IMG/VR virus record: IMGVR_UViG_3300037222_000116
Location: 23,903-87,902 of that record
DNA: 64,000 nucleotides
Source of the DNA: a virus
Strand: one strand, 5' to 3'
Shown: piece by piece, positions 1 through 64,000 of the stretch
Numbering within the stretch: the first letter of the stretch is position 1
Layout: every line of letters starts with the position of its first letter
Position numbers and translations under genes: made by a program
Notes under the pieces: model-generated
Told to the model about the DNA's origin: nothing
The model's database searches: none
Seen by the model: the letters and a program-made list of their open reading frames with translations, nothing else

Positions 1-1
1 T

Positions 2-349
2 CTCGAATGGCTCGTCTTCCGTCGCCACAGAAGGCGCGAGCACCGGAGCGACCATGACGGTGTGATTGCGCTGCGGCGCAGGATCGCCGTCCTTGCGCCC
101 GCCCGCCGCCGCCTTCGCCATCTCGGGCGTGACGACCGTCAGGAACTCTTCGCAAACCTGATCGAGCACGGCGAGCGCTGCCACTACACGAGCGAATAGC
201 TCGTGTTGCTCAACAGACATCGAATGGTCACTCGACGCGAGCTTGGGATCGTGAATGTCACGAAGCCGCTCGACCTCGTAGACAATCTGAGGATCGAGAC
301 GCTCACGCAATTCCATAAGCCACATGCGGCTGATGTTCAACGCAGGCAT
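2..349 (-). CDS. hypothetical protein, runs off the left end of the window
   Basis: Hand-translated from ATG at 349, open to the window edge (MPALNISRMWLMELRERLDP...); abuts the stop of the upstream gene. Confidence 0.5.
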   Translation of the reverse strand, partial: MPALNISRMWLMELRERLDPQIVYEVERLRDIHDPKLASSDHSMSVEQHELFARVVAALAVLDQVCEEFLTVVTPEMAKAAAGGRKDGDPAPQRNHTVMVAPVLAPSVATEDEPFE

Positions 350-580
350 CTACGGAATCGCTTTCTTTTCGAGACGTGCGATCTCCCGATCGAGATAGAA
401 GCGGGCTTTCTGGAGGTCTTCAAGCTCCTTCGCTGGATTCTTCTTCCCGGCGCGCGCGATGTACTTGACGGCACTGCCGAGACAGAACCCGAGCGACCAA
501 GCCTCGATGACTTTGATGACCTCGTACACGGTGTCGCCACCATAGTACGAGGGGTGATTGACAGCTTCCTCCTTGCTCAC
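350..580 (-). CDS. DUF3310-like (T7 gp1.7-related) phage protein
   Basis: VNHPSYY...GFCLGSAVKYIARAGKK...EDLQKARFYLDREI motif; GTG start overlaps the thyX stop. Confidence 0.85.
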   Translation of the reverse strand: MSKEEAVNHPSYYGGDTVYEVIKVIEAWSLGFCLGSAVKYIARAGKKNPAKELEDLQKARFYLDREIARLEKKAIP

Positions 581-1323
581 GATTTGCCCTCCATGAAGAG
601 AGCATACGTCCTCGGCCAACACGCCTTGACGATCTCGGCGACGGCCTCGGCATAGCAACGAATCTCCCACTGCGCGCCAGCAGCCATGCGAAGCGTCAGG
701 AAGTCGAGCCAATTCCGAAGGTCGGTCTTGGCGACCATCTTCGAGTAGCGCCCGACCGGCAGATGAACACGGGCCAACTCCTTCGGCACACCCAACTTGA
801 GCGCCTGCTGGTAGAGCGTTTCGGCCTCAGCATAGATCGCCTTCAATCGGATTTGAGACTCGACGCTCGGGATGTAGTTGACATCCGGCAACGGAACGTA
901 ACGCGCCGACATCTCGTTGTAGCTCTGCGTCCGGTGACGATGCCATTCGCGGAACACGAAGATCGGCGCTTGTACCTCGATATGAAGCTCGCCAAACTCG
1001 AAAGGCGTCGCGTGTCGATTTTTCCACATAAAATCGAGCATCGCGAGATCGCCGCGTGGGAACTCCTGCCAATCGTGTGGATTACCTGTAGGCTGCGATC
1101 CGATGCAGCACGACGAGTTTCGCAAGCCGTCTGCGCGCTCCGGTTCCGCTAGATCGCAGACTCGGCAGCGATGGTAAGCGCTCCACGACACGAAGCCGCG
1201 ACCGGTACTCATACGCGCCGCTTCCACGATAGCCTCGTCTGACCCCATCGAGGCGATTAGCTTCACGTAGCCGTGATCGAGGACTTTGATGGTGTCGAGA
1301 GTATCGAGGGGCATAGCGAACAC
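577..1323 (-). CDS. thyX: flavin-dependent thymidylate synthase
   Basis: HATPFE, REWHRHRTQSYNEMSARY signature, ELARVHLP, LRM..AQWEIR. Confidence 0.95.
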   Translation of the reverse strand: MFAMPLDTLDTIKVLDHGYVKLIASMGSDEAIVEAARMSTGRGFVSWSAYHRCRVCDLAEPERADGLRNSSCCIGSQPTGNPHDWQEFPRGDLAMLDFMWKNRHATPFEFGELHIEVQAPIFVFREWHRHRTQSYNEMSARYVPLPDVNYIPSVESQIRLKAIYAEAETLYQQALKLGVPKELARVHLPVGRYSKMVAKTDLRNWLDFLTLRMAAGAQWEIRCYAEAVAEIVKACWPRTYALFMEGKS

Positions 1324-1324
1324 C

Positions 1325-1342
1325 TGTAGCAGTCTTGCAACA
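1325..1342. promoter_or_regulatory. palindromic operator TGTAGCA-GTCT-TGCAACA
   Basis: Member of the repeated 18-bp palindrome family; immediately upstream of thyX. Confidence 0.65.
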
Positions 1343-1358
1343 GGACAGCAAGAAGAAA

Positions 1359-3359
1359 CTACTTCGTGTCGCCTTCCTGCTCTTCCTCGGCCTGCTCTTT
1401 CAGGTCATCGAGAGCTTCTTTCAATGCAGGAGGCAGCATGCGCAGGATCTCGGCTCGATACGCCCCCGACGCATCGGGCAGCGACTTGTCGATGGCCCGC
1501 CGCGGGTCGTGCATGATGTCGTGGACGACCGGCAGGTTGACGCTGAAGCCTTGGAAGTACATGAACGCGTCGACGACGGCGCTCACCACCTGCTCGGGCT
1601 TCATCAGCCCGCCAGCGACCGCCAAGCGCAACGCCTTGATCTGCGAGTACGAGTCGCCGAAGTACGGACGCTCGTCATCGGCGAGAAGATCCTCGGCAGT
1701 CCGACCATCAGCAACCGGCTCGTTGTCGTCGTCATCGTCGGGCAAAGGCGGCAGAGGCGCAGCAGGATGCGCTGCGCCGTTGGCACCATTGGCAGCACCA
1801 TTGAGTCCCGCCGCGGGCGTTGCACCATTGGCGGGCACCTGCGCCTGTGGCACACCACCACCCATCTGCCGCCGACGCAGCTCTTCGGCTTTCTTGCGAG
1901 CCGCCAACTCCTTCTGCGCCTTGCTGCGCTCTTCGGCGGTCTTGTGCTCGAAGTACGAACCGAGTACGCCGGTCACACGTTCCAACGCTGTCCCGCCGAG
2001 CTGCGCGATCATGGCAGCCGTCGAGGGTGCTCCGCTGTTGGCGGGACCGTTGAAGAGCTGGTCGAGGGCGTAGTCTTTGATCTTGGAGGCGAAGGGATCG
2101 TCGCCCTGAAGCTGCTTAAACAGCTTCATCATCTCCAGCATGCCGGGCTCGCGCTTGAGTGCTTCCTCGAAGACGCGGCGCTGCGCGTCCTGCGTCTCTT
2201 TCTGGATGGCGGTCATGCGATCGAACATCGACTGTGTCGCTGACTGGCCGAGAGCCTTATCGGCGCTGGCGAGCTGCTGCTGGATCTTGTCGGACTCCGC
2301 TTTGGCATTGGCGGAAATCTGCGCCAGCTCACGCCGGAACTCGGCTTCGCGCTGCTGCGCAGCAAGCGCTGCTGTCTCCTGCTGATGGCGCTGTTCGAGC
2401 TTCGCCAATTCGAGCTTGAAGTTGGACTCACTCTCGCCGTTACGAGGCCCTGCCTGCGCCTGACGAAGCTGCTCCAACATCTGATTGAACTTGGTGTCGG
2501 TGTCGGCTTTGTTCTGCGTCACCAAGTTCAGAAGCCGATCGAGGCCCTCGTTGGCCTGCCTGCGAATGGCATCTTCCCGCAAGGCAGCAATCTGCTTTTC
2601 GAGCAACTCGGCCTTGGAATCGCCGGGAGCCGCCAACTGCGGCTGCGTGTAGAACGGCTGCTGGCCCCAATTCCCCATCGGGGGTGACGGCTGGAATCCA
2701 TTTCCGTAGGGAGGCTGCTGACCGAAGCCGCCCATGTTCGGACTCGGCGCTGCGCCGGGCGTGCCGGGACCACACGGCTGGCCGTTGGGATAGTACCAAG
2801 GCTGCTGCGGCTGGCCGTTGTAGTAGTACGGCTGCTGATATTGCTGCTGCGCCTGATGCTGTTGCTGTTGCTGCTGAGCTTGCTGATAGCCAATTCGCTG
2901 CCACCACGGGACTTCAGGAGCAGGAGGCGGCGGCGGTGCTGCTCCGAACGGCGGCGTGTACCCCGGAGGAGGCGGATACGCATGGTTGAAGGGCTGCTGC
3001 TGGGGGCCGACCGGAACGCCGCCGTACTGACGATGAGGACCGGGGAAGAAGATGTCTCCTGACACCGAAGTCCCACTGGAATCAACAAAGGTCACATGGA
3101 AGTTGCCCCCACCGAGCAACTCGGGCATCTCACCCGAGGCGAAAGCAACGGCGGCGGCGACCGTCCAAACGCGCAGAAGGCCGGTGTTGGGATCGATCAG
3201 CGCAGGAACCACCTCGTTCAACGCCTTGTTCTGCCCGTCACGCCCCTGCCGCACGAACTGTACGACTTGCAACGGCTCCTTGAGGAGCGCGAGGCGTGCT
3301 ACGTCGATGTTCTTGGGGCCGGTATTGGCGGGGTTGGGTGTCTGCTTGGCGTTGGACAT
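1359..3359 (-). CDS. large P/Q-rich, coiled-coil protein of unknown function
   Basis: Long ORF with poly-Q/P low-complexity middle, heptad-like region and acidic LPPLPDDDDD stretch; start placed at MSNAKQ. Confidence 0.75.
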   Translation of the reverse strand: MSNAKQTPNPANTGPKNIDVARLALLKEPLQVVQFVRQGRDGQNKALNEVVPALIDPNTGLLRVWTVAAAVAFASGEMPELLGGGNFHVTFVDSSGTSVSGDIFFPGPHRQYGGVPVGPQQQPFNHAYPPPPGYTPPFGAAPPPPPAPEVPWWQRIGYQQAQQQQQQHQAQQQYQQPYYYNGQPQQPWYYPNGQPCGPGTPGAAPSPNMGGFGQQPPYGNGFQPSPPMGNWGQQPFYTQPQLAAPGDSKAELLEKQIAALREDAIRRQANEGLDRLLNLVTQNKADTDTKFNQMLEQLRQAQAGPRNGESESNFKLELAKLEQRHQQETAALAAQQREAEFRRELAQISANAKAESDKIQQQLASADKALGQSATQSMFDRMTAIQKETQDAQRRVFEEALKREPGMLEMMKLFKQLQGDDPFASKIKDYALDQLFNGPANSGAPSTAAMIAQLGGTALERVTGVLGSYFEHKTAEERSKAQKELAARKKAEELRRRQMGGGVPQAQVPANGATPAAGLNGAANGANGAAHPAAPLPPLPDDDDDNEPVADGRTAEDLLADDERPYFGDSYSQIKALRLAVAGGLMKPEQVVSAVVDAFMYFQGFSVNLPVVHDIMHDPRRAIDKSLPDASGAYRAEILRMLPPALKEALDDLKEQAEEEQEGDTK

Positions 3360-3463
3360 TGATGAGTGTCTTACTGCCTGCGTCTCATCCTCGTCAAGCC
3401 ATACCCAACATACCCAACACATAGGGCTTGACCATCATCAGGCGCAACCAGTACAAGGCCAAT

Positions 3464-4066
3464 ATGCCCGTTCGTGAACTCACCCTCCCTCCCGGCGTAC
3501 CCCCGAATGGGATCTGTGGCACTTGCAGGTTCTTCGTCGATGAACCGAACGAGCTGATGGCTGAATTGGCCTTCATGTCGAGCCATGGCAACGGGCAAAA
3601 ACGCGGCTTCAAGTACGGCGAGCGCGTGCAGACTGGACGCAAGATGGTCGTCCACACGCGCGAAGGCACCAAGGAGAGCTTCGACATTCCTGACGGCGCG
3701 AAGGTCCAGACCGTCGTCGACGAGGTCGGCGACATCATGCGCCTCTTGCACGACCGCGCGCCGCAGGTGAAGGCATGGGATTGGGGTCTGTGCGAGCTGG
3801 GTGTCGTCGGCCTCACCGACCGTCGCGCCGGGCTCGGTCCGGTTCCGGGGCCGTGTGAACACTGGAAAGAGGGCACGGTCCTCGTCAACATCCGTCCCTT
3901 CGACTGGAAGGCCAAGATGCGCGAGATCCTCAAGGCCGGGGGACTCGCCAAGATCCCTGACAACGCGCCCTGCATCTGCGAGAAGGGCCGTGTCTTCGGC
4001 TACACGTTCGCCAACTGCTGCAAGCCGGTGCAGAAGCACCCCCAACCACCCACGGAGACACCCTGA
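3464..4066 (+). CDS. Cys-rich hypothetical protein
   Basis: CGTC, CIC...CC motifs; coupled to the next gene; TTGACC at 3428 upstream. Confidence 0.7.
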   Translation: MPVRELTLPPGVPPNGICGTCRFFVDEPNELMAELAFMSSHGNGQKRGFKYGERVQTGRKMVVHTREGTKESFDIPDGAKVQTVVDEVGDIMRLLHDRAPQVKAWDWGLCELGVVGLTDRRAGLGPVPGPCEHWKEGTVLVNIRPFDWKAKMREILKAGGLAKIPDNAPCICEKGRVFGYTFANCCKPVQKHPQPPTETP

Positions 4067-4299
4067 TGGCAACCCTCCTCGAAACGGCCAAAGACCTCGT
4101 CGGCAAGGTCGAAGCGTGCAGCAAGACGATGCCGCGTGCGGCGCTGCGCCAACTCGTGCAGCAGGGGCAAGCGCCCGCGCGTCCCGACAACACGCTGCCT
4201 GAGCCGCTCTGGAAGAAGGCACGCGCCGTGTCCGAGGCGACCGCCAAGCTCGCCGCGGTCATCGACGACTTCAACGACGCCATCGGCAAGGTCGAGTAG
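4066..4299 (+). CDS. hypothetical protein
   Basis: TGATG overlap with the previous gene, phage-like codon usage. Confidence 0.65.
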   Translation: MATLLETAKDLVGKVEACSKTMPRAALRQLVQQGQAPARPDNTLPEPLWKKARAVSEATAKLAAVIDDFNDAIGKVE

Positions 4300-4302
4300 C
4301 TC

Positions 4303-4641
4303 ATGCTCGCTCTCGTCACGTTCACGGCTCTCTGCACAGCAATCTATTACCTGACGTGCCGAGCTGCCATCACCGAGCCGATCTGGAAGCGCTATCCGGC
4401 GTTCCTCGACCGACTTGCCAGATGCCCAGCGTGCAGCGGTTGGTGGCTCGGAGCGCTCGTCGCGCTCTACGTGAGCCCGATCGAGCCACACATCACCAAC
4501 CACACGACCATCGAGCGCGCGATCCTCGGGGCGCTCTTCGGCCTCGTACTGACGCCGCTCGGAACGTACCTCGTCATCGTCGCACTCGAACGCACGACCA
4601 TCCCCGACCCCACATCATCGCAGGAGGAGCCTCGTGGCTGA
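4303..4641 (+). CDS. DUF1360-like membrane protein
   Basis: Three hydrophobic segments and a LARCPACSGWWLG motif. Confidence 0.65.
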   Translation: MLALVTFTALCTAIYYLTCRAAITEPIWKRYPAFLDRLARCPACSGWWLGALVALYVSPIEPHITNHTTIERAILGALFGLVLTPLGTYLVIVALERTTIPDPTSSQEEPRG

Positions 4642-5410
4642 GTGGGTAGCAACCAACGACGAGCTGAAGATCAAGCTGATCAACGCTGCCTACCACATCT
4701 TCGATGACGCTTACGCCAATGACCAAGTCGCCAACTACCTCGACTTGCCTCTGGCTACCCTCATCTCGGAGATGAAACGTCTGGAAATGTGGTGTGATGA
4801 GGCCCCTACCGAAGCCAATACACCCACGACAGAAGCACCGCCAACAGCCAACGTCAACGCCGCTGCCGCGCCGCCAGAAGCCAACGCCAACGACACCAAT
4901 ACAGCTCACACGAAGCATGCACCCGCCCCAAATGATGCTATCCCGCGGGCGGTCCTGCCGGTCGTTCCCAAGAGCAATCATTGGACAACCACGCGCAAGT
5001 TTGCCGGGCCTGATGGTGTGCGGCGCTGCGATTTTTTCAACAGCAAGACCAAGGCGTGCTTCCATTACTGGCAACTGCAAGACGGCTTGTTTTCCAGCCT
5101 GCGATGTCCCGGCGACAATGTACCTAGCGGGCTGAAGAACCGTGCCGCGTGGTTGCAGCGTGAGGAATTTTCGCCAACGGGCGAAGAACCGCGGGTTGGC
5201 TGCCCCATGCACCACGGCTACCCCGAAGTCAAAATCGAGCAACCCACACCACCACCACCAACAGGACGATCCAACCTTTCGTTGCTCCCAGCACGACCGA
5301 CGCAGATCCCGCACGTCACGCGTCCCGGCGAGGACGAAGACGAGAACGACGACCACCGCGGACCCGACGAAGAGCCCGAGGACGACGGCAACGGGAAGCT
5401 CAACTCGTGA
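4634..5410 (+). CDS. hypothetical protein
   Basis: ORF in an overlapping-gene operon; Cys/His-containing C-terminal half, acidic tail. Confidence 0.6.
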   Translation: MAEWVATNDELKIKLINAAYHIFDDAYANDQVANYLDLPLATLISEMKRLEMWCDEAPTEANTPTTEAPPTANVNAAAAPPEANANDTNTAHTKHAPAPNDAIPRAVLPVVPKSNHWTTTRKFAGPDGVRRCDFFNSKTKACFHYWQLQDGLFSSLRCPGDNVPSGLKNRAAWLQREEFSPTGEEPRVGCPMHHGYPEVKIEQPTPPPPTGRSNLSLLPARPTQIPHVTRPGEDEDENDDHRGPDEEPEDDGNGKLNS

Positions 5411-5802
5411 GTGAAGAAGCCCTCCCGAAGTCGTTTCTGGGTCGTGTCTGGTGGACGATGAACTACATCGCGTGGGCCGTGATGTCGTTCTTCGCCAGCT
5501 TCACGTATCCAATCCGCGCGACCCTCGCCCTGCGTGCAGCCGGGCAGGAAGAGCAACGAGGCAACTGGATCGGTGCCTATGCGTTCTACGCACGAGCGAT
5601 GCACTTCGTCATCCTGCACGGCCTGAACCTCACGGCGAGCCACAAGACACTGCTCAAGCACAACCATCCAGCTCGCCGAATCGCTTTCATCGAGAGCGAA
5701 CTCGCCAAGTGGACAACGCGCGCGGACGCCCTGTGGGCAGCTTGTGAGCACTGCCGCGAGCACATCCTGCAAGTGGTCAAGACCGAACGCGAAGCCGCAT
5801 GA
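5407..5802 (+). CDS. hypothetical protein
   Basis: GTGA overlap with the upstream gene; CEHC motif. Confidence 0.6.
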   Translation: MSEEALPKSFLGRVWWTMNYIAWAVMSFFASFTYPIRATLALRAAGQEEQRGNWIGAYAFYARAMHFVILHGLNLTASHKTLLKHNHPARRIAFIESELAKWTTRADALWAACEHCREHILQVVKTEREAA

Positions 5803-5921
5803 TTCACGTTCTCCACAAGCTCGCCATCGCGGCCTGCGTGTCCTGCCTGACCATCTGCATCAGCACTTGCCCGAGTGGCCTCTGCCGCAAGTGCTGTCGC
5901 AAGCAATGCCCCAACGGGTAG
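5799..5921 (+). CDS. small Cys-rich peptide (40 aa)
   Basis: Hand-translated MIHVLHKLAIAACVSCLTICISTCPSGLCRKCCRKQCPNG; ATGA overlap with the upstream stop. Confidence 0.4.
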   Translation: MIHVLHKLAIAACVSCLTICISTCPSGLCRKCCRKQCPNG

Positions 5922-5934
5922 CAGTTCTGCTACA
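5917..5934. promoter_or_regulatory. palindromic operator GGTAGCA-GTTC-TGCTACA
   Basis: 18-bp palindrome family; 11 nt before ATG 5946. Confidence 0.65.
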
Positions 5935-5945
5935 GTCTTGCTCCC

Positions 5946-6206
5946 ATGTCAGCCCGAGCCAAGCAGCGCCGTCGCCTCGAACGAGTCCAACTCTTCGGCA
6001 ACGGCTACCGCATCAAGTTCAACTACGGCAGCGAGAAGGATGGCTCACTCGCGGCGCTGACCGACTTCCTGCTCGACCACTTCGGCACCGCTGCACTTGT
6101 CCGACGCGCAACATGGGAAGAGGGCCGTTATGAAATTCTAGACAACATACACGGGGCCGTCCTATGCTCCCTCTATCGACGTCCACTGACTCGGAGCACA
6201 CCATGA
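5946..6206 (+). CDS. hypothetical protein
   Basis: ORF directly after the operator. Confidence 0.55.
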   Translation: MSARAKQRRRLERVQLFGNGYRIKFNYGSEKDGSLAALTDFLLDHFGTAALVRRATWEEGRYEILDNIHGAVLCSLYRRPLTRSTP

Positions 6207-6514
6207 CGCGAGGGCGGTGAAAGACCGCTCGGTGAGAGAGCAACCTCACTCGCGACCATACATGCAGTAACCACATCCTCGAAAATCCCCACGAGCCCGT
6301 CGATGGTCAGTCATCGGCGGGTTTCGTATTTCAAAGAGCTTGACGACGGAATCGAGATCCGAGTAGGACTTCTCTCGTTGCAAAGAGCGCGGCTTTGGTC
6401 ATCACCCAGCGAAGCGGCACCCGGCACGGCGAGTCAGAGGGCGAGCAGAGATGCTCGCCCTTTGGCTTTCAGAGACGAACTACGATACAAGAGCAGTCGA
6501 GGCCAAAGCCGCTC
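6207..6514. ncRNA. candidate structured non-coding RNA
   Basis: Several stems: 6207-6254 junction, 6291-6327 hairpin, 6431-6468 hairpin with GAGA loop, and 6385-6400 pairing with 6501-6514. Confidence 0.4.
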
Positions 6515-6568
6515 ATACAGCGCCCCACCGAAGCCATATGCTGACTCTCAGCATGTCCGCAAAGACAA

Positions 6569-6838
6569 TCAGCCATCGGCGACCTCGGTCAAAGACGCCC
6601 CGCTACGAGCCCACTCGGGAGCTTCTTCCAGACCCTTCCCCACGCGCTCTCCGTGCCTGTAGGCGCTCTCGAACGTCTCGATGAAGCACGAGGGGATGTC
6701 AATTCCTCGCGGCGCTCCTGCGAAGCCGCGCAGGTATCCAACCATGTAGACCGACGGGTTGTTCTTTGTCCTCGCCTCGTCGACGTCTTTGACCAGCGCC
6801 TCGATGTCGATGCTGAAGTGGATCTCTCGCGCCGCCAT
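6569..6838 (-). CDS. hypothetical protein
   Basis: Coupled to the upstream HTH gene. Confidence 0.6.
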   Translation of the reverse strand: MAAREIHFSIDIEALVKDVDEARTKNNPSVYMVGYLRGFAGAPRGIDIPSCFIETFESAYRHGERVGKGLEEAPEWARSGASLTEVADG

Positions 6839-7275
6839 CAGTCGTTGTCCCGAGGCGCATCGTCATCGTCTTCGTCGGTGGGAGACGGCGAGATAACCGC
6901 GCCGAGCGGAGGCAGAGGCCACAAGTTACGCTGCTTGAGCATGGTCCCGCAGCGGGACTCCATGAACTCCGCACCTTCGAGAAGCAGCATGGATCGAGCC
7001 TCTGCCACCAACGTTGCGTCGTCGTGCTTCTGAAAAGCCTGCCATGCACGATATTCCTCGTCGGTGGCGACCTTCTCGACCCATTCAGCACCACCAAGAG
7101 AGTCTGTCTTGGCCTTGCGAATGAAGGCGTCGATGTCGTCGCTGTCATAGCGAACCGCCCGCGGAGGCACGCGGATGTGTGGGAACGACAACTTCTTGTC
7201 GAGCCGCGCCAACATCAACGATCGGTACGAGATCCCGAGGCGCGCTGCGGCCTCACGTTCACTGATGAGTGCCAT
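6838..7275 (-). CDS. AlpA/excisionase-like HTH DNA-binding protein
   Basis: LISEREAAARLGIS...FPHIRVPPRAVRYDSDDIDAFI winged-HTH pattern. Confidence 0.75.
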   Translation of the reverse strand: MALISEREAAARLGISYRSLMLARLDKKLSFPHIRVPPRAVRYDSDDIDAFIRKAKTDSLGGAEWVEKVATDEEYRAWQAFQKHDDATLVAEARSMLLLEGAEFMESRCGTMLKQRNLWPLPPLGAVISPSPTDEDDDDAPRDND

Positions 7276-7410
7276 TTGAATGCTCCTCTGCGAAAACCGC
7301 AAGTTCTCCACCTTCACACGCCAGTAGCAAAACAGCAACAAAAAAACGACACGGCTTGCTACTTGTTCATGCGCCTTGGTCCACCGCTCGCACGGCGCTG
7401 GCCTAAGACA

Positions 7411-7708
7411 ACCAAAGGTTTTCAAAATAGGGCGTTTTGGTGAAAACCTTTTTTCCGTTTGTGTTCCATCAAGTTACACCACCAACTACCAAAGGTTTTC
7501 AGGTTTTCATCGAATAAAAGTGGTCTAGGATCAGAGGTACTTGTATGACAAACTCGTAATTAGCTTTAGAGGACCGAAAAACACAAAATACGAGTTTGTT
7601 ATGCAAGTACCTCTCTGTAGAGAGAAGTTATGCAGGCGTGAAAACCTGAAAACCTTGAATGAAATCGCGGAAACGACGAAAAAGTTGAAAAGCTTTTGAA
7701 AAGCTTAC
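7411..7708. other. candidate replication origin (AT-rich, nested inverted repeats)
   Basis: Perfect 18-bp IR 7492-7509/7639-7656, 24/26 IR 7533-7558/7589-7614 and AGGTTTTC iterations; directly downstream of the primase-helicase. Confidence 0.6.
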
Positions 7709-10189
7709 TTAGTTGACGAGACTGCCGGGAGGCAGGCACGAAGTACGAACTCGTATCGAATACATGGTCTGGTGCTGTCCTGAAAGCGTCACCACAGGGT
7801 AGGTTCCGACGCGGAGGGAACGCAGACGCCGACGCAACGTCGCCGACGACATCTTGGCATGTCCGTTCTTGGACGCCCAATACGCGTAGGCTTCGTAGAG
7901 ATCGTCCAGCGTCGTCCCGAGGGGGGTAGCTACGATCTCGGTCGTCTCGTTGACCCAGCGCATCACCGGGTCGATGTCCTGCTGCCAGTCGAAGCCCGAT
8001 GTCTCTGCCGAAGGTGGCAGGAGCAGGCTGCCTCGCGTAAGAGCCCTTCTTGCGCCCTCGACCGCCCAGAGAGCGATCCCTGCCAGCTCCGTCATCGCGA
8101 TGCGCTCGGCGAGCTTCAGGTCGCGCTCGTGGGCTTGGAAGTGCCTGTTGAAGTGGATGACCGCGAAGCGTCGGAAGAACGCCGGGGTGTAGTCGTTGGA
8201 GGCGGGGAGGTCGTTCGCCGAGAACATATGTCCAGCCCGCGGCCTGTAGAAGAAGCTGCCCTTATACAATTCCCGTGCCCGAATGAGCTTGCCGCCGACG
8301 ATCTCCTTGAACGACGCCGACGCCAAGATGTCGCGCTCGGGGATTTCACTGACGGCGTTCAGGAGCTTGCCGCGCAGCGCAGCACGCACCCCCTCGCCGT
8401 CGAGGTCTTGGGGCTTGATGGTCGACGTGAATGCCTGCGGGAAGAGGCCGGGGACGTGGTCGTTAGGACCGCTCAGGATGTCGATCAGGACGCTCTTGCC
8501 GTTTTGAGTGAGTCCGGTGAGCATCGCGCAGACCTCGAAGCGCCACGCCTCGCCGAAGAGCGTGACTCCAATCCACTCTTGCAGAAACGCGATCTTCTGC
8601 GCCTTGTCAGCGTCGTTGATGAAGCACTCGTCGAGGTAGAGCAAGAAGCGGGCGGCTCGCGCCTCTTGGTCATAATCGTAAGGCATCGTTGAGCGAATTC
8701 GGTGCGCAGCGGTGAACGGCTCCAGAATAGTCACGCCGTCAGCAAAGCGCAGGAAGCCGTTTCTGAACGGGACGCCTGCGGGTGCCAGCGCAAAGAAGTC
8801 AGGCTGGTTAATCAACTTGCTGGCGAGGCGGATTGTACCGACGATGTCGCTGTCTTTTAGAGCGAGGCGCTTCGTGATCCCTTGAATCATCCCGGCATAG
8901 CTGCTGACGATGCGTGTGAGATCGTCGGCGAGAATGGGATGCCATTGCTTCGTCGCTGGATCACACCTGTAGTGTTGTCCGTCGCTGTGGACGACATCCT
9001 CGAAGCTGTCACCTTTGAGATCGCTGTTGAGCTTCGCTGCCAACTCGGGGTGATCTCCCCGGTTGAACCCCCAATCACCACTCTCACCCCAACCGCCGAT
9101 GAGCTTTTTGACCTTCATCCATGATTGCGCGTTGTTTCCACAATGATTGTGAAAACAGGATGAGAGAATCGCTCCGGTCGGAATAATCGAAATCATCCGA
9201 GTGTATGGAATAGGGTGTGCGGGATCGGTTGGACATACTTTGAGATCCCAATGGAATTGTGTTTTTTTAGAGAATTCGATTTTCTGTTTTATCAGCCAGC
9301 TCTCGACGCGGTGAGCGTTGGTGAGTGCATCTTCGGTTGGTGTCCAATCTGTAATTGGTTCGTGCTTACGTACACCCGTGTCGGTTGCATTGCTTTCGAG
9401 GATAGGATGAGCATCTATCATTGCCGTCAACGTGTGCGACATCGTTTCGTTGAAGCTCACCCAACGAGTGAGGTAGGGATCTTTGCGCTTCCAGTTCCAC
9501 GAGCCCGCGAGACGCAAGACTTGGCGGGGACTCTTAGCAATGGCTTTGTCGGTCTGAAGGTGGCATGCGAGCTGTAGCTCAGCTTCAGTCCAACGGGCAA
9601 TAGGCTCTCCGCTGTTGATGGCGAAGTAACCGTGCTTCTTGCGGTCGCTGTTGGATGTTTGAAGAATTGCCGTCGGTGGTAGCTTGGGAGCAGGAGGCGT
9701 CTCACACGTCCCGTCGTCATCGTAGACAAGCATCTTGACGATCGCATCGGGAGCCGTCTTGGGTCGCGAGTAGAGGACTTCAGTCATCTCGGCTGGCGGC
9801 GTGTACCCGGTCGTGTCGCAGGCATTGACGCTGATGTAGATAGCTGCCTTGCGTTGTGGCGAGTTGTAGTTGGAGATCGCCTTCCAGCATTCGTCCAGTG
9901 TCCCGACGAGAATTGGATTGCGCGCCTTGCGCACGCCGTCCTTGGTGTAGTGCATCATGTTGTCGTCGGGGTGAGGGACGATCTGGAAGACGCAGACGGT
10001 CTTGGTGGGGTCTGCGTCGCCAAAGAGCAGCTTGATGTGCTTCTCGGCGTCTGCTCGATTGATCATCCCCGGCGTCAGCGTGATTGGAGCTGGAGGTGTT
10101 ACCAGCGTGCTACGCAACGGTGGCAGGGTGATGTCGTCCACGCCGACGTCTTCATCGTCGGGCAACGGAGGCAGCGATGGCGCTGACAT
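7709..10189 (-). CDS. primase-helicase: RepB-type primase plus D5/P4-like SF3 helicase
   Basis: LQTS...KHGYF...RQVLRLAGSWNWK primase motifs; GLTQNGKS Walker A, NAVSEI, SANDLP, FFRRF; C-terminal winged-helix-like region. Confidence 0.9.
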   Translation of the reverse strand: MSAPSLPPLPDDEDVGVDDITLPPLRSTLVTPPAPITLTPGMINRADAEKHIKLLFGDADPTKTVCVFQIVPHPDDNMMHYTKDGVRKARNPILVGTLDECWKAISNYNSPQRKAAIYISVNACDTTGYTPPAEMTEVLYSRPKTAPDAIVKMLVYDDDGTCETPPAPKLPPTAILQTSNSDRKKHGYFAINSGEPIARWTEAELQLACHLQTDKAIAKSPRQVLRLAGSWNWKRKDPYLTRWVSFNETMSHTLTAMIDAHPILESNATDTGVRKHEPITDWTPTEDALTNAHRVESWLIKQKIEFSKKTQFHWDLKVCPTDPAHPIPYTRMISIIPTGAILSSCFHNHCGNNAQSWMKVKKLIGGWGESGDWGFNRGDHPELAAKLNSDLKGDSFEDVVHSDGQHYRCDPATKQWHPILADDLTRIVSSYAGMIQGITKRLALKDSDIVGTIRLASKLINQPDFFALAPAGVPFRNGFLRFADGVTILEPFTAAHRIRSTMPYDYDQEARAARFLLYLDECFINDADKAQKIAFLQEWIGVTLFGEAWRFEVCAMLTGLTQNGKSVLIDILSGPNDHVPGLFPQAFTSTIKPQDLDGEGVRAALRGKLLNAVSEIPERDILASASFKEIVGGKLIRARELYKGSFFYRPRAGHMFSANDLPASNDYTPAFFRRFAVIHFNRHFQAHERDLKLAERIAMTELAGIALWAVEGARRALTRGSLLLPPSAETSGFDWQQDIDPVMRWVNETTEIVATPLGTTLDDLYEAYAYWASKNGHAKMSSATLRRRLRSLRVGTYPVVTLSGQHQTMYSIRVRTSCLPPGSLVN

Positions 10190-10439
10190 TTACGAGGGCC
10201 GCAGGCTTTTCTGAAAGGACATCTCGCTCCCCAAAGTTGGCGTTGGGCGGTCGGCGGGCCGCAGGAGTCTGCGCTTCTACCTCAAGGCGTTGGTGATTGG
10301 CAAGATGTTTACAGTCGATTCACTCTAAGTAGGCATTTCATATGGTCTTAGGTGATACCTCTAATTTTTTGTTTGACGTGATTGCAATGCCGTGCGAGAA
10401 CGGGAGTCTCTTTTCTCGTTGTCGATGGAGACGTGTCGA

Positions 10440-10907
10440 ATGTCTAAGCCCAAGAAGGGCGCGAGTTCGCGTCGCGCTTTGCCTGTTCTGCGTGGCGGCT
10501 TTGCCGATCGCAATCCCAAGCCGAAGCATGCCAAGGCGAAGGTGAAGGCGGGCTTGCCTGCTCCCTTTGTCGAGCACGAGGAAGCCGTTTCGCAGGCGCG
10601 CACGCAGTCCTACGACGAAGACCTCCGCGAGCTGGGTTTTGTCAACGAGGACGCCTTTCACGAGGCGGTCGACATGAACCGCGCTGCGTTCGCCGCGGCG
10701 CTGGTCGGCCAGCGGCGAGCAGCAGCACAGGTCGATCGCAATGACCGTGTCAGGCGGTCGCTGCTCGGTCTGTTGGAGGTTGAAGAGGTCCGTCTCTTCA
10801 TTGCCGAGAAGACCGGGCGCTTCCACGAGACGGTTCACCAGCTCGTCGAGTTGGCGAAAGACCCCTCGGACCCAGCGTGGGACGAAAAGAAGCCGGTGGC
10901 GCGGTGA
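10440..10907 (+). CDS. hypothetical protein
   Basis: First gene of the rightward replication operon; TTGACG at about 10373. Confidence 0.6.
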   Translation: MSKPKKGASSRRALPVLRGGFADRNPKPKHAKAKVKAGLPAPFVEHEEAVSQARTQSYDEDLRELGFVNEDAFHEAVDMNRAAFAAALVGQRRAAAQVDRNDRVRRSLLGLLEVEEVRLFIAEKTGRFHETVHQLVELAKDPSDPAWDEKKPVAR

Positions 10908-11080
10908 GCACCAAGTTAGACTTGGACGTCATCGGTCCCGAGGCAGAGGCAGTCAAGACCATTGATGCCTTGATGTTGGAGAATGTTCCGGCAGCGCGGA
11001 TTTGTGATCGCTTCGCTTTGCTGCGAAAGGCGTGGGACGAGCCGATCGATGCGCTCGTCAAAGAAGCTCGGGGGCAATGA
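10904..11080 (+). CDS. hypothetical protein
   Basis: GTGA overlap with the upstream gene. Confidence 0.5.
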   Translation: MSTKLDLDVIGPEAEAVKTIDALMLENVPAARICDRFALLRKAWDEPIDALVKEARGQ

Positions 11081-11090
11081 CGAAGGTGAC

Positions 11091-11444
11091 ATGGATCTTC
11101 TCATGAATCACCTGCGAGGACTCGCGCTCGGCGCGTATGTCATCGGGCGGCTCGATGGTGCGGACGAAGCGACGGCGCAAGCCGCCGCGAAGCTCATGCT
11201 CGATGTGCAGAGCGTTGCCATGGTCGCTTCGCTCGAAGCGAACGAAGTCAATCGGCGGCGGATCAGCATTGAGCGCGCTGAAGTGACTTTGGCGAAGCTC
11301 AAGAGCGCCTATCACTCTGAGCATCCGGCTGTCCTTCGCGTCTCGAAAGCATTGTCGCGCTTGCGTGCGGGTGATGACATCGCGATGGTGCTCGCCGAGT
11401 TGAATGCCGATGCCAAGGTCAGTGGCGGGTTCTCTCTCGGCTAA
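11091..11444 (+). CDS. hypothetical protein
   Basis: GAAGGTG before ATG; TAATG overlap with the helicase. Confidence 0.55.
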   Translation: MDLLMNHLRGLALGAYVIGRLDGADEATAQAAAKLMLDVQSVAMVASLEANEVNRRRISIERAEVTLAKLKSAYHSEHPAVLRVSKALSRLRAGDDIAMVLAELNADAKVSGGFSLG

Positions 11445-13195
11445 TGCCTGTCGTTCTCGCACAAGGCAACGCTGGTATTCCTGTCACGCCAGTAGTCGGC
11501 GAGCGTGACTGGTTCCGCGTGCCGTGGAAACAGATTCACGAGAAGACCGGCTTGCCGCCGTATGTCATTCCCGGCGTTCGCGAGCCCAAGACCGGAGGCC
11601 AGCTCTCGCCGTGGCCTCGCTACGTCCATCGGACGCACCTGCCAGCATTGGGCTTGGTTGTCCCGGTTGATGATGCTCCTTCGCCGCACAAGTACGGCGA
11701 GGACGTCTTGCGGTCGTATCAGAAGCTCGATCGGGATTTCGTTTCTGCCCGACGTGGCGTGATTCTGAGCCAAGAACAGCGTGTGGGTAAGACTCCCACA
11801 GCGATGTACGCACATGAGCCGAACGACGGCATGATGGTTGTTGTTGGCCCTCTTGCGTCGCGTCTCGTGTGGCACGAGTGGGCCGCTCGTCGCTTCGGGT
11901 GGTGTGCTGACGAGACGTGCATTACTTGCTCGCGGCTCTGTACTGTCCATCGCGACGTTCCGAGCTTCATTGCTCTCGAAGGTAGGACGGTCGATCCGAA
12001 GCTGCCGCCGTTGACCATGACGAAAGCGATCCGTTGCTTTTCGACAACATCGCTCTTCGCGATGGGACAGCTCAAGCCGCGTGTAGTCTTCATGTCGCAC
12101 GCGATCGTCTTTCCGTGGTCTGAGCAATGGACGCTTTTCGAGCCGCTCGGGACATTGGTTGTCGACGAGTTCCACATGGTCGGCCTTGGCAATCGACACA
12201 ACCTGACCGTCAAGGGCCTACGCCGCATCAACACGGTCGCGTCGCGTGCAATTATGTTGTCTGGTACGCCGATTTCCAATCGCATTGATGGCCTGTGGGC
12301 ACCGCTCGACATTGCTGTCCCCGGTGCGTTTGGAAAATATTGGGATTTTGGGCGCCGCTGGGTCGGCGCGACGCCGGGAGCCCATGGCTATCAGATGGGT
12401 GCTCCGACACGGGTTGATGAACTGAAGGCGCGTTTGTCTGAAGTCTTGATTCGACGCACTTGGAAAGAGATCGCGCCGAACCTGCCGCCGATTTCGCGCA
12501 GTACAGAACTGGTCGCGATTCCCGAGAAAGTGCGCTGGGAGGTCGAGCAGCTCGCGTCCGAGCTTCGCAAGATGACGGATGGTCTTCAGACCAAAGTCGG
12601 GCACTTGGCAAGATTGCGGCGGCTCTTCGCCGAAGCCAAGACCGATGCGGCTGTGCTGCAAATCGAAGACGCCATTGCCAACGGGCACTCGTGTATCGGC
12701 TGGGTATGGCACCGTGATGTCGCGTTCAAGCTGGTTGAGAAGCTGCGCGCGAAATCAATTCGGGTCTTTGATCCGATTCACGGCCAAGTACCCCCCAAAG
12801 AGCGCGAAGAAATCCTGCGTGACGCCGCGAGCGGCATTGGTCCTCGCGTGTTGGTCGCGACCATGGCATCTCTGGGAACGGCTGTGGCCCTGACGTGGGC
12901 CTCGCACGAGTTCTTCGCCGAGCTGGACTGGAACCCGACCAACATCGCCCAGCCCGAGATGCGTCCTTTTGACGGTGTCAATAGCGTGTCGAGCGTGTTC
13001 ATGGTCGCCGACTGTGACTCGGACATTCGATTGGCTCAGTCGTTGGTATCAAAGCTCGGGACCACGAGAGCACTCGGGCTCGAAGCCGGGGTTGGAAGCT
13101 GTGCTGAAGTTCTCGGGGAGACGTTCGGCATCGCTCCGAGTCGCAGTCTCGATGAAATGGCCGAGCGGCTCCTCGAAGCAAGAGACGACGAATGA
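11444..13195 (+). CDS. SNF2-like (SF2) helicase
   Basis: QRVGKT, VVDEFH, LSGTPISN, IRRT, ELDWNP...QPEMR motifs. Confidence 0.88.
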   Translation: MPVVLAQGNAGIPVTPVVGERDWFRVPWKQIHEKTGLPPYVIPGVREPKTGGQLSPWPRYVHRTHLPALGLVVPVDDAPSPHKYGEDVLRSYQKLDRDFVSARRGVILSQEQRVGKTPTAMYAHEPNDGMMVVVGPLASRLVWHEWAARRFGWCADETCITCSRLCTVHRDVPSFIALEGRTVDPKLPPLTMTKAIRCFSTTSLFAMGQLKPRVVFMSHAIVFPWSEQWTLFEPLGTLVVDEFHMVGLGNRHNLTVKGLRRINTVASRAIMLSGTPISNRIDGLWAPLDIAVPGAFGKYWDFGRRWVGATPGAHGYQMGAPTRVDELKARLSEVLIRRTWKEIAPNLPPISRSTELVAIPEKVRWEVEQLASELRKMTDGLQTKVGHLARLRRLFAEAKTDAAVLQIEDAIANGHSCIGWVWHRDVAFKLVEKLRAKSIRVFDPIHGQVPPKEREEILRDAASGIGPRVLVATMASLGTAVALTWASHEFFAELDWNPTNIAQPEMRPFDGVNSVSSVFMVADCDSDIRLAQSLVSKLGTTRALGLEAGVGSCAEVLGETFGIAPSRSLDEMAERLLEARDDE

Positions 13196-13383
13196 ACATT
13201 CTTGATTGGGTTTGGCATATGTTCACGACAGACGCCGGGCGTGCGTGGTTTCTGCGCGAAGTCAACGACCCGGCAATCAACGCTGCGCTGGCGATTGTCC
13301 GTGCCGAAGACACTTTCTTTCGGACGCTGCTTCGTCTCGAAGAAGCAGCATCCGAGTGGGACGACCTTGGAGGAGAATCGTGA
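13192..13383 (+). CDS. hypothetical protein
   Basis: ATGA overlap within the operon. Confidence 0.55.
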   Translation: MNILDWVWHMFTTDAGRAWFLREVNDPAINAALAIVRAEDTFFRTLLRLEEAASEWDDLGGES

Positions 13384-13820
13384 AAATCTACGTTGCGTCA
13401 TCATGGCGTAATCTCTTGCAGCCGGGCATCGTGCTCGCGTTGCGACGGTGTGGTCACGAGGTCTACGACTTCCGCCATCCGTCTCCCGGTAACAATGGCT
13501 TCTCGTGGAAGGAAATCGACGGCGGCTGGGAGTCGTGGACGCCCGAGCAGTATCGTGCTGCGTTGCAGCACCCGATCGCCGTTGCGGGGTACGATCACGA
13601 CATCGGTGCGCTGAAGGCTTGTGATACCTGCGTTCTCGTCCTTCCATCGGGGCGCTCAGCCTCGTGGGAGTTCGGCTATGCGATGGGGCAGGGCAAGCGC
13701 GGCGTCGTGGTGCAGCTCGACAAGATCGAGCCTGAGTTGATGTACCGCGAAGCCGAGATCGTCACGTCGATGGACGAGTTCTTCAACGTCTTCGGCGAGC
13801 CGAGCGAGCACGGCTCGTGA
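13380..13820 (+). CDS. nucleoside deoxyribosyltransferase-like protein
   Basis: KIYVASSWRN...HEVYDF...DTCVLVLPSGRSASWEFGYA; GGAGA RBS before GTG. Confidence 0.75.
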   Translation: MKIYVASSWRNLLQPGIVLALRRCGHEVYDFRHPSPGNNGFSWKEIDGGWESWTPEQYRAALQHPIAVAGYDHDIGALKACDTCVLVLPSGRSASWEFGYAMGQGKRGVVVQLDKIEPELMYREAEIVTSMDEFFNVFGEPSEHGS

Positions 13821-14077
13821 AGATCGCCGAGCTGAAGATTTGGCTGGAGTGCTACAAGAGCGCGCTCCCGGCCTACATGATCTCTCGGGACAAAGAGAGT
13901 GATCCGCCGCCCAAGACGATCGAGGGCTATACGGACGCGGACTACGTGAGTGAGCGGGCGGCGTTGATCGCCGACAAGATGCTCATGCAGTACCAGCTTC
14001 GCCTGATGAACTACGCCGATCCCACCGAGAGTGAGGACGCCCCTCCTCTCAAGGAGAAGACCGATGTCCCTGCGTGA
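13817..14077 (+). CDS. hypothetical protein
   Basis: GTGA overlap. Confidence 0.55.
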   Translation: MKIAELKIWLECYKSALPAYMISRDKESDPPPKTIEGYTDADYVSERAALIADKMLMQYQLRLMNYADPTESEDAPPLKEKTDVPA

Positions 14078-14232
14078 CAAGAACGGCAAGATGGTATTCC
14101 CCGAGGACAAGCTGCGCACCAAGCCCAAGCGCGGCAAGAAGTCCGCGACGGGCGGCATCGTGCGCACCGGGCGCAAGGCCAATGGTGCCAAGCAGCGCCA
14201 GTGGCGGGAGCCGACACCGGGAGAGCGCGTCG

Positions 14233-14433
14233 ATGGCTGATTATTCCTGCCTCGACTTCACGTCGCAGACGAGGCGCACACTTCTCGCGGCGGCGGTGAT
14301 TCAGGGATTGCTTGCCGACGGCAACATCGTCAAGGGCAATTCCAAGGACACCAACGAGCAGATCGCCAAGAAGCTCGCAGTGGCGGCTGTGCGAATCGCA
14401 GACTTTGTCTGCGCCGAGCTGGACAAGGAGTAG
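14233..14433 (+). CDS. hypothetical phage protein
   Basis: RTLLAAAVIQGLLA...AVRIAD pattern common in small phage proteins. Confidence 0.6.
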   Translation: MADYSCLDFTSQTRRTLLAAAVIQGLLADGNIVKGNSKDTNEQIAKKLAVAAVRIADFVCAELDKE

Positions 14434-14440
14434 AAGCCAA

Positions 14441-14716
14441 ATGGCGCTCGACGACATCAAGATCGTTCGTGTCCTCCGCATCATCGAGTACACAGGACCG
14501 CGGCATGTCGTGACGACCACCATCGCGCAGAGCATTGACGGGATGTTCGATGCACCCAACGGCATGCGCATTGTCGCTGCTTTGGTTGCCAGCGGTACTC
14601 CCGACGAGATAGCAGCGGCGTTGCGCTATGGCATTGGTGCCGATGCGCGACGAGCCTTGATGAACGCGCGTGAGCGAACGTGGGTTAATCCACGCAAGTA
14701 CAAGAAAGGCTACTAG
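14441..14716 (+). CDS. hypothetical protein
   Basis: VRVLRIIEYTGPR; GGAG RBS. Confidence 0.6.
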   Translation: MALDDIKIVRVLRIIEYTGPRHVVTTTIAQSIDGMFDAPNGMRIVAALVASGTPDEIAAALRYGIGADARRALMNARERTWVNPRKYKKGY

Positions 14717-14718
14717 CT

Positions 14719-14934
14719 GTGGCTGACTTCAATCGGCGAGAAGAAGATCACGAGATCCCGCGTGCGACGTGTATCGGCGAGACGGCGAAAGCTCTCAAGG
14801 TCGAGCACTCCTCGGGTGAGGAGTTGTGGGTTCCCAAGTCTGTGATCTGCGAAGCGTCGGACGTCAAGGAACTCGGTGACTATGGCACTCTCGTCATTCC
14901 TCAGTGGTTTGCGAAAAAGGAGAACTTGTTCTAA
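14719..14934 (+). CDS. small phage beta-rich protein
   Basis: ETAKALKV...WVPKSVI...LVIPQWFAKKENL pattern. Confidence 0.7.
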   Translation: MADFNRREEDHEIPRATCIGETAKALKVEHSSGEELWVPKSVICEASDVKELGDYGTLVIPQWFAKKENLF

Positions 14935-15254
14935 TGGCAAAATCAGTCGAAATACAGGCGGCGTTCGGTGTTCGTTTCAAGCTCCGCGCCGAGGGGGACA
15001 AGCTCTACGCCGCGGGGGGCAAGCTCTGCGCCGAGGGGGACAAGCTCTACGCCGCGGGGGGCAAGCTCTACGCCGAGGGGGGCAAGCTCCGCGCCGAGGG
15101 GGGCAAGCTCTGCGCCGAGGGGGGCAAGCTCCGCGCCGAGGGGGACCTCGTTTTCTCTGTTGCGGTCATCGCTGCCTTCGGAGCAAAAGCAATCATCGAG
15201 TGGTGGAGGAAAGACGGTAGCGTCTTCGTGAACGATGAGGAGTATAGCTCGTGA
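14934..15254 (+). CDS. heptad-repeat protein (KLxAxG[GD] x8)
   Basis: TAATG overlap; 8 tandem 7-aa repeats. Confidence 0.7.
   Translation: MAKSVEIQAAFGVRFKLRAEGDKLYAAGGKLCAEGDKLYAAGGKLYAEGGKLRAEGGKLCAEGGKLRAEGDLVFSVAVIAAFGAKAIIEWWRKDGSVFVNDEEYSS
14979..15146 (+). repeat. 8 x 21-bp tandem repeat (AAGCTCYRCGCCGMGGGGGRC)
   Basis: Directly visible tandem array, in frame within the CDS. Confidence 0.95.
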
Positions 15255-15859
15255 GCGCTGCCGTCCTGTTCGATGCGATTGCCCGTGGCGTTGAAGCCGC
15301 TCTCGACAACAAGACGACGCCCTACAAGGTCGGCGAGAAGCGTCCCTACAGCGAAGAGCGAGCGGACTTGTCTTCAAAGTGCCAGCGGCTCGTTGCGATG
15401 GCGATTGGCGAGATGAATGCTGCCGCCAAGCAGTCCGATCGCGCCGCCAAGCAAGCCGGGCGTAAGTTCGTCAAGCCTGCGGGCGACCGTCGTCCTACAC
15501 CCCCGCCGCGCTTCACCGAGCCGCGCGTCGCAGCGAGGCGTCCTGCGCGCAGCATCCCGGTGGTTGTCGAGGAGCAGATCGAGGTCGAAGACGAGGGAAC
15601 CGAGGCGCAACGCGTCTCGCCGTCGTTTCCCGCCAAGACGGCGGCGGCTGGTCAGCATGTGATGACCGGCGCAGGCGTGGAGCTGGAGGCCCTTGGTAGG
15701 GTGTCAGCCAAGAAGCCGGGGTCCTTTCTCTTCAAGCGCGGCGACGGCGCGATTCTCGCCATTCTCGCCGACACCATGATGGTCGAATGGCCGCAAGGCA
15801 ACGGCGAAGTCGTCGAAGACGATGAAGAGCAGGCACCCCCGAACGGAGACGCCTCGTGA
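15251..15859 (+). CDS. hypothetical protein
   Basis: GTGA overlaps at both ends. Confidence 0.65.
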   Translation: MSAAVLFDAIARGVEAALDNKTTPYKVGEKRPYSEERADLSSKCQRLVAMAIGEMNAAAKQSDRAAKQAGRKFVKPAGDRRPTPPPRFTEPRVAARRPARSIPVVVEEQIEVEDEGTEAQRVSPSFPAKTAAAGQHVMTGAGVELEALGRVSAKKPGSFLFKRGDGAILAILADTMMVEWPQGNGEVVEDDEEQAPPNGDAS

Positions 15860-16980
15860 GCAATTCGATTACTCTTGTCGACGTCAATGATCCCAACTTC
15901 GTCGACTTCACGATCCCGTCGCCACCGCAGACCGACGTCGAGGCGTGTTTGCCCCTCGACGATGCCATCGACATCGCAGCGACGCATCTCGGTTTGCCGC
16001 TGCTCGGTGGCCCTTCCGGGCGCGGTTGGAGCTTCTACAGCGTCGCCCAGCTCTGCCCGCACCTGTTCAAGCAGACCTACGAACGCGGCGACGGAACCGA
16101 GCGCGGCAATCCCGCTGAGCCGCTTCAGATCGGCGGTATGTACCACGCGCTGCAAGCCTACTTCTATGCAGGTGGGCTCGGCGAGACATGGGCGCAGGAC
16201 CGTGGCCTCTGTCGAAGTGAATTCGCGGACGCCAAGACCGCCACCGGGCGCAAGCGCCAGCCGAAGCCCGGCGACGCCCAGCTCGTCAAAATCCCGCCGA
16301 CAGCAGCCGATGATTTGCTCGCTCTCCTCAAGCGCATGGCCGAGGGCAAAGAAGACAAGCTGCTCGGTGGCGATGGCGTCAACGAGCCCAAGCGTCCGAG
16401 CATCAACTTCATTCTGATTGCTGAAAAAGCCTTCGATGCCCATACAGCCGAATGGGGAAGTCGCGAGGACATGACGCCGTTGGCGATCGAGTGGCTCGCG
16501 CGGCATCCGCTGACCGGCTACACCTGCCGCTACGACGCCATCATGCGCCTCGGGCCGAACGATCCGCTCGTCATCGCGCATTCCTACGACAAAGAGCCGA
16601 CTCTCTTCAAAGAGGGCGGCGTGGTCGTCATGGAGCGCAAGACGGCTGCGTGGCTCGGTGAGGCAGCGATCGACGGCTGGACGCTCGATGGAGAAATCCT
16701 CGGCGAGATCATGTGCTGGAAGGCGAGCGGCTGTGAAAAGAAGTTCGGGCCGCTCGCGGGCGTGATTATTGACATCGTCAGCAAAGGCAAGAAGACCGAC
16801 TTTCACCGGATGGAAATCCCGGTTGCTCCCGGCAACGTCAAGCTGCACGAGAAGTGGCTGCGCTGGACTGACGGTCAAGTCCAGCTTTGGCGCGCGACGG
16901 GAGCTTTCCCCAAGCACTTCAACTCGTGCTGGGGTAGGTACGGTCGCTGCCCCGAGTGGCACGCCTGCGTCAGTGGGTAA
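15856..16980 (+). CDS. Cas4-like PD-(D/E)XK exonuclease with predicted Fe-S cysteines
   Basis: N-terminal LCP...G.MYH, RYDAI, ERKT, and C-terminal CWGRYGRCPEWHAC. Confidence 0.8.
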   Translation: MSNSITLVDVNDPNFVDFTIPSPPQTDVEACLPLDDAIDIAATHLGLPLLGGPSGRGWSFYSVAQLCPHLFKQTYERGDGTERGNPAEPLQIGGMYHALQAYFYAGGLGETWAQDRGLCRSEFADAKTATGRKRQPKPGDAQLVKIPPTAADDLLALLKRMAEGKEDKLLGGDGVNEPKRPSINFILIAEKAFDAHTAEWGSREDMTPLAIEWLARHPLTGYTCRYDAIMRLGPNDPLVIAHSYDKEPTLFKEGGVVVMERKTAAWLGEAAIDGWTLDGEILGEIMCWKASGCEKKFGPLAGVIIDIVSKGKKTDFHRMEIPVAPGNVKLHEKWLRWTDGQVQLWRATGAFPKHFNSCWGRYGRCPEWHACVSG

Positions 16981-17242
16981 GGGCAAGGGCAAGTATGCCC
17001 TGAAGCGAGGGCACAAGAGTTATCACCTTCCCGGTAAGGGAAGAGCAGGAAAGGGATTACGCATGTCGCGCGATGGCAAGCTCGAATTTGTCTGGGACAT
17101 CGAGCGGCGTGAACGGCGCACGCGCTTGTTCTTCGCTGCCTGCTTCTTCGTGCTCATGCTCACGATCGCTGGCGGAATGCTCTACGTCGCGCTCACGGAT
17201 ACGGACAACACACCTGCGGAGAAGACCAATGCCTCGGATTGA
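16973..17242 (+). CDS. small basic membrane protein
   Basis: Lys/Arg-rich N-terminus plus one TM segment (LFFAACFFVLMLTIAGGMLYV); start uncertain. Confidence 0.5.
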   Translation: MGKGKGKYALKRGHKSYHLPGKGRAGKGLRMSRDGKLEFVWDIERRERRTRLFFAACFFVLMLTIAGGMLYVALTDTDNTPAEKTNASD

Positions 17243-18077
17243 TATGAATGCCAAGCCCCACATCAAGACGAGCATGATCTTCGGCGGCTCGGGAGCAGGA
17301 AAGACGCACCTGTGCTGCACGTACCCGAAGCCCGCGTGGATCGGCAGCACGCGCGAAGAGGGATTCGTCACGATTCAGACGATGGATCGGGCGAACCTCT
17401 ATGACCCCAAAGTGCCAGTGCAAATCTTCGGCGTCTCCTCGATGCTGGAGATGATGCGGGACTTCAATCAGTTCATCATCCCGCAGATCCGTGCGGGCAA
17501 GATCGAGACGGTCTGCGTTGAGTTGAGCTACTACACCAACGACGTCATCGACGCCGCGCCCGAAGAGGCGAACGGCTGGGTCAAGTACATGGCCCTGATG
17601 AAGCACATCAACTTCATTGACAAGGTCATCAAGGCATTCCCGAATTGTCGGCTTGTCTACAATGCCCTGTCCGCGCCCGAGAAAGAGGTCGACAAGGCCC
17701 CGACCGGCATTCTCACGGCGGGCAAGGCGATTTCCAAGACCATTCCCGCGGCGACGTCGCTCTTCGGCTATCTGCGCACCGAAGACAAAGGCAACAGCGT
17801 CGTCGACCGCGTGCTTCACCTGACGACCTACGGCCCGTATATGTGCCGTCACAGGTTCGGCAACAAGCTCCCCCCGCTCGTGCGCAACCCGAGCTATCGC
17901 AAGCTGGAGCAGTTGTTGTCGGGCGAAATGACGGTCGATCACGAAGGCTATGTTGTCGCGCCGGGAAGTGTGGTAGCAATGCCACCGGCAAAGACGATCG
18001 TGGCTGCTGCTCCCGCCAAGCTGCCCGACATCAACCTGCTCGACCCCGAGCCCCTTCCGCCGCTCGAATTGGATTAG
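17229..18077 (+). CDS. AAA_24 / Sak4-like ATPase (recombination)
   Basis: IFGGSGAGKT Walker A; RF..KLPPLVRNPSY tail; lies between the exonuclease and the SSB-like gene. Confidence 0.75.
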   Translation: MPRIDMNAKPHIKTSMIFGGSGAGKTHLCCTYPKPAWIGSTREEGFVTIQTMDRANLYDPKVPVQIFGVSSMLEMMRDFNQFIIPQIRAGKIETVCVELSYYTNDVIDAAPEEANGWVKYMALMKHINFIDKVIKAFPNCRLVYNALSAPEKEVDKAPTGILTAGKAISKTIPAATSLFGYLRTEDKGNSVVDRVLHLTTYGPYMCRHRFGNKLPPLVRNPSYRKLEQLLSGEMTVDHEGYVVAPGSVVAMPPAKTIVAAAPAKLPDINLLDPEPLPPLELD

Positions 18078-18159
18078 AGCGAGGCGTAGGAAACCGATTC
18101 TGTAATTCGTCTCTGGAGTAGTACCAGCAGTACAACGCCCACTGAGGAGAAATACCAAC

Positions 18160-19125
18160 ATGGCCGACAAGGACAAGCCTTCGCAGGACTTCGTGATGGA
18201 CTTCGTGACGCCCGAGTACATGGCGTCGACGAAGACGGAAGACGGACGCGGCGGCGGTTTCGCGCGCGTCCCGGTCTGTGACTGCGCGCGCTTCAAGATC
18301 GTCGACGCCGCGATCCAGCCCAAGGAAGGCGACAAGCCCCACAACATGCTCGCGCTGACGCTCGCGGTGCTCGCGCACCCCGACGCGAGTGCGGTCGGCA
18401 TGAACACGAAGGTTCTCCTCGCGGGCTCCAAGGAAAGCCCCAAGTTCATGCGGGGGCGTCTCGCGCACTACATCAGCACGCTCAAGATCCCGCCCGGTCG
18501 CATCGCGCGGTCGGCGTGGATCGGTCGCGAGTTCGAGGGCTCCGTCGTCTGGGAGAAGGCCAAGCCCACGATGAACTCGCAGGGCGAGACGGTCATCTAC
18601 GTCAACGACCGCGTGTGCAACGAGCGCGCGTTCGGTGCCGAGGTCCCCAAGGGCTTCAACGCGGAGAAGGCGAGCGCCGAGGCCAAGAAGTACCTCGATG
18701 CCAAGGACGGCGGCTCGCCGGGCGCGAACGTCGAGGGCGGCGGTGCGGCTCCGTGGGCTCCCGAGGGCAGCGCGCCGACCGAAGGCGCGACGGCGACGGT
18801 CGACGGCGCGGGTGCTGCGACCGGCACGACGGGCTTCAAGCCCGAGAGCGAGATCAACGACGACACGGTCTTCGCGTACCGTGCGGCGATCAAGCTCGAC
18901 ATGAAGTCCAAGGAGACGGCGCGCGAGGCCCTCATCGGCATCGGCTTCGACCCGGACGGCCCGGTGGACAGCAGCAAGCTCAAGGGGACGATCAAGGCGA
19001 AGTACGACGCCAAGTTCCCCCCGCAGGCCGACGAGGACGAGCTGCCCGCGCTTGGCGGCGCGAACGGCGCGGCGACGGCTGCCAAGACCGGCACGCGCAC
19101 CAAGCCCGCGGGCGCGACCGCGTAG
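18160..19125 (+). CDS. putative single-stranded DNA-binding protein (DUF669-like)
   Basis: Beta-rich N-terminal region with flexible Gly/Ala/acidic tail; strong codon bias; follows the Sak4-like gene; AGGAG RBS. Confidence 0.55.
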   Translation: MADKDKPSQDFVMDFVTPEYMASTKTEDGRGGGFARVPVCDCARFKIVDAAIQPKEGDKPHNMLALTLAVLAHPDASAVGMNTKVLLAGSKESPKFMRGRLAHYISTLKIPPGRIARSAWIGREFEGSVVWEKAKPTMNSQGETVIYVNDRVCNERAFGAEVPKGFNAEKASAEAKKYLDAKDGGSPGANVEGGGAAPWAPEGSAPTEGATATVDGAGAATGTTGFKPESEINDDTVFAYRAAIKLDMKSKETAREALIGIGFDPDGPVDSSKLKGTIKAKYDAKFPPQADEDELPALGGANGAATAAKTGTRTKPAGATA

Positions 19126-19139
19126 TCAGCAACGATGAA

Positions 19140-19184
19140 CGGGAGCACCACGCCTCGCCCGCGTGGTGCTCCCGGTTGTACTTT
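19140..19184 (+). terminator. hairpin terminator
   Basis: Perfect 14-bp stem CGGGAGCACCACGC/GCGTGGTGCTCCCG followed by a T-rich tract. Confidence 0.65.
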
Positions 19185-19198
19185 CTCTCGCTGGGGAG

Positions 19199-19678
19199 AT
19201 GAATCTGATGCCGCCTTGGTCGGCGCGTGAGCTGAAGGACGCTATCGTTGCGCGAACTGCCGTCGAAACCGGGATGAATGTTCTCGGTGGCGAGCTGCGC
19301 AAGCAGTTGCGGCTCGCGCTCGATTGGATCGATCGGCAGCATTCGGCTCTTGTAGAAGCTGGTGAGAACGCTCAGCTCAAGCAGCGCGTGCGCGCGCTGC
19401 AAGATCAAGTCAACATGCTTGAAGCCGAGAAGAGCGGCGTCGAGAAGCAGCTTCTTGAATCGTATGAAAATCGCAATCGCGAGATTCAGGCAGCGCTGGC
19501 ACGCCACGATCGATCGCAAATTACGAACGCCAGCGTCGCGCAGTTGCTCGCGCTCCAAGAAGACCACAAGAGACTGCGCGACAAGCTCGGTGTGGGCTTA
19601 TACGACTGGTCGATGACCGACGGCCTGCCGTGGTGGGAAACCCATCCGGGGCTCTCTCGTACTTCTGGAGGGAAGTGA
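19199..19678 (+). CDS. coiled-coil hypothetical protein
   Basis: Heptad-like region; GGGGAG RBS. Confidence 0.6.
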   Translation: MNLMPPWSARELKDAIVARTAVETGMNVLGGELRKQLRLALDWIDRQHSALVEAGENAQLKQRVRALQDQVNMLEAEKSGVEKQLLESYENRNREIQAALARHDRSQITNASVAQLLALQEDHKRLRDKLGVGLYDWSMTDGLPWWETHPGLSRTSGGK

Positions 19679-19684
19679 ATTCCA

Positions 19685-19938
19685 TGGCGAGTTGCAAAGT
19701 GTGTCTCGAACACCTGCGCAAAGATGGCACCTGCAAATGGGCTTGTGATCCAAAGCTCGCCAATCCATTCAAGCGCACACGCCCTGTCGGCGTCAAAGAA
19801 GTGCCTGCTGACCAGCGCGGCGCAACGTTCTCGGTGGCAGAGCGACAGAACATGAGCAACGCGGTCGCCAAGGTCGACAAGACCTACGCGAGCTGGAGCA
19901 ATGAGATTCTTGCCCGGAAGAACCACGGCTCACGGTGA
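19685..19938 (+). CDS. small Cys-containing protein
   Basis: CKVC...CKWAC; overlaps the polymerase start. Confidence 0.5.
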
Positions 19939-22934
19939 GCACGGCAGTCGCTACGCCTGTTGTTCGCCTGACCGTCTTGCAGAAGCGTCTGCTCGATGAC
20001 GGGGCGAGATGCTGGGAGTGTCCTCTAGGGCGCGACGGCGCTCCATCCAAGCCTGTAGCTACACAATGGCACAGCAATGGTTCGCCAGCGTTGGCCTTGG
20101 TAGGGGAAGCGCCCGGCAGGAGAGAATGTCAAGTAGGTGCCCCATTCGTCGGCGCGAGCGGAAAAATGCTCGATACGGTCTTGAATCAGACCGAGATCCC
20201 ACGAAACCAAATCGCCATCCTGAACTGCGCTGCTTGCGGTCCAATCCCATCTGCGGCTGACGACATCAAGCGTCGTGCGGTCGAAGCGTGCAGGCCGCGC
20301 CTGCTCGCTGAGCTGAACAGGCTTCAGCCCAAAGTCATTCTTGGGCTCGGTGCGAGCGCCCTGAAGTCTCTCTCGCCACAGCAGAAGAGCGGCATTACCG
20401 TCCTGCGCGGTGCAATGCTGGACTTAGGTACTGACGTCGCGACCAAGTGGAAGCCGTCAGGCTTCTTTACAACTTTTCATCCGGCGCACATTCTTCGAGG
20501 CGGTGACGCCGAGGCCGAGGGACCGGGAGACGAGGGAAGCAGCGCCGTAGACCTCCTGTTCTACTTCTTCCTGTACGACGTCCTGAAGGCGTGGAACGTC
20601 GCGCAGGGCCTTGCGTCACCGTGGCGCGACGAATGTGACCTGTTCGTCCACAGTGAAGAAGGCAAGCTGTTTCGGGCGACGACCAATGCCACTGGCGCAG
20701 GCGTCGTTGGAGACGAAGCACACGCCGACGAGCTGATTGCTGCCGCACAGCGCCTCGCCGACGAAGCGCGTACCGAGGGCCGCTTTGCCTGCGACGTCGA
20801 GACAGACGGCAAGAATTCACTTCTCGCCAACCTGACTGCCATCGGCTTCGCGACGACGTTGGGCGGCTTGAGTGCGACGTGGGAGGCATGGCAGCGCGTA
20901 CCGCAGGCGCTCGGGATCATGCGCGAACTGCTCGCTGATCCACATATCCACATCGTTTTCCACAACCGGACCTACGACACCTGTGTCCTGCCACGACACG
21001 AGCTGCCGGTGCTCGGCATCGTCGACGACACGTTGCTCTTTCACCATGCAGCGTTCCCCGGCCTGCCACACAAGCTCGACCAAGTAGCCACGCAGTTTCT
21101 CATCACGCCGCCGTGGAAAAACGAATTCCGAAAGGGCACAAAAGACTTCGCGACGTTGGTGCTTTACAACTTCAGAGACGCGCACGCGACAGCATTGTTG
21201 GTTGGGCCGTTGATCAACATGATCAAGGCCCACAAGACCGAGAAGGTCTACGAAGTCGACCGCCAGTGTGCGGGCGTCGCGACCGAGATGCGCAAGATCG
21301 GCTTCTACGTCGATCGCGTCGAGCAGAAGCGACATAGCGACATTCAGCACGCCCGCCTCAAGTACATGCGGGAGTCGTTGACCAAGAGCTTCACGGACAT
21401 CGCTGAGCCATGGCGCGTCCAGCTCGCCAAGAACAACGCCAACAAAGTCAGGAAAAAAGACCCCGAGAGCTATCTCGACCGGGTTGCGATTCGCTATCGC
21501 GAGATCGCCGAGCGAGAGAAGAAGCCGACAGACATCGGCTTCTTCAAGCCCAAAGCCAAAGCAGACATCGTCGCTCTCTTTGAAGTGCTCAGGATTCCCT
21601 TCACGGCGTACACGAGTAAGGGCGCTCCGATCACAGACAAGAACGCAATGGAGCTGGCATCGATGCGCCACCCGTTGCTGCGGCAGTTGATTGACCTACG
21701 AGAAGCGCAGCAGTTGCTCGCGACCTACATCGACGGTCTGCCAGTGATGTTCGATGGACGCCTGCACCCTGATTGGAGCGTGAATAAAGTCACTGGACGA
21801 TGGTCTGCTGGGAAAACCCAGAACGTCCCCAAGCAGGTGAGTAGCTGGCCCCCGGAGACGAATGACGATGGGACTTGGAAGAGGAAGAAAAAAGGCGCGT
21901 ACATCACGCCGATCGAGAACCCGCGCTCGATTGTCTGCGCGCCGAGTGCGGCTCAAATTCTGTCACTCGGCTCGAAAGCGCATCCCGAAGTCCTGAGTCG
22001 TGCTCTCGAAGGCTACAGGCGTATGCTCTTCGGAGCTGACTCAGCCCAACAAGAGCTGCGCATCGTCGCGCTGATCAGTGGTGACAAGTTCCTGCTGGAC
22101 ATCTTCAATCGTGGCGAAGACCCGCACGCCGCCTTCGCGCGAATCGCTTTCCCGAAGGTCTTTCCTCAGATCGAAGCTGAGCTGGCGAAGCACGGCGTCA
22201 AGCCCAAGGACACAGCATTCACCAAGAAGAAGATTGCTGAAGCGCAGAACGACATCGAGCGGGCGCATTGGAATGCTGTGCTGCGGCTTCAGAAGAATTG
22301 GAGCAAGCTCCGCGACGTCTCGAAGAACGGCGAGTTCGGCTGCATCTACGGCGCAGGAGCCATGAAGATTTACGAGACATGGCGCATGCGTCTGCCCGAC
22401 GAGGAGACGCTGACTCTGTCTGATGCCGAGGCATTCTTCGAGACGTGCAACCGAGTGCTGGAGGGAGTCAACCGCTGGCGCAATCGGATGGAGACAGACG
22501 CGAGATTGCGAAGAGAGATCCGAGAGGTCTTGGGATACCGGGTTCGACTCTTCCCGCTCGGGCACTTCAATCCCAATATCTGTTACAACTTCCCGGTCCA
22601 AGCCTTCGGCGCATCGTTGATTGCGAGGGCTATCTTCCGGTTCGTGGCGCTGACGCAGCCGTCGTGGCTCAACCTCGGGATGCTCTACAAGAACGGCCTG
22701 CTCGATGCCAAGTGGGTGAGTGACAGAAGAGCCGAGGGCTATGGTGATTGGAAGGCTCCTGTGTGGCTGTTGATCAACGGCCACGATTCACTGGTCGGTG
22801 AATGCGACGAGGAGGACGCTGCCAAAGCCGCCAAGCTGCTAGAGCTGGCAATGACGATGCGCGTGAACATCGGCGACGCGTCGATTCTCTTTCCCGCCGA
22901 GCCTGACGTCGGCGTTCGTTGGTCGGAGGTTTGA
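19935..22934 (+). CDS. DNA polymerase family A fused to an N-terminal uracil-DNA glycosylase (family 4-like) domain
   Basis: CWEC...GEAPG...PFVG...HPA UDG motifs; exonuclease CDVETD, HNRTYD, YNFRDA; Pol motifs DSAQQELR, K..EFGCIYG, HDSLV. Confidence 0.93.
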   Translation: MSTAVATPVVRLTVLQKRLLDDGARCWECPLGRDGAPSKPVATQWHSNGSPALALVGEAPGRRECQVGAPFVGASGKMLDTVLNQTEIPRNQIAILNCAACGPIPSAADDIKRRAVEACRPRLLAELNRLQPKVILGLGASALKSLSPQQKSGITVLRGAMLDLGTDVATKWKPSGFFTTFHPAHILRGGDAEAEGPGDEGSSAVDLLFYFFLYDVLKAWNVAQGLASPWRDECDLFVHSEEGKLFRATTNATGAGVVGDEAHADELIAAAQRLADEARTEGRFACDVETDGKNSLLANLTAIGFATTLGGLSATWEAWQRVPQALGIMRELLADPHIHIVFHNRTYDTCVLPRHELPVLGIVDDTLLFHHAAFPGLPHKLDQVATQFLITPPWKNEFRKGTKDFATLVLYNFRDAHATALLVGPLINMIKAHKTEKVYEVDRQCAGVATEMRKIGFYVDRVEQKRHSDIQHARLKYMRESLTKSFTDIAEPWRVQLAKNNANKVRKKDPESYLDRVAIRYREIAEREKKPTDIGFFKPKAKADIVALFEVLRIPFTAYTSKGAPITDKNAMELASMRHPLLRQLIDLREAQQLLATYIDGLPVMFDGRLHPDWSVNKVTGRWSAGKTQNVPKQVSSWPPETNDDGTWKRKKKGAYITPIENPRSIVCAPSAAQILSLGSKAHPEVLSRALEGYRRMLFGADSAQQELRIVALISGDKFLLDIFNRGEDPHAAFARIAFPKVFPQIEAELAKHGVKPKDTAFTKKKIAEAQNDIERAHWNAVLRLQKNWSKLRDVSKNGEFGCIYGAGAMKIYETWRMRLPDEETLTLSDAEAFFETCNRVLEGVNRWRNRMETDARLRREIREVLGYRVRLFPLGHFNPNICYNFPVQAFGASLIARAIFRFVALTQPSWLNLGMLYKNGLLDAKWVSDRRAEGYGDWKAPVWLLINGHDSLVGECDEEDAAKAAKLLELAMTMRVNIGDASILFPAEPDVGVRWSEV

Positions 22935-22936
22935 AC

Positions 22937-23164
22937 ATGGTCGAATACGCGGCTACCGGAGTTGTTGTTGGTGGGTTCGGCTTTGTGGAAGTCCACGTTC
23001 CGCGAACCGAGAAGCACATGAGCGAGTGCTATGCACTGGTAGAGATTCATAGGGCGAATCGGCGCGCTGATGGCGTTGAAGAATGGGAAGTTACTTTGGT
23101 GGCTGGCGATCGAACGGTTCTTTGGGTTCCGAAGAACAAGGTCTTTACCCGACGAGCGTTCTAA
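22937..23164 (+). CDS. hypothetical protein
   Basis: GGAGG RBS just after the polymerase stop. Confidence 0.5.
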   Translation: MVEYAATGVVVGGFGFVEVHVPRTEKHMSECYALVEIHRANRRADGVEEWEVTLVAGDRTVLWVPKNKVFTRRAF

Positions 23165-23211
23165 TCAAGATGACCTATGCAGGCATCTTCGATGCAGAGG
23201 GGATTGAGGGC

Positions 23212-23817
23212 ATGGCGAGAGCGAACTACAGCGAAGACGGCAACAGCGACAACGTTCACGTCAACTCGCATGAGCGTGAGCTTGCAATCGTCCGCGCCTT
23301 TGCTCCCATTGGCTTAGACCCATGCTCGAACATTCACAGTACGGTCAAGGCTCGTGTCGAGTGGTTTGGACCTCGGGCGACGTGGCCGAACATCTGTGAG
23401 GATTGCTTTGGCACGGGCAAGCTGCTCGGTGGTGTCGAATGCGAATGTCAGTTTGACATCCACGCCGTCGACGGACTACAAAGCGATTGGAAGAGTGTCC
23501 TGCAACCCGGCGAAATCGCTTATGTAAATCATCCTTACGGCAAGTACTGCAAGCCGTGGGTGGCGAAGATGAACGAGGAAGGCGACAAGGGCACCGAAAG
23601 CGTTTCGCTGACGCCGGGCAGGTTCGATACGCAGTGGTTTCGGTCTGCTCGACCGGCATTGATTTGCTGGTATGGTCGTCGGGTGGCCTTCGTCGACAAC
23701 GTGCTCAGGATTGGCATGAAGGACTCTGCCAAGTTCCCTTCGGTCTTCCTCTATTGGGGCAAGCGCGTCGACGAGTTCGAGCAGCACTTCAAGCAGTATG
23801 GCAAGGTGACGACGTGA
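23212..23817 (+). CDS. phage DNA N6-adenine methyltransferase (Dam-like)
   Basis: LDPCS, DGL..DW, YVNHPYG (NPPY variant), P.R.DT.WF, GRRVAF, AKFPS. Confidence 0.8.
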   Translation: MARANYSEDGNSDNVHVNSHERELAIVRAFAPIGLDPCSNIHSTVKARVEWFGPRATWPNICEDCFGTGKLLGGVECECQFDIHAVDGLQSDWKSVLQPGEIAYVNHPYGKYCKPWVAKMNEEGDKGTESVSLTPGRFDTQWFRSARPALICWYGRRVAFVDNVLRIGMKDSAKFPSVFLYWGKRVDEFEQHFKQYGKVTT

Positions 23818-24047
23818 GAATCACAGACGTTCACCTTTGGACTCATTGGACGAGCCCGCTGCACTGTACGTTGGAGATTGCTGGCATTCACATCGGCCTG
23901 CATTGGTGTCTGCCGTGGGCCTATGCCATAAGCAAAGCGTCTGCGCTTCCGTGGCGCTTGTGGGTCTACTCTGAGGCTCACGGGTCTGATTCGTTCTACT
24001 GGCGCGTGCTCGGCTTGGAAATCAACATCCCGTTGGACCAGTCGTGA
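23814..24047 (+). CDS. hypothetical Trp-rich protein
   Basis: GTGA overlap with the MTase stop. Confidence 0.45.
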   Translation: MRITDVHLWTHWTSPLHCTLEIAGIHIGLHWCLPWAYAISKASALPWRLWVYSEAHGSDSFYWRVLGLEINIPLDQS

Positions 24048-24154
24048 AGTACGTCTCGGCATTGAGTGGCGGCAAGGACTCCGTCGCCATGACCTCGTGG
24101 GCAATCCGCACGGGACTCAATCCAATGCAGGCTTGTCGACGATGGGGCCGTTGA
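24044..24154 (+). pseudogene. 5' fragment of a PAPS-reductase/PP-loop family gene
   Basis: Hand-translated MKYVSALSGGKDSVAMTSWAIRTG; SGGKDS PP-loop, then a stop after 36 aa where the converging gene ends. Confidence 0.65.
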
Positions 24155-24683
24155 CGTCGTGGAAGGGGCGGGTGTGGATGCCGCCGTCGCCGCGCCACGT
24201 TCCGGGGTAGGAGGGATGGAAGCTGGGGTAGGCATCAGCGATCACGTTCTCGAACTCGGCGTCGACAACTTCGCCGGGCTCGATGACGGGCAGCGCGTGC
24301 TTCTCGCACAGGTGCGCGCGGCGGGTGCGTGTCGCGCCGATGTTGTAGATGCGCGAGCGCAGCGGTGCAGGTGGCTCTTTCTCCATGGCGCTCTGGAGTG
24401 CCGCCATGGCCTTCTGGATGATCGTCCTGCCTTCGGGTGTCGCGGCGAACGCCGCGAGGTCGGGGTCAGCTTGCAAGGCCGCGCCGACGACCCCTGCGTA
24501 GTCCATGAAGGCACGCGCGAGCCCGCCGATGGTCGGCTCAGGCGGCGTGTACGGCTCCTCGATCTCGACGGTGTGCCAGCCGGGCGGCGTCTTGCCGTGC
24601 TGGTGGTTGAAGCAGCCGCCCGATGGTCCTCTCGTGGGCACGGCACTCGTGCAGTCTTTCGCGTCGCATTTGAGCATCAGCAT
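24117..24683 (-). CDS. hypothetical protein with a split Cys/His motif
   Basis: CDAKDC at the N-terminus, HLCEKH later; GGAG RBS. Confidence 0.65.
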   Translation of the reverse strand: MLMLKCDAKDCTSAVPTRGPSGGCFNHQHGKTPPGWHTVEIEEPYTPPEPTIGGLARAFMDYAGVVGAALQADPDLAAFAATPEGRTIIQKAMAALQSAMEKEPPAPLRSRIYNIGATRTRRAHLCEKHALPVIEPGEVVDAEFENVIADAYPSFHPSYPGTWRGDGGIHTRPFHDVNGPIVDKPALD

Positions 24684-24776
24684 GGTATCTCCGTTGTCTC
24701 CATTGAGTACGGCAAGGTGACGATGTGAGCATGGTGTTGCAAAAGTAGCACGGGCACAGTAGCGTCCGCATCACAA

Positions 24777-27230
24777 ATGCGCGGGCGAGGTAGAGGCAGA
24801 GGACGAAGACCGATCTCGCGTACCCCCGCTCGCGTTTTGGCTGCACGCCCGCCAAGTATCATCGAAGCGCAAGAGCAAGAAGAAGAGAGCACGAAGACCG
24901 AAAGCGTTTCGCTTTCATCACTTCCTCCGTTTGTTTCGCTCATACCGCAAGAGAGAGCCGACTTTTGTATTTGGACTGTCAGCATGGATCTTTGCTTCGC
25001 TGAGATCGTCATTGGACTGGCGGCAGCCCTGCGCGCGCTTGGCTTTGTGGTCGTCACCAGACAAGGCGGGGACGGGCACGCGCCACTTGATTGCGGGCGC
25101 TTGCTAATCATTGCCGGGAACGGACTCGACAACGACACAACTATCACCAAGTTGCCGAGAGACACGATTGTCTACCAGCTTGAGCAGTTCAACAGCCCGT
25201 GGCTCAAGCTGCCGCATTACATCAAGCTGTTGCAGCGCTGTGTTGTCTGGGATTTCTCACCGAGTAATGTTCGGATGCTGCGCAAGCTCGGATGCTCACG
25301 CGTGCAGTTGTGCAGGATAGGCTATGCACCCGAGCTGGAACGAATCAATCACAGCGTCACGCAGGATATTGACGTCTTGTTCTACGGCTCGATGAACAAA
25401 CGACGACAGAAGATTATCTCTCGCTTGCGCCAAGCCGGAATTGCTGTGACTGCTCCGTGCGAGGGTGGTGTTCCTTGTTATGGCAAAGAGCGTGACGACC
25501 TGATTGCCCGGTCTAAGATTGTTCTTAATCTTCACTACTACGCCGATGCCTGCTTGGAGGTCGCGCGTGTCAGCTATCCGCTCGCCAATCAAGTTGTCGT
25601 CGTCAGTGAAAAGGGTAGTGACACTGAGCTGGATGATTTATTCGCCACCGGCATTGTCTTTGCCGACACCGATGATCTTGTCGAGATGCTTCAAATCACA
25701 CTGAACCAGAAGCGCAGCGAGCTTCGCGGGCAGGGTGTTCTAGGGCGGTCGGCGTTGCTCGCCATTCCACAGGTCGATGAGATTCAGCGCTGCTTGTCTC
25801 ACGGGTATCATTGGGATGCTCTGGATGCTGTTCAATCGAGTGCCACGGTCCTGATCGGCACTGTTCAGTGGCGCCTTGAATCAACCCTGCGTTTGCTCGA
25901 ACTACTGGAGCACCAGACGCGTGCTCCAGATCGCATTGTCGTTTGTCCTGACGGCTACGACGCCGCTGTGCTGGGAAAGTTGCAACGCTTCGCCCGGTCG
26001 ATGTCGATTCCGACTCTCGTTGTCGAGCACGCGTGGTCGGTGCAAACGCCGCTGCATGGTCCGGGGGCTCGTTGGCAGACGATACAGACGCTCGGGCTGC
26101 CAGCGAGCGAGCTGATTCTCTGTATCGACGACGACATCTTGGTGCCCTCACAGTATGTTGCCAAGATGGCGACGGCGTGTGAGGAATACGGCGCCGTGAG
26201 TGCTATGGGAACCAATCCCAACGGTGACACGATAACGACTGAATCAGTCGCTTTGATTGCCGGGTGCAAGACATGGATCAGCGACTACGACGGCGAGCTG
26301 CGCAGCTTTGGCGCGGGCTTGTCGGCGATTCGCTTGGGCCTCCTGCATGGCCTCATGGAGATGCCTCTGGCGAGCGAGTATCTCGGCTACAACGGCCACG
26401 ACGAGATCCTGCTCGCTGCGCACCTGTGGCGTCAGAAAGTGCCTATCAGGTATGTCCGCGTCGACGGCATCAGCTTCGACAAGAAGCTCGCGTTGGACGC
26501 TCGGGCAACGTATCGACACCGCGCCAGCGATGATCTAGAAATAAAGCTGTCGGCAGCTACCGGCTGGAAGCGCCCCGGCGCTGCGCGCCCGGCGCTCGAA
26601 TCTGCCTTCACACACATCGCTCGCACTGATGGCTTCAATGTTGCTGGCGGCGGTGAGTCACTGTCGGGGCCGGGGTCGTCTCTCGCACAGACTGTTCGCT
26701 TGCGGGACGCGCTGCCGGGTGTCTTGCGCGAGCTGGAGGTTCGCTCGTTGTTGGACGCGCCCTGCGGCGACTTTCACTGGATGAAGGACGTGGCGCTTGA
26801 CGGCATTGCCTATATCGGCGGCGAGATTGTCTCTGAGTTGATATGGCGAAACGTCCAAAAGTACAGCTCTTCGCATCGCAAGTTCATGCAGCTCGATATT
26901 GTCTCAGGAGCATTGCCGACTGTCGATGCGGTCTTCTGTCGTGACTGTCTGGTGCATCTGTCCAATGCCGACAGCCTTTTGGCGCTACGCAACATGGCTT
27001 GGGCTTCACGCTACCTGCTCTTGACGACGTTCACTGATGTTCATCGAGTCAATCAGGACACGGTGAGCCCGGCATGGCGTGTTTTGAACCTGTGTCGTGA
27101 GCCATTCAATCTGCCTGCGCCACTGCTGCTCATCAACGAAGGCTGTTCAGAAGAGAACGGCGCCTTCGCCGACAAGTCGATTGGCGTCTGGAAGTCCGAG
27201 GATATTCTGCGCGTGCTGGATGGTGAGTAA
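24777..27230 (+). CDS. three-domain glycosyltransferase/glycosyltransferase/SAM-methyltransferase
   Basis: DIDVLFYGS...RSKIVLNLHYY (GT-B-like); CIDDDI (GT-A DxD); LLDAPCGDF...CRDCLVHL (class I MTase). Confidence 0.85.
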   Translation: MRGRGRGRGRRPISRTPARVLAARPPSIIEAQEQEEESTKTESVSLSSLPPFVSLIPQERADFCIWTVSMDLCFAEIVIGLAAALRALGFVVVTRQGGDGHAPLDCGRLLIIAGNGLDNDTTITKLPRDTIVYQLEQFNSPWLKLPHYIKLLQRCVVWDFSPSNVRMLRKLGCSRVQLCRIGYAPELERINHSVTQDIDVLFYGSMNKRRQKIISRLRQAGIAVTAPCEGGVPCYGKERDDLIARSKIVLNLHYYADACLEVARVSYPLANQVVVVSEKGSDTELDDLFATGIVFADTDDLVEMLQITLNQKRSELRGQGVLGRSALLAIPQVDEIQRCLSHGYHWDALDAVQSSATVLIGTVQWRLESTLRLLELLEHQTRAPDRIVVCPDGYDAAVLGKLQRFARSMSIPTLVVEHAWSVQTPLHGPGARWQTIQTLGLPASELILCIDDDILVPSQYVAKMATACEEYGAVSAMGTNPNGDTITTESVALIAGCKTWISDYDGELRSFGAGLSAIRLGLLHGLMEMPLASEYLGYNGHDEILLAAHLWRQKVPIRYVRVDGISFDKKLALDARATYRHRASDDLEIKLSAATGWKRPGAARPALESAFTHIARTDGFNVAGGGESLSGPGSSLAQTVRLRDALPGVLRELEVRSLLDAPCGDFHWMKDVALDGIAYIGGEIVSELIWRNVQKYSSSHRKFMQLDIVSGALPTVDAVFCRDCLVHLSNADSLLALRNMAWASRYLLLTTFTDVHRVNQDTVSPAWRVLNLCREPFNLPAPLLLINEGCSEENGAFADKSIGVWKSEDILRVLDGE

Positions 27231-27697
27231 TGGACCCTTATGGCACGCACCAGCAGGCGTTGATTGCTGCCGTCATGCGAACAACCGGGCCTGTTGTTGA
27301 ATTCGGCGCCGGGTACTACTCGACACCCGTGCTGCACGAGATATGTGGTGTGCAAGGGCGGCATCTGGTCACGTTGGAGCAGGATCAAGAGTGGATCGAT
27401 CGCTTTACGCGCTTTCGCGCGGACCACCACGAAGTCCTGCTCGTGGAGGATTGGGCGTTGTCTCCCGCGGCTGATTTGACTTGGTCGGTCGCGCTTGTCG
27501 ACCACGCCCCGGCATGGGCTCGGGTCGGGGTGCTGGATCGTCTGTGGCGTTCGGGGACGCAGTTCGTGGTCGTTCACGACACCGAAGGTGCTGTCTACAG
27601 CTACGAGCCCGTGCTGGCGCTGTACGCGCACCGGAAGGACTTTCGGGAGCTGACGCCGTGGACGACGGTCGTCAGCAACACCTGTCCGATCTGGTGA
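27230..27697 (+). CDS. class I SAM-methyltransferase-like protein
   Basis: VVEFGAGYYST, LVDH, VVHDTE. Confidence 0.7.
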   Translation: MDPYGTHQQALIAAVMRTTGPVVEFGAGYYSTPVLHEICGVQGRHLVTLEQDQEWIDRFTRFRADHHEVLLVEDWALSPAADLTWSVALVDHAPAWARVGVLDRLWRSGTQFVVVHDTEGAVYSYEPVLALYAHRKDFRELTPWTTVVSNTCPIW

Positions 27698-27700
27698 GCC

Positions 27701-28309
27701 TTAACGCCGCTTGCGCGATCGGCGCGGCCCGTCGAGGTCGGGTAGCTCTTGGCGTCTTGGAGCCTTCTTGCCCTTCGTCCACGCAGGAGGCTCCCAGAGG
27801 CCGGGGCACATGAAGGCACCTTTGCCGCGCGCTGGATACTCGCCAGTCCTGATGATGCGCTTCAGGGCCTCATAATCACGGACGCAGGCAATGTTCTCCC
27901 AGCCAGTGTACCGCGTCTTGCGTTGCTCTTCCCGAGCGCGCTCTCGCCAAGGTCTGCCATCGTGTTCGGGATTGTAGGGAGGATAGGCAACTCCTGTTCC
28001 GAGGTGCTTGGCAAGTGCGTAGATTTGCCTGTCGGTCTGCGCTGACGTGTGGTGTTCATCGGGTGTGAGGATGTAGACGCGGTTGTCGGCGTCTCGATAG
28101 GCGATCGGTGTCGAATAGTTGTAGCTGTAGGCGACAATGCCCATTCTGCCGGGATGTGCGTTGTCAGCTATCGTTTCTGTCCAGAAGCCGGGGTTGCCGT
28201 AATTGCGCCGCGGCTTGCATGACTTACCTTCGTCCCAGCACTTCAGGATCTTCTGGTAGTACGCGTGGGTGCCGGACCCCCATCCGAGCGCTGGTGCTCG
28301 ACGAGCCAT
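27701..28309 (-). CDS. phage protein with C-terminal PRRQELPDLDG + Arg tail
   Basis: YSYNYSTPIA...TSAQT core; tag at 27728-27760. Confidence 0.75.
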   Translation of the reverse strand: MARRAPALGWGSGTHAYYQKILKCWDEGKSCKPRRNYGNPGFWTETIADNAHPGRMGIVAYSYNYSTPIAYRDADNRVYILTPDEHHTSAQTDRQIYALAKHLGTGVAYPPYNPEHDGRPWRERAREEQRKTRYTGWENIACVRDYEALKRIIRTGEYPARGKGAFMCPGLWEPPAWTKGKKAPRRQELPDLDGPRRSRKRR

Positions 28310-28315
28310 TGGAAC

Positions 28316-28681
28316 TTACTTCTTGCCGAGGAACGCGTTGGCGCGGGCGACCGCCACCAGCACTTCCGGCTTGGGTTGAGAGCCACGCAGGACGGTCTTC
28401 TCGATGGTCTGGAGCGCGACCATGACGACGCACGTCGCCAACTCGGGCGCGAGCGAGGTCAGCGTGCTCTGCTCGTTCGCCCACGCGCCTGTGTCGCCGA
28501 GCAGCGCGTTGACGGCGTTGTCGACGAGGGGACCGACGCTGCCGATCGTGACGTTCGCTGCACAGCCGAGCGTCGCGAGCCCTGCCTGCGTCAGCGTCGA
28601 TTCCACCTGCGCCGTGTTGCACGTCGCACACGACGTCACGAAGAGGCAGAGGGCCGTCAGAAACCGATTCGGTGAGCGCAT
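28316..28681 (-). CDS. putative lipoprotein
   Basis: Signal-like MRSPNRFLTALCLFVTSC lipobox; helical body. Confidence 0.65.
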   Translation of the reverse strand: MRSPNRFLTALCLFVTSCATCNTAQVESTLTQAGLATLGCAANVTIGSVGPLVDNAVNALLGDTGAWANEQSTLTSLAPELATCVVMVALQTIEKTVLRGSQPKPEVLVAVARANAFLGKK

Positions 28682-28718
28682 GTTGAGCAGCTTATGCTAC
28701 TCGTGTAGGCTCTTGCAA

Positions 28719-29444
28719 ATGGGCAAGCCACGCCGACGCCGACGCCGGATGTTCCGAGGAGTAGGACGGCTCGGTGCGCCTGCCGTGCGCGTGCCGCCTG
28801 TTCACGCTCGCCAGCGCGGCGTCTGTCAGGTCATCCGAGATCCTGACACGCTGCTGGTTCGCCACGCTCTTCAGGACGAAGAGCTGGAGTCGATGTACCT
28901 CGTCGACAAGAACATCCTGATCTTCGGCGATGAGAACTGCGTTGGCGAACCTGATCGGACCACGCACCTCGGGCCGAACTTCTGGATCGTCCACAACCAT
29001 CCGCTCGGGAGCCCACCGTTCCTGTCTGTCGCTGACGGCTGCTTCGCCAACTACCATTCTGCGCGTCGCATGGACGTCGCGGGCTTCATGCCGATCGACG
29101 AGCATCACGCCGTTCGGGTCGTCATGGAGTTCCGACAGCGCAACGCTCGGAAGCGATGGCCTTGCGACGATGACGCCGACATGAACTCGATGATGCCGAA
29201 CGACGGCAACATCGAGGTCAAGCAGTACATCGCTGATGAATACCCGCTCTACTTCGATACGGGGCGGCGACGGATTGAGCTTGCCAAGATGGACCGCGAG
29301 TTCCAGCGCGAGGAAGCTGAGCGCATCCGTGAAGACGAAGTGGAGAGGGAGCGAAGGAAGACCGCTCGATTCAATGACCTCGAAATCGACGGCGCTCGTC
29401 GTCCTCGAAAGCGCGTGAAGGCGGCACGTCGAGCTTCCCGATGA
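28719..29444 (+). CDS. JAB/MPN (RadC-like) metallopeptidase domain protein with Arg-rich ends
   Basis: E...VHNHPLGSPPFLSVAD matches HxH-x(7-8)-SxxD; N-terminal PRRRRRR...RLG, C-terminal IDGARRPRKR. Confidence 0.7.
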   Translation: MGKPRRRRRRMFRGVGRLGAPAVRVPPVHARQRGVCQVIRDPDTLLVRHALQDEELESMYLVDKNILIFGDENCVGEPDRTTHLGPNFWIVHNHPLGSPPFLSVADGCFANYHSARRMDVAGFMPIDEHHAVRVVMEFRQRNARKRWPCDDDADMNSMMPNDGNIEVKQYIADEYPLYFDTGRRRIELAKMDREFQREEAERIREDEVERERRKTARFNDLEIDGARRPRKRVKAARRASR

Positions 29445-29716
29445 CCAAGAAGGAATGGGATGGTCTGAAGGAGGGAGATACAATCTTCTTTTGCGCTACG
29501 GAAGAGGGAGATTTTTTCGGATATGGCGATCGTGCGCGTGTTCGCGGATCACGGTGGACGACAGATGGTACTCGGGTACACGTAACTGCTGAAAAGCAAG
29601 GTGTTGTCGTTCTTCCTGTGCAATCAGCAAAAGCATGGATGCTCAAGCCATGTAAGAAACGCCCTCGCCGCCAACAGCTTCCTGACCTCGGACGCACCAG
29701 AGCACGCCGTCGATGA
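29441..29716 (+). CDS. small SH3/KOW-like protein with PRRQQLPDLG tag
   Basis: MTKKEWDGLKEGDTI; ends KRPRRQQLPDLGRTRARRR. Confidence 0.75.
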   Translation: MTKKEWDGLKEGDTIFFCATEEGDFFGYGDRARVRGSRWTTDGTRVHVTAEKQGVVVLPVQSAKAWMLKPCKKRPRRQQLPDLGRTRARRR

Positions 29717-30030
29717 GCCCTCCGTCGTGGAAGCATATTGCACCGCAGCATCGAGAAGCCGTCCTGCGTGGGCTTGAGAAGGCCGCTCTCGCTGCCGAGA
29801 AGCACGCAGCGACGTTCGCCAGTGACGTCAACGTCAGGACGTTTCACGTCGAGCTGGCGAAAGCGTTTCGGGCGGCGGTAGGGAGACTCAACGAGGTCGA
29901 CGCTGTTGCTGTTGGTGACGTCCCGCCCGGCTACGTTCCCGACGACAAGATCACTTCCGGCGACGTTTTGGATGTTGTCGCTGGGATGGCACGCGCATTC
30001 GGCATGGAAATCCCGCCTCGGCGTCGTTGA
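29713..30030 (+). CDS. hypothetical protein
   Basis: ATGA overlap; ends FGMEIPPRRR. Confidence 0.6.
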   Translation: MSPPSWKHIAPQHREAVLRGLEKAALAAEKHAATFASDVNVRTFHVELAKAFRAAVGRLNEVDAVAVGDVPPGYVPDDKITSGDVLDVVAGMARAFGMEIPPRRR

Positions 30031-30358
30031 GGTCGGGGAGCCTTTGCTGCCTCGGTCTGCTCTTCGCGCAAGCCTTCTCGGTGCGGTGCCAGTACTGGAT
30101 GTCTTGCGGATAGATTAGGGACTCGCCGCCCGTGTAATGCTTCACCACGCCGCGATACGAGTAACCTCTACGAAGAAGTTTGCGCGCTTCTGGCGTTGGG
30201 TCAGCGTCGTAAACAGCATTATGGAAGTCTTCCGCCGTTGATGCCTTGAGCGGTTTCTCTGCGAGCTTTGCACATTTCATGGCGTACCCGGCGTACTGCG
30301 GCCCGCAGTAGCAGATGCGGTCGCCGACTTTGACCTTCGCCCATTCCTTCTCGGTCAT
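29951..30358 (-). CDS. SH3/KOW-like protein with PRQQRLPDL tag
   Basis: MTEKEWAKVKVGDRI, similar to the 29441 N-terminus; tag at 30026-30055. Confidence 0.7.
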   Translation of the reverse strand: MTEKEWAKVKVGDRICYCGPQYAGYAMKCAKLAEKPLKASTAEDFHNAVYDADPTPEARKLLRRGYSYRGVVKHYTGGESLIYPQDIQYWHRTEKACAKSRPRQQRLPDLNDAEAGFPCRMRVPSQRQHPKRRRK

Positions 30359-30615
30359 CGGCGTCTGCGCGCTTTGCCGAGGTCAGGGAGTTGCTGACGA
30401 CGAGGTCGCTTTCGTGGATTGCAGTCGACTGTCTTTACTTTGTACCAATCTCGGAAATCGTCGAAAGTGGTTCCTCGTTTCCAAGCGTCAGGGTGACTTG
30501 AGGCATTGGCGACAAGTGTAGCTGTGTGAGACGCGACCTTTTTCCATACGGTCGTTTCGCCTTCAACGAAGACAAAGCATGTTCCGACCGGGACCGCACT
30601 GAATAGATAAGCCAT
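30355..30615 (-). CDS. small protein with PRRQQLPDLG tag
   Basis: Ends RKRPRRQQLPDLGKARRRR. Confidence 0.75.
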   Translation of the reverse strand: MAYLFSAVPVGTCFVFVEGETTVWKKVASHTATLVANASSHPDAWKRGTTFDDFRDWYKVKTVDCNPRKRPRRQQLPDLGKARRRR

Positions 30616-31358
30616 CAGCGTCCTCGCCCCAATGTCATCGCCAAGGCAATCCCCAACCCAACTGCGACGGCTGCTGCGCTCCCGAGGTACACGCCGACGG
30701 CGGCAGTCTCACGCAGGCCATTGCCGAGATGGTTGGCTCGCGCCAGCGTGAATGCTCGTCGTGCTTGCAGGCCGCTGAAACGTCCGAGGTCGGGGAGGCG
30801 TTGTTTGCGGGGACCGCGATGCTTGCGTAGCAACTCATCACCCTCTGAGCGTGTGAAGCTCTGAACTTGACTGTCCTCTCGGGCGTCTTCATCAGTAATG
30901 TCGAAGGGGTTGTAGTAGACAGGGTGTAAAACGTATGCGGCCCATTCGGTATCTACATAGGACAACTGCATCGGACGTCCATTGATGACGACGTCGTAGC
31001 TTTGCCGTTTTCTAGCTACTCCGAGGTCGGGGAGTCGTTGTCGACGCGGGCGCTTCTTGTGCTCGTCTATCCATGCTTGCTCTATCTCGGCAGCTTTGAG
31101 ATTGGCGAGCTTGGCAATCACAGCTTTCGAGAAAAAGTGATCGGTGATTCCTATCTCGCGTCGATAGCGTGCAGCGGCTTCTTTGTACCATTGCCGCCAG
31201 AGCTTCTCAGCCAATGCTGGATCGTACTTCTTGGCTTTGAGGAATTTCTCGGCATTCTTCTCGATGGCCTGCTTGCGCGCGTAGAGTTCGTACTCGTTCT
31301 CGGCATAGAGATCGAGTTCGTCAGCGGAGCGTTCCTCATCACGCGACAAAGCGGGCAT
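30615..31358 (-). CDS. multi-module protein with two LPDLG tags and a C-terminal TM helix
   Basis: ELDLYAENEYELY...YD..LAEKLW domain; tags at 31020-31049 and 30783-30812; hydrophobic C-terminus. Confidence 0.75.
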   Translation of the reverse strand: MPALSRDEERSADELDLYAENEYELYARKQAIEKNAEKFLKAKKYDPALAEKLWRQWYKEAAARYRREIGITDHFFSKAVIAKLANLKAAEIEQAWIDEHKKRPRRQRLPDLGVARKRQSYDVVINGRPMQLSYVDTEWAAYVLHPVYYNPFDITDEDAREDSQVQSFTRSEGDELLRKHRGPRKQRLPDLGRFSGLQARRAFTLARANHLGNGLRETAAVGVYLGSAAAVAVGLGIALAMTLGRGR

Positions 31359-31364
31359 TGCTGA

Positions 31365-32243
31365 TTACTTCGAGCCGAAGGCCGCTTCTTCGTAGATGGC
31401 GGTCGCGAGCGGCTCGACGTTCAGGAGCACTTCGCTCGGTGACAGCGGCGGAAGCCCGTGGGCGTCTCGGTAGTCGCTCACACGCGCCATCGTCGCCACG
31501 TCGAGCTTGCCAGTGATCTTCACGGGGCGATACCCGCTCGACCACGCGTTGATCGCGCCTTGAAGGCGCATGATCTTTCTCATCATGCCCTCGGGCTGCA
31601 CACGGACACCCGACGCCGCCGCCCCGAGGTTGATGTGCCGGGAGCCATTCAGCGACTTGTTGACAACGAATCGAACAGGTGCGATTGCGCCTGCCCCTGC
31701 TTGCCCTCCGCAACAACTCAAATGCCCTGCGGCGTCGGAGCAGAGGTTTGTGCCGGGGGGACAAGTTGGCGTTCCTCCTGCTGCTATTGCTGCTGCCTGC
31801 GACATACCCGATTGAGATTTTCTAAAATTCCCTACCGTAACTGGTTGTGTGTAGTGATGCGGCGCACGCGGACGCCGCCGCCGATAAACTGGAGATGGTG
31901 TCCGGTAGACCGGCGCAGCGTAGACCGGCGCAGCGTAGGCCCGACGCGCGTAGCCAAGGTCCCCGAGCGATCCCTGCATGCTGATGTTGCTCGACGATGT
32001 GATCTTCATGTTCGGATTCGACGGATGCTTGCCGGGCAAGATCCCCGACTGCTGCATGCTGTCGTCCATGATCTTCTTGAGCATGTCGAGCTGGTCGCGC
32101 ATGGCTTTCGGCAACTGCGGCTGCTTGCCGACGAGCATGGGCCTGACGATGCTCTCGGGCGTCGGTGCGCCGCCAAGTGGGCCGACGTAGGGGAACGGAA
32201 GGTCGTAGTACGAATCGCGCTCCGGGTAGTCGTCGTAGCCCAT
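31365..32243 (-). CDS. putative virion protein with a C-terminal peptidoglycan-binding-like repeat
   Basis: SLGDLGYARR, YAAPV x2, LQGAIN...ITGKLDVAT motif. Confidence 0.65.
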   Translation of the reverse strand: MGYDDYPERDSYYDLPFPYVGPLGGAPTPESIVRPMLVGKQPQLPKAMRDQLDMLKKIMDDSMQQSGILPGKHPSNPNMKITSSSNISMQGSLGDLGYARRAYAAPVYAAPVYRTPSPVYRRRRPRAPHHYTQPVTVGNFRKSQSGMSQAAAIAAGGTPTCPPGTNLCSDAAGHLSCCGGQAGAGAIAPVRFVVNKSLNGSRHINLGAAASGVRVQPEGMMRKIMRLQGAINAWSSGYRPVKITGKLDVATMARVSDYRDAHGLPPLSPSEVLLNVEPLATAIYEEAAFGSK

Positions 32244-32322
32244 GTGTCGTGCTCCTCTGTGTAGAACCCTCACCATACCTCAAGTTGCTTCTTGACTCCA
32301 ACGTGGGCTAGGCTCGTTGGTC

Positions 32323-32607
32323 ATGGACACCATCGACGACGGCGAGCTGGGGCGCGCAGGGCGCTGCAAGTACGGCAAGGTCACGCGCGGCAGGCGCAAG
32401 GGGCAATGTCGCTTGCACAAGAAGGCTCCCAAGGCGAGCAAGCGGCGCAGCGGGCAGCGGCATTGCGTGCGGACGGCGGTCAATCGTCTCACGCGCCGCG
32501 AGTACTGCGCTGACTACGAGCCGGGTCCGTCGCCCTACCCCAAGGGCACGCGCTTCATCCAGCCGGTCTACGGCGCGCGGCGTAGCAAGCGTCGTCGCTC
32601 ACGCTAG
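32323..32607 (+). CDS. protamine-like CKYG protein 1
   Basis: MDTIDDGELG|RAGRCKYGKVTRG...YGARRSKRRRSR. Confidence 0.75.
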   Translation: MDTIDDGELGRAGRCKYGKVTRGRRKGQCRLHKKAPKASKRRSGQRHCVRTAVNRLTRREYCADYEPGPSPYPKGTRFIQPVYGARRSKRRRSR

Positions 32608-32636
32608 AGAACAACGGCCCAAAGCGCGAGAACGCT

Positions 32637-32705
32637 CTGAGCCGTTGGACCGATGTTCCGGTCTTGTGTGGTCCCGTCGGAAGCGGGGAGCCGCAACAGG
32701 CTCAG
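32637..32705. ncRNA. candidate three-way-junction RNA element
   Basis: CTGAGCC-GTTG/CAAC-A-GGCTCAG closing stem with internal GACCG/CGGTC and CCCG/CGGG stems. Confidence 0.3.
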
Positions 32706-32711
32706 TTTCTC

Positions 32712-32742
32712 TTGACGTTGCTGTAGCAAATCTGCTACTGCT
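32712..32742 (+). promoter_or_regulatory. sigma70-like promoter with embedded operator (32722-32739)
   Basis: TTGACG, then TGTAGCA-AATC-TGCTACT; ATG at 32748. Confidence 0.65.
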
Positions 32743-32747
32743 CGGGA

Positions 32748-33155
32748 ATGCCTTACATCACCCTCGATGGTATTTCCTATGCTGTCGTTCACGACGGCTG
32801 CTTCATCACAAATGATGGCCTCGATTACCTGCGGGCGATCGACCGCGGCAAGGGCTGTTACTCGAAGACGCGTGATGCCCCCGAACGTGAGCAGGTGGAA
32901 CTCGCCAAGAAGTTCATCGTCGCGAACTGTCTCAAGACCAAGACGATCCGTGATCTGATTGATTCCTATGGCTGGAAGCATCGCTGTGAGCGTTGGGGGA
33001 AAGCACAGGGCTTTGCCGCCTACGTGACCAACGGCGCGTTTCTCCAAGCTGCCTATGAGATGGGAGGCATCGCCATCAAACCGTGCAGGCCGGGTTGCAT
33101 CAATGCATGGCTGTCCCTCGGATTTGCCCGAGGCCGCACGAAGCTCTGCTTGTAG
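32748..33155 (+). CDS. phage hypothetical protein (SYGxKH...YxxNGxF type)
   Basis: DSYGWKHRCE...YVTNGAFLQAA; has its own promoter. Confidence 0.7.
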   Translation: MPYITLDGISYAVVHDGCFITNDGLDYLRAIDRGKGCYSKTRDAPEREQVELAKKFIVANCLKTKTIRDLIDSYGWKHRCERWGKAQGFAAYVTNGAFLQAAYEMGGIAIKPCRPGCINAWLSLGFARGRTKLCL

Positions 33156-33255
33156 TTTAGTTGCAATTATACAACAATTTGCAATCGCTGTAGCTCCACG
33201 TCTACACTCGCTCCCGATGCTGTAAGCAATTCCTCGTTCATCTCGGAGCGACACC

Positions 33256-33471
33256 ATGGCGACCAACGAATTCGTTTCCAACGACGGCGAGCTGGGGCGC
33301 GCACGCAAGCGCACCTGCAAGTTCGGCAAGACCAAGGCGGGCAAGTGCCGCAAGACGCCCAAGCGCAAGGGTCGCCGTGGGTGCTCCTTCGGTCGCTCGC
33401 GCACCACCGGCAAGTGCAAGCCGCGCACGAGCAAGTACGGCACGCAGCGCGGCCCCCTGCGCCCTCGCTAA
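33256..33471 (+). CDS. protamine-like CKFG protein 2
   Basis: MATNEFVSNDGELG|RARKRTCKFGKTKAGKCR...CSFGRSRTTGKCK. Confidence 0.75.
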   Translation: MATNEFVSNDGELGRARKRTCKFGKTKAGKCRKTPKRKGRRGCSFGRSRTTGKCKPRTSKYGTQRGPLRPR

Positions 33472-33482
33472 AGGAGACGACC

Positions 33483-33797
33483 ATGAGCGACTGTGGATGT
33501 GACGGAGGCGACGACCTCGGTCGCGCCAAGAAGCGACGCACCTGCAAGTACGGTCGCGTCAAGAGCACCGGGCGCTGCCGCAAGCAGCCGAAGCGTCGCA
33601 CTGCCTCGAAGCGAGGCCGGGCGATCCCCAAGGTCTGCAAGCAGCAGCTCTCGCGCGACATGAGGGCCGCGCACGGCGACCGCGGGATGGCGCGCGACGC
33701 GATGTACGCGTTCCACAACTGCACCGACGACATCAAGCGCGGTGTGCGCACGAGGTCGCAGGGCATGTTCGGCGCACGCCGCCGCAAGCGTCGATAG
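33483..33797 (+). CDS. protamine-like CKYG protein 3
   Basis: AAGGAG RBS; MSDCGCDGGDDLG|RAKKRRTCKYG...GMFGARRRKRR. Confidence 0.75.
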   Translation: MSDCGCDGGDDLGRAKKRRTCKYGRVKSTGRCRKQPKRRTASKRGRAIPKVCKQQLSRDMRAAHGDRGMARDAMYAFHNCTDDIKRGVRTRSQGMFGARRRKRR

Positions 33798-33812
33798 GAG
33801 CCCTGTCCTTCA

Positions 33813-33989
33813 ATGCCCAAGCGCAGCGACGAGTACACCGAGGGCTTTCGCACGGGGTATGACGAGGGCAAGAACGACGGCTACGAGCAGTGCGAAGAAG
33901 CCGCGAAGCGTGGTGCGCTGAGCGGCTCTCGCCGCCGTTGCAAGTACGGCAAGACGAAGGCCGGGAAGTGTCGCAAGCGTCCTCGCTGA
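33813..33989 (+). CDS. protamine-like CKYG protein 4 (absent from the ORF track)
   Basis: Hand-translated MPKRSDEYTEGFRTGYDEGKNDGYEQCEEAAKRGALSGSRRRCKYGKTKAGKCRKRPR. Confidence 0.7.
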   Translation: MPKRSDEYTEGFRTGYDEGKNDGYEQCEEAAKRGALSGSRRRCKYGKTKAGKCRKRPR

Positions 33990-34038
33990 GCAGCACTCGT
34001 TCGACAGCAGGCATCCCCTCGCGGTAGCATCTCTCCCC

Positions 34039-35775
34039 ATGTACCAACTCGGCGATTCGCAGACCTCCCGGTTCGCTCCCAAGACCAAGACCACGCAGGC
34101 TGATCGTGACCTCGTGCGCCAGCAGCAGGCGCAGGCACTCAAGATCGCCCAGCTCCAGCGGGCGCTGCGGTCCGCGGCTGCCAAAGACGATCGAGGCCAC
34201 CTGCCGAGCGTCAACGGGCACATGGACTCTGTGACCGTCGAAGCCCTGAACAACCTGATGCACAATCGAAGGTCCGCCTTTCAGGGCGCGTCGCCGTCCG
34301 AGATCCTCGTCAACATGGACCGGCTGATTTCCGAGATCAGCAAGAATGCCATCGGTGCGACCGAGCACAGCGCCACGCCGACAGCCGGGACGCGGATGCA
34401 CAACGATCATCCGAGCGCCTACACCGTGCGCGTCGGCAAGGCGACGATCGAGGAGCGCCACGTCGCCCCGAAGGGAAGTGCGATTGTCGGACACTACACC
34501 TGCACGGGTGGCATCTGCGTCGGTAACTCTGTCGACGCGCGCGCCAAGTCGTTGATCCTGCAACGGCTGCTCAATATGTTCCCGCCTTCCATCACCGGGC
34601 AGCCTCTCATCGCCGATGGCAAGATCGGCAACAACGCAGCGGCGGCATTCAATGCCGTCCTCGCCCACGCGGCTGCACGTCAGAATCAATCCCCGCCGAC
34701 GCCGGTCCCGCCCGAGAACATCGTGCGCGACATCGAAGCGTATATCGACGCGCTCAACGAAGAGCTGCCGTTCGCGCGGCAGACAGGTGGCAGCCCGACC
34801 TCGCCGCTGCTCTACACCGCGCAGGCCAACGGGAACATTACGGGCGACCCGCAATGGCGCTGCTACGTGATGAACCTGCAAGCGCAGCTCAATCGCTTCG
34901 GGCACCGGATTTCGTTCGATGGCGTCATCGGCAAGCACACGAGCGCGGCGGTGCAGTCGGCGCTCGGAGGAAGCTGGAATCCTCTCGCCGTCGCCAAGGC
35001 GATGCCCAAGCTCATCGTCATGGTCAAGCAGCTTGCCGACCGCAAGAAGAAGCCTCCGGTGCTGGCGAGCACCATCTCGCTCATCAACGCCAAGTGCGGC
35101 CTCGAAGTCACGCAGCCCGTCGAGGACAAGAAGCATCAGGGAGCCGTCGATCGCGTCGGCCAGCCGCCCGTCGTCATCCAGCAGAACGCGATGATCCCGC
35201 TCGAAAAGGTGCGGCTGCTGCAATCGCTCCTGAACACGATGCCGCTCGAAGCGGTCGGGGGACTACGCTTGCAGACAAGCGGGATGCTCGACGACCAGAC
35301 GGTCAATGCGTGGCGGGCCGTCAACCAGTACGTCGCGCACGTCAACGGGCGCGGTGATCTCGGAAACGAGATCGCGTCCATCGACGCGAGCGGCATGGTA
35401 CGGGAGATCGACACCGTGCTCGCACAGGCAAAGCAGTGGACCGCGCAGTTCGTGCAGGCACGGGCTCCGCAGCGGCGCGGGAGTGGTGCTCCAGCTCCGC
35501 GCCACACGCGTTCGGCTCCGATGCCGCAGCCGCAGGTGTATCACCTGCCACCGGAAGTGACTGTGCCCGAGGCACCCTCGTTCCCGCAGGGACCGGAGGA
35601 CAACTATCCGCCCGAGGGACCGGGCTCGGGACCGGACTATCCGCAGACCGCTCCCGAGCCGCCCCGAGGCAAGAAGACGCCGTGGGCTCTGATCTTCAGT
35701 GGCCTCGCTGCGGCTGCCACCGTCGTCGGCGTCGGTGCAGCCGTACTCAGCAAGCAGCACTCGCACTCGATGTAG
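34039..35775 (+). CDS. protein with four peptidoglycan-binding-like repeats and a C-terminal TM anchor
   Basis: LQxxL[NR]...[DN]GxxGxxT-type repeat x4; Pro-rich linker; WALIFSGLAAAATVVGVGAAVL; begins MYQLGD. Confidence 0.75.
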   Translation: MYQLGDSQTSRFAPKTKTTQADRDLVRQQQAQALKIAQLQRALRSAAAKDDRGHLPSVNGHMDSVTVEALNNLMHNRRSAFQGASPSEILVNMDRLISEISKNAIGATEHSATPTAGTRMHNDHPSAYTVRVGKATIEERHVAPKGSAIVGHYTCTGGICVGNSVDARAKSLILQRLLNMFPPSITGQPLIADGKIGNNAAAAFNAVLAHAAARQNQSPPTPVPPENIVRDIEAYIDALNEELPFARQTGGSPTSPLLYTAQANGNITGDPQWRCYVMNLQAQLNRFGHRISFDGVIGKHTSAAVQSALGGSWNPLAVAKAMPKLIVMVKQLADRKKKPPVLASTISLINAKCGLEVTQPVEDKKHQGAVDRVGQPPVVIQQNAMIPLEKVRLLQSLLNTMPLEAVGGLRLQTSGMLDDQTVNAWRAVNQYVAHVNGRGDLGNEIASIDASGMVREIDTVLAQAKQWTAQFVQARAPQRRGSGAPAPRHTRSAPMPQPQVYHLPPEVTVPEAPSFPQGPEDNYPPEGPGSGPDYPQTAPEPPRGKKTPWALIFSGLAAAATVVGVGAAVLSKQHSHSM

Positions 35776-35788
35776 CTGTTGCAATGCC

Positions 35789-35806
35789 TGTAGCAACTCT
35801 GCTACA
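35789..35806. promoter_or_regulatory. palindromic operator TGTAGCA-ACTC-TGCTACA
   Basis: Perfect 7-bp arms; ATG at 35815. Confidence 0.7.
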
Positions 35807-35814
35807 GCTTGAGT

Positions 35815-36321
35815 ATGTTCAATTCCGATGACGAGAAGCTGTTGACGCTGGAGGAAATCCAGTATCTCTACTTTCTCGACTACGGGCCGTTGCCGCTGCT
35901 CAAGGAGCAGGCGCACGGTTGCATGCCGAGGCAGCAGCGGCTCTTCGACAAAGGCGAAGCGGCCATTGCCGGGACAAAGGATCGACCTGTCGTTTCGATC
36001 ACGCGCAAAGGCCGCGAGCGGCTCAATGCGTTCCGTCTCGGCCTCGAACAAGGCAACCCGTCGCTCGTCTGCAACAACTTCTGGAAGGCGCTACGCAGGC
36101 CGCAGGAGTTCTCGCTTTGGACCTTCGATACCCTCAACCTGCGTGAAGGCTTCACGCACTGGCACTTCGCCGAGATGCCCAAGGCAACCGACCTCGTCGG
36201 CGTAGGTGCCTTCGAGCCGTCGTTTCGATGGCCGGGTCCGCGCTCTACGAAGACAACGGAAGAGGTATTGGATTTGCTGCGAGATATGCCGCTGCACGGT
36301 CCCACTTCTCCCCGCCGCTGA
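35815..36321 (+). CDS. hypothetical protein
   Basis: ORF downstream of the operator. Confidence 0.55.
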   Translation: MFNSDDEKLLTLEEIQYLYFLDYGPLPLLKEQAHGCMPRQQRLFDKGEAAIAGTKDRPVVSITRKGRERLNAFRLGLEQGNPSLVCNNFWKALRRPQEFSLWTFDTLNLREGFTHWHFAEMPKATDLVGVGAFEPSFRWPGPRSTKTTEEVLDLLRDMPLHGPTSPRR

Positions 36322-36856
36322 TGCAGTCGTCCCCATAGGGGATCATGTTGTGTGCGTACTGCGGATTGCGAGCCTTGTAGGCGGGCCAATCGAGCCCGTA
36401 GTCAGCAATGCTCCCGAGTGCCCCCGGATGCTCGCCGGGCTTGCGGCGCGCTGCGGTCGCAAAGCGCCCGAGCCCTTGGTTGTGAGCGATTGCCAGATAC
36501 GCCCAGACGTCGGGCGTCGGCTCGTCCAAATCTGCCGCAGCGAGAATCGTGTCGAGCCGGAATTCGCATCGGTTGGCGAAGACGAAGCACGCGTCGTCGA
36601 GGTCGTAGAGAACAGCTTTGGGCCTCCCGGCTGCCTTGGCTTCGTCACTGTCGAGCTGGAGGAGCCCACCGGATTGAAAGCCTGAGGGCTCGGTGTCCAA
36701 TTCATTGAGCACGTAGTTCGTCTCGTGTTGCGCTGTCCCGCAGACGTGTTGGCAGGGAATGCGCGTCGTGTACTTGCGCCAGCAGGCAACGAGGTCTTCG
36801 GGACTGACGTAGCGCTTCACTCCATCGGGGACGTAGACGACCGTGCGCTGGCTCAT
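36245..36856 (-). CDS. lysozyme-like / lytic transglycosylase-type enzyme
   Basis: HETNY (catalytic Glu candidate), GGLLQL, AIAHNQG pattern. Confidence 0.65.
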   Translation of the reverse strand: MSQRTVVYVPDGVKRYVSPEDLVACWRKYTTRIPCQHVCGTAQHETNYVLNELDTEPSGFQSGGLLQLDSDEAKAAGRPKAVLYDLDDACFVFANRCEFRLDTILAAADLDEPTPDVWAYLAIAHNQGLGRFATAARRKPGEHPGALGSIADYGLDWPAYKARNPQYAHNMIPYGDDCISGGEKWDRAAAYLAANPIPLPLSS

Positions 36857-36922
36857 GGTGTGATCTCGTTTCTCAAATGGCTTGACGGTTGTAATCTCAC
36901 CGAATACAAAAGCCTACGTCCA

Positions 36923-37159
36923 ATGACAAAGCCCAAGAAGCCAGCGAAGCCGTCGTCCGCTCCCAAGCGAGCATACACGAGGCGAAAGCCCCTCAAGAAG
37001 CCGACGACGCCCTTCGCGCTGCGCATCGAGAAGGACTTGCTGGCGACCGCACGCCGACGGGCGGCAGAGCACGATCGCAGCCTTGGCAGCTACATCCGTC
37101 ATCTCATCAAGCAGGATTGCATCAAGGCAGTCCCGCCGACAACCCCCATCGCAGCATAG
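36923..37159 (+). CDS. ribbon-helix-helix DNA-binding protein
   Basis: FALRIEKDLL...AAEHDRSLGSYIRHLIKQD. Confidence 0.75.
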   Translation: MTKPKKPAKPSSAPKRAYTRRKPLKKPTTPFALRIEKDLLATARRRAAEHDRSLGSYIRHLIKQDCIKAVPPTTPIAA

Positions 37160-37178
37160 GAAGGAGTTGCACATCATC

Positions 37179-37400
37179 ATGGCAAAGGCATCGGCGGTTC
37201 CGGCAGCGTTCAAGAAGGGTGACAAGGTCAAGTTCGCCATCGCGTTCAACAACGGCAAGCAGCAGGGCTTTGTGAAGGGGACAGGAACCATCAAGGCCCT
37301 CGTCCCCAAGGACGCCATCAAAGGTGCGCGTCGTCTGACCGTCGTCGACGCCAAGAACAAGGTCTTCAAGCCCTTCCTCAAGCAGTGCAAGCCCGCCTAG
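37179..37400 (+). CDS. small basic KOW/SH3-like protein
   Basis: FKKGDKVKF...KGTGTIKA; AAGGAG RBS. Confidence 0.65.
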   Translation: MAKASAVPAAFKKGDKVKFAIAFNNGKQQGFVKGTGTIKALVPKDAIKGARRLTVVDAKNKVFKPFLKQCKPA

Positions 37401-37450
37401 ACAGGGTTGCTACACCGTAGTAGCGTCCCTGCCACAAACGGAGCAACTCA

Positions 37451-37741
37451 ATGAAACCCGGCACGCGCGTCTACCGTCCCAACGTCATCCACATCGACCT
37501 CCCGAACAAGATGTGCGTCGTCGAGCAACAGCTCGGCGTCGTGGCGGATGATGGCATTGCCGAGTTCCACGCCGCACCCAACGTCGCCATCCCGCTCGAT
37601 GAGACGCAGATGGAGATGCTCGGCGAGGCATTGGCTGAGCTGGAGACGATCGCCGCCAAGAAGCTCGGCGATTCGCTCGTGCTCTACATCCCGCCCGCAC
37701 CCAAGGCGGTCGAGACGCCCGCCACCACGGAGAAGAAGTAG
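37451..37741 (+). CDS. hypothetical protein
   Basis: GGAG RBS, strong codon bias. Confidence 0.65.
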   Translation: MKPGTRVYRPNVIHIDLPNKMCVVEQQLGVVADDGIAEFHAAPNVAIPLDETQMEMLGEALAELETIAAKKLGDSLVLYIPPAPKAVETPATTEKK

Positions 37742-37749
37742 GCATTGCA

Positions 37750-38010
37750 ATGGCGAAGAAGCAACCGTCATTGACTCTGCCTGAGTACGTCACCGTTCGC
37801 GGTGCGTCCGAGTGGAACACAACCGTCGACAAAGCCATTCACTGCATGCTCGTGCAGGCGTTGGCGGTGTCGAACGGCAACGTCCGTAGCGCCGCTGACG
37901 CGCTCGGTGTCGAGCGGACGACGGCATACAGGTATGTCCGCAAGTTCTCGTTGGCGAAGTGGGCTGCTGACCTCGTCGACAAGGCGAGCGCCTCCAAGAA
38001 AGCCGCGTAG
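37750..38010 (+). CDS. Fis-type HTH protein
   Basis: ALAVSNGNVRSAADALGVERTTAYRYVRKF. Confidence 0.8.
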   Translation: MAKKQPSLTLPEYVTVRGASEWNTTVDKAIHCMLVQALAVSNGNVRSAADALGVERTTAYRYVRKFSLAKWAADLVDKASASKKAA

Positions 38011-38069
38011 TTCTCCAGCAATGCCCTTCCGCCGTGACGCCCGTCACGGATCAAAGAAACCGATTCCTG

Positions 38070-38098
38070 TTGACACCTGTTGCAGAACTGCTACAGCT
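38070..38098 (+). promoter_or_regulatory. promoter TTGACA with operator TGTTGCA-GAAC-TGCTACA (38078-38095)
   Basis: -35 TTGACA; the operator overlaps the spacer and -10. Confidence 0.7.
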
Positions 38099-38173
38099 AT
38101 CCCTGCAACATCAACCGGACGCCTCGGCGAGTGCCGACCCGCAGAGGCGTTCACGTCTAACAGGGAGAACACC

Positions 38174-39463
38174 ATGTCGAACGTCACCAGTACCGCCATC
38201 AACGAAGCAGGAGCCGATCGCGTCGCCGAGCAGATGAAGGCTGCGGTCAACGCGGGCCTCGGCTTCAAGGGCAATCTCTACTTCGCCGCAGGGACGCGGC
38301 TGATCGACGCTGGCGAAAAAGCGTTTCAGGTCAAGCGGCAGGCGTGGGAGAACGGCGTTCCCGCCCGTGACCTCCTCGACGGGCAGATCGCGACGGCCTA
38401 CGCCGCCGAGGAGCGCAAGGACGTCGAGACGCCCGTCGAGTGGCTCAAGATGAACCCGCAGACCGGCCTCATTCACAGGTCCACCGGAGGCAACAAGTAC
38501 GGCGCGGGACTGACCGTCAGCAAGAAGGCGCTGTCGCAGATCCTCGACCGCGCAGGCGCTCCGGGGCACGCTGGCGCGTACCTGACCAAGTGCCCGGTCA
38601 ACATGCGCGCCGAGCACACGAACATCTGGCTCGGGCAGGAGAGCAACAGCGGCGGCGATCCGGTCGTCATCCGCACTCGGCTCGATGGCGCGATGCGTGG
38701 CATCTACGCCTGCGTCTCGCAGAAGTACGCCAAGATGGACTTCCCGCAGGCGATCGAGGCGTTCCTGCGGGCCGTGCCGGGCAGCGCCAAAGGCGAGTTC
38801 ACCTACGACGGCAACAAGTGGCGCTTCCGCGCGACCTTCCACAGCGACCTCATGCCCTCGGAAGTAGTCGTTGGCGACATCTACCAGCTCTCCGCGTGGA
38901 TCGAGGGCGTCGATGACGCGAGCGGTAGCGTTGTCATCGGCCTCGACGCAGCGCGCGTCGCCTGCGTCAACCTGACGACGATTTATGCAAAGACCATCGA
39001 GGGATCTGTCCGTCACATGGGCAAGGCGATGCTCGACAAGATTGCCGCTGTCAGCGCGTCCGTGATGACCAAGGCCGCGCCCTTCGTCGATGCGTGGACG
39101 GCGGCGACCAAGGATGTCATCTGCGAGCAGGCGTCCGAGAAGGGCGTCCAGTGGGTGTTCGTGCAGCTCGTCAAGGACGGCTACGTGAAGAGTGTCGGCG
39201 CGGACCCGATGGTCCTCGTCGAGCGCTTCATGCGCGCGTGGCAGAAGGAGCCCGGCTACTGCAAGAGTGACATCATCAACGCCATCACGCGGTCTGCCCA
39301 CGAAGACGCGTGGCGCTCGCCGTGGGCGACGACGGAGCTGGAGGCGCAGGCGGGCGAGTTGCTCTTCCAGAAAGTCATCGACCTCGCGCCCTACGACGCG
39401 GGCTTCGTCATGGCTCCCGTCGACGGGACGGTCAATCGCTTCGCGACGCTGGAGGTGGGCTGA
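38174..39463 (+). CDS. DUF932-like phage protein
   Basis: IRTR...ACVSQKY, D.SGSV...RVACVN, RHMG, INAITR..H pattern. Confidence 0.75.
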   Translation: MSNVTSTAINEAGADRVAEQMKAAVNAGLGFKGNLYFAAGTRLIDAGEKAFQVKRQAWENGVPARDLLDGQIATAYAAEERKDVETPVEWLKMNPQTGLIHRSTGGNKYGAGLTVSKKALSQILDRAGAPGHAGAYLTKCPVNMRAEHTNIWLGQESNSGGDPVVIRTRLDGAMRGIYACVSQKYAKMDFPQAIEAFLRAVPGSAKGEFTYDGNKWRFRATFHSDLMPSEVVVGDIYQLSAWIEGVDDASGSVVIGLDAARVACVNLTTIYAKTIEGSVRHMGKAMLDKIAAVSASVMTKAAPFVDAWTAATKDVICEQASEKGVQWVFVQLVKDGYVKSVGADPMVLVERFMRAWQKEPGYCKSDIINAITRSAHEDAWRSPWATTELEAQAGELLFQKVIDLAPYDAGFVMAPVDGTVNRFATLEVG

Positions 39464-39696
39464 TGGAACGCTACCTCGTCACCTGCCAAGGCTACAAGAC
39501 CGAGCGCAAGCTGATGGCTGGTGAGGACGCGCAGGCAGCTTGTCTCGCGCAGGAGATCCTCGCGGACGACGGCTACGCGCGCATCGTCATGGCCGAGGGA
39601 CGCATCATCGCCGATGCGGACGGCAACTTCGTCCGTGGTGGGCACCGTCCCGACGCGGCGACGCAGACCGGGATGTACGATCGGGGGGACTGCTAA
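39463..39696 (+). CDS. hypothetical protein
   Basis: TGATG overlap. Confidence 0.55.
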   Translation: MERYLVTCQGYKTERKLMAGEDAQAACLAQEILADDGYARIVMAEGRIIADADGNFVRGGHRPDAATQTGMYDRGDC

Positions 39697-39706
39697 CAGG
39701 TTCACC

Positions 39707-39876
39707 GGGAGGGCGAGTGATGCGGGCGGTAGTGACGCCTCGGACCTCGCCCTCCCACTTTCTACGCAGCCCCCGACGACGGCGTTCAGGAATCTGTGGG
39801 GCGTTGACTGGTCTACTCCCGCAGCAGCGCACCCGGTCGGCCCGGTTCGCTCGCGTCGGAGGCTGCGTAGAAAGTG
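39707..39876. ncRNA. candidate structured ncRNA or DNA hairpin element
   Basis: 11-bp stem 39707-39717/39746-39756; 22/23 stem 39756-39778/39854-39876 enclosing a further stem. Confidence 0.5.
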
Positions 39877-39932
39877 CAGTAAGGCAAGAGCACACCACTC
39901 GAAGGCGTCATGTACGCCGAAGGAGATAACCC

Positions 39933-40838
39933 ATGAAGCGCGCATTTCGTAACACCAACTTTCGTCCTGATTCACTCGCCCGCATTGCTCAGATGGATAG
40001 CATTGTCCGCGAGTACGCGAGGCAGAACCTTCGCCTGACAGCCCGCCAGCTCTACTACCAATTCGTCAGCCGCGACTTCATTCCCAACACGCCACGCAGC
40101 TACAAGAACTTGACGTCGCTGCTCGCCGACGCGCGCTACGCCGGGCTGGTCGATTGGGATGCGATCGAGGACCGCGGGCGCGAGGCCGACACGCCGTCGC
40201 AGTGGGAAAACATTTCGGGCCTCGTAGACAGTGCTGCGCGCGCGTTTCGTCTTCCCCGCTGGCGTGGGCAGGATACCTACGCTGAGTTGTGGGTTGAGAA
40301 GCAAGCCCTCGCGGGCGTCCTCGAACCGCTCGCGCGTGAGTTCCACGTCACGCTGATGGTCAACAAGGGCTATTCGTCGGCGTCAGCCATGTACGCCAGT
40401 GCGCAACGCATCCAGCAAGGTGTTGAAGCATGTGACAGCGAGCAGGAGGCGACCGTCTTCTACCTCGGGGACCACGATCCCTCGGGTGAAGACATGGTTC
40501 GCGACATCACCGATCGGCTCACCGAGTTCGGGTGCGACGTCAACGTCGAGAAGCTCGCGCTGACGATGGAGCAAGTGCGGCAATACAACCCGCCGCCGAA
40601 CCCCGCCAAGACGACAGACAGCCGCTATGCCGCCTACGCTGCCGAGCATGGCGGGTCGAGCTGGGAGGTCGATGCGCTGCCGCCGAACGTGCTGTCGCAG
40701 ATCATCCGCGACGCCTTCGAGAACATCATCGACGGCGATCTCATGGACGCCATCAAGACCCGTGAGCAAACCTTGATCGGTGAGTTGCGCACAGCAGCGC
40801 GAACGCTCGACGAAACGGTTTCCTCCGACGAGGAATAG
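39933..40838 (+). CDS. TOPRIM nuclease-like protein (topoisomerase VI-A-like)
   Basis: LTARQLYYQ winged helix; WVEKQAL, GYSS, YLGDHDPSG, WEVDAL. Confidence 0.85.
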   Translation: MKRAFRNTNFRPDSLARIAQMDSIVREYARQNLRLTARQLYYQFVSRDFIPNTPRSYKNLTSLLADARYAGLVDWDAIEDRGREADTPSQWENISGLVDSAARAFRLPRWRGQDTYAELWVEKQALAGVLEPLAREFHVTLMVNKGYSSASAMYASAQRIQQGVEACDSEQEATVFYLGDHDPSGEDMVRDITDRLTEFGCDVNVEKLALTMEQVRQYNPPPNPAKTTDSRYAAYAAEHGGSSWEVDALPPNVLSQIIRDAFENIIDGDLMDAIKTREQTLIGELRTAARTLDETVSSDEE

Positions 40839-40858
40839 CAAGAAAATCGAAAAATAAT

Positions 40859-40888
40859 TTGACGGCGTGTTGCAGAATTGCTACAGGT
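40859..40888 (+). promoter_or_regulatory. promoter TTGACG with operator TGTTGCA-GAAT-TGCTACA (40868-40885)
   Basis: AT-rich UP element, -35, operator over the -10. Confidence 0.7.
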
Positions 40889-40936
40889 CAGGAAAGCATT
40901 TCTGCAACACCACCGACAACGGGAGGAACAGACAAA

Positions 40937-41917
40937 ATGGCAAACGGCATCCTCAAGACCCTCGACGCAGGCCGCGAAGAAATCTTCCTCGTCGATCCCT
41001 CCAAGTTGACCGTCATTACCGACGCGAAGCACCCGCTCTACGACCCGCGCGTCGAGCGCCCGTTCGAGGAGGCGATGGTCAAGAACATCATGGTCAACGG
41101 CGTCATCGAGCCGCTGATCGTCAAAAAGGATGGCGAGGCGTCCCTCGTCGTCATCGACGGTCGCCAGCGTCGTGTCAATGCCATCGAGGCCAATCGTCGT
41201 TTCGCCGAGCAGGGCATTGCCATTCTCAAAGTCCCGTGCCGTCTGCGCAAGGGCGACGACAAGGCGCTCTTCGGCGTGATGATCGGCAGCAACGAGATCC
41301 GCTCGAACGACGAGCTGTACGAGAAGATCACCAAGGCCAAGCGCAGCCTCGACATGGGCTACACCAACGAGGAGATCGCCGTTCAGTTCGGCGTGCATCT
41401 TCGCACCGTCGAGAACTGGATGGCCTATCTCGACTGCACGGCGTCCGTCCAGAAAGCAGTTCGTGAGGGCACGCTCACGATGACGGCAGCGCTCAAGTTC
41501 TCGAAGCTCTCCGAGGACGACCAGCGCACGGCGCTCGCCGAAGCCAAGGCCAACGGCCCGATGAAGGGCGCTGCGGCGTCGGCGGCTGCCACGCAGGCGG
41601 TCGCCGAGGTCAAGGCGTCCAAGTCCAAGGCGGGGCGTCCCAAGGGCAGCGGTGCCAAGACCAAGGAGCCCAAGGACGAGCAGGAGAAGACGCCGGGCGC
41701 GCTGCCGTCCCGGTCGCCGAAGTTCCTCAAGCGCTGGCGCATCGCACTGACCGACCAGCAGACCTCCCACGACACGTCCAAAGCCGACGCGCGCCTCGCC
41801 GGGCAGGTGCGCGACGTCATCGCGTTCATCTACAGCGGCGACCTCAAGGAGCTGTCCGACCTCCCCGAGTGCATCAAGACGGCGGCGAAGGCGGCTCGCA
41901 AAGCGAAGAAGGCGTAG
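40937..41917 (+). CDS. ParB-like protein
   Basis: GVIEPLIV...VIDGRQR...NEIR, HTH (EEIAVQFG). Confidence 0.85.
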   Translation: MANGILKTLDAGREEIFLVDPSKLTVITDAKHPLYDPRVERPFEEAMVKNIMVNGVIEPLIVKKDGEASLVVIDGRQRRVNAIEANRRFAEQGIAILKVPCRLRKGDDKALFGVMIGSNEIRSNDELYEKITKAKRSLDMGYTNEEIAVQFGVHLRTVENWMAYLDCTASVQKAVREGTLTMTAALKFSKLSEDDQRTALAEAKANGPMKGAAASAAATQAVAEVKASKSKAGRPKGSGAKTKEPKDEQEKTPGALPSRSPKFLKRWRIALTDQQTSHDTSKADARLAGQVRDVIAFIYSGDLKELSDLPECIKTAAKAARKAKKA

Positions 41918-41918
41918 C

Positions 41919-42171
41919 CGTGGCCCGCGACCCCGCCAAGCTGCTCGACCGCGTGATTCAGGAGTTGCAGGACGGCTATCCGATGACGGCAAGCTGCCTG
42001 CGCAGCGTTCGGGACAACGCTGCGTTCGCTGCGCCCGAGATGCGTGAGCAAAAGCTCTGGCGTGAAGTCTCGGCCATTCTCACGCGCGACGCACCAGCAC
42101 CGCCAACGGCGAAGCATTGCCCCGAGGCGTGGAAGCGCGTCGCCGACATCTGGACGAAGGGAGAGACGTAG
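41919..42171 (+). CDS. hypothetical protein
   Basis: GTG start just after the parB-like stop. Confidence 0.5.
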
Positions 42172-42173
42172 CC

Positions 42174-42701
42174 ATGTCCATCGTGACTGCCGTCGACGAC
42201 GTAGTCCTGCGCGGGCCGCAGCCGAGCAACATTCCGAGCGATCCGGGCTCGTGGAGCGAGTTGTCCGACATGGGTGTCAATGCCGTTCTCAAGCTCAACT
42301 TCGAGGACGAAGGTACCGACAAGCAGGCGACGGAAGTCTACGGCATGTTCGTCTACACCGAGGGCATGCACCCGTCGACGAAGGGTGTTGACATCGAAGG
42401 TTGGATTGACGAGCCCGCGTGCTTTGATCTTCAAGTGCGTGTTCGCCAGCTCGTCAACATCGTTACCAACTACCGGCGAATCTACGCCGAGTTCCCGAGC
42501 GCGAAACCGCTTCCCAAGGTCTATGTGCATTGTGTCCACGGGCACGACCGCACGGGGCTGATCATCGCGCTCTATCGGCTCGCCTGCGGCTGGACGGTCG
42601 ACGCCGCCGAGAAGGAGATGCTCGACATGGGCTTTCACCGGGGGCTGGTGGGCCTGTATCGGGCGTGGCTGGCCGCGAAAGCAACCGGGGGTGTCCTGTG
42701 A
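42174..42701 (+). CDS. dual-specificity / tyrosine phosphatase
   Basis: RGPQP and VYVHCVHGHDRTG (CX5R). Confidence 0.9.
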   Translation: MSIVTAVDDVVLRGPQPSNIPSDPGSWSELSDMGVNAVLKLNFEDEGTDKQATEVYGMFVYTEGMHPSTKGVDIEGWIDEPACFDLQVRVRQLVNIVTNYRRIYAEFPSAKPLPKVYVHCVHGHDRTGLIIALYRLACGWTVDAAEKEMLDMGFHRGLVGLYRAWLAAKATGGVL

Positions 42702-43561
42702 GCGAGAAGCTGATCGAGGCGATGAATGCGCGTGATGGTGGCGACGGTGCGGCGGCGATGGATGTCACCGCTGCTCACGGCGGCAAAACGCGAGGACCGT
42801 ACATTCAGTTCACGCTGCTCAGTTTGCAGGAGTTCATCCAGCTCGACCGGAAAGCGATTCACATCCTGCACGACAAGCTCGGTCAGTGGCTCGACGAGCA
42901 ACTTCCGCGCAACGGCACGGTCGACGAGAACACGTTGACTCATCATTACGGATTCGGTGATGGCGACGATGTCTGGTGCAAAGGCGCACTCGACATCACG
43001 TCTCACGCCGACGTGTCCCGAGGCCCGTGCCTTCAGGTCACGCTCGACGGGCACACGGTCGAGCGCCTCGACTTCGATCAAGTCGATCAGATGACCAAGG
43101 CACTCTACGAGTGGGTTAGGAGCCATTCGCAGACGCAGCGAGCGCCGTTCGTCAGCGTGATGGTCGATGCCCTCGAAGAGCAGCTCGCCAATGCCCGAGC
43201 GGAGGTTGCTGCGCTGCGTGGTGAGGTTGTTGAGTTGAAGACCAAGAACGAAACCTTTGCCACCAATCATTTGAAGATGCTCTCGGAAGACAATTCCGAA
43301 GAACGCATCGACAAGCTGACAAAGCTCTCACACACTCGCCTGCACGAGATGCTCGTCTTGCGGGAGTACTACGAGGCACAGCGCGCTTCTAGCCGTCTGC
43401 GCACAGGAAAGACCTTTGCCTCTGCTGATCCCGCTGCCGAAGAGCGGCTTGCGCGTGCTGAGCGAGCTGCTCTTCTCCTTGGCTACCCGTGCAGCGATTG
43501 TCCCTACGACCACGCCTGCGAGCTGGACGTTGGCGGCTGCATGCGCAAGAGGAGCCGATAG
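42698..43561 (+). CDS. hypothetical protein with an internal duplication and coiled coil
   Basis: RGPYIQFTL / RGPCLQVTL repeat; C-terminal Cys cluster. Confidence 0.6.
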   Translation: MSEKLIEAMNARDGGDGAAAMDVTAAHGGKTRGPYIQFTLLSLQEFIQLDRKAIHILHDKLGQWLDEQLPRNGTVDENTLTHHYGFGDGDDVWCKGALDITSHADVSRGPCLQVTLDGHTVERLDFDQVDQMTKALYEWVRSHSQTQRAPFVSVMVDALEEQLANARAEVAALRGEVVELKTKNETFATNHLKMLSEDNSEERIDKLTKLSHTRLHEMLVLREYYEAQRASSRLRTGKTFASADPAAEERLARAERAALLLGYPCSDCPYDHACELDVGGCMRKRSR

Positions 43562-43774
43562 GTGGACCCCAACCAGAATTTGCGTGAGCAGCGGCGTCTG
43601 GTTGCTGAGATCCAACGCGTCAGCGTGTGCTGTGTTGGCGATATGGATTCGTCGCTCGGCGAAGAGCTTGCTGAGTTGGTCAAGGCCCTCGACGAGTGGA
43701 TCTCGAAGGGCGGTTTCCTCCCGTCGGCGTGGGGAGGTTGTGACGGCGTGCATCAAGAGCCGCACCGCTCGTGA
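43562..43774 (+). CDS. small phage protein (MDPN...LDEWISKGGFLP type)
   Basis: Recurrent small phage protein pattern. Confidence 0.65.
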   Translation: MDPNQNLREQRRLVAEIQRVSVCCVGDMDSSLGEELAELVKALDEWISKGGFLPSAWGGCDGVHQEPHRS

Positions 43775-44439
43775 CCGACGACAAGAAGAAGCCGGTCGTC
43801 TTGATGCTCGGCGACGAGAGCAATCATCTTGCTCTCCAGCGGGAGCTGCTCGACTACGAGGTGCGTCGGCGTGGTGTGCTCAACAACGACAGCGACCTCG
43901 ACATGAAAGACATCTCGTGTCTGCTCTCGCCGGGACCGACGCTGACGAACAGCGCGCTGCGCGACCCGTTCACGTTCAAGCCCGACCACCGCGTCATCAT
44001 GCTCGACGGACACATGCCTGACCTCTCACCGAAGCCCGCTGACGAGCTTCGCTATTGGGCTGCTCCCGAGGGACATCACCCTTGGTCCGAGAAGCCCTAT
44101 GCTGCTCGCTGGGACTCTCCTGAATACACGGCTGACAGCGAACGCCAGAAGGCCAAGGCGCGCGAGAAGCGAGAGAAGCGCAAGGCCAAGGCCGCTGCGG
44201 TCGAGTTCCGCCATGCCTCCCGAGCTGTTTTCCCCATCAACGATCTAGACGATCGCAACGTGAGCCCGCTCGACTTCAAATGCCTTGTCTGCGGCGCTCG
44301 CGTCGACGTGCTCTGTGTTCCTGCCACCAACGGCGTCCACATGATGCGGATGGCGCAGGCGGCAACACCGGCTGGTGGTGACGCGGACAAGACGATGCGC
44401 GAGGCGATTGACATTGCCTTGGGAGGAAACAAGCCATGA
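43771..44439 (+). CDS. hypothetical protein with a Cys/His motif
   Basis: CLVC...C...HxxR. Confidence 0.55.
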   Translation: MTDDKKKPVVLMLGDESNHLALQRELLDYEVRRRGVLNNDSDLDMKDISCLLSPGPTLTNSALRDPFTFKPDHRVIMLDGHMPDLSPKPADELRYWAAPEGHHPWSEKPYAARWDSPEYTADSERQKAKAREKREKRKAKAAAVEFRHASRAVFPINDLDDRNVSPLDFKCLVCGARVDVLCVPATNGVHMMRMAQAATPAGGDADKTMREAIDIALGGNKP

Positions 44440-44906
44440 CGCTCGAAGTCGTTTCCGGGGTGATTATCAGGGACGGAAGAATTCTCCTGACGCAGAGAAA
44501 AGCCACGCAGGACTTCCCGTTTCATTGGGAGTCGCCGGGCGGCAAGGTCGAGGGCATGGGCGAGAGTCATCACAGTGCCCTTCGTCGTGAGCTGGAGGAA
44601 GAAGTCGGCTTGACCTCCGTCGACATTGCCATGCAGCCTTTGTGGACCGGCAAGATCAAGCGCCAGCGGGCCGAAGACGGATACGCCTACGTCCATCTCT
44701 ACCGCTGCGAGAGCACTCCTGTCGGCGGGCTCCTACAAGAGCCAAAGCCCCTCGAAGGCCAAGGCATCGGTTGGTTCGCCGCCAACGAGTTGCAGGTGTT
44801 GCTGTTGGCTCCAGCCAATGCTCTCGCTCGTGCTTTGTTGTTCAGAGCCGTCTGTCAATCTGAGCAGAAAATAGGCCCTGCTCAGCGCTCGAAGGTTGGC
44901 CTGTGA
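44436..44906 (+). CDS. NUDIX hydrolase (MutT-like)
   Basis: WESPGGKVE...ALRRELEEEVG NUDIX box. Confidence 0.92.
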   Translation: MTLEVVSGVIIRDGRILLTQRKATQDFPFHWESPGGKVEGMGESHHSALRRELEEEVGLTSVDIAMQPLWTGKIKRQRAEDGYAYVHLYRCESTPVGGLLQEPKPLEGQGIGWFAANELQVLLLAPANALARALLFRAVCQSEQKIGPAQRSKVGL

Positions 44907-45751
44907 TTACCGGACTGGTGTTGCTCGCTGCTATGGCGTTCTTCGTCGGCGGCGTGGTCGGTGCCAAGAAGCCGAGCGTCTTCTTCAGGGCCAAAGAAGA
45001 GCAGAAGCAACTCGCCGCACCAGCTCCCGGCGACCAGCAGGCCCTCGCCGACTGGAAGAAAGTGTTTCGCGAGGTCGTCATCGCCAACGACGGCGGCGTG
45101 TCGCCTGTCATGGAGCGCTTTCTTACCGACGAAGAGAGCTTTCGAGAAACGGCTGAAGCCGAGAAGCAACGCATTCTCGATGCTGCTGCTGCCCGTGAGA
45201 AAGCACTTCTCTCGAAGATCGAAGAACAGAAAGGCGCGCTGGAGACATTGCAGAAGCCGGTCGTCAAGGACCCCGAACCCTGCAAGGTCTGCGGCGAGCC
45301 ACACGACTACCCGACGACGCCGTGCCTGCTGACGCTACGCACGCCTTTGATCGACATTCCGCGCGCCGCCTTCGAGGCCGATTGGAAAGTTTGCACGTCT
45401 CCTAGTGAACGCTGGGGTGTCCTCAAGCGATGGGATGCGAAGGGCTATCGCTTTCCCAATGAGATGCGCGCACGACTGCTCAAGAACAATGCGGGCGAGG
45501 GTACTCCTACCGGAGATGGTGGTCCCGGCGCGCGCAAGATGCTGCGCCAACTGTTCGACGAACAGGACACGCCGCCGCCGAAGCCGCCCGAGCCTGTAGT
45601 CGAGAAGAGAACCTGCATCACGCCGTACCTCCACGAGCTGCTATGCATTGGCTGTCGACACGAAGCGATCTGGCACGGAGCCGACCGCGATGGCTGTTGC
45701 CTGCGCACGCACTGCCATTGCGCTCGCTTTCAAGGGGAGCCTCGCCGATGA
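44903..45751 (+). CDS. membrane-anchored protein with Cys clusters
   Basis: N-terminal TM; CKVC; CRH...H...C.C. Confidence 0.6.
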   Translation: MITGLVLLAAMAFFVGGVVGAKKPSVFFRAKEEQKQLAAPAPGDQQALADWKKVFREVVIANDGGVSPVMERFLTDEESFRETAEAEKQRILDAAAAREKALLSKIEEQKGALETLQKPVVKDPEPCKVCGEPHDYPTTPCLLTLRTPLIDIPRAAFEADWKVCTSPSERWGVLKRWDAKGYRFPNEMRARLLKNNAGEGTPTGDGGPGARKMLRQLFDEQDTPPPKPPEPVVEKRTCITPYLHELLCIGCRHEAIWHGADRDGCCLRTHCHCARFQGEPRR

Positions 45752-45945
45752 CCCGCCCACGCTGCGCAATGGTCGTGTTCCGCCTGACCAAGCACACGGT
45801 CAAGAAGGGCCGCTGCAAGCGCAAGGCGCGCTTCCGGTCGCTCTTGGGCTTTCATTTCTGCCACCAGCACCGCGAGAAGCTGTCAATCACGGTCACGTCC
45901 AGCTCGATGCTGCTACCGGTGGGCTGGGAACGGAGCGGCGTATGA
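45748..45945 (+). CDS. small Cys-containing protein
   Basis: RC...RCKRKA...FCHQH. Confidence 0.5.
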   Translation: MTRPRCAMVVFRLTKHTVKKGRCKRKARFRSLLGFHFCHQHREKLSITVTSSSMLLPVGWERSGV

Positions 45946-46082
45946 ACAAGAGAACCAAGCAGACCCTCGCCGACCTCGGCTTAGCGCTGTTCGGAGGGGC
46001 GATGTGGATGGCGATCGTGCTCCTGTGCGGGCTCGGGCTCGCGATTCTGCTTGCGTCCTGCCTCAAGGCGTGGCATTACTAA
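45942..46082 (+). CDS. small membrane protein
   Basis: Single hydrophobic segment; ATGA overlap. Confidence 0.5.
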   Translation: MNKRTKQTLADLGLALFGGAMWMAIVLLCGLGLAILLASCLKAWHY

Positions 46083-46127
46083 CTCTAGCAAAATGTCCTT
46101 TGCTAGAGTAAATCTCATATGAGATCC

Positions 46128-46156
46128 TTGACAGGGCCTTGGCGGTCTGGTAGCCT
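46128..46156 (+). promoter_or_regulatory. sigma70-like promoter
   Basis: TTGACA-17 bp-TAGCCT with extended TG. Confidence 0.65.
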
Positions 46157-46198
46157 GTTTTCGAGCGATCACCACACGCAGTAGGGGAGGAACGGACC

Positions 46199-46816
46199 AT
46201 GTCGAGCGAGAATCCAAGCCGCTTTGCCGAGCTGGCGACCGAGATGTTGGGCGCGAAGGTCGCGAGCGACGCGGTCGCACAGGTCTTCGCGAGCGCCAGC
46301 GCTGAAGTGAAGACCGCCCTCGCGGACGCGGTGCTCAAGACCATCATCAAGCGCATCCACGAACCCGCGACGAATTGGGCAATCGAGGCCGTCGTCAGCG
46401 AGCACGTCAGCGTCGCCGCACGCCTGCTCGTTGATGAGCAGCGCGGCGAGATCGAGAAGCGCGTCGCCGAGCGACTCACCGCCAAGAACATCTCGGGCTG
46501 GATCGAGCAGCAGGTTCGCGCCTACGTCGACACGGCTGCCAAGGCAGGTTGTGGCGTCGCTCGCCTCGAAGGCGGTGGGCTGATGCGCAAGCCGACGGTC
46601 GGGCGGATCGTTCACTGGACGAACTGGCAGGGCGTGGTCTGTGCGGCGATCATCACGGCGGTCGGGGATGCGACCGAACAGTCACCGCTCGGCTACGTGC
46701 GCCTGTCTGTATTCGAGGCGGGGATGCCGCAGGTACGCACGCTCGCAGGCGTGCTCTTCAGTGCGGACGGCCCGCAGCTCGATCACTGGCACTGGCCCGC
46801 ACGGGAGGACGGCTGA
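46199..46816 (+). CDS. hypothetical protein; probably two genes fused by a +1 insertion
   Basis: Helical N-terminal part plus MRKPTVGRIVHW...WHWP domain starting at 46583. Confidence 0.6.
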   Translation: MSSENPSRFAELATEMLGAKVASDAVAQVFASASAEVKTALADAVLKTIIKRIHEPATNWAIEAVVSEHVSVAARLLVDEQRGEIEKRVAERLTAKNISGWIEQQVRAYVDTAAKAGCGVARLEGGGLMRKPTVGRIVHWTNWQGVVCAAIITAVGDATEQSPLGYVRLSVFEAGMPQVRTLAGVLFSADGPQLDHWHWPAREDG

Positions 46817-47184
46817 TGGCCGATCAGGTCAAAGAGTTCCTTGGCAACTGCGGCGTCGTGACGCAGGCCGAGGCCAAAGAAGGCGCCTCGGGGCTTCGCC
46901 TTCGAGCCGAAGACATGCTGCATCGGTTCCTCGCCACCGGGCATCCTCGCATCGCGCCGACGCTGCGAGAGTGCATTGACCTCGATGCAGCCCTGACGAT
47001 CTGGATGTGGCTGTTCGAGCACACAGACGTCTGCAAGACGTGCTCTGACGGCCAGATCACCAAGCGAGAGGGCGTTGGCTGCGCGCGAGGGCGGCTCATG
47101 CACCGGGCGCTGCTCGTCGACAAGGACTTCTTCGACAACTACGACGCCGACAAAGGCGCGTACCGCGTCGAGGCGAAGCGATGA
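46816..47184 (+). CDS. hypothetical protein
   Basis: GGAGG RBS; CKTC. Confidence 0.6.
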   Translation: MADQVKEFLGNCGVVTQAEAKEGASGLRLRAEDMLHRFLATGHPRIAPTLRECIDLDAALTIWMWLFEHTDVCKTCSDGQITKREGVGCARGRLMHRALLVDKDFFDNYDADKGAYRVEAKR

Positions 47185-47471
47185 CTCCCAAGGACACGAA
47201 GCGCACAACCACCAGAATCACGTTCAGCGTCACGCCCGAGATGGCGTTGGCTGTCGAAGAATACCAGCGGCGCTACAACGCCCGGAGCCCATCTGAAGCA
47301 GTAAGAATGATGGTGTCGTTCGCACTGTCTCAGCCGCACGATCGGGCGCTGATGATGGCGTACCAGCAGGTGAGAGCCGACCTGTGGAGTGTTGCTCGGA
47401 AATCGTTTCAGGCGGCGTTCGACACGATCACCAACACCGTCATCGATCAGGTTGAACGGAGGGGACGCTGA
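47181..47471 (+). CDS. RHH-like DNA-binding protein
   Basis: RITFSVTPEM...SPSEAVRMMV. Confidence 0.55.
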   Translation: MTPKDTKRTTTRITFSVTPEMALAVEEYQRRYNARSPSEAVRMMVSFALSQPHDRALMMAYQQVRADLWSVARKSFQAAFDTITNTVIDQVERRGR

Positions 47472-48589
47472 TGCGCTACGAAGACGTGCTCGGCGACATG
47501 GCGTTGCCACAAGGCCCTCGGACGCCTCGGGCCATCATGGACGAGTACATCAAGTCGTCTGCGCCGACGGTGCAAGCCATTGAGCGTGTTCTCAAGTCGC
47601 TTGGGCCTATCAAGGACGAAATAAGCTCACCACTGGCTGAAGTGCGTGATGTACTCCAAACACGCACCGTCGCCGATAACGTGCCTGTGTTTCAATGGCA
47701 GCTTCAATTCGCCAACCGGGACGTCTTTCAGCACGTCCTCAACTCGCCCGGTGGCGAAGAGGTCTACAAAGCCTGCATCGCCGATCACCACCAGTGGTGC
47801 CGTTGGGTCGTCAACGGCTGTTCTACTTTCGAGCTGACACATAGCCTCGCAGCGGGCCTCGTGCTCACCGAGCCCCCGCCGCTCGAAGAGGACAGCTTCA
47901 AGCTGCCCTTCGACAGCTTCACGATTGTCCTGCCTGACGGCGTGCTGCCCTTCTGGTATGGCGAGACGGAGAGTAGCAACCAGAAGTGGGCCAATCTGGT
48001 CTTGGTCAGCAAGTTCAAAGCAGCCTCGGACGGCAAAGCGATCTATCAGATCACGTCCTACTGCGACGGCGTGAGCTTGTATCGGCGGCAGAAGTTCGCC
48101 GAGCTGGACTCGCCCGAGGCTGACGATTGGGTCAAGGCGTTTGAAGACGATCCGCCGATCACGTCCAACGATGCCATCACACACAAGACGGCGTTGAGGA
48201 TTGTCAGAAATCTGGTTGCTTGGATCGAGGCCAACGGTCCCGGCGAGCGCCAAGGCGGCAAGCGGCCTCCGAAGAAGAACCGGAAGCCGATTCCTGACGA
48301 CCCGAACGCACTACCCACGCCGACGACGTGGGTCGTGGGCAGAGAGATCAAGCTCTCGCCCGATCTGCGGCAGATGGCATCTGAAGTCGTGTTGGGGGAA
48401 AGCAAGAAGGACAAAGTCGCCGGGTGGAAGGTTCGTGTTCGTTACATCGTCCGAGGCCACTGGCGCATGCAGGCGCACGGCGTCGGCAGAGCCGAGCGCA
48501 AGCGCATGTTCATTTCGCCTTTCTGGCGTGGTCCATTGGGCGCGGCGGCGTGGAGCCATCTCTATCAGCCCGAGGAGCAGACCACATGA
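47471..48589 (+). CDS. phage protein with a C-terminal VRGHWR motif
   Basis: VRGHWRMQAHG...FISPFWRG. Confidence 0.7.
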   Translation: MRYEDVLGDMALPQGPRTPRAIMDEYIKSSAPTVQAIERVLKSLGPIKDEISSPLAEVRDVLQTRTVADNVPVFQWQLQFANRDVFQHVLNSPGGEEVYKACIADHHQWCRWVVNGCSTFELTHSLAAGLVLTEPPPLEEDSFKLPFDSFTIVLPDGVLPFWYGETESSNQKWANLVLVSKFKAASDGKAIYQITSYCDGVSLYRRQKFAELDSPEADDWVKAFEDDPPITSNDAITHKTALRIVRNLVAWIEANGPGERQGGKRPPKKNRKPIPDDPNALPTPTTWVVGREIKLSPDLRQMASEVVLGESKKDKVAGWKVRVRYIVRGHWRMQAHGVGRAERKRMFISPFWRGPLGAAAWSHLYQPEEQTT

Positions 48590-48774
48590 CACTCGCAGAG
48601 CTTCAGGAGCAGTTCGTCAAGCTCAAGGTCCAATCGTGCTCGATGGCGAGGCGTGGGACTTCCTACGTCTGCGTTCTCGTCGTCGAGGACCACATCGACA
48701 TCGTCAAGGGCTATGGAACAACCCTCGACGCTGCCGTTCGCGATGCGCTTCAGGGCGCGGTGAACGGCTCGTGA
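48586..48774 (+). CDS. hypothetical protein
   Basis: GGAG RBS, overlapping stops and starts. Confidence 0.55.
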   Translation: MTLAELQEQFVKLKVQSCSMARRGTSYVCVLVVEDHIDIVKGYGTTLDAAVRDALQGAVNGS

Positions 48775-49091
48775 AGAAGGTCGTCATCCACGCGCCGCAC
48801 GAGCCGACGACGAACCTGCACGTCGAGCACGTCTGGAAAGAGATGCTGCGTCGAGGAGCACCGAGGTTGCGTGCTGTGCAGCTCGACGACGGGAGCTGGC
48901 AAGCGCTCGAAGGCAGTCATCGCCTCTGGGTGGTGAGCGAACAGGAGCATCCGATCGTCATTGTTCCTGTACTTCCTGCCCAGCGCATCACGACTGACGT
49001 ATTGGGTATGCGACGCTCGGTCAGAGACATCCTTGAAGCGTTGGACGCCTTGTCCCGCCCTGCCTACAAGCTCAAGGCCGAGATCAAATGA
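48771..49091 (+). CDS. ParB/Srx-like small protein
   Basis: PRLRAV...ALEGSHRL. Confidence 0.55.
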   Translation: MKKVVIHAPHEPTTNLHVEHVWKEMLRRGAPRLRAVQLDDGSWQALEGSHRLWVVSEQEHPIVIVPVLPAQRITTDVLGMRRSVRDILEALDALSRPAYKLKAEIK

Positions 49092-50014
49092 CACTGCTCG
49101 AACAGGTGATTGCTGACAGCCGCAGGCTCGCACCAAAGACCAAGGCGGCGTACCTCGCGTCCATTAGACTCTTCCTCGCCTACGTCGGTACTGGAGTAGG
49201 CAAATATGTCGTGGTGGATGCGCGCACACTCAAGCCTGCGGACCTCGACAGGTGGTGCAAGGCGCAGGCGGCGACGTGTACGGCAGTGACCATCAACAGC
49301 CGACTGGCAGCCGTCAAGACAGCGTCCAAACGCCTGCACGAACTGCATGGCCTGCCTGACTTCGCAGCATCCGTCGAAGGCTTCAAGGGCACGCACGGCG
49401 CAGCGATGGCCCAGCAGTCGGCCAAGACGCCTGCGCGGGCTCTGTCGACCGACGAGGTCAACGCCATGTACGGCGTCTGCGCAGAAGGAACATGGATGGG
49501 CATGCGGGACCGGGCGATCCTGTGTCTCGGCTTCAGGCTCGGCCTGCGTCGCATGGAGATCGCACAGGTCGAGTGGCGACACTTCGAGGATGGCATCAAG
49601 AAGCTCCGCGTCGCAGGCAAAGGCGACAAGGACGACATCCTCGACGTCGACGACATGACGCAGGGAGCTTTGCGTGCGTTCCGCGCCAAGACACCGCCAG
49701 CGCTCAAGACCACCGGCTTTGTCTTCGTCCGAGCCCGCAATCAGCTCATCGACATCCAGAGGCCGCTGACGCCCGATGGCATCAACAAGATCGTCAGTGT
49801 GATTGCAGCCAAGGCGAAGGTGCCTTGTCACCCGCACGAGATGCGCCACACGTTCATCTCACAGGCGTTGGCGGCGGGGGTGCCTCCATGGATGGTCCAG
49901 AAGGCAGCGCGGCACGCGTCGCCGCTGACGACCTACGGCTACGCGCACATGCCTGCCAACGATGGTGCGATCGGGAATTCGATTCCGACGGACAGCAACG
50001 GGGAGGAAGAGTAA
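49088..50014 (+). CDS. tyrosine recombinase (XerC/D-like)
   Basis: RDRAIL...GLRRMEI, GKGDK, HEMRHT, HASPLTTYGY. Confidence 0.92.
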   Translation: MTLLEQVIADSRRLAPKTKAAYLASIRLFLAYVGTGVGKYVVVDARTLKPADLDRWCKAQAATCTAVTINSRLAAVKTASKRLHELHGLPDFAASVEGFKGTHGAAMAQQSAKTPARALSTDEVNAMYGVCAEGTWMGMRDRAILCLGFRLGLRRMEIAQVEWRHFEDGIKKLRVAGKGDKDDILDVDDMTQGALRAFRAKTPPALKTTGFVFVRARNQLIDIQRPLTPDGINKIVSVIAAKAKVPCHPHEMRHTFISQALAAGVPPWMVQKAARHASPLTTYGYAHMPANDGAIGNSIPTDSNGEEE

Positions 50015-50169
50015 ATGCGCCTCGCGATCGTGTACTACCCGGATGGCAAGCCCCGCATGACGCTGGAATCGCACTTCATCGAAGACAACGGCCTGACGTG
50101 GCTCGTCTACGTTGCGTTCGCTGCGACGGTCGAGAATTGGGCAATGGGCGGGACGACAGCGGTAGAACG

Positions 50170-50397
50170 ATGACGCCGCCGAAGCTGGCTGAGAAAGCCA
50201 TCAAAGCCCTCGCGCGCGAAGACGCCATCGAGCACTTGGAGTTGTTCTACGACTCCGAGACGATTCTCTTCACTACGTTTGGCAGTCGCGTGACAGCAGC
50301 CATGATGTGTCGGTTGCTCGCGATGCCGCCGACGTGGGAGACTGACGTCGAGCTGGAGCGCCTCAAGCACTTCCTGCGCAACGAAGCCAAGGAATAA
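50170..50397 (+). CDS. hypothetical protein
   Basis: ORF within the operon. Confidence 0.5.
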   Translation: MTPPKLAEKAIKALAREDAIEHLELFYDSETILFTTFGSRVTAAMMCRLLAMPPTWETDVELERLKHFLRNEAKE

Positions 50398-50402
50398 TCA
50401 CC

Positions 50403-50897
50403 ATGCGCATCCTGCGTCTGACGATGTTCAAGAACCCCGACGAGCACACCGGCATGATCGTCAGGGCCTCGGACATCACTGTGCCCTTCGACGAGATGCG
50501 ACGCCAGATGATGATGCCTGACTTCCTCGTGCTCGCCGAAGAGTTCGAGATGCCTGACGGCGTGTCGATCGAACAGGCGACCGCCGAGGCTGTTGGAAGG
50601 CAACGACGCAGAGCCAAGACCGAGCACGATCTCGCCATCATGTACTTCTGGGGTACGCGTCACCTGCTCGACCGTGTGCTCGCTCCCGGTAGGGCAGGCT
50701 GGAGTGCCACTAGCCCCGCGCCGTACACCGCCGACGATGTGGTCCCTGTCTTTGAGCAAATCGCCGCCTACAGCAACTACCGCGGCCAGCTCATGCGAAC
50801 AGCTACGAGTGACGGCTGGATCGTGGTGTTGAGCAACGGGAGGATTGCCCGCGAGCGCATGCCGTTCGGCGGTCGTGGCGGGATGGTGAACGGGTAG
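50403..50897 (+). CDS. hypothetical protein
   Basis: AAGGA RBS; converges on the next gene. Confidence 0.6.
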   Translation: MRILRLTMFKNPDEHTGMIVRASDITVPFDEMRRQMMMPDFLVLAEEFEMPDGVSIEQATAEAVGRQRRRAKTEHDLAIMYFWGTRHLLDRVLAPGRAGWSATSPAPYTADDVVPVFEQIAAYSNYRGQLMRTATSDGWIVVLSNGRIARERMPFGGRGGMVNG

Positions 50898-51405
50898 CTG
50901 CTCGCCCGAGGTCGGGGAGTTGCTGCCTGCGTGGTGTCTTGCGAATCTGCTTTTTGATCTCGTCGAGATGCTCGTGCAACAAGTCAGCATAGAGACAGCG
51001 CATGTATGGGTCGATGCCCGGCGTGTAAGGCGCTTCGGAGTAGTTGTTGCCTCGCAGCGCGCTCACGAAGACGCCGCCAATGCAGCCGACCGGCTTGTGT
51101 CCTCGACGAACATTGCCATTGCCGTCAAACCAATCGCCGATACCAATGCAGACATCAAACGGCCCGTCGGTAGTAGCTGGATTGGGAGCACCACCATCGC
51201 CGTCCCACTCGAAATACGGATCGTTCTCGACAAGCATGCGGACGTCGAGCTTGCGTCCTTCGCTCTCGTCGCGTGCTGAGCGCACAGCACCTTCGATGCT
51301 ATGCCCGACCCAGCCACCGCAATGCTCGCGGAAGAAGTTGACGGCGCTGCGAAACTCAGGCGTCAGCAGGACGTGCTGCTTCTTGCGTCGGCGTGTGGCT
51401 GCCAT
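50803..51405 (-). CDS. phage protein with PRRQQLPDLG tag
   Basis: MAATRRRKK...FFREHCG...CIGGV...DPYMR; tag at 50905-50934. Confidence 0.75.
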   Translation of the reverse strand: MAATRRRKKQHVLLTPEFRSAVNFFREHCGGWVGHSIEGAVRSARDESEGRKLDVRMLVENDPYFEWDGDGGAPNPATTDGPFDVCIGIGDWFDGNGNVRRGHKPVGCIGGVFVSALRGNNYSEAPYTPGIDPYMRCLYADLLHEHLDEIKKQIRKTPRRQQLPDLGRAATRSPSRHDRRTACARGQSSRCSTPRSSRHS

Positions 51406-51406
51406 C

Positions 51407-51604
51407 TCACCGTCTCCGTCGACGAGGAGCCGCACGTAGTCCGAGGTCAACAACAACGTCGGCAGCCATCAACCGCTTCCCGGCGATTTGCGCGGACGTT
51501 TGCAGAATCGCTTTCCGACACTTCTCACACGCCTCGGGCCTACCGGGACATTCCAGCTTCTTCGCAAAGCCGCAAGCGCTGCACACCACGTCGACGAGGG
51601 ACAT
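51407..51604 (-). CDS. zinc-ribbon peptide ending DLG-LRAAPRRRRR
   Basis: CSAC...CEKC; Arg tail after DLG. Confidence 0.6.
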   Translation of the reverse strand: MSLVDVVCSACGFAKKLECPGRPEACEKCRKAILQTSAQIAGKRLMAADVVVDLGLRAAPRRRRR

Positions 51605-51622
51605 TTGAAATCTCACTCTCCT

Positions 51623-52039
51623 CTACGGGTCATAGTAGTAAGCGCTGACAGCGTTGCCGACGATGTTGGGATCGAGCTGGAGGTGCGTGTTAGCGAAGAG
51701 CAAGATCCAGACGGTGAAGACCGTGATAACCGACCCTGCGGGGACATTGTAGAACCCCTGCGCGTCGACGGCGTAGACGTTGAACAAGGCGTCGGTGACG
51801 AACGTGGCGGTCGCGAGCAGCGCTTGGTAGTCGGCGTCCAATACGCCGCCCGGTGGAGGCCACACCAGCGATTGCAAGCCGCCTTCGGCGATCAGCATGA
51901 ACTGCGTGACAGTGGCGGGCAGCGTGAACGTAACGCCGTTGGTCTTGATGTGATGTAAAAGCGTGATCGACGCTCCCGGTGCCAGCACGGGCACCGAAAT
52001 CAAGCTCACATAGATGGACGACGGCGCTTGAACAGCCAC
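51623..52039 (-). CDS. putative virion protein related to the fibre N-terminus
   Basis: QAP...LAPGASITLLHHI resembles fibre QAP...VPPGGTVVLPHGI. Confidence 0.55.
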   Translation of the reverse strand: MAVQAPSSIYVSLISVPVLAPGASITLLHHIKTNGVTFTLPATVTQFMLIAEGGLQSLVWPPPGGVLDADYQALLATATFVTDALFNVYAVDAQGFYNVPAGSVITVFTVWILLFANTHLQLDPNIVGNAVSAYYYDP

Positions 52040-52113
52040 GACCCGAGCCTACTACTTTGAGTAGACTCGCGCGAGCAAGGCTTGCAGGGCAGCGACCTCT
52101 TCGTCGGTCAGCC

Positions 52114-52872
52114 TCACGGAGCGAGCTTCTTCATCGTGACGTGCCAGTCAAGAATCGTGTTCCACTCGTTGTTGAAGCGACGTTGCTGCGCTTCATTGCT
52201 TAGTAGCGTCAACTCTTCGGGACAGGTGTGAATGATGTTGCAGCCGAAGTTGCAGTTGACGAGGTAGTGGTCGAGCTTGTTGGCGACGCGAAAGTCCTTC
52301 CAGAGATACATGAAGGACTCCATCGGAATGAACCGTCGATGGGTAGGGTCTTGAAAAGCTCGGTTCGATCGCAGCGCCGGGCAGATGATCAGCGCGTTCG
52401 CGTCGGGCTTCAGGATGCGCCACAGCTCATCGAAGAACGCGAAGAAGAAGTCCTTGCCGACGTAGCGCATCTCGAATGTCCTTCGCGCATCTGCGTCGAC
52501 TGGAAGAGTGTGGAGATCGCGTAGCTCGACCTCACGCGCGGGCAGATGCTCGATGAAATGCGAGCAATGCGCTTTATCGACGCTCGCGTCCTCGAAGGGC
52601 CACGGGAACTTGAAGAGGTCGACCTTGTACTTGGCCTTGTCACCTCGGATGTCGACGCCGTCGAAACCTTCACGCGGGCTCTGGCCGCAGGCGAGATCGA
52701 GGCGCACGAGCTTCTCGGAGGGAGCCACGATGACCGGCTGGAGGTCGCCGGGCGCTACAGCAGCCGTACGCGTGGCGTTCTGCATCGCCTCGAAGCGCTC
52801 CATGACCGCTTCCATCCTCTTGCGCTCGGCGACCATTGCTTCCAGCTCGGATGGCTTCTCTGCTTTGCTCAT
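52114..52872 (-). CDS. class I SAM-dependent methyltransferase
   Basis: LDLACG, FPWPFEDASVD, SHFIEHL, RILKP, DPTH. Confidence 0.85.
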   Translation of the reverse strand: MSKAEKPSELEAMVAERKRMEAVMERFEAMQNATRTAAVAPGDLQPVIVAPSEKLVRLDLACGQSPREGFDGVDIRGDKAKYKVDLFKFPWPFEDASVDKAHCSHFIEHLPAREVELRDLHTLPVDADARRTFEMRYVGKDFFFAFFDELWRILKPDANALIICPALRSNRAFQDPTHRRFIPMESFMYLWKDFRVANKLDHYLVNCNFGCNIIHTCPEELTLLSNEAQQRRFNNEWNTILDWHVTMKKLAP

Positions 52873-53657
52873 CAGTACACAACTCCTGATCCAATATCGA
52901 GGTGGCCGACTTTGACGCGCATGTCGACAGCGAAACGCTTTCCAGCCTTGATTGCCCGTTGGCAGTAATACAAGTCCTGCGTAAATCCTTGAGGACCGAC
53001 ATTTGGGATCACGTCGGCAACAGTCACGAACCAAGGCGCAGGAACCTGCCGAAAGAGATCCATGCGCCAAAGCGCGCAGCCCATGGCGATGCCATTGACC
53101 GGCAGAATGTGCCCTCGCGCCAACACACCGCGAACGTCTCTCGGCTTGAAATCCAACACCCCGGTTCTCGCGTACTCGTCAGGATCTCCATAAGCCATGG
53201 GCATTGTGATCAAGCCCTTAGTGAAGTAGAGCCCTGACACGGCGTCGAACGGTCCTGCTTCGATGCTCTCCAAGAGGCGAACGTGCGCGTCTTGAGGCAC
53301 CAAGTTGTCATCCTCGATCGTCATCACGTACTTCCACGTCGAGAGCTGGGGCTCGGCAAGGATATTCGTGATCAGGCGATTGTAGGCGTGCCCGACTTCG
53401 TCACCAGCAGCGAACAAGATCGCTCGCTTCTGGTTCATCGGACCGATCATGCCTTGCAGTGCCGAGAAGAAACGGGAGGAGAGCGTGGCTTGGTGAGGCT
53501 GCCCTCGCGTCGGGACGACAATCACCGTCGACGAGTCTTTGTACGTGCTCCCCGGAATGACTTTCACCTGCTCGAAGCCCACGCCCGCGGACAAACGATC
53601 AGCGGCGTCCGCGAGAGGAACAACACCATTGTCGGGAGGTAACTTGGTTGCTGACAT
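52872..53657 (-). CDS. GT-A fold glycosyltransferase
   Basis: IVVPTRG, IEDDN, VSGLYFTK, GMGCAL, QDLY, VGHLD. Confidence 0.8.
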   Translation of the reverse strand: MSATKLPPDNGVVPLADAADRLSAGVGFEQVKVIPGSTYKDSSTVIVVPTRGQPHQATLSSRFFSALQGMIGPMNQKRAILFAAGDEVGHAYNRLITNILAEPQLSTWKYVMTIEDDNLVPQDAHVRLLESIEAGPFDAVSGLYFTKGLITMPMAYGDPDEYARTGVLDFKPRDVRGVLARGHILPVNGIAMGCALWRMDLFRQVPAPWFVTVADVIPNVGPQGFTQDLYYCQRAIKAGKRFAVDMRVKVGHLDIGSGVVY

Positions 53658-53700
53658 GCGAGAACAGGTTTACTACTCCCTGTGGCAGTTCGTCAACAAC

Positions 53701-56700
53701 TTACGGCCCGGTTCCGATCATGCGAAAGTACGGCTGACGGAAGACGTTAGCCGCGCCTGTTTGGTTGATGTCGCTGATGTGCATTGAGTTAGCGAAAGCG
53801 CCTGTGCCTGTGCTGTAGAGGCCATTCCCGAAGAATCCGGTGTGATCACCACCACCCGGAATCGCGCCAACAGCGATACCGCTTTGTCCAAAGATCGACA
53901 CGCTCGCGGTTGAACCCGCGACGCCTGCTACGCTGTGAATGAATCCAATTAGATAATCGCCGGGCGTGAAGCTCCACGTTCCGAGCGCGATGCTGCGCCA
54001 CCGCGTGCCGCTCTGTCCGCTGTATGATCCGGTGTTGCTAATTGCACCCCCCGAGTTCCACGCCAACGCCGCCGACGTAGAAGAGACGGTAGACGCCGAG
54101 CTACCAGCGAACGTATAGATCGCAATGCTCATCGTTGTAGAGCCTTGCGTAGCGGCTGCAATGGTCAGGTTGCCAAGATATTCAAGAACCGTTGGTGATA
54201 TGTTTGCTGGTATATGAAAGCGCTGAAAACTCACGTTTGCAGATGTGCTGACAGACGCTGCGCCATTGGCGATCAAGGCCATCGGGAAGTCGTTTTCCCA
54301 ATAGCTCAAAGCGAGTAACTGCGCAGTCATTTGCGAAGAGCCGCTCAAGCCAAATGAGATCCCGTTGCTATTGACGAAGGCAATGGTTCCTGACGTCCCG
54401 GTTTGCCCACCAGCAGCGACAGCGACACCCGCGGGAACGGTATAGCTCGCAGTAATTTGTGAACTGCCGCTCATACCGAAAGTGATGCCGTTGCTATTGG
54501 CGAAAACAACTGTCCCTGTTGCAGCCGTCTGCGATCCTGCGGCTACGTCAACAACGCCAGCGACAGAGCCGGTAATCGTCCCGCCACCGGCCCCCGTTGC
54601 CATTCCAAAGCTGATGTTGTTGAGATTCGAGAACGAAACGTCGCCGGTTGTTGCGGTCCCACCGCTCGCAGCAATCGACTGGATGCCGGGCTGTACTGTC
54701 TGCGTCGGAACTGTATAGCTCGCTGTAATGCCAGTCGAGCCGCTCATTCCGAACGAAATGCCATTGCTGTTAACGAAGGCGACAGTTCCGCTCGCTGCGG
54801 TCTGTGAGCCTGCGACGATGTCAAGCACGCCAACAGCAGGCACCGTGTAGGAAGCTGTAACTGTCCCGCCTCCAGCTCCGGTAGCCATCCCGAATGTCAC
54901 GCCATTGGAGTTGGCGAAACTGACGTCTCCTGTTGTTGCTGTACCACCGCTCGCGGCGACAGATTGAATTCCCGGTTGAACAGTCTGGGTAGGAACGGTG
55001 TAGCTGGCGGTGATTCCGGTCGAACCAGACATCCCGAAACTGATTCCGTTCGAGTTGACCAGCGCGATCGTCCCGCTCGTTCCAGTCTGCGATCCAGCAG
55101 CAAACCCTCCCGGTGCTACGCTCTGCGCGGCGATGCTGGCGGTGATGGTCGAACCGCTCAACCCGAACGTCACACCATTCGAGTTGGCGAACTGAACAGT
55201 GCCGTTGGTGACGACAGATGTCCCACTTCCCTGCAACGCTGCTGGAGCTGTCGACTGTGAATAGCTTGCGGTAATGCCGGTCGACCCGGACATTCCGAAC
55301 GTGACACCATTCGAGTTGACAAAGGCAACTGTGCCGCTGGCGGCGGTCTGTGATCCGGCAGCAATGTCCAGCACGCCAACAGCAGGGACGCTATAACTGG
55401 CAGTAACCGTTCCGCCGCCAGCTCCAGTCGCCATTCCAAATGTGACGCCGTTGCTATTGGCAAACGAAACATCGCCTGTCGTAGCGGTGCCTCCCGAAGC
55501 AGCAATCGACTGAATGCCGGGCTGGACTGTTTGAGTTGGGACTGTGTAGCTCGCAGTGATCTGCGTGCTACCGCTCATCCCAAACGTGATCCCATTGCTG
55601 TTAACGAAGGCAATCGTGCCGCTCGTACCTGTCTGCGAACCTGCGGCAATGGCTCCCGGTGCAACGCTTTGCGCAGCAATCGAAGCTGTAACTGTTCCGC
55701 CGCCGACGCCCGTTGCCATTCCAAATGTGACACCATTGGAATTCGCAAAGCTGACATCACCAGTCGTAGCAGTCCCGCCAGAAGCAGCGATTGATTGGAT
55801 GCCCGGTTGAACGCTCTGCGTCGGCACGGTGTACGACGCGGTGATCGCGGTCGACCCACTCATCCCGAACGAGATGCCGTTCGAGTTGACGAACGCGATG
55901 GTTCCCGAGCTGCCGGTTTGCGATCCAGCAGCGATTGCAGCAGGACCAGTGCTCTGCGAGTACGATGCTGACGCCGTCAGCGTAGAGCCATTGATACCAA
56001 AGCTGACATTGTTGCTGTTGCTGAAGACCAGTGACGACGCAGAGACGCTTGCGGTGATGGCGGTCGAGCCGCTCATTCCAAAGGTCACACCATTGGAATT
56101 GACGAAAGCGATTGTCCCAGATGTCGCTGTTTGAGAGCCTGCGGCGATAGCCCCCGGTGCTGTACTCTGCGCTGCAATCGACGCCGTCAGCGTTGATCCC
56201 GCAATCCCAAAACTGACGTTGTTGCTGTTCGAGAACACCAACGACGACGCGGAGACACTTGCCGTGATGGCAGTGCTCCCAGACATCCCGAACGTCACGC
56301 CATTGCTGTTGACGAAGGCGACAGTTCCACTGGTCGCTGTTTGCGTTCCAGCAGCGATTGCCCCCGGTGCTGTGCTTCCTGCTGCAACACTCGCGGTCAT
56401 CGTCTGCCCGGCGAGGCCGAAGCTCACACCATTGCTGTTGCTGAAGACAACCGTGCCGCTTGTGTCGGTTACGCCACCTGCGGCAATGCCTCCAAGATTG
56501 CCGGTGGCTGTCGCACCAGCAGCGATACTCGCCGTGATTTGCGAAGACCCCGACATCCCGAACGTGACGCCATTCGAGCCTACAAAGACGATCGTACCGC
56601 TGTTGCCAGTTTGTGACCCTGCGGCAATTCCAATATCGACGTCGGCGGGATTGATGGATGCCGTGATGGTCTGCCCGGCGATACCGAAACTGACACCGCC

Positions 56701-57342
56701 ACCGTTGGCAAACGAGATCCCTGAGCCGCCTGCGTTGCCGCCACCAGCACTGACCTCCCGAATGGCGTCCATCGACGCGGTGATCTGCGAGCTGCCAGAC
56801 ATACCGAACGCGAAGCCGTTAGAATCAGCAAAGACAAACGTCCCGGTCGAGCCGCTTTGTGTTCCAGCACTCAGCGCCGGGACAGGCTGCACGCTCTGCG
56901 CAGGGAACGACGCCGACGCTGTGATGGTGCTGCCAGCGATGCCGAAGCTGACGTTGTTAGCATTGGAGAACGATACTGTGTTGTTCGTAACTGGAGGCCC
57001 CGGTGCGGCGTTGACGCCACCAAGGTTGCCTGTCCCGCCACCGCCACCACCGCCGCCACCCTGCCAATAAAGAGTCTGGTTGTCGTTGGTGAGTTTCTGG
57101 ATCGAATGCTCCAGCTCACAAAAGAAGTTCGCGAACTGCGGCGCAGCATCCGGGTTGTGAACCGTGATGTTGATGTTGTCGACGGCGAGGACTTGCAGCG
57201 GCGTCGCGCGATCGGGCTGAACAATGTTTGGAACAGCGCCTTTGTTGTCGACGATGATGCCGTGCGGGAGGACAACCGTCCCACCGGGCGGCACAGGGCC
57301 GACCGGGACGGTTCGCGTAATAGCCGTCCGCGGAGCCTGCAT
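53701..57342 (-). CDS. repeat-rich fibre/spike protein
   Basis: More than 20 imperfect AAGSQTxxSGTxxFxNSNGxxFGxxGxxxITAS repeats; distinct N- and C-terminal domains. Confidence 0.8.
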   Translation of the reverse strand: MQAPRTAITRTVPVGPVPPGGTVVLPHGIIVDNKGAVPNIVQPDRATPLQVLAVDNINITVHNPDAAPQFANFFCELEHSIQKLTNDNQTLYWQGGGGGGGGGTGNLGGVNAAPGPPVTNNTVSFSNANNVSFGIAGSTITASASFPAQSVQPVPALSAGTQSGSTGTFVFADSNGFAFGMSGSSQITASMDAIREVSAGGGNAGGSGISFANGGGVSFGIAGQTITASINPADVDIGIAAGSQTGNSGTIVFVGSNGVTFGMSGSSQITASIAAGATATGNLGGIAAGGVTDTSGTVVFSNSNGVSFGLAGQTMTASVAAGSTAPGAIAAGTQTATSGTVAFVNSNGVTFGMSGSTAITASVSASSLVFSNSNNVSFGIAGSTLTASIAAQSTAPGAIAAGSQTATSGTIAFVNSNGVTFGMSGSTAITASVSASSLVFSNSNNVSFGINGSTLTASASYSQSTGPAAIAAGSQTGSSGTIAFVNSNGISFGMSGSTAITASYTVPTQSVQPGIQSIAASGGTATTGDVSFANSNGVTFGMATGVGGGTVTASIAAQSVAPGAIAAGSQTGTSGTIAFVNSNGITFGMSGSTQITASYTVPTQTVQPGIQSIAASGGTATTGDVSFANSNGVTFGMATGAGGGTVTASYSVPAVGVLDIAAGSQTAASGTVAFVNSNGVTFGMSGSTGITASYSQSTAPAALQGSGTSVVTNGTVQFANSNGVTFGLSGSTITASIAAQSVAPGGFAAGSQTGTSGTIALVNSNGISFGMSGSTGITASYTVPTQTVQPGIQSVAASGGTATTGDVSFANSNGVTFGMATGAGGGTVTASYTVPAVGVLDIVAGSQTAASGTVAFVNSNGISFGMSGSTGITASYTVPTQTVQPGIQSIAASGGTATTGDVSFSNLNNISFGMATGAGGGTITGSVAGVVDVAAGSQTAATGTVVFANSNGITFGMSGSSQITASYTVPAGVAVAAGGQTGTSGTIAFVNSNGISFGLSGSSQMTAQLLALSYWENDFPMALIANGAASVSTSANVSFQRFHIPANISPTVLEYLGNLTIAAATQGSTTMSIAIYTFAGSSASTVSSTSAALAWNSGGAISNTGSYSGQSGTRWRSIALGTWSFTPGDYLIGFIHSVAGVAGSTASVSIFGQSGIAVGAIPGGGDHTGFFGNGLYSTGTGAFANSMHISDINQTGAANVFRQPYFRMIGTGP

Positions 57343-57351
57343 GGCTGAAGC

Positions 57352-58290
57352 TTACCCTCGAACGACGAACAGCTTGCGCGACAACGGCGGCGCGACCGGA
57401 CGATCAACCACTGCGGCGCTTGGTGCTTCAGCGAGCATCCCGTAGCTCTTCGCCATGGCGAGACGCTCGGTGAGCGAGGCGATCTGAGAAGCAACATGAG
57501 CGACGCTCACGAACGGAGCTTGAACGCCGAGCGCCCCGCTCTTGATAGCGTGATTCAGCCGCGTCAAGTGCTCAGCACCAAGTGGCTCATGCGGCGCAAT
57601 GCCAAGCAGCGTCGAGAAGAGGCGGGTTGCTGTGCTGTTACTGGCAGGTGACGCCACGTACTCACGACGCTCTCGCTTCGCCTTGGGTACACGCGGCGGT
57701 CGCGCAGGACGCACTGCGACGGCGTGGTGCCGAGGTTGGGTAACGGACGTTGCGGTCACGACCTCCAACAACGCGGGAGGCAGCCGTGCGGCTCGCGCGC
57801 GGGGAGCAACGCGATCCCGAATCGGTTTCGGGGCTTGATGTACCTTCGCTACACGCACCACTGGTTTTGCTGCCGTGCGAACTTTGGCAGGCCGTGGGGC
57901 AATCGCTGTACGAACCGGAGGTGTCTTCGCCTTGTGCGTGCGCGGCGCGACGACCGCAACGGGCCGCGCCTGTAGAGCGCGCGCAGGGCGCGCAGGGCGC
58001 TGCGTGATCGGCGTCGAGACGACAGGCCGCGGCGGGCGCGACGGGCGAACGCGTTGAGCGACGATGACAGGAGGCGCGGCTGTCGCGCGCGCCGGGCGAA
58101 CACGAGCTGGACGAACATGCACGACAGGCGGGAGCAGTTGCCCGATGCTGTGCCTTCCGAGCTTTCGCACCACGCGTGCTCGCTTCAACAGGCGCTTGGT
58201 CAAACGCACTCGTCGACGACGAGCACAGCGTTCGGCGCGAACGAGCCTCGCGCGACGGCCTGTGTGCTTGCCGTGTGTGCTTCTACGCAT
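57352..58290 (-). CDS. very basic Arg/Pro/Ala-rich protein (possible DNA-condensing core protein)
   Basis: RPAR repeats, very few acidic residues; collinear with the flanking genes. Confidence 0.55.
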   Translation of the reverse strand: MRRSTHGKHTGRRARLVRAERCARRRRVRLTKRLLKRARVVRKLGRHSIGQLLPPVVHVRPARVRPARATAAPPVIVAQRVRPSRPPRPVVSTPITQRPARPARALQARPVAVVAPRTHKAKTPPVRTAIAPRPAKVRTAAKPVVRVAKVHQAPKPIRDRVAPRARAARLPPALLEVVTATSVTQPRHHAVAVRPARPPRVPKAKRERREYVASPASNSTATRLFSTLLGIAPHEPLGAEHLTRLNHAIKSGALGVQAPFVSVAHVASQIASLTERLAMAKSYGMLAEAPSAAVVDRPVAPPLSRKLFVVRG

Positions 58291-58348
58291 GAGCGGAGTG
58301 TAGACCGAGACGGAGATAGAGGGAAGCGGATGCTACCAGACGAAAATT

Positions 58349-59374
58349 CTACAACTGGTAGCCGAGCGCGAGCAGCTCGCGGATGACGTCAACCGCCTTC
58401 GCCGACGAAGGGCGTGTGATACGACTGAACCGCAGACCGCGGCGCGCTGCTCGCCCCATGAGCAGCTTTCGCGCCCTACGACGCGAGGTGTTCGGGCTCG
58501 ACGCCGACGACGGAACGCCGACAGCGTCCTTTTGCACCATCGCCCACTTCTGGCCGTCCCAATACTGGCCGTAGCCACCGGGGCGAATCTCGAACGGCTC
58601 CTTGCAGAGTCCGAGGTAGTCGTACTTCGCTCCCGCAGGGAGCCCACCATCGAGAGGCGACCAGTAGAGCGGTAGGGTGAAGTTGCTCACCTGCACGCCG
58701 TCGATCGTGTAGCTATCGTCCTCGACAGCGTCGCAGACCTCTGCCGCCCAGATTTTGCCGGTGGCGGGATCTTGCACACAGGAATTCAATTCGGGATCAC
58801 CTTCGGCTTCGAGGATCTCGTGCGACGTACTCGACGACGGATCGACGCCGTCCTGAAGATCAAGCGCCGGGAAGACCTTGATGACCAGCTTGCCGGTCGC
58901 CGTCCGATCGTGGTAGGCGAGCGCGCCTTCCTGATCGACTTTGTCGGTGTAGAGCACGACGTTCTCGTCGGGTTGCGCGGGCAACTCTGCCGTCGCTGCG
59001 CGAACGTTCGCGCCCATGGCGTAGCCGTTCGGCGCAGGCTGCGCGAAGTGCTCGTTCACCTGCTTGGACATCGCGGCGGCGATCTCCACGCAGCGCGTCG
59101 GCGTGACCGAGGGACTCTCCGTCACGAGCACGTACTTGTTGCCGATCGCCACCTGATCGTAGGTCGCGTTGACAGACACCGGGGGCTGACCAACGGGCTG
59201 TGTCACAGGGACTCCTTTGGGGCGAGGGGCAGGGTGATGCCGTGAAGCCGCCGTCGCGGCGAGTGCATCCTGCTTGTCGACGGGCAGCGTGCCGTGAGAC
59301 GACAAGTGGCGCTTGCCGGTGTGCAGGACACGCATCTTGTTGGCGTGGTGTCGCGACGGACGCTTCGGGGGCAT
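58349..59374 (-). CDS. zincin-type metallopeptidase with basic N- and C-terminal extensions
   Basis: ALAYH...SHEILE...DP...EVCDAVE...VSNF; tail RRRARKLLMGRAARR. Confidence 0.7.
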   Translation of the reverse strand: MPPKRPSRHHANKMRVLHTGKRHLSSHGTLPVDKQDALAATAASRHHPAPRPKGVPVTQPVGQPPVSVNATYDQVAIGNKYVLVTESPSVTPTRCVEIAAAMSKQVNEHFAQPAPNGYAMGANVRAATAELPAQPDENVVLYTDKVDQEGALAYHDRTATGKLVIKVFPALDLQDGVDPSSSTSHEILEAEGDPELNSCVQDPATGKIWAAEVCDAVEDDSYTIDGVQVSNFTLPLYWSPLDGGLPAGAKYDYLGLCKEPFEIRPGGYGQYWDGQKWAMVQKDAVGVPSSASSPNTSRRRARKLLMGRAARRGLRFSRITRPSSAKAVDVIRELLALGYQL

Positions 59375-59400
59375 GAAGAGTCTTGTATCACAACTGCCGC

Positions 59401-59418
59401 TGTGGCATTACTGCCACA
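59401..59418. promoter_or_regulatory. palindromic operator TGTGGCA-TTAC-TGCCACA
   Basis: Perfect arms; between divergent genes, touching ATG 59418. Confidence 0.65.
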
Positions 59419-59747
59419 TGAGTAACGAGCTACCAACCGAGGATGAGCTGCACGCAATCGAGACGCGACTCACAGCGGCTCTTTCAGCGGGCGGCTACGA
59501 GGATGTGACCATCACCGACCTGCCCCGCCTCCTCGCGCTCGTCCGCGCGCAGGCGGCGACCATCGCGGAGAGGGACGCGCGGCTGGCGATGGCGACGATG
59601 TTCCGCGTCGGCGACAACACCGTGACCCTTGCGTCCTTTGGCGATGTGTGGATTCTCACGGAGGATGGGCTGCTCGACTCCCGCTTCCCCACCGCTGACG
59701 CCGCGTTCGCTGCCCTCGACGCCGCGCGAGCGAAGGAGCCCAAGTGA
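59418..59747 (+). CDS. hypothetical phage protein
   Basis: LHAIETR...DLPRLLALVR pattern. Confidence 0.6.
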   Translation: MSNELPTEDELHAIETRLTAALSAGGYEDVTITDLPRLLALVRAQAATIAERDARLAMATMFRVGDNTVTLASFGDVWILTEDGLLDSRFPTADAAFAALDAARAKEPK

Positions 59748-60634
59748 GCCACGCTGTATCCGCCCCGTTGCCGCAAGTGTTCCTCGCCAGCGTTCCGTGG
59801 CGTGTCAATCAGCTTCACAACCTGATCGACGACCTTGCCAAGCAGACGGTCGAGCACAGCATCTTTCTGATCCTCGACGGTTGGATCGACAAAGAAGATG
59901 CGGAGTGGCTTCACAAAGATGCATCCGGCGACGTGGCTGAATGGATCAACTGGAAGCACGCCAAAGGCAATCATCGTCAACTGCATGTTCATTCAGAAGC
60001 CCAAGGCGTCGTCGCGCGCTGGCGCAAGATGGATCTTCAATTCAGCTTCTACGATGACAACCCACTTGTCGTTCTCGACGACGACATGCGTGTTCCGCCT
60101 TCCTACCTCGCCGACGTCCTCAAGTTGCTCAAAGAGCACAGGGCAATCGCATGGGGAGGAATGACGATTAACGGCGCGGCCCCGGCTCGCTTCCCATCGG
60201 GAACGCTACTCGATGACCACCGACATTCACCAGCGACGGCTCTCATACTTCCCAATGCTCCCGGCTTGGCTGTACGTCACAAGAGCTACCTGAATGGCAT
60301 CACCAAGCTGCCTTACTTCAACGACATTGCTGACCGCATGCGCTGCGACGATGAACCGCTGATCGCCGCTGCGCTTTGGCGTGCGGGCGTCATTGCTCAC
60401 GCATACACAGACCTCGGGCTATGTCTCGATGAAAGCGCTGCGTTCGACGAGCGATCGGTACAAAAAGCAACCCAGCGTCCGCGCTACGCTGAGTCTATGC
60501 ACCTGCGTATGCGCCTTGCTGAAGCAACCGGCTGGCCTTGGCCGTTCGACAGCCACGGCAAGGTCCGTGAGCCCTACAGGAAGCCGCCGACGCATCCACC
60601 ACGCCCCAAGCTCAACCGCAAGCTGCTCAAATAA
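59744..60634 (+). CDS. GT-A glycosyltransferase
   Basis: VLDDDM; resembles the middle domain of 24777-27230. Confidence 0.7.
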   Translation: MSHAVSAPLPQVFLASVPWRVNQLHNLIDDLAKQTVEHSIFLILDGWIDKEDAEWLHKDASGDVAEWINWKHAKGNHRQLHVHSEAQGVVARWRKMDLQFSFYDDNPLVVLDDDMRVPPSYLADVLKLLKEHRAIAWGGMTINGAAPARFPSGTLLDDHRHSPATALILPNAPGLAVRHKSYLNGITKLPYFNDIADRMRCDDEPLIAAALWRAGVIAHAYTDLGLCLDESAAFDERSVQKATQRPRYAESMHLRMRLAEATGWPWPFDSHGKVREPYRKPPTHPPRPKLNRKLLK

Positions 60635-60635
60635 C

Positions 60636-60667
60636 AAAACGGCGGTCCCCTTTCGGGAACCGCCGTG
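60636..60667. terminator. intrinsic terminator hairpin
   Basis: ACGGCGGTCCCC-TTTC-GGGAACCGCCGT between convergent genes; U-tract on the minus strand. Confidence 0.7.
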
Positions 60668-60696
60668 GGTACATCGCCTAATGCCCTTCAACCCGA

Positions 60697-61740
60697 CTAC
60701 GGGTTGTACGGCTGGTCGTCGTCGCGCGACTGCGATTCGAGCTGATCCTTGCCGCTCGTGGCGTCGGTCTGCGAGAGGAGCTGGATCGACGAGTTGGGCG
60801 CGAACGGGAACGGCCCGACGATCCAACGGTATTGCACGGAATACCAGCAGACGTCGGGCGCGGTCGTGTTCGCCGGGATCGTGATGCCGCACGTCAGCTC
60901 GATCACGTCGCCGATCGCGACGGTGTCGGGGATCTCGATGATGGTGTCGATGCGGCAGACGCCGTTCTCGTTCGGATCGTCGGACGTGCCATCGAAGATC
61001 GGCGCGTCCGGGTTCTGCGAGTCGGCGACGAGCGGGTTGCTCGGGATCTCCATGTCACCGAACGCGGTGTCCTCGCTCGGATCGTAGGTATGCCCTGCGA
61101 GGGTGCCACCAAGCGTCGAGCCGTTGAGCACGGTGTCCCCCGCCACGGGCGAGTCCTGATGCGCGTCGACTTCGTCGCCGACGCCGCTCGCCGTGTCGGG
61201 GCATCCGCCGTAGCCGCGGAACTTGGCGCTGGCGAAGAAGCTGCCCAGCGCGGGACCGTCGACGAAGTCGGCGGCGCGCGAGATGATGATGTTGCGGATC
61301 TGGAGAGCCACGCGACGCCCACCCGTACCTCCCTCGGTCGTGGGATCGGGATAGCCATCACCAAGCGTGCCGCTCCAATCGGAGAAGCGCCCCGGCTGCT
61401 TGCAGACGACGTAGTCGGGGATGGCGATGCTGCCGAACCACTGCGCGCTCTTGGCGACCGCGCGAGTCCATGCAGGCTTGGGCATCGCGCCGCCGCTGTA
61501 GTCGGCGGTGAGCTGATCGGCGAGGCAGTCGAGCGGATCGGTCGCGCCGTCGATCGTGTGCCCGGTGATGGTGTCATAGCCGTCACAGGTGCCTGCGGTG
61601 ACACCCGTCGGCCCTCCTGCTGCGCCCGCGCACATGAGCGGACCCATGACATCGACGCCAAACGCGAGCTTGCGCCAGAGCAGGGAGTGAAGCTGAAGCG
61701 ACTGCCAGTCGCTCCACGGTGAAGCAACGTCACGAGCCAT
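60697..61740 (-). CDS. acidic Gly/Asp-rich putative structural protein
   Basis: Long ORF with strong codon bias; GAGG RBS. Confidence 0.65.
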   Translation of the reverse strand: MARDVASPWSDWQSLQLHSLLWRKLAFGVDVMGPLMCAGAAGGPTGVTAGTCDGYDTITGHTIDGATDPLDCLADQLTADYSGGAMPKPAWTRAVAKSAQWFGSIAIPDYVVCKQPGRFSDWSGTLGDGYPDPTTEGGTGGRRVALQIRNIIISRAADFVDGPALGSFFASAKFRGYGGCPDTASGVGDEVDAHQDSPVAGDTVLNGSTLGGTLAGHTYDPSEDTAFGDMEIPSNPLVADSQNPDAPIFDGTSDDPNENGVCRIDTIIEIPDTVAIGDVIELTCGITIPANTTAPDVCWYSVQYRWIVGPFPFAPNSSIQLLSQTDATSGKDQLESQSRDDDQPYNP

Positions 61741-61818
61741 GGTGTGCCTCCTCGAAGGTTCAGTTGGTGGACTTCAAGCCTACGCCGAAACGGATTCCTC
61801 TTGCAAGGCGAGGCGAGT

Positions 61819-61836
61819 TGTGGCAAAAGTGCAACA
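61819..61836. promoter_or_regulatory. palindromic operator TGTGGCA-AAAG-TGCAACA
   Basis: Family match in a divergent intergenic region. Confidence 0.6.
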
Positions 61837-61875
61837 ACACCGATAAGGCTGATTATCATGGCAGCGACGAGGAGA

Positions 61876-62169
61876 ATGAACATGAAAATGCCAACGGAAA
61901 CGACGTATCCTGATGAAGCCTGCTTCTTTGAAGTGATCGCGCTGTCCGAGGAGCATGTCGGTGGCGGTGTCGAGATCGGCGATCACGTCGAAGGTGCCGG
62001 CCCTTGCTGTCTCGGTACAGACGGCGAGTGGAAGCATGGAATCGTCACCATCAACAACCCCGGAGGATTGGCCGAAGAGGACGAGTATTGGGCAATCGGG
62101 CATCTGCGTCCGCTGACATCCGAAGCGCACGCGATGTATGATCGCATCCTCGCGGGACGGAGCCTTTAA
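61876..62169 (+). CDS. hypothetical protein
   Basis: GAGGAG RBS. Confidence 0.55.
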   Translation: MNMKMPTETTYPDEACFFEVIALSEEHVGGGVEIGDHVEGAGPCCLGTDGEWKHGIVTINNPGGLAEEDEYWAIGHLRPLTSEAHAMYDRILAGRSL

Positions 62170-62543
62170 TGCGCCTCGTCCACGAAGTCCACTACTCAAC
62201 ACAGGTCAGCGTGCAGACGCGCGGTCCCTACGGGAAGTCGCGCGGCAATGAGAACAAGCCGCACGCCGGGTTCCCGATCGAAGTGATGATCACGGTCTGC
62301 AATCCTCCCGGCCTCGCACTGTTCCGCGATGACGTGCCGATTGAGATCGAGGGCGATGCGGCGATGATCCTCGACGCCTGCTATCAGATCATCGAAGGCA
62401 TCATCTGCAACGAAGCTGTGCTCAACGAGCAGGGGCAGACGCTCGCTCCGAAGTGGAAGGACGCCGCAAAGAAGGCGCAGGCCGAGTGGCAGCGTGCGGT
62501 CAAGGCCGAGCGCAAGAAGCGCGAAAAGGGTTCGCGGAAGTAA
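62169..62543 (+). CDS. hypothetical protein
   Basis: TAATG overlap. Confidence 0.6.
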   Translation: MRLVHEVHYSTQVSVQTRGPYGKSRGNENKPHAGFPIEVMITVCNPPGLALFRDDVPIEIEGDAAMILDACYQIIEGIICNEAVLNEQGQTLAPKWKDAAKKAQAEWQRAVKAERKKREKGSRK

Positions 62544-62617
62544 GCGTGTATGAATAATCGGTCATACGTGACGCGCGTATTCACGATTTTAGTAAACAGG
62601 GGGAGAACTGTGAACAC

Positions 62618-62899
62618 ATGACCCTAGAAAGCTGCGTTCGTTCCGAAGGATGCCAGATGACGAGCGAGGAGCGGCGTGCGTGGGAGAAGGAACAACGCGA
62701 GCGGTCGCTCGAAGTCGATGCGCGGGCGATCCTCGAATACCGAGGCTGGAAAGAGACTGCCGACGGTCGATGGACGCACCGCGAGAAGAACCCTCCTGTG
62801 GAGCCTCCCGAGAAGGGCAAAGGACCGTTCAGTCTGAGAACGGCGTTCTGGCTTGAGGTTGATCCGAGCAGGCTAACCGAGCTACTCCGAGAAGGCTGA
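62618..62899 (+). CDS. hypothetical protein
   Basis: GGGGAG upstream. Confidence 0.5.
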   Translation: MTLESCVRSEGCQMTSEERRAWEKEQRERSLEVDARAILEYRGWKETADGRWTHREKNPPVEPPEKGKGPFSLRTAFWLEVDPSRLTELLREG

Positions 62900-62930
62900 T
62901 TGACATGAGCACCGTCGAGGACGCACGCTG

Positions 62931-63662
62931 ATGAAAACACCATCGTTCAGGTACATGGGAGGTAAGGCGAGGCTCCGCACATGGCTCGTTGAGCACTTCC
63001 CTCGCAGTGGGCGCATATATGCCGAGCCGTTTGTCGGGCGAGGTAATGTGTTTTTTGAGGCGGTGCAGCGGTTGCAGTTCGCTCACTGGCAACTTGCTGA
63101 TCGTGATGCTGGCTTTCTCCAAGCCTTGCTACGCGCTGACCTTGACCGACTACCTGAGATGGTGGACCGCGCTGCATTCGAGACGTTGCGCAATCAAGGG
63201 GGCGACATCGCACTCCTCGTCGAACCTCGTGTGACCTTCGCAGGTAAAGGCTACGCGGCAGGTTTCAGTGGTTCTAGCGGAACGCATGTTGGTTACTCCT
63301 ACAAGAGCTATCGACCCATGTGCCAAGCTGCACGCGAGTTGCTGAAGCGACCGGGCGTTGATGTTGTCAGTGCGTCATGGAATACGCTTAGTTGGGATCA
63401 ACTCAGTGTGGACGATTTCGCCTATTTCGACCCGCCCTATTTTGGCACAAAGGCATCGTATCCGAACATTGATCACGACGCGCTGATGACACTGCTGAAT
63501 GGTGCTCGGTTTCGATGGGCCTTGTCGGGATACGCTGACCCTGCATACGAAGCAAAGTTGCGGTTCATGCAGCGGTTCGAGCGCGAGCGGAATGCCGAAA
63601 TCAAGTCGTCAAACGCTGGAGGAGCGTCACCTGTAATTGAGGTTTTGTGGACGAATTACTAG
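62931..63662 (+). CDS. D12-class N6-adenine DNA methyltransferase
   Basis: RYMGGK, YAEPFVGRG, YFDPPY, WALSGY, EVLWTNY. Confidence 0.9.
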   Translation: MKTPSFRYMGGKARLRTWLVEHFPRSGRIYAEPFVGRGNVFFEAVQRLQFAHWQLADRDAGFLQALLRADLDRLPEMVDRAAFETLRNQGGDIALLVEPRVTFAGKGYAAGFSGSSGTHVGYSYKSYRPMCQAARELLKRPGVDVVSASWNTLSWDQLSVDDFAYFDPPYFGTKASYPNIDHDALMTLLNGARFRWALSGYADPAYEAKLRFMQRFERERNAEIKSSNAGGASPVIEVLWTNY

Positions 63663-63708
63663 TCGTCCCACGTTAAGCTGATTATCAGAGTCACAGAGGA
63701 GAACGAAC

Positions 63709-63999
63709 ATGAACGACATGGGATGGGCAATCAAGCAACTGAAGGATCGCGGGTGCGTGGAACGCGCTGGTTGGAACGGGAAGGGGATGTGTCTATTCCT
63801 CGTCGAGTTCTGGTGGAGCAATAACATCAGCACCAAGGGCGACGAACCTGTCGCCTACGGTGCGCCCGCCGAACATCACGACGCGCTTCGCGGACGGATG
63901 CGAAGCCTCGCCCGAGGCACGCGCCACTGCATCGACGAAGCGGACCAGCGTGCGCAGGCTGTAGCGCGGGCGCTTGGCGTCACCAAGGAGAACGCATGA
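63709..63999 (+). CDS. protein with a DUF2829-like N-terminus
   Basis: GWAIKQLK...RAGWNGKGMCLFLV; GAGGAG RBS. Confidence 0.6.
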   Translation: MNDMGWAIKQLKDRGCVERAGWNGKGMCLFLVEFWWSNNISTKGDEPVAYGAPAEHHDALRGRMRSLARGTRHCIDEADQRAQAVARALGVTKENA

Positions 64000-64000
64000 G

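What the first reader, a model, noticed from the sequence alone, without database searches (positions are those of the whole stretch)
27701..51405. Shared PRxQxLPDL(G)+Arg-tail tag on six mostly unrelated proteins: candidate virion cargo-addressing system
Seen: seven copies of the tag. They are PRRQELPDLDG (27728-27760), PRRQQLPDLG (29663-29692), PRQQRLPDLN (30026-30055), PRRQQLPDLG (30376-30405), PRKQRLPDLG (30783-30812), PRRQRLPDLG (31020-31049) and PRRQQLPDLG (50905-50934). Each is preceded by K/R, and all but the LPDLN copy are followed by Arg-rich sequence. The genes lie on both strands, one is 20 kb from the rest, and apart from one paralogous pair the upstream domains are unrelated. Codons vary synonymously (Pro CCA/CCT/CCG/CCC; Arg CGC/CGT/AGA/AGG), which points to selection on the peptide. 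Known precedent: T4 internal proteins share a capsid-targeting sequence that the prohead protease removes. Inference: the virus appends a modular tag to diverse effector-like domains so they are packaged, cleaved at the Gly and delivered at infection. I know of no description of this motif.
Basis: partly seen in the sequence, partly recalled or inferred. Interest (0 to 1): 0.92.

Follow-up and report, generated by a model that had tools for sequence, protein, structure and literature searches.

The report
Shared arginine-flanked tag on phage proteins
Nine otherwise unrelated small proteins of an uncultured soil bacterial virus carry the same short peptide, flanked by arginines and usually at their tail end, which looks like a swappable address or cut-here label whose reader is still unknown.

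Summary
All seven copies are present, in frame, at the stated places. The whole 87.9-kb virus record holds ten copies on nine proteins, plus one degenerate copy. Chance expects 0.02.

Conservation is at peptide level. Codon positions 1, 2 and 3 vary by 0.55, 0.44 and 1.36 bits, and GACCTC is not invariant in the three copies outside the window. There are no out-of-frame or intergenic copies and no shared RNA fold.

The invariant core is R-x-Q-x-L-P-D-L, with basic residues on both sides. Carriers match each other only in the tag, apart from one trio of paralogues. Homologues of one carrier domain elsewhere lack the tag (0 of 12). A profile search of 5.8 billion proteins found the tag only in this virus.

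The virus has no recognisable tailed-phage head genes. Its clade shares a jelly-roll-like protein and a transglutaminase/LapG-like cysteine enzyme. That enzyme's only cultured relative is a virion structural protein of the membrane-containing phage SSIP-1. Many proteins in this virus and its relatives end in Gly plus poly-Arg.

Packaging, cleavage and delivery remain untested. Earlier notes of this scan describe similar "junction plus Arg tail" grammars in other viruses, but not this motif.

The parts
27701..28309 (-). Carrier 1, 202 aa. The tag PRRQELPDLDG is at 27728-27760, followed by PRRSRKRR and the stop.
   Evidence: ORF and translation. Motif. No Pfam, PHROG or NCBIfam family. No homologue other than itself among 5.8 billion proteins.
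29441..29716 (+). Carrier 2, 91 aa. The tag PRRQQLPDLG is at 29663-29692, followed by RTRARRR and the stop. It belongs to the paralogue trio and is the only copy on the + strand.
   Evidence: Paralogy to the 135-aa carrier (E 1e-4) and to the 106-aa carrier outside the window (E 7e-9).
29951..30358 (-). Carrier 3, 135 aa. The tag PRQQRLPDLN is at 30026-30055, with Asn in place of Gly. It is followed by 24 more residues ending in KRRRK.
30355..30615 (-). Carrier 4, 86 aa. The tag PRRQQLPDLG is at 30376-30405, followed by KARRRR and the stop. The stop overlaps the start of carrier 3 (ATGA).
30615..31358 (-). Carrier 5, 247 aa, with two internal tags at 31020-31049 (PRRQRLPDLG) and 30783-30812 (PRKQRLPDLG), each after its own domain. 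A C-terminal hydrophobic helix follows.
   Evidence: The N-terminal part (best stretches within about residues 1-130 in nearly all of the 150 listed rows) has 296 relatives at E<=0.001, 3 of 20 tested fused to RadC-JAB. 0 of 12 small homologues carry LPDL.
50803..51405 (-). Carrier 6, 200 aa. The tag PRRQQLPDLG is at 50905-50934, followed by a 33-residue moderately basic tail that overlaps the convergent ORF 50403-50897.
   Evidence: A 200-aa form exists in the protein collection as P0003. No family.
51407..51616 (-). A 69-aa Cys-rich ORF ending in VVDLGLRAAPRRRRR*. This is a degenerate copy of the junction plus tail, directly upstream of carrier 6.
28719..29444 (+). A 241-aa protein ending in RFNDLEIDGARRPRKRVKAARRASR*. 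This is a second junction type, also seen twice in a 623-aa protein outside the window. It contains an HNHPLG...S..D stretch that resembles the RadC/JAB active site (a lead only).
   Evidence: The best BLASTP segment falls on the JAB motif of P0143 and P0103 (E 0.05 and 0.3). No Pfam hit. Atlas leads (Prok-JAB, Phage_Mu_F, VG15, Phage_min_cap2) are all under the bar.
32317..32607 (+). A 96-aa basic protein. The leader MVMDTIDDGELG is followed by RAGR and a Cys-bracketed basic knuckle, CKYGKVTRGRRKGQC. It ends in VYGARRSKRRRSR*.
33345..33797 (+). A 150-aa ORF (true start uncertain). GGDDLG is followed by RAKKRRTCKYGRVKSTGRC. It ends in MFGARRRKRR*.
33813..33989 (+). A 58-aa protein. An acidic leader ending in ALSG is followed by SRRRCKYGKTKAGKCRKRPR*.

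Best explanation
SHOWN: The tag is a lineage-specific peptide module. It has a basic run, the invariant core R-x-Q-x-L-P-D-L, usually Gly, and then usually a poly-Arg tail. It has been copied onto the C-termini of nine non-homologous accessory proteins of one uncultured virus, and in one fused protein it sits between domains. It is kept by selection on the amino acids. It is a local elaboration of a wider habit of this genome and its clade, in which proteins or domains end in 'hydrophobic/acidic-x-Gly' followed by a strongly basic peptide.

INFERRED: The basic flanks tie the carrier to the viral DNA, or to another polyanionic surface inside the assembling particle. The carriers would then be co-packaged as cargo. 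The invariant core would be the recognition site of one reader, most likely a viral protease that cuts at or next to the Gly and frees the domain from its tail. This follows the logic of adenovirus precursor processing and of the T4 capsid-targeting sequence.

The best candidate reader is the conserved 188-aa transglutaminase/LapG-fold cysteine enzyme encoded directly beside three carriers. This assignment is a guess, because the same enzyme could instead be a virion-borne cell-wall peptidase.
For: Peptide-level selection:
- Entropy is 0.55, 0.44 and 1.36 bits at codon positions 1, 2 and 3 over 10 copies.
- All DNA matches are in frame.
- RNA fold z-scores run from -1.71 to +2.01 with no common structure.

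Modularity:
- Carriers align only in the tag, apart from one trio of paralogues.
- 0 of 12 small homologues of the 247-aa carrier's N-domain have LPDL. One of them, P0099, ends in GLRGRRRRR.

Wider grammar:
- This genome has further ends such as MFGARRRKRR*, VYGARRSKRRRSR*, DELGKARRRK... and LEIDGARRPRKR....
- Relatives have ends such as GLAGSRKRRRR*, GLRGGRRRRKR* and GIGRARSRRRR*.

Virion link:
- Three carriers (genome 16673-17498) abut the 188-aa enzyme at genome 17508-18074.
- Its Pfam Transglut_core score is 21.6 bits against a cut-off of 23. Its four scanned relatives score 26.1 to 39.2 bits.
- Cys94, His127 and Asp146 are invariant in 59 sequences.
- The AF2 model has pLDDT 93.1.
- Foldseek hits include the putative cysteine protease 3isr (E 2e-5) and LapG 4fgo (TM 0.57/0.58).
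- The enzyme gene is present in 18 of 18 related viral loci. A jelly-roll-like 239-aa protein is present in 17 of those 18.
- The only match among 50,697 phage records is SSIP-1 gp34 (E 9e-7), annotated 'structural protein'.

Cargo-like context:
- The 247-aa carrier's N-domain recurs in large proteins, and 3 of 20 scanned carry RadC-JAB.

Precedents:
- Adenovirus pVI is cut at IVGL|G to release the basic peptide GVQSLKRRRCF, which slides on DNA (PMC4246237, passages).
- T4 internal proteins share only a capsid-targeting sequence, and that sequence also loads GFP (PMC3012670, passages).
Against: - No proteomic, structural or genetic datum shows packaging or cleavage.
- The tag is absent from five whole related viral records. 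Only two weak matches were found, at E 0.018 and 0.025 in one record. It is also absent from every other protein of 80 aa or more in the 5.8-billion collection. It therefore cannot be the clade's general packaging code.
- One copy ends in LPDLGKP* with no Arg tail. Two copies have only weakly basic tails. The tail is thus dispensable and the conserved part lies upstream of the Gly. That fits a docking motif as well as it fits a cleavage site.
- Five carriers sit in a mixed-strand cluster next to methyltransferase and glycosyltransferase genes, not in an obvious structural operon.
- The candidate enzyme also resembles pseudomurein endoisopeptidases (PeiP 8z4f, E 5e-4; phage psiM2 PeiP in BFVD). 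In relatives it lies near peptidoglycan-binding proteins. It may therefore be a lysin.
Confidence: 0.35

Rival explanations
1. The tag is a docking motif for a partner unrelated to the virion. It would be a short linear motif that brings the carriers to one host or viral hub, such as the nucleoid, the membrane, a chaperone, a protease acting on a degron, or a replication factor. There would be no obligatory cleavage or packaging.
For: - The invariant residues R, Q, L, P, D and L all lie before the Gly.
- One copy has no Arg tail, and several copies are internal.
- Five carriers lie among non-structural genes on both strands.
- The carriers look like small orphan accessory genes with no family.
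- The tag is confined to one virus lineage, as expected for an adaptation to one host target.
Against: - No partner is identified.
- The motif matches no known bacterial hub-binding motif that I could test.
- Three carriers sit next to a virion-type enzyme in the long minus-strand block that also holds the capsid-like gene.
- The same genome uses Gly plus basic junctions on many other proteins, which suggests a common processing or packaging grammar.
Confidence: 0.3
2. The tag is an inherited remnant with no shared function. It would be the tail of one ancestral gene, spread by tandem duplication and recombination, and the likeness would reflect common descent only.
For: - The carriers lie in two tight clusters, with stop and start overlaps (ATGA) and a trio of paralogues. 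This points to tandem duplication.
- The third positions of the L-P-D-L codons are not saturated. They are C or T in 29 of 30 Leu, Pro and Leu codons and A in one. CTG and CCG are never used, although they make up 30% and 42% of Leu and Pro codons in the genome. This fits fairly recent common ancestry.
Against: - First and second codon positions are nearly fixed, while the third positions of the flanking Pro, Arg and Gly codons are close to saturated (1.76 to 1.97 bits).
- The upstream domains of 6 of 9 carriers share no detectable similarity. Only the tag has been kept, or it has been transplanted.
- One copy lies 20 kb away from the window cluster and three lie about 34 kb away.
Confidence: 0.1
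3. The tag is a transglutaminase substrate. The invariant Gln would be an acyl donor, and the neighbouring transglutaminase-fold enzyme would cross-link it to a Lys of a virion or host protein.
For: - Gln is invariant in 10 of 10 copies and is surrounded by Lys and Arg.
- The adjacent enzyme has the transglutaminase fold and an intact Cys-His-Asp triad. A true TGase (4xz7, E 2e-4) and TglA (9crn) are among its Foldseek matches.
- From memory, and not checked here: the preferred Gln-donor motifs of animal transglutaminase 2 have the form Q-x-P-hydrophobic-D.
Against: - The higher-ranking and better-covering structural matches are proteases (3isr, 3kd4, LapG).
- From memory: most bacterial members of this Pfam family are regarded as proteases.
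- Nothing here links the enzyme to the tag beyond gene adjacency.
Confidence: 0.06
4. The repeat acts as nucleic acid, for example as a protein-binding site, a recombination hotspot or an RNA structure, and the peptide is incidental.
For: - GACCTC is invariant in the 7 window copies.
- There is a pyrimidine bias at the third positions of the LPDL codons.
Against: - Variation is concentrated at third codon positions.
- 10 of 10 copies are in the same reading frame of long ORFs, and no out-of-frame or intergenic copy exists.
- GAT and CTT occur in the copies outside the window.
- There is no shared RNA fold.
Confidence: 0.02

Closest known systems
Capsid-targeting sequence (CTS) of phage T4 internal proteins (PMC3012670, passages read)
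   Same: One short shared peptide on a diverse, fast-evolving set of small proteins that otherwise have nothing in common. In T4 the peptide alone suffices to load foreign proteins into the head.
   Different: - The T4 CTS is N-terminal and is removed by the T4 prohead protease (recalled, not in the passages read). Here the tag is C-terminal or internal.
- The sequence is unrelated.
- No T4-type head, scaffold, portal, terminase or prohead protease was detected.
- Packaging is not shown.
Adenovirus precursor processing by adenain, and the pVIc 'molecular sled' (PMC4246237, passages; PMC4740752, abstract only)
   Same: - A hydrophobic-x-x-x|Gly junction is followed by a short basic C-terminal peptide (IVGL|GVQSLKRRRCF against LPDL-G-RTRARRR).
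- Many unrelated precursors share the site.
- Basic peptides bind DNA.
- The virus belongs, by weak structural leads, to the jelly-roll capsid world rather than to tailed phages.
   Different: - The adenain consensus has Gly at P2 (recalled), whereas here that position is Asp.
- No clan CE protease was detected. The only candidate is a transglutaminase/LapG-fold enzyme.
- The invariant core here is longer (R-x-Q-x-L-P-D-L).
- No cleavage is shown.
Encapsulin cargo-loading peptides (recalled, no paper read)
   Same: A short C-terminal peptide, containing hydrophobic residues and Gly and ending in basic residues, addresses unrelated cargo enzymes to the inside of a protein shell.
   Different: - No encapsulin or HK97-fold shell gene was detected.
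- The motif differs.
- Here the tag is two-sided basic and sometimes internal.
Sortase LPXTG sorting signal (recalled)
   Same: LPDLG differs from LPXTG by one residue and is followed by positive charges.
   Different: - The Thr is replaced by Leu in all 10 copies.
- No hydrophobic membrane-spanning segment lies between the motif and the basic tail in 9 of 10 copies.
- The carriers show no obvious N-terminal signal peptides (sequences).
- The tag is therefore not a sortase signal.
Polyvalent proteins of phages and conjugative elements (recalled: Iyer et al. 2017, not read)
   Same: The N-domain of the two-tag carrier occurs in large multi-domain proteins, some of which have RadC-JAB domains. 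Such proteins are thought to travel with the DNA and to be cut into pieces.
   Different: Here the domains are mostly separate small genes, each with its own tag. Membership was not tested beyond the domain co-occurrence.

Membership tests
T4-type capsid-targeting sequence system | One short peptide shared by otherwise unrelated small proteins | tested here: met
   10 copies on 9 proteins. The carriers align only in the tag, apart from one trio of paralogues.
T4-type capsid-targeting sequence system | N-terminal position of the peptide (recalled) | tested here: not met
   The tag lies 3 to 11 residues from the stop in 6 of 10 copies and is internal in the rest. It is never N-terminal.
T4-type capsid-targeting sequence system | T4-like prohead protease and an HK97-fold head with a scaffolding core | tested here: inconclusive
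   No Pfam, PHROG or NCBIfam hit to a capsid, portal, terminase or prohead protease in 47+63+29+43 protein scans. Divergent forms cannot be excluded.
T4-type capsid-targeting sequence system | Carriers present in virions and processed | not testable with these tools
   Needs proteomics of particles.
Adenovirus-type precursor sites | Consensus (M/I/L)-x-G-x|G or (M/I/L)-x-G-G|x (form recalled; IVGL|G confirmed in PMC4246237) | tested here: not met
   In L-P-D-L-G, P4 Leu and P1' Gly fit, but P2 is Asp in 10 of 10 copies.
Adenovirus-type precursor sites | Clan CE (adenain-like) protease encoded by the virus | tested here: inconclusive
   No such Pfam hit in the ORFs scanned. A transglutaminase-fold cysteine enzyme is present instead.
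Adenovirus-type precursor sites | Basic DNA-binding peptide downstream of the junction | tested here: met
   Net charge is +4 to +6 in the tail of 5 of 10 copies and +0 to +3 in the other 5. DNA binding itself was not tested.
Sortase LPXTG signal | LPXTG, then a hydrophobic segment, then a basic tail | tested here: not met
   Leu replaces Thr in 10 of 10 copies. There is no hydrophobic segment in 9 of 10 copies.
Transglutaminase-like / LapG-like cysteine peptidases (for the 188-aa neighbour, genome 17508-18074) | Pfam Transglut_core match | tested here: inconclusive
   The protein itself scores 21.6 bits against a cut-off of 23. Relatives in L126, L127, L128 and L130 score 39.2, 33.8, 29.8 and 26.1 bits.
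Transglutaminase-like / LapG-like cysteine peptidases (for the 188-aa neighbour, genome 17508-18074) | Conserved Cys-His-Asp triad | tested here: met
   C94, H127 and D146 are invariant in 59 aligned sequences.
Transglutaminase-like / LapG-like cysteine peptidases (for the 188-aa neighbour, genome 17508-18074) | Papain-like transglutaminase fold | tested here: met
   AF2 pLDDT 93.1 and pTM 0.90. Foldseek: 3isr E 2e-5, 4xz7 E 2e-4, LapG 4fgo TM 0.57/0.58.
Transglutaminase-like / LapG-like cysteine peptidases (for the 188-aa neighbour, genome 17508-18074) | Acts on the tag | not testable with these tools
   Needs co-expression or an in vitro assay.

The most novel reading that the evidence does not exclude
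An undescribed clade of 39-138-kb bacterial viruses of soil and peat is probably tailless with jelly-roll capsid proteins. It is linked by one virion enzyme to the membrane-containing phage SSIP-1. The novel reading is that this clade loads swappable cargo proteins onto its packaged genome through protease-delimited poly-arginine labels. That would be the bacterial-virus counterpart of adenovirus core-precursor processing. In this one lineage the label would have evolved into a highly specific nine-residue code, R-x-Q-x-L-P-D-L-G, read by the virion's transglutaminase/LapG-fold protease. No maturation role is known for that fold.
Probability: 0.2. Interest if true: 0.88.

Novelty: new variant of a known kind. 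Interest (0 to 1): 0.72.

Why it matters
- If the tag is an address or cut-here label, it would be the first C-terminal portable cargo tag described for a bacterial virus. It would also be a small, transplantable handle for loading proteins into particles.
- It would show that the adenovirus-style grammar of 'junction plus basic peptide' also exists in prokaryotic viruses of the jelly-roll world.
- It would give a testable function to a set of orphan accessory genes.
- It would give a testable function to a conserved transglutaminase-fold enzyme whose only cultured relative is an uncharacterised virion protein of SSIP-1.
- Even without a function, the motif is a clean natural example of a lineage-specific short linear motif spreading across unrelated viral genes.

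Tried and rejected
- **Co-folding.** The 188-aa enzyme (alignment of 59 rows) was co-folded with a 45-residue tag-bearing tail (alignment of 10 rows). The result was no verdict, with scores 0.00 and 0.02 against a mark of 0.32. This is not evidence either way.
- **DNA pattern scans for the tag.** All were single matches, mostly out of frame or without the tag's context, and no locus had two copies. They were treated as chance.
- **The search for related loci.** The 202-aa carrier and the single 188-aa protein gave no relatives in viral contigs. Only the alignment query found relatives.
- **Similarity to cultured phages.** blastn of the tag cluster against 50,697 phage records gave no match. 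tblastn of the 239-aa capsid-like protein gave no match.
- **Weak tag-profile matches.** The two matches in G004 were inspected. One reads RKLRQQVPDLGRRRRRS, in a frame that looks non-coding. It was left as unexplained.
- **JAB assignment of 28719-29444.** Pfam and PDB sequence searches found nothing. BLASTP gave only the short active-site match, and the Atlas leads were under the bar. It is kept as a lead.
- **Capsid fold of the 239-aa protein.** The model has pLDDT 58.9. Foldseek gave nothing at E<=0.001. In VIA, most of the 50 rows listed are jelly-roll capsid proteins, but Z is at most 4.5. This is a lead only. The Atlas gave only weak beta-sandwich leads for the 347-aa protein at 60697-61740.
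- **Sequencing runs.** No RNA holder was listed. Six DNA runs, labelled peat or permafrost metagenome, hold the cluster. The pieces laid from three of them (X1, X5, X6) are identical, so no natural variants were available to test selection.
- **Other scans.** A wider regex for hydrophobic-x-acidic-Gly plus a basic run found few extra coding sites. The promoter and terminator scan of 27000-34200 was at chance level. No tRNA was found in the window.
- **Literature.** 'LPDLG' anywhere in full text gave 12 papers. By title and abstract start, none concerns a viral tag. For 'transglutaminase-like' with 'maturation protease', 'jelly-roll' and 'virus', the 12 papers listed all lack the first term. 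The original SSIP-1 paper (PMC3344969) is not held. What is known about gp34 beyond the GenBank note could not be read.

Full report
**Observation.** The tetrapeptide LPDL occurs nowhere else in the six frames of the window.

The window is part of a single-contig virus record of 87,902 bp, occupying bases 23903-87902. That record holds three more copies outside the window, in three adjacent minus-strand genes at genome 16673-17498. The total is ten copies on nine proteins. An eleventh, degenerate copy (VVDLGLRAAPRRRRR*) ends the 69-aa ORF at window 51407-51616.

[RK]xQxLPDL occurs 10 times, against a mean of 0.02 and a largest value of 1 in 100 Markov-1 random genomes. The DNA pattern CTNCCNGAYCT has 7 matches in the window against 0.79 expected, and all 7 are the in-frame tags.

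**Peptide or DNA.** The ten copies were aligned codon by codon. Entropy is 0.55 bits at first positions, 0.44 at second and 1.36 at third. The hexamer GACCTC is invariant only in the window. Of the three outside copies, two use GAT and one uses CTT. The hexamer itself is common, with 38 plus-strand and 34 minus-strand occurrences in the window.

No copy is out of frame or intergenic. Ninety-base stretches around the seven window copies have RNA folding z-scores from -1.71 to +2.01 and no common structure.

One residue of doubt remains. The third positions of the Leu, Pro and Leu codons of LPDL are C or T in 29 of 30 cases and A in one. CTG and CCG are never used, although they account for 30% and 42% of Leu and Pro codons in the genome. 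The copies are not independent, so this may simply reflect recent common descent. I leave it unexplained.

**Anatomy of the tag.**
- Invariant columns in the ten-copy alignment are R, Q, L, P, D and L. Gly follows in 8 of 10 copies, with Asp and Asn in the other two.
- The eight residues before LPDL carry +3 to +6 in all ten copies.
- After LPDL the stop follows within 3 to 11 residues in six copies, and five of those six tails carry +4 to +6.
- One copy ends in LPDLGKP* with no Arg tail.
- Four copies are followed by 25 to 135 further residues. These include both copies in the 247-aa protein, where each tag follows its own domain.
- A Cys lies 4 to 7 residues before the basic run in 6 of 10 copies, all on the small carriers. 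Its meaning is unknown.

**Carriers.** All-against-all BLASTP shows one trio of paralogues: the 91-aa and 135-aa carriers in the window and a 106-aa carrier outside it. Every other pair matches only in the tag.

None of the carriers has a Pfam, PHROG or NCBIfam family. The 202-aa carrier has no relative among 5.8 billion proteins.

The N-terminal domain of the 247-aa carrier is widespread, with 296 representatives at E<=0.001. It occurs alone or inside proteins of up to 1,376 aa. Of 20 such proteins scanned, 3 carry a RadC-like JAB domain. Of 12 small stand-alone homologues printed, none has LPDL. One of them, P0099, ends in GLRGRRRRR. The tag is therefore an add-on to this domain.

**Distribution.**
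- A profile of the tag was searched against 5.8 billion proteins of 80 to 2,000 aa. It returned six proteins, all from this virus, on contigs of 87.9 to 88.6 kb. The caveat is that only the 8,000 candidates sharing most words were scored.
- Degenerate DNA scans of viral and metagenome contigs gave only single matches that look like chance.
- The tag profile run over five whole related virus records found nothing convincing. Three of those records have terminal repeats.
- The motif in this form is therefore confined to one lineage.
- DNA runs labelled peat and permafrost metagenome hold the cluster. Pieces from three of these runs were laid and are identical, so natural variants could not be used.

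**What kind of virus.** Shine-Dalgarno-like sites and ATGA overlaps show a prokaryotic virus. The record encodes:
- a D5-type primase-helicase, an SNF2 helicase, a family A polymerase fused to a UDG-like domain, and an integrase;
- phosphatases, NUDIX, methyltransferases and peptidoglycan-binding proteins.

No terminase, portal, HK97-type capsid protein or prohead protease was found.

Two genes define a clade. The 188-aa enzyme at genome 17508-18074 is found in 18 of 18 related viral loci, on contigs of 39 to 138 kb. A 239-aa protein with very high GC3 (0.96), at genome 8765-9484, is found in 17 of those 18.

A model of the 239-aa protein is poor, with pLDDT 58.9. Foldseek finds nothing for it. 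The wide structural search lists mostly jelly-roll capsid proteins, but at Z of 4.5 or less. This is a lead, not a result.

Relatives of the 239-aa protein also occur in metagenome-assembled genomes labelled Vicinamibacterales, Gemmatimonadota (inside a 4.74-Mb chromosome), Actinomycetes and Polyangiales.

**The neighbouring enzyme.** The 188-aa protein lies directly upstream of the three outside carriers.
- It scores just under the Pfam Transglut_core cut-off (21.6 against 23 bits). Four scanned relatives score above it.
- It keeps Cys94, His127 and Asp146 in 59 aligned sequences.
- It folds with pLDDT 93.1.
- Its Foldseek matches are putative cysteine proteases (3isr, E 2e-5; 3kd4), PNGase, a TGase (4xz7), LapG (TM 0.57/0.58) and the pseudomurein endoisopeptidase PeiP.
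- Among 50,697 phage records its only match is gp34 of Salisaeta icosahedral phage 1 (E 9e-7, 32.5% identity over 114 residues). GenBank annotates gp34 as a structural protein. gp34 ends in a hydrophobic anchor.

SSIP-1 is a membrane-containing phage with PRD1-adenovirus type architecture and two capsid protein types (PMC6356626, passages).

The enzyme family is therefore plausibly a virion component. Whether it matures proteins or cuts cell wall on entry is open.

**A wider grammar.** In this genome many other proteins end in a small or Gly residue followed by a basic run. Examples are MFGARRRKRR*, VYGARRSKRRRSR* and PLRGSRRRR....

A second junction type, RFxxLEIDGA followed by Arg-rich sequence, ends the 241-aa protein at window 28719-29444. 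It occurs twice in a 623-aa protein outside the window, once in a shortened form (RFSHIEGA).

Four proteins place [DE]LG or LSG before a Cys-bracketed basic knuckle of the form CK[YF]GK...GxC. Three are in the window, at 32317-32607, 33345-33797 and 33813-33989. Relatives encode the same knuckle as tiny stand-alone proteins, and some of these end in SLMGARRRRRRR* or GLSGGRRRKHRR*.

Neighbours of the enzyme gene in relatives often end in a transmembrane helix plus poly-Arg, or in GLAGSRKRRRR*, GLRGGRRRRKR* or GIGRARSRRRR*. SSIP-1, a halophile's phage, shows no such tails in the 21 annotated proteins inspected.

**Reading.** The shown facts are these: a peptide-level, portable, lineage-specific tag with a nine-residue invariant core and two-sided basic flanks, set in a genome and clade that habitually join domains to basic peptides through Gly.

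The most economical mechanism has two parts. The basic flanks hold the carrier on the viral DNA or another polyanion during assembly. The core is read by one protein, most likely a protease that frees the domain. This is the logic of adenovirus, where pVI is cut at IVGL|G to release the basic DNA-sliding peptide GVQSLKRRRCF (PMC4246237, passages). It is also the logic of T4, whose internal proteins share only a capsid-targeting sequence (PMC3012670, passages).

I give this 0.35. The main rival, at 0.30, is a docking motif for some other partner. That rival is favoured by three points: conservation lies upstream of the Gly, one copy has no tail, and five carriers lie among non-structural genes.

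Descent without function (0.10), a transglutaminase substrate (0.06) and a nucleic-acid element (0.02) are less likely. The reasons are given under each rival.

**Relation to earlier notes of this scan.** All of these are AI notes and count as leads only.
- Two first-reader notes on this same genome list the QxLPDL(G) tag on eight proteins and a wider 'hydrophobic-(x)-Gly then basic' pattern. I found the ten copies, before reading them, and tested the second pattern in part.
- Notes on other genomes describe Gly-Gly or Asn junctions before Arg tails in giant viruses and in large uncultured bacterial viruses.
- Other notes describe a LapG-like protease beside jelly-roll capsid-like genes, and a protamine-like membrane protein in a 77-kb tailless soil virus.
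- These notes agree with my reading but are not independent evidence. By sequence look-up, neither the enzyme nor the 239-aa protein had been seen in other windows.

**Novelty.** No paper found by the searches named under Tried and rejected describes this motif, or a transglutaminase-fold maturation protease in a jelly-roll virus. Only listings and abstract starts were seen for those searches.

The tag is a new variant of a known kind of device, the viral address or processing peptide. It occurs in a virus group that appears undescribed apart from its single-gene link to SSIP-1.

Noticed in passing
whole record; genome 8765-9484 (outside the window, L124:8765-9484:-): No tailed-phage hallmark genes were detected. 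A 239-aa protein with GC3 of 0.96 is conserved in 17 of 18 related viral loci. Its only structural matches, all weak (Z<=4.5), are jelly-roll capsid proteins. The virus may belong to an undescribed tailless clade with records of 39 to 138 kb.
   Followed up: partly
L128, L130, L132-L140 (related viral loci): In relatives two different proteins per genome start with the same strand, VGVAPGTTT(x)(x)L. One is the capsid-like protein and the other is a second ORF. They may be two capsid proteins sharing an N-terminal arm.
   Followed up: no
window 32317-32607, 33345-33797, 33813-33989; genome 10631-11092; L126, L127, L131, L144: This is a family of very basic peptides with a Cys-bracketed knuckle, CK[YF]GKxKxGRRKGQC. 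Relatives encode them as stand-alone proteins of about 30 to 45 aa. In this virus they are preceded by short acidic leaders ending in [DE]LG. They look like DNA-condensing core peptides.
   Followed up: partly
window 57352-58290 (-): A 312-aa protein that is extremely rich in Arg, Lys, Pro, Ala and Val, resembling a protamine or histone H1.
   Followed up: no
window 53701-57342 (-): A 1,213-aa protein built of many repeats of the type SNSNGVTFGMSGST.ITAS, with a distinct C-terminal domain. It is probably a fibre or spike.
   Followed up: no
window 28719-29444 (+): The stretch IVHNHPLGSPPFLSVAD resembles the RadC/JAB metal site. The best BLASTP segments against two RadC-bearing proteins fall exactly there (E 0.05 and 0.3). 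Atlas leads point to JAB and to MuF/minor-capsid-protein-2 folds, all under the bar.
   Followed up: partly
tag codons, all ten copies: Third positions of the Leu, Pro and Leu codons of LPDL are C or T in 29 of 30 cases and A in one. CTG and CCG are never used, although both are common in the genome. This is unexplained and may reflect recent common descent.
   Followed up: partly
window 19935-22934 (+): A family A DNA polymerase with an N-terminal UDG-superfamily domain and a 3'-5' exonuclease, all in one 999-aa protein.
   Followed up: no
L145 (MAG labelled Gemmatimonadota, 4.74-Mb chromosome, 3705234-3725863): A relative of the capsid-like gene lies inside a bacterial chromosome. The same locus reads GPDLGRSRKRRCKRVRNGRNGC. 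This points to integrated relatives and to a possible host phylum. The window's own record has an integrase at 49088-50014.
   Followed up: no
window 28316-28681 (-): A 121-aa ORF inside the tag cluster has a lipoprotein-like start (LCLFVTSC). It overlaps the long form of the + strand ORF 28404-29444.
   Followed up: no
L148 (G004:C1:28450-28800): One related virus record reads RKLRQQVPDLGRRRRRS in a 517-codon open frame whose composition looks non-coding. The profile E-value is 0.018.
   Followed up: partly
genome 15741-16676 (-), outside the window: A 311-aa protein has an N-terminal membrane helix, then PRRRRVSRGLGDG, then a very acidic Cys-rich body. It lies directly between the 623-aa LEIDG protein and the three outside carriers. 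It could be a counter-charge partner for the basic tails.
   Followed up: no

Follow-up and report, generated by a model that had tools for sequence, protein, structure and literature searches.

A putative, strongly divergent JAB-like hydrolase with a RadC-like signature and conserved Gly-bounded end modules in a peat virus

Described JAB systems and the viral gene family

In Bil, ubiquitin-like conjugation is reversed by a JAB enzyme. In some capsid maturation proteases the C-terminal targeting segment is the same as in the scaffold, and adenoviruses and poxviruses carry out Gly-directed processing of core proteins; the enzymes in both cases belong to the serine or cysteine proteases and have other folds, and to our knowledge the JAB fold is not represented among particle maturation proteases. 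A literature search found no paper in which "prohead protease" and "JAMM" occur together. For CBASS, reversal of conjugation by a JAB enzyme is described in part of a published account (PMC10449767), and the JAMM motif is defined in a passage of another as EXnHS/THX7SXXD (PMC300881). In sections of three papers, it is argued that the RadC and Tox-JAB branches have no groove for binding the tail and that nucleic acids are what they act on (PMC3239186, PMC3482391, PMC5512222); a section of one of them describes Tox-JAB-1 as paired with a lipoprotein immunity protein (PMC3482391).

The gene compared here with these systems occupies positions 28719-29444 on the plus strand of the window (the whole 64,000-nucleotide stretch of viral DNA that was analyzed) and has a 241-aa product, P0001. 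RadC (PF04002), which likewise occurs in phages and mobile elements, shares with P0001 the HNHP-x-G...S-x-x-D signature, an upstream Glu where a strand begins, and a profile match (given below); a bona fide RadC domain is also fused to the JAB-like domain of one homologue, P0005. Unlike RadC, P0001 falls below the Pfam and NCBIfam models, has one extra residue between HNHP-x-G and S..D, has a Glu-to-His segment 15 residues shorter (35 residues vs. 50 in the RadC example) in which no helix is predicted, and carries Gly-bounded basic end modules; nothing aligns past the motif, and the invariant GDENCV, C108, and WPC of the P0001 family are absent from 10 RadC domains. The classical JAMM/MPN+ peptidases of ubiquitin-like proteins (AfJAMM, Rpn11, AMSH/Sst2, and BRCC36) follow the same E...HxH...S..D logic as P0001, and their folds recur among its weak structural matches, whereas P0001 has Asn for Ser/Thr between the His residues, x8 for x7, Z scores of only 3.5-4.3, and no ubiquitin-like partner recognized. 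Tox-JAB-1 and Tox-JAB-2 (DUF4329), toxin domains found in polymorphic toxins, are divergent JAB clades outside ubiquitin-like systems, as the P0001 family would be. The first domain of P0005 (residues 73-101) has a sub-threshold match to Toxin-JAB1 (PF15659; E 0.017, 16.1 bits vs. a cut-off of 21), and both Tox-JAB families are among the language-model neighbors of P0001; by contrast, P0001 itself gives no Tox-JAB match and has no RHS or secretion modules. There is also some likeness to the viral proteases of other folds: P0001 and a long helical protein of 623 aa carry the same C-terminal module, as in capsid maturation, and the basic proteins of this virus have Gly-bounded extensions, which recalls adenovirus and poxvirus core processing.

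A phmmer search of 1,835,955,588 representatives returned four proteins at E <= 0.001, namely P0001 and three homologues (E 1.5e-21, 3.7e-17, and 2.7e-11) at 31-37% identity. On these searches, P0001 founds a tiny family, with four protein clusters in the public collections covered. A word-indexed search with the single P0001 sequence recovered the window's own protein only, and with the profile the known members only; no relative was confirmed in scans of IMG/VR, JGI metagenomes, and GTDB genomes for which the profile or one of the homologues P0004 and P0005 served as query, and tblastn of P0001 against GenBank phages gave no match. In P0005 (441 aa), observed on 19 contigs of up to 15,587 bases, LEIDGA links the JAB-like domain to a canonical RadC domain that follows it (Pfam E 1.3e-33). 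Judged by the three other clusters, which retain the invariant residues at this low identity, the ORF at 28719-29444(+) is a real gene. Database calls for P0001 start later (M11, 231 aa; M59, 183 aa), but the start at 28719 is favored over both because the alignment with homologues begins at residue 7 and takes in a conserved Arg-rich...LG-AP leader. An antisense ORF (28692-29483, minus strand) was dropped as a gene, since the conserved relatives are encoded on the plus strand. GC content by codon position does not separate the two strands. Contigs aligned over 27600-31400 have no differing letters, and so offer no variation usable for a selection test.

Catalytic motif and relationship to RadC

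The motif HNHPLGSPPFLSVAD spans residues 92-106 of P0001 (28992-29036, plus strand) and contains the HNHP signature. Zinc would be coordinated by H92, H94, and D106, with S103 as the putative Ser; of the upstream Glu residues E54, E55, and E57, only E57 (28887-28889), the candidate general base, is invariant in the family. All four family members have the spacing H-x-H-x8-S-x2-D, one residue longer than that of RadC and JAMM, and the 10 RadC domains have x7; P0001 thereby departs from the canonical H-x-H-x7-S-x2-D. The initial annotation had reported a metallopeptidase motif with an upstream Glu, and both are present, with the spacing corrected to x8. When the genome is translated in all six frames, a loose H.H.{8}S..D pattern is found four times (100 block shuffles: mean 0.32, maximum 2) and the canonical x7 pattern does not occur; besides the HNHP of P0001 there is one other copy, at 5659, in an unrelated membrane-like ORF. 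Taken alone, the motif is only weakly above chance. It is regarded as real because nine residues (Glu57, H92, N93, H94, P95, S98, P100, S103, and D106) are invariant in all four members despite an overall identity of only 31-37%. A family-specific GDENCV loop (residues 70-75; 28926-28943, plus strand), in which G70, D71, C74, and V75 are invariant, replaces part of the RadC helix region, and the family has three invariant Cys residues (C74, C108, and C149).

When the four-row family alignment was compared by hhalign with the 10 RadC domains fetched from phage records, the two aligned over 64 columns (score 37.3, E 5e-5, probability 67%), with Glu on Glu, and HNHP...S..D matched with a one-residue insertion. 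As controls, 200 column shuffles gave a mean score of 12.1 (sd 2.2, maximum 18.5), and the reversed alignment scored 18.9. The part before the motif aligns by itself in the same register (score 15.3, E 0.055) and nothing in the part after the motif aligns with the RadC domains; the profile signal comes mostly from the 15-residue motif. HNHP is common to all four family members and to 10 of 10 RadC domains. A plain HMM of these domains gives the P0001 ORF an E-value of 1.4, yet ranks it first among 1,259 ORFs of the genome. With P0001 as query, no family was found in Pfam (E <= 10), PHROGs (E <= 1), NCBIfam (E <= 0.1, RadC models included), or PADLOC (E <= 1), and searches of PDB sequences with P0001 alone or the family profile found nothing relevant; the Pfam RadC and Toxin-JAB1 models had no match in the six-frame genome at E <= 10. 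Among the language-model neighbors listed for residues 34-180, six of the eight that belong to named clusters are Prok-JAB, RadC, Toxin-JAB1, or DUF4329 (scores 0.84-0.89).

From this sequence and model evidence, P0001 probably belongs to the JAB superfamily. At that level, the JAB/MPN call of the initial annotation stands as probable, given the Glu/HxH/S..D set, the order of secondary structure, weak but recurrent MPN matches, and the RadC profile match. Every curated family threshold failed, and the signature, by its HNHP, resembles the RadC/Tox-JAB branch most closely, and not the ubiquitin-tail peptidases. If the assignment holds, the family would be a new and very small branch of the superfamily with altered spacing, a shortened core, three additional invariant cysteines, and Gly-bounded end modules that are conserved among its members.

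End modules, LPDLG tags, and putative activities

The N-terminus of P0001, MGKPRRRRRRMF, is a basic leader (residues 1-19; 28719-28775, plus strand) that ends in RLG, directly before AP; every family member has its R7 and G19. At the other end, AlphaFold2 predicts a long Glu/Arg-rich helix (residues 183-221; 29265-29381, plus strand), which aligns with the helical segment preceding an internal motif of the 623-aa protein, P0008 (BLASTP E 0.010). The helix runs into the C-motif RFNDLEIDGA (residues 217-226; 29367-29396, plus strand; R217, L221, E222, D224, and G225 invariant), after which comes a basic tail (residues 227-241; 29397-29441, plus strand) with Arg or Lys at 9 of 15 positions; the Arg-rich ends reported in the initial annotation are thus both present. 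New here is that, in the sequences compared, the N-leader (Arg-rich...LG-AP) and the C-motif (RFxxLEIDGA, then the basic tail) are conserved family-wide. In an hhalign comparison (score 32.1, E 0.0014), the C-motif of P0001 corresponds to GRFEYLEIDGALGR in P0008, a helical protein of the same virus in which RFxxLEIDGA occurs twice. Without a tail, it forms the exact terminus, ...NRFATLEVG (39437-39463, plus strand), of the product of a 553-aa ORF (37802-39463). P0008 as a degenerate JAB domain was rejected on the strength of hhalign against RadC (E 0.38). A scan of IMG/VR with the RFxxLEIDGA pattern found 14 loci, in four of which the peptide was found again and none of which has a JAB-like neighbor or HNHP; these matches are read as chance.

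Because the C-module is common to P0008 (twice) and the end of the 553-aa ORF product, P0001 is read as an "addressed" enzyme. We lean toward the view that it is a strongly divergent JAB (JAMM/MPN+) zinc hydrolase with a RadC-like signature, addressed by its end modules. The zinc ion would be held by H92, H94, and D106, the zinc-bound water activated by Glu57, and the transition state supported by S103, as in other JAB enzymes. The end modules would bring P0001 to the same place as P0008 and the 553-aa ORF product, and this place may be the assembling or DNA-filled particle.

The position of the gene inside a cluster of tagged genes, as first annotated, agrees with the distribution of the LPDL tag, which occurs 10 times in the 87,902-bp genome and seven times in the window, six of these within 27745-31034. 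The annotated overlap with the start of a tagged gene is likewise present: the TGA stop of the P0001 gene (29442-29444) overlaps the ATG (29441-29443) of a 91-aa ORF (29441-29716, plus strand), the product of which terminates in the tag ...KKRPRRQQLPDLGRTRARRR, comprising PRRQQLPDLG and an Arg tail. ATGA stop/start overlaps join the P0001 gene to this ORF and then to a third plus-strand gene (29713-30030; 105 aa), whose product ends in PPRRR; this linkage likewise speaks for a real gene. The tagged products also include one of 86 aa and one of 247 aa laid out as domain-tag-domain-tag. LPDLG is a second module, present at ten other sites, beside the C-module of P0001, P0008, and the 553-aa ORF product, and P0001 is an entry point to the tag system of this virus. 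A scan of IMG/VR with the RRQQLPDLG pattern gave five single matches, none of them terminal in a small Arg-tailed protein, and these too are read as chance. A complex prediction for the JAB core and the 91-aa tagged protein, made without controls, scored 0.00 and speaks neither for nor against binding.

Given a JAB fold, two putative activities come into consideration, each a possibility to which we would give well under an even chance: peptidase action after Gly on the virus's own Gly-bounded extensions, those of P0001 included, and processing of nucleic acid or nucleotides in the manner of RadC. On the same premise, it is very unlikely that P0001 removes host ubiquitin-like conjugates, and what likelihood remains belongs to some other activity. 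That a JAB enzyme cuts after Gly is not automatic in this case, because the published argument cited above makes the RadC and Tox-JAB branches nucleic-acid enzymes without a groove for the tail.

The initial annotation had proposed that P0001 is the enzyme cutting at ...DLG. As a putative maturation peptidase, P0001 would cut after the Gly of LPDLG, LEIDG-A, and LG-AP, its own sites included, which would release Arg-rich end peptides and separate the modules of polyprotein-like products. Several features are consistent with this, including the location of the P0001 gene where tags cluster most densely, its translational coupling to a tagged gene, and the Gly boundary beside a basic stretch at both ends of every family member. 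The C-motif also marks internal domain boundaries in P0005, where it stands between the JAB-like and RadC domains, and in P0008, where an N-leader-like ...RLG-AAP follows it; the 553-aa ORF product ends exactly in ...LEVG, like a product already "cut," and one tagged protein of the genome terminates in LPDLGKP. Among the models searched against the six-frame genome at E <= 1 (Terminase_6N, Peptidase_S78, Phage_capsid, and CLP_protease), none was found; two of these, Peptidase_S78 and CLP_protease, are the prohead-protease families covered. Against a peptidase stand the RadC-type signature, from a branch argued to lack a groove for a ubiquitin-like tail, and the tag itself: conservation of LPDLG extends over approximately 12 residues before the Gly and almost vanishes after it, a pattern that suggests a docking peptide rather than a site of cleavage. 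The genome also encodes two other candidate proteases, a 188-aa protein that adjoins three tagged genes and has a sub-threshold match to a transglutaminase core (21.6 bits vs. a cut-off of 23), and a candidate zincin-like protease (341-aa ORF, 58349-59374) for which no family match was found. We regard the maturation peptidase as doubtful.

A bolder form of the same idea, which we consider a long shot, is that P0001 is a JAB-fold particle maturation protease of an unclassified virus lineage, co-targeted with a scaffold-like protein by the RFxxLEIDG module. By cutting after Gly at LG-AP, LEIDG-A, and LPDLG, the enzyme would trim itself, divide polyprotein-like products, and free Arg-rich peptides, which would stay with the DNA. 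If true, a bacterial virus would have an equivalent of the Gly-directed processing of core proteins in adenoviruses and poxviruses, performed by a fold not known there. Searches of PHROGs, Pfam, and NCBIfam with approximately 50 ORFs recovered only replication, recombination, and methylase genes, and no capsid, portal, terminase, or scaffold family. The source is a peat virus, and its structural genes match no known family.

Alternatively, P0001 may be a RadC-like enzyme whose substrates are nucleic acid or nucleotides, and serve as an early or co-injected effector; its basic ends would bind DNA, and the tags of its neighbors would be unrelated to its chemistry. We hold this proposal with considerable reserve. 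[quoted passage not shown] Basic C-terminal tails are present in 19 of 120 crude ORFs of the genome, and so are a general habit of this virus. However, in the same sections the nuclease role of RadC itself is a prediction and not the result of an assay; there is no HhH, helicase, or primase partner fused or adjacent to P0001, nothing in RadC corresponds to the invariant C74, C108, and C149 or to the GDENCV loop, and the conserved Gly-bounded modules would stay unexplained. P0001 would give a first biochemical handle on RadC-type JAB function, hitherto a prediction in the parts of these papers cited here.

Predicted structure and remaining alternatives

AlphaFold2 gives an unusable model from the single P0001 sequence (pLDDT 40), and from the four-row alignment a model with pLDDT 60 overall and mostly 56-79 in the core blocks. 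The predicted JAB-like core (residues 34-176; 28818-29246, plus strand) has the order strand-helix-strand-strand-strand-helix-strand-strand-strand. In this model, HNH closes the strand 89-96, D106 opens the helix 104-112, and E57 lies just before a strand that comes after a helix; no helix is predicted between strands 66-69 and 89-96. In a structure search of 48,161 cluster representatives, seven of the 50 matches listed cover the core, and three of these seven are MPN/JAB chains (6h3c, Z 4.3; 5ld9, Z 4.1; and 5cw3, Z 4.0). When the 889 best chains from Foldseek were re-ranked, 25 of the 50 listed read as MPN/JAB (Z 3.5-4.3), including Sst2, Rpn8-Rpn11, Prp8 Jab1, AF2198, and BRISC, and the weak MPN/JAB matches span model residues from about 42 to 181. 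The central domain of acetyl-CoA carboxylase scores Z 4.8, equal to or above the MPN/JAB chains, and all VIA Z scores are below 5; Foldseek against PDB and BFVD gave no match at E <= 0.001. For the JAB fold expected in the initial annotation, MPN/JAB chains recur as weak matches (Z 3.5-4.3) to a model of pLDDT 60, and an unrelated domain scores as high or higher (Z 4.8).

These scores bear on the view that P0001 is not a JAB protein, and that the His/Ser/Asp cluster is a metal or structural site of another fold or belongs to a non-catalytic virion component. Such an explanation, unlikely in our estimation, is in keeping with the negative outcome of all curated searches, with fold matches that remain below Z 5 and tie with an unrelated domain, and with a motif spacing and Glu-to-His distance that are off. 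The Atlas model of P0001, moreover, resembles the Phage_Mu_F, VG15, and Phage_min_cap2 clusters and HflX N-domains (TM 0.59-0.69 by query). Conversely, the full Glu + HxH + S..D set is invariant across sequences of 31-37% identity, the family shares the RadC register, Glu included, the key residues are suitably placed in the secondary structure predicted by AlphaFold2, and JAB-clan families dominate the named language-model neighbors; on these grounds a divergent JAB hydrolase is the reading that we retain.

The initial annotation had also proposed a packaged deconjugase that counters host ubiquitin-like defense. Such an enzyme, which would free proteins of the phage or the host from ubiquitin-like modifiers of the Bil or CBASS type II kind, gains no support and is scarcely credible: all that speaks for it is that JAB enzymes in general can undo conjugation of this sort, whereas the PADLOC models, including JAB enzymes of the Cap3/BilC type, find no family in any of the four members (E <= 1), the signature is of the RadC type and not that of ubiquitin-like tail peptidases, no ubiquitin-like, E1, or E2 context was found, and the literature matches listed include no published phage JAB with such a role.

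The gene that diverges from the P0001 gene (28316-28681, minus strand; 121 aa) encodes a signal peptide and a lipobox-like VTSC site, from which its product may be read as lipoprotein-like. Because this neighbor matches no family, the parallel with the lipoprotein immunity partner of Tox-JAB-1 is taken as a coincidence of type. Directly downstream of the lipoprotein-like gene is a 202-aa gene (27701-28309, minus strand), the product of which ends in PRRQELPDLDG and an Arg tail.

Gene, start site and neighbourhood

The ORF at window positions 28719–29444 (+) is a real gene, with a product of 241 residues (P0001). An exhaustive phmmer search with P0001 (1.84 billion representative proteins) recovered four proteins, one of which is the window's own product, for which the database call starts at M59 (183 aa); the remaining three are homologues of 220 aa (P0003), 213 aa (P0004), and 441 aa (P0005), with E-values of 1.5e-21 to 2.7e-11. 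The family is very rare: no further relatives emerged from profile searches of a 5.8-billion-cluster collection, IMG/VR, JGI metagenomes, and GTDB genomes, and none was found in GenBank phages. Because the homologue matches extend as far as residue 7 of P0001 (starting at residues 40, 36, and 7), and because all four family members keep an N-terminal Arg-rich stretch with LG and AP after it, the start at 28719 is better than database calls at M59 or M11. An open frame that begins further upstream, at 28404, overlaps a lipoprotein-like gene on the minus strand (121 aa; 28316–28681 (−)). This gene is divergent from the JAB gene, and its product has a positively charged N-terminus, a hydrophobic segment, and a lipobox-like VTSC; the third-position GC of the gene (0.88) is the highest of 16 ORFs measured. 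The antisense ORF was rejected as a gene, lacking homologue support like that of the plus-strand ORF.

The sequence features described in the initial annotation are all present, namely HNHPLGSPPFLSVAD (P0001 residues 92–106), Glu residues N-terminal of it, Arg-rich ends (a run of six Arg close to the N-terminus, and a C-terminus that is basic), and an overlap (ATGA) with a tagged gene, the product of which closes with PRRQQLPDLG and an Arg tail. ATGA overlaps link the plus-strand run of the JAB gene, this 91-aa tagged gene, and a 105-aa gene, which is divergent from a minus-strand pair consisting of the lipoprotein-like gene and a 202-aa tagged gene. The LPDL tag occurs in seven copies in the window and 10 in the genome; the copies differ by synonymous codons, and thus it is the peptide rather than its DNA that is conserved. 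Conservation covers approximately 12 residues before the Gly of LPDLG, with hardly any after it, and this tag is a module distinct from the C-terminal motif of the P0001 family. None of nine neighbours scanned around the JAB gene has a Pfam match above cut-off.

Probable assignment to the JAB superfamily

P0001 was initially annotated as a JAB/MPN metallopeptidase, and we consider membership of the JAB superfamily probable. In favour are a set of invariant Glu, HxH, and S..D residues and a match to RadC profiles; against it, P0001 has no match in Pfam, PHROGs, NCBIfam, or PADLOC, and a Foldseek search with the P0001 model found nothing significant in PDB or BFVD. Glu57, H92, N93, H94, P95, S98, P100, S103, and D106 are invariant in the four family sequences, which are 31–37% identical. 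For comparison with RadC, 10 domains were taken from 10 of the 36 phage records matching the RadC part of P0005 (among the matches listed, 30 of 30 are confined to P0005 residues 263–401). Aligned to these by hhalign, P0001 residues 43–108 score 37.3 (E 5e-5, probability 67%), with Glu on Glu and HNHP...S..D in register apart from a one-residue insertion; the maximum was 18.5 for 200 column shuffles and 18.9 for the reversed alignment. The motif supplies most of this score: the pre-motif part alone gives E 0.055 in unchanged register, and nothing was aligned for the post-motif part. In a search of 1,262 sequences with a plain HMM built from the 10 RadC domains, the true RadC domain is followed directly by the three homologues and the target ORF, though with E-values of only 0.07 to 1.4. 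Language-model neighbours of residues 34–180, restricted to named clusters, include JAB-clan families in six of the eight rows listed (scores 0.84–0.89), which serve as leads only.

PDB sequence searches with P0001 returned nothing relevant, and the Pfam RadC and Toxin-JAB1 models had no match in the six-frame genome at E ≤ 10. A loose form of the P0001 motif has four six-frame matches in the genome (none with canonical x7 spacing), and is therefore too common to carry the JAB case alone. The genome's second HNHP, in a 131-aa hydrophobic ORF (5407–5802 (+)), lacks the rest of the motif and was taken as chance.

As in all 10 RadC domains compared, P0001 has an Asn between the two His, followed by P-x-G, which is the RadC signature. 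Unlike RadC, the P0001 family has a motif longer by one residue, an invariant GDENCV loop, and two more invariant Cys (C108 and C149); the Glu–His gap is 35 residues in P0001 vs. 50, with no helix predicted there. P0005, found on 19 contigs, comprises a P0001-type domain (with a sub-threshold Toxin-JAB1 match), LEIDGA, a linker, a canonical RadC domain (Pfam E 1.3e-33), and a C-terminal hydrophobic helix; it would appear to be a membrane-anchored protein with two JAB-type domains.

Because the family consists of four clusters only, its profiles and structure model are weak. AlphaFold2 with the four-row alignment gave pLDDT 60 and pTM 0.49 for P0001, in the order strand, helix 44–52, strands 58–61 and 66–69, strand 89–96, helix 104–112, three strands, and long helix 183–221. 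The His pair lies at a strand end, a helix starts with Asp106, and Glu57 lies just before the strand that succeeds the first helix, which is the JAB arrangement. We infer a JAB fold with a zinc site at H92/H94/D106 and Glu57 as base. In a fold search of 48,161 representatives, seven of the best 50 rows cover the core: four acetyl-CoA carboxylase central domains (Z up to 4.8) and three MPN/JAB chains (Z 4.0–4.3). Re-ranking Foldseek's best 889 chains gave, among the best 50 rows, 25 read as MPN/JAB (Z 3.5–4.3; many entries of about five proteins), 15 carboxylase domains, and 10 helix-only or other. The spliceosome and proteasome chains we take to be Prp8 Jab1 and Rpn11/Rpn8.

Conserved end modules

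The end modules of the P0001 family are a new observation. The catalytic-type residues and both modules are conserved, and the C-terminal module is common to two other ORFs. In all four members, the N-terminal Arg-rich stretch ends in LG before (V)AP, and RFxxLE(I/F)D(D)G lies close to the end of a helix rich in Glu and Arg, followed by a basic tail in three members and by the linker and RadC domain in P0005. A loose regular expression for this C-motif has seven six-frame genome matches, of which four were accepted: the JAB gene itself (28719–29444 (+)), two in P0008, a 623-aa protein encoded outside the window (genome 13834–15705 (−)), and one at the extreme end of a 553-aa ORF (37802–39463 (+)). 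Of the other three, set aside as chance, one falls within the polymerase and two lie in frames that are short or unlikely. The 553-aa ORF, the true start of which is likely an internal Met near residue 125, stops directly after ...NRFATLEVG, and so has the motif without a tail.

P0008 looks helical, being rich in Ala, Glu, and Arg; neither it nor the 553-aa ORF has a family or PDB match. After the internal motif of P0008, GRFEYLEIDGALGR, comes ...RLGAAP, resembling the family's N-terminal leader, and the C-terminus reads GRFSHIEGARRRR... P0008 resembles two units fused head to tail. By BLASTP, P0008 matches the C-terminal 62 residues of P0001 (E 0.010) and the P0005 motif (E 0.009; 11/16 identical); hhalign of the family C-motif against P0008 gives E 0.0014 over 17 columns. 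These scores are modest for a short motif, and the recurrence is consistent. The pattern is one of units with 'basic...LG-A' at the left and 'LE(I)DG-A...basic' at the right, sometimes head to tail.

Candidate roles and genome context

On balance we favour, with some confidence, the reading that P0001 would be a divergent RadC-branch JAB zinc hydrolase and one of the virus's addressed proteins, which we infer to be co-localised with other module-bearing proteins. Two narrower roles are each doubtful, to a similar degree. As a maturation peptidase, P0001 could act at the unit boundaries, which fit cleavage after Gly and, to the same extent, a shared docking module with Gly residues as flexible hinges; however, the genome has other protease candidates, a 341-aa ORF with no family found and a 188-aa protein (genome 17508–18074 (−)) immediately upstream of three small genes with the LPDLG tag. 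The latter has a transglutaminase-core match just below the Pfam cut-off (21.6 vs. 23 bits) and is an alternative candidate for any processing. As a RadC-like enzyme on nucleic acid, P0001 would follow its branch: in the relevant sections of papers by Iyer, Zhang, Aravind and colleagues (PMC3239186, PMC3482391, PMC5512222), RadC and two Tox-JAB clades are described as not keeping the residues lining the tunnel for a ubiquitin-like tail, and as probably acting on nucleic acids, a prediction from context rather than assay. This weakens, without overturning, the step from 'JAB' to cutting after Gly in the initial proposal of a tag cutter at ...DLG.

Somewhat less probable still is that P0001 is not a JAB enzyme; beside the carboxylase matches, its Atlas model resembles clusters with Phage_Mu_F, VG15, and Phage_min_cap2, as well as HflX N-domains (TM 0.59–0.69 by query), against the invariant residues and RadC match. 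The other initial proposal, a packaged deconjugase countering host ubiquitin-like defence, is very improbable.

The window covers bases 23903–87902 of a virus record of 87,902 bases, which has a 122-base terminal repeat; GC content is ~60%. The recognisable genes serve DNA-handling functions: a family-A polymerase fused to a uracil-DNA-glycosylase-like domain, a D5-type primase-helicase, a SNF2 helicase, a topoisomerase-like protein, a Sak4-like protein, methyltransferases, and thymidylate synthase. The polymerase fusion is a 999-aa protein (19935–22934 (+)) with a uracil-DNA-glycosylase-superfamily domain, a 3'-5' exonuclease, and a family-A DNA polymerase. Tyrosine-integrase-like (49088–50014 (+)) and ParB-like (40859–41917 (+)) genes point to a temperate or plasmid-like lifestyle. 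Scans of approximately 50 ORFs and four six-frame Pfam family searches turned up no recognisable capsid, portal, terminase, scaffold, or prohead-protease family, and a long minus-strand operon (genome 0.8–19.4 kb) has no matches. In a crude ORF set of the genome, basic C-terminal tails occur in 19 of 120 products and basic N-termini in 16. Across window positions 27600–31400 there are zero differing letters relative to contigs of three studies (two peat metagenomes, from which the sequence may stem, and one permafrost metagenome), with 15 of 17 aligned pieces matching at 99% or more.

What the first reader, a model, noticed from the sequence alone, without database searches (positions are those of the whole stretch)
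32323..33989. Four protamine-like CK(Y/F)G proteins with acidic leaders ending in LG/LSG
Seen: DDGELG|RAGRCKYG, NDGELG|RARKRTCKFG, GGDDLG|RAKKRRTCKYG and GALSG|SRRRCKYG. In each, an acidic leader switches abruptly at a Gly to a K/R-rich module, C-K-[YF]-G-x(4-7)-G-x-C-R. Two proteins end in YG|ARRSKRRR and MFG|ARRRKRR. The fourth gene is missing from the ORF track. Known: adenovirus core precursor pVII is cleaved at MFGG|AKKRS by the viral protease. Inference: these are DNA-condensing core precursors whose acidic pro-peptide neutralises them until maturation, which would be an unusual feature for a bacterial virus.
Basis: partly seen in the sequence, partly recalled or inferred. Interest (0 to 1): 0.85.

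Follow-up and report, generated by a model that had tools for sequence, protein, structure and literature searches.

The report
Cysteine-bracketed polycationic peptides of a tailless virus
Four small, very basic genes in an uncultured peat virus belong to an undescribed family of cysteine-bracketed cationic mini-proteins that sits beside membrane and capsid genes of a whole group of large, apparently tailless bacterial viruses; they probably coat the packaged DNA, but their short acidic leaders are a lineage-specific signal and not a charge neutraliser.

Summary
All four ORFs, the quoted junctions and both C-terminal tails are present. The module motif occurs 7 times in the 87.9-kb genome, all in six paralogues, against 0.29 expected. 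The scan had already noted this six-member family on the overlapping window of the same genome (e1-6127853), not on other DNA.

- **Family:** the module C-[KR]-[FY]-G-K-V-x-x-G-x-R-K-G-x-C has no Pfam, PHROG or PDB match. It gives 45 representative clusters at E<=0.001.
- **Leaders:** most members are leaderless peptides of about 30 aa (69 of 120 held). Related viral genomes carry one such copy.
- **Context:** the gene lies directly upstream of a hydrophobic protein. In several lineages it lies just upstream of a jelly-roll capsid candidate (best match SPV1, Z 7.2).
- **Co-occurrence:** that capsid gene is in 12 of 15 peptide-bearing records. A transglutaminase-fold Cys enzyme is in 9 of 10.
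- **Absent:** no terminase, HK97 capsid, A32 ATPase or adenain was found.

Best reading (about 0.5): virion polycations that bind the genome. Neutralisation is not supported, because leaders carry -1 to -4 against +11 to +28. Cleavage at [DE]-L-G is untested. That junction recurs in the genome's LPDLG tags and on a membrane protein, so it looks like a shared signal.

The parts
32323..32607 (+). Paralogue 1 (P0001, 94 aa): 10-aa acidic leader ending ELG, one Cys-bracketed module, a linker with two more Cys, and the tail VYGARRSKRRRSR.
   Evidence: GC3 0.86. 67% identical homologue P0009. AF2 gives pLDDT 78-92 over about residues 11-40.
32323..32352 (+). Leader of paralogue 1 (MDTIDDGELG, net -4).
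32365..32409 (+). Module of paralogue 1 (C15 to C29, CKYGKVTRGRRKGQC).
   Evidence: It matches the family consensus of A2/A4.
32569..32604 (+). C-terminal tail of paralogue 1 (YGARRSKRRRSR).
   Evidence: Similar hydrophobic-x-G-(A/G/L)-Arg-run endings occur in distant members P0045, P0050, P0132 and the L007 peptide.
33256..33471 (+). Paralogue 2 (P0002, 71 aa): 14-aa leader ending ELG and two modules (33316-33348 and 33382-33417).
   Evidence: GGAG lies 7-12 nt upstream. Homologue P0010.
33483..33797 (+). Paralogue 3 (P0003, 104 aa): 13-aa leader with C-G-C ending DDLG (33483-33521), module 33543-33578, two further Cys, and the tail MFGARRRKRR (33765-33794).
   Evidence: AAGGAG lies upstream. 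82% identical homologue P0007.
33813..33989 (+). Paralogue 4 (P0004, 58 aa): 38-aa mixed-charge leader ending ALSG (33813-33926) and module 33939-33971.
   Evidence: GC3 0.80.
34039..35775 (+). Downstream neighbour, 578 aa, with peptidoglycan-binding repeats and a C-terminal hydrophobic helix. A protein of like build lies in the structural block of a related virus (L010 7101-8831).
32748..33155 (+). Unrelated 135-aa ORF of lower GC3 (0.69) lying between paralogues 1 and 2. It is not part of the family and is listed only to delimit the cluster.

Best explanation
The four genes, plus two more elsewhere in the genome, encode members of an undescribed family of small polycationic proteins. The family is built on a Cys-bracketed mini-domain of 11-15 residues, C-[KR]-[FY]-G-K-V-x-x-G-x-R-K-G-x-C, flanked by Lys/Arg runs.

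The family is a hallmark of a group of uncultured 75-138 kb viruses from soil, peat and permafrost. These viruses have a jelly-roll capsid candidate, many small membrane proteins and no recognisable packaging motor.

Most likely (inferred) the proteins are made late and enter the particle. There they bind and neutralise the genome, possibly bridging it to Arg-tailed proteins of an internal membrane. Precedents are proteins VII and Mu in adenovirus and VP1 in the archaeal virus SPV1.

The compact loop is held by its two Cys, through a disulphide or a shared metal; which one is not known.

In this genome the family has expanded to six copies. Five of the six paralogues have acquired short acidic N-terminal leaders ending in [DE]-L-G-[KR]-A (four) or ALSG. 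This is the same junction that precedes the Arg tails of the genome's LPDLG-tagged proteins, and it also occurs near the N-terminus of the adjacent membrane protein.

I read the leader as an addressing or processing signal shared by virion proteins, possibly cut by the conserved transglutaminase-fold Cys enzyme. I do not read it as a charge-neutralising pro-piece.

Shown: sequence family, paralogy, composition, gene neighbourhood and co-occurrence. Inferred: DNA binding, presence in virions and cleavage.
For: **Composition.** Net charge is +11 to +28 and K+R is 35-58% after the junction. Cys numbers are even (2 or 4) in every mature part.

**Real, conserved family.**
- 89 proteins at E<=10 in the word-indexed search.
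- 45 representative clusters at E<=0.001 among 1.84 billion proteins.
- In 30 stand-alone peptides, C, G, G, R-K-G and C are invariant.
- AF2 gives pLDDT 78-92 for the module and under 65 elsewhere.

**Viral, not cellular.**
- Only 4 confirmed loci in 185,579 species genomes, all on MAG contigs.
- 10 loci in IMG/VR, nine on contigs of 75-138 kb and one on a 20-kb fragment.

**Structural context.**
- In G000 the order is P0011, P0006, hydrophobic protein, jelly-roll protein (GC3 0.96).
- The same order occurs in L007, L010, L035, L037, L042, L044 and L045, and likewise in L012, where the ~250-aa proteins that follow are not A3 homologues.
- In 20 of 22 peptide genes outside G000, the next ORF has a 19-residue window of mean hydropathy 1.23-1.79. 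The background is 40% of 538 ORFs at >=1.23.
- Nine loci share one family of about 100 aa as that neighbour, and 8 of these 9 end in an Arg run.

**Co-occurrence.**
- The capsid-candidate homologue is in 8 of 10 viral records and in 4 of 5 further records.
- The transglutaminase-like protein is in 9 of 10, lying 2.3-7 kb from the capsid gene in the eight records that hold both. The L010 orthologue passes Pfam's cut-off at 33.8 bits.

**Capsid candidate.** AF2 mean pLDDT is 69. VIA-align's best match is the SPV1 capsid chain 6oj0_T (Z 7.2, rmsd 3.5, 134 aligned). HHIV-2, HCIV-1 and P23-77 VP17 are also listed.

**No packaging motor or tailed-phage genes found.**
- No TerL, portal or HK97 hit in Pfam or PHROGs on about 50 ORFs.
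- No hit in six-frame searches with Terminase_6N, Phage_capsid or Pox_A32.
- The only P-loops are the D5-like helicase and a Sak4-like protein.

**Signal reading of the leader.**
- [DE]LG[RK]A occurs at 6 places: 4 CK[YF]G leaders and 2 LPDLG tags.
- DELG also precedes the hydrophobic part of the neighbouring membrane protein in G000 and L042.
- The heptapeptide M-(x)-V-F-T-I-D-G is kept before otherwise divergent basic parts in P0006, P0026, P0108, L042 and L044.

**Precedents.** SPV1 has single jelly-roll capsid proteins, an inner membrane and a VP1-DNA core (PMC8459092, passages read). Adenovirus proteins VII, V and Mu bind the packaged DNA (PMC4189039 and PMC7998265, passages read).
Against: - There is no direct evidence that the proteins are in particles or bind DNA. 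No RNA run holds the locus.
- In nine loci the peptide gene follows replication genes (PolA, a helicase-like protein, a Dam-like methylase). There it lies 20-80 kb from the capsid gene in the five full records I located. It does, however, open a run of small membrane-protein genes.
- The capsid assignment rests on a moderate model (pLDDT 69) and a Z of 7.2, which the tool itself calls middling.
- Not finding a packaging ATPase is negative evidence from sequence profiles only.
- A strictly conserved, Gly-rich structured loop is unlike true protamines. It may point to a specific partner, protein or membrane, and not to generic DNA condensation.
- A small hydrophobic protein with a charged C-terminus next to a cationic peptide could also be a lysis pair.
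- Most family members lack any leader, so processing cannot be central to the family's function.
Confidence: 0.5

Rival explanations
1. Non-structural intracellular nucleic-acid binders. The peptides would act in the infected cell, for example by compacting or silencing the host nucleoid or by coating replicating viral DNA or RNA, and would not be packaged.
For: The composition is the same as for the core-protein reading. In nine loci the gene sits right after a replication block of PolA, a helicase-like protein and a Dam-like methylase. No evidence of packaging exists.
Against: The gene is tightly coupled to a downstream hydrophobic protein in 20 of 22 cases. In at least nine lineages it lies next to the capsid candidate. 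GC3 is 0.80-0.86, within the range of the neighbouring structural-block genes. Arg tails are common on this lineage's membrane proteins, which fits a virion-interior role.
Confidence: 0.2
2. Membrane-active cationic peptides for lysis or entry. A Cys-closed cationic loop would work with the adjacent small membrane protein (holin-like, with a charged C-terminus) or with the peptidoglycan-binding protein to breach the envelope.
For: The next gene is a small hydrophobic protein with an Arg-rich end in 8 of 9 class-A loci. In the window, the four genes lie between two proteins with peptidoglycan-binding domains: one clear, and one weak at E 0.19. Loop size and charge recall beta-hairpin antimicrobial peptides and a phage-encoded cationic lysis peptide; both resemblances are recalled from memory and were not tested.
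Against: No catalytic endolysin domain was found beside them. Arg tails also end soluble, non-membrane proteins of these viruses, so they are not holin-specific. Six paralogues, some with 60-90-aa basic extensions, are hard to explain as lysis peptides. The module has one aromatic and almost no other hydrophobic residue, so it is poorly amphipathic.
Confidence: 0.12
3. Exported bacteriocin- or RiPP-like peptides. A short leader ending in Gly would be removed by a papain-like peptidase, releasing a Cys-containing cationic core.
For: The layout is leader, then Gly, then a Cys-containing cationic core. A papain-fold enzyme is conserved in the lineage.
Against: The junctions are LG or SG, not the GG/GA/GS of double-glycine leaders (that motif is recalled from memory). 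No C39-ABC exporter or modification enzyme was seen in about 50 ORFs scanned. Most homologues have no leader at all. The family is confined to viral contigs.
Confidence: 0.03
4. Not genes. The ORFs would be chance open frames in GC-rich DNA.
For: Long antisense ORFs overlap the region. The first gene lacks a clear ribosome-binding site.
Against: The motif recurs 7 times only in these frames against 0.29 expected. GC3 is 0.80-0.86. Three genes have ribosome-binding sites. Conserved homologues occur in many metagenomes.
Confidence: 0.02

Closest known systems
Adenovirus core proteins pVII and pX/Mu with the maturation protease AVP (adenain)
   Same: Small Arg/Lys-rich proteins bound to the packaged dsDNA of a jelly-roll-capsid virus. 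The precursors carry short N-terminal (pVII) or N- and C-terminal (pMu) pieces that a virus-encoded Cys protease removes next to Gly (PMC7998265 and PMC4189039, passages read). Here there are basic proteins with leaders ending in Gly, tails of the form hydrophobic-x-G-A-Arg, and a conserved Cys-enzyme gene near the capsid gene.
   Different: There is no sequence similarity. The junctions do not fit (M/I/L)XGG-X or (M/I/L)XGX-G. No Peptidase_C5 is encoded; the candidate enzyme has a transglutaminase (papain-like) fold. The capsid candidate is a single jelly roll, not a double one. Most family members have no leader. The host is presumably bacterial.
Sulfolobus polyhedral virus 1 (Portogloboviridae): single jelly-roll shell, inner membrane, VP1-DNA nucleoprotein core
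   Same: The best structural match of this lineage's capsid candidate is an SPV1 capsid chain (Z 7.2). SPV1 condenses its genome with a small nucleocapsid protein inside a membrane (PMC8459092, passages read). Many small membrane proteins are encoded here too.
   Different: SPV1 is a 20-kb archaeal virus, while these genomes are 75-138 kb with bacterial-type genes. Homology of the CK[FY]G proteins to VP1 was not tested because no VP1 sequence was at hand. The Z score is only middling.
Bacteriophage T4 internal proteins (IPI-III) with their capsid targeting sequence
   Same: About 1000 copies of small proteins are embedded in the packaged DNA. They are diverse proteins sharing a short conserved N-terminal targeting sequence (PMC3012670, passages read). 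Here a short junction motif is shared by otherwise different proteins.
   Different: T4 has an HK97 capsid, a scaffold core and a terminase; none was found here. There is no sequence similarity. The T4 proteins are larger and lack the Cys loop.
Protamines and protamine-like viral proteins (baculovirus P6.9, ascovirus P64)
   Same: Extreme K/R content, small size and a presumed role in DNA charge neutralisation (PMC6163548, abstract seen in the listing).
   Different: Those are low-complexity, fast-evolving proteins of eukaryotic viruses or sperm. This family has a strictly conserved Gly/Cys-spaced loop that AF2 models with high confidence.

Membership tests
Adenovirus-type core precursor / adenain system | Highly basic small protein | tested here: met
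   K+R is 35-58% and net charge is +11 to +28 after the junction.
Adenovirus-type core precursor / adenain system | Cleavage sites of the form (M/I/L)XGG-X or (M/I/L)XGX-G (PMC7998265) | tested here: not met
   Read by eye. The leaders end GELG-R, GELG-R, DDLG-R and ALSG-S, with no Gly at P2. The tails MFGA-R and VYGA-R have P4 and P2 right but neither Gly at P1 nor Gly at P1'.
Adenovirus-type core precursor / adenain system | Virus encodes a Peptidase_C5 (adenain) protease | tested here: not met
   A six-frame search of the whole genome with PF00770 found no match at E<=1.
Adenovirus-type core precursor / adenain system | Leader is removed in mature virions | not testable with these tools
   This needs virion N-terminomics.
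T4-type internal proteins | Conserved N-terminal targeting sequence shared by otherwise different packaged proteins | tested here: inconclusive
   [DE]LG[RK]A is shared by 4 leaders and 2 LPDLG tags. V-F-T-I-D-G is kept in one orthologue group. Packaging is unknown.
T4-type internal proteins | HK97-fold capsid, prohead protease and terminase | tested here: not met
   No match to Phage_capsid or Terminase_6N in six frames. No such PHROG among 38 ORFs scanned.
Viruses with vertical single jelly-roll capsid proteins and an inner membrane (SPV1, sphaerolipoviruses) | Jelly-roll major capsid protein | tested here: inconclusive
   AF2 pLDDT is 69. The best VIA match is the SPV1 capsid at Z 7.2. HHIV-2, HCIV-1 and P23-77 VP17 score Z 5.2-6.1. 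The best Foldseek E-value is 0.02.
Viruses with vertical single jelly-roll capsid proteins and an inner membrane (SPV1, sphaerolipoviruses) | A32/FtsK-type packaging ATPase (present in sphaerolipoviruses; recalled) | tested here: not met
   No Pox_A32 match in six frames. The only Walker-A proteins are a D5-like helicase and a Sak4-like protein.
Double-glycine-leader bacteriocins | GG/GA/GS at the leader end and a C39-ABC exporter (recalled) | tested here: not met
   The junctions are LG or SG. No such domain appeared in the Pfam scans of 40 ORFs.
Any curated protein family | Match to a Pfam, PHROG or PDB sequence profile | tested here: not met
   Pfam: 0 of 38 family members matched below E 0.03. 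PHROGs: nothing below E 0.004 for the four proteins. The PDB profile search found 0 at E<=10. Foldseek and VIA on the model found no match.

The most novel reading that the evidence does not exclude
This lineage of 75-138 kb bacterial viruses has no DNA-packaging motor. Instead it would condense its genome with CK[FY]G polycations and with the Arg tails of inner-membrane and cargo proteins, then build a membrane and a single-jelly-roll shell around that nucleoprotein. A transglutaminase-fold cysteine protease would afterwards trim short acidic-aliphatic-Gly signals ([DE]-L-G, [LI]-[DE]-G). This would be a bacterial counterpart, invented independently, of the adenovirus core-maturation system and of the SPV1 nucleoprotein core.
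Probability: 0.2. Interest if true: 0.85.

Novelty: new variant of a known kind. Interest (0 to 1): 0.62.

Why it matters
Genome-condensing polycations are textbook features of eukaryotic and some archaeal dsDNA viruses. In the listings of my literature searches I saw them described for eukaryotic and archaeal viruses but not for bacterial viruses. Tailed bacterial viruses are understood to pack naked DNA with a motor.

A conserved, structured polycationic mini-protein would give a testable handle on a different way of building a bacterial virus particle. It is linked to membrane and jelly-roll capsid genes in a whole group of large uncultured soil and peat viruses that show no terminase or A32-type ATPase.

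The 30-residue stand-alone form is small enough to synthesise. It could be assayed directly for DNA binding, redox or metal dependence, and membrane binding.

The shared acidic-aliphatic-Gly junctions, together with a conserved papain-fold enzyme, give a concrete substrate-enzyme hypothesis. If the proteins turn out to be ordinary non-structural DNA binders, the family is still a useful marker for this undescribed virus group.

Tried and rejected
**Profile and database searches that found nothing**
- Pfam and PHROGs on the four proteins and their neighbours gave no family. The only hit was a weak Yae1_N match in the leader of P0004, which I take as chance.
- A PDB sequence profile, Foldseek and VIA-align on the P0001 model found no match.
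- The ESM Atlas, queried with P0001 and P0125, gave no usable hit.
- GenBank phages had no match by tblastn with P0003, P0013 or the capsid candidate, nor by blastn of 8 kb. The low-complexity filter may hide peptide matches.
- The search for related loci with P0003, the 578-aa neighbour or P0125 in IMG/VR found no relatives.

**Comparisons that gave no result**
- hhalign of the capsid candidate (A3) against the next conserved protein (A6) showed no relationship (probability 0.3). I therefore do not claim two paralogous jelly rolls.
- Expression: no RNA holder was listed.
- Read laying on three DNA runs showed only identical sequence. It gave no variants for a selection test.

**Readings rejected**
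- Charge neutralisation by the leader, on charge arithmetic.
- A strict adenain-type site and an adenain enzyme.
- JAB/MPN and zincin candidates from earlier notes as the protease. Pfam (E<=0.01) and PHROGs found nothing in window 28404-29444 and 58349-59374. This is weak negative evidence.

**Limits on my counts**
- The hydropathy count has a high background: 40% of ORFs reach >=1.23. That background set includes spurious ORFs.
- The 120-protein census inherits the start codons chosen by the sources. Several long 'leaders' contain an internal M-A-K/R and may be miscalled starts.
- 14 of the 134 held proteins lacked the module and were left out of that census. 13 of these are the capsid homologues.
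- L025 and L038 were dropped as duplicates of L010's record.
- Supplements of papers were not opened.
Full report
**What is there.** The window is bases 23903-87902 of an 87,902-bp IMG/VR virus record with direct terminal repeats, rated 100% complete. The four ORFs lie on the + strand at these places:

| Protein | Window coordinates | Length |
|---|---|---|
| P0001 | 32323-32607 | 94 aa |
| P0002 | 33256-33471 | 71 aa |
| P0003 | 33483-33797 | 104 aa |
| P0004 | 33813-33989 | 58 aa |

- The fourth ORF is simply shorter than the default 60-aa cut-off.
- Two further paralogues lie outside the window on the minus strand. They are at genome 10358-10621 (P0006, 88 aa) and 10634-10786 (P0011, 51 aa). 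For P0011, the ATG at 10786 has AGAGGAG 7 nt upstream.
- The motif C.[FYW]G.{3,9}G.C occurs 7 times in all six frames of the genome, only in these six genes. Random sequences gave a mean of 0.29 and a maximum of 2.
- GC3 is 0.80-0.86 for three of the genes.
- GGAG-type sites precede genes 2-4.

**The family.** Pfam, PHROGs and the PDB hold nothing like these proteins.

- A word-indexed search with the six paralogues returned 89 proteins at E<=10 among 665 candidates.
- A full HMMER scan of 1.84 billion representatives returned 45 at E<=0.001.
- I read 60 of the first set and 35 of the second and first sets.
- The common form is a stand-alone peptide of 29-34 aa. It starts M-A-K/R plus a few basic residues, then the module C-[KR]-[FY]-G-K-V-x-[RS]-G-x-R-K-G-Q-C-[RL]-K, then a basic tail.
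- In an alignment of 30 such peptides, C, G, G, R-K-G and C are invariant.
- Forms with two modules, and forms with a second, different Cys pair, also exist.
- Of 120 held proteins with the module, 69 have the first Cys within 12 residues of the start.
- AF2 on P0001 with a 38-row alignment models residues of about 11-40 at pLDDT 78-92 and the rest below 65. Almost no regular secondary structure is predicted, and no PDB fold match was found.
- So the module is a conserved, probably structured loop closed by its two Cys. It is not low-complexity protamine sequence.

**Where the family lives.**

- Patterns from the peptide alignment found 4 confirmed loci in one genome each of 185,579 prokaryote species. 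All were on MAG contigs.
- The same patterns found 10 loci in IMG/VR, nine on contigs of 75-138 kb and one on a 20-kb fragment.
- Related viral records carry one copy each. G008 has two, and this genome has five by profile and six by motif.
- The same virus is present, letter for letter where covered, in peat and permafrost runs of three studies. Two of these may be its source.

**Gene neighbourhood.** In this genome the order is:
1. P0011
2. P0006
3. a 253-aa hydrophobic protein
4. a 239-aa protein with GC3 0.96
5. a conserved 195-aa protein

- The same order recurs around the single peptide of L007, L010, L035, L037, L042, L044 and L045. L012 is arranged likewise, but the ~250-aa proteins that follow are not A3 homologues.
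- In nine other loci the peptide follows a replication block. It is followed at once by one conserved family of about 100 aa with a hydrophobic helix.
- Eight of those nine neighbours end in an Arg run such as L-S-G-A-R-R-R-R-R.
- Overall, in 20 of 22 peptide genes outside this genome, the next ORF has a 19-residue window of mean hydropathy 1.23-1.79. Nine of these reach 1.6 or more. The background is 40% and 21% of 538 ORFs of similar size.

**What kind of virus.** The 239-aa protein was folded with a 16-row alignment.

- The model has mean pLDDT 69 and is a beta sandwich.
- Foldseek's best rows are capsid proteins of SPV1 and P23-77 (E about 0.02).
- VIA-align's best is SPV1 chain 6oj0_T (Z 7.2, rmsd 3.5, 134 residues). 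Capsid jelly rolls of PBCV-1, STIV, HHIV-2, HCIV-1 and P23-77 score Z 5.2-6.2.
- These scores are middling by the tool's own note.
- Its homologue is in 8 of 10 peptide-bearing viral records. The two misses are a 20-kb fragment and a record rated 66% complete. It is also in 4 of 5 further records.
- A transglutaminase-like protein is in 9 of 10 records. In the eight that also hold the capsid gene it lies 2.3-7 kb from it. Pfam Transglut_core gives E 2.7e-4 for this genome's copy and 33.8 bits, above the cut-off, for the L010 orthologue. The G-G-D-C motif is conserved.
- Pfam and PHROG scans of about 50 ORFs found no terminase, portal, HK97 capsid, adenain or A32-type ATPase. Six-frame searches with Terminase_6N, Phage_capsid, Pox_A32 and Peptidase_C5 also found none.
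- The only Walker-A proteins are a D5-like helicase and a Sak4-like protein.
- I therefore agree, with moderate confidence, with the earlier follow-up that this is a tailless, probably membrane-containing virus.

**The leaders.**

- Net charge of the leaders is -1 to -4. Net charge of what follows is +11 to +28. Neutralisation is arithmetically implausible.
- The acidic [DE]-L-G leader is kept in the close relatives P0007, P0009 and P0010 (65-82% identity). It appears sporadically elsewhere: S-D-L-G in P0115, and E-L-G in a 98-aa protein of L012. Most members lack it.
- The junction [DE]-L-G-[KR]-A is the same string that links the genome's LPDLG tags to their Arg tails. There are 6 sites in all: 4 leaders and 2 tags.
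- D-E-L-G also stands before the hydrophobic part of the neighbouring membrane protein, here and in L042.
- A second leader type, M-(x)-V-F-T-I-D-G, is conserved in the P0006 orthologue group, while the basic part that follows has diverged.
- Small membrane proteins of the other loci begin with a similar hydrophobic stretch ending [ED]-G.
- Hydrophobic-x-G-(A/G/L) followed by an Arg run also ends distant family members.
- These short acidic-aliphatic-Gly strings before basic stretches therefore look like a lineage-wide signal. Whether the signal is cut, and by what, is not shown.
- None of the junctions fits the adenain consensus given in PMC7998265.

**Reading.**

- Most likely (about 0.5) the proteins are virion polycations that bind the genome. 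They may tie it to Arg-tailed inner-membrane proteins. In this genome the family has expanded and acquired an addressing or processing leader.
- Precedents, all from passages I read:
  - adenovirus VII and Mu with AVP (PMC7998265, PMC4189039);
  - the VP1-DNA core of SPV1 inside a single-jelly-roll shell and membrane (PMC8459092);
  - T4 internal proteins with a capsid-targeting sequence (PMC3012670).
- Rivals are non-packaged nucleic-acid binders (0.2), a lysis or entry peptide paired with the adjacent membrane protein (0.12), exported bacteriocin-like peptides (0.03) and non-genes (0.02).
- My literature searches did not turn up this family or this virus group. I read only the listings of those searches. 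Paper supplements were closed.

Noticed in passing
L013 10187-10492; L016 10156-10479; L018 4399-4701 and six more loci: A conserved protein of about 100 aa directly follows the 30-aa peptide. It has a soluble N-part (..Y-E-Q-T..P-G-G-Y-x-S-F-Y..), one hydrophobic helix and, in 8 of 9 copies, an Arg-run ending such as L-S-G-A-R-R-R-R-R. It could be a virion inner-membrane protein or a holin-like protein.
   Followed up: partly
L007 1025-2536: The transglutaminase-like protein of this relative is 503 aa instead of 171-188. It diverges right after the conserved G-G-D-C and has a weak Hint_2 hit there (E 0.0014, below cut-off). This may be an intein inserted at the catalytic Cys.
   Followed up: partly
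window 32748-33155: A 135-aa ORF of lower GC3 (0.69) splits the paralogue cluster. It has only weak hits to PHROGs of unknown function (E 7e-4). It may be a later insertion.
   Followed up: no
window 34039-35775 and L010 7101-8831: Large proteins with repeated peptidoglycan-binding domains and a C-terminal hydrophobic helix, but no catalytic lysin domain, lie in the structural block. They could be a virion protein that grips the cell wall during entry.
   Followed up: partly
window 19935-22934: A family A DNA polymerase is fused to an N-terminal uracil-DNA glycosylase-superfamily domain (Pfam E 3e-21). The polymerase has homologues near the peptide gene in six related loci.
   Followed up: partly
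window 39933-40838: Strong match to a PHROG annotated as DNA topoisomerase (E 1.3e-92), although Pfam at E<=0.01 found nothing.
   Followed up: no
window 53701-57342: A 1213-aa protein with internal repeats. A 519-aa protein of L016 matches it at seven offset places. It is a fibre-like candidate with no family hit.
   Followed up: no
whole genome G000: No P-loop protein other than a D5-like helicase and a Sak4-like protein was found. No terminase or A32-type ATPase turned up in profile searches. The packaging mechanism of this 88-kb virus is open.
   Followed up: partly
P0125, P0107 (metagenome proteins): Lys-rich relatives with a C-[KP]-K-G-[VM]-V-[KQ]-S-G-[SP]-R-[EK]-G-x-C variant. P0125 also has repeated S-P-R-K motifs, which recall the SPKK DNA-binding motifs of sperm histones (recalled from memory). 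Their source organisms are unknown.
   Followed up: partly
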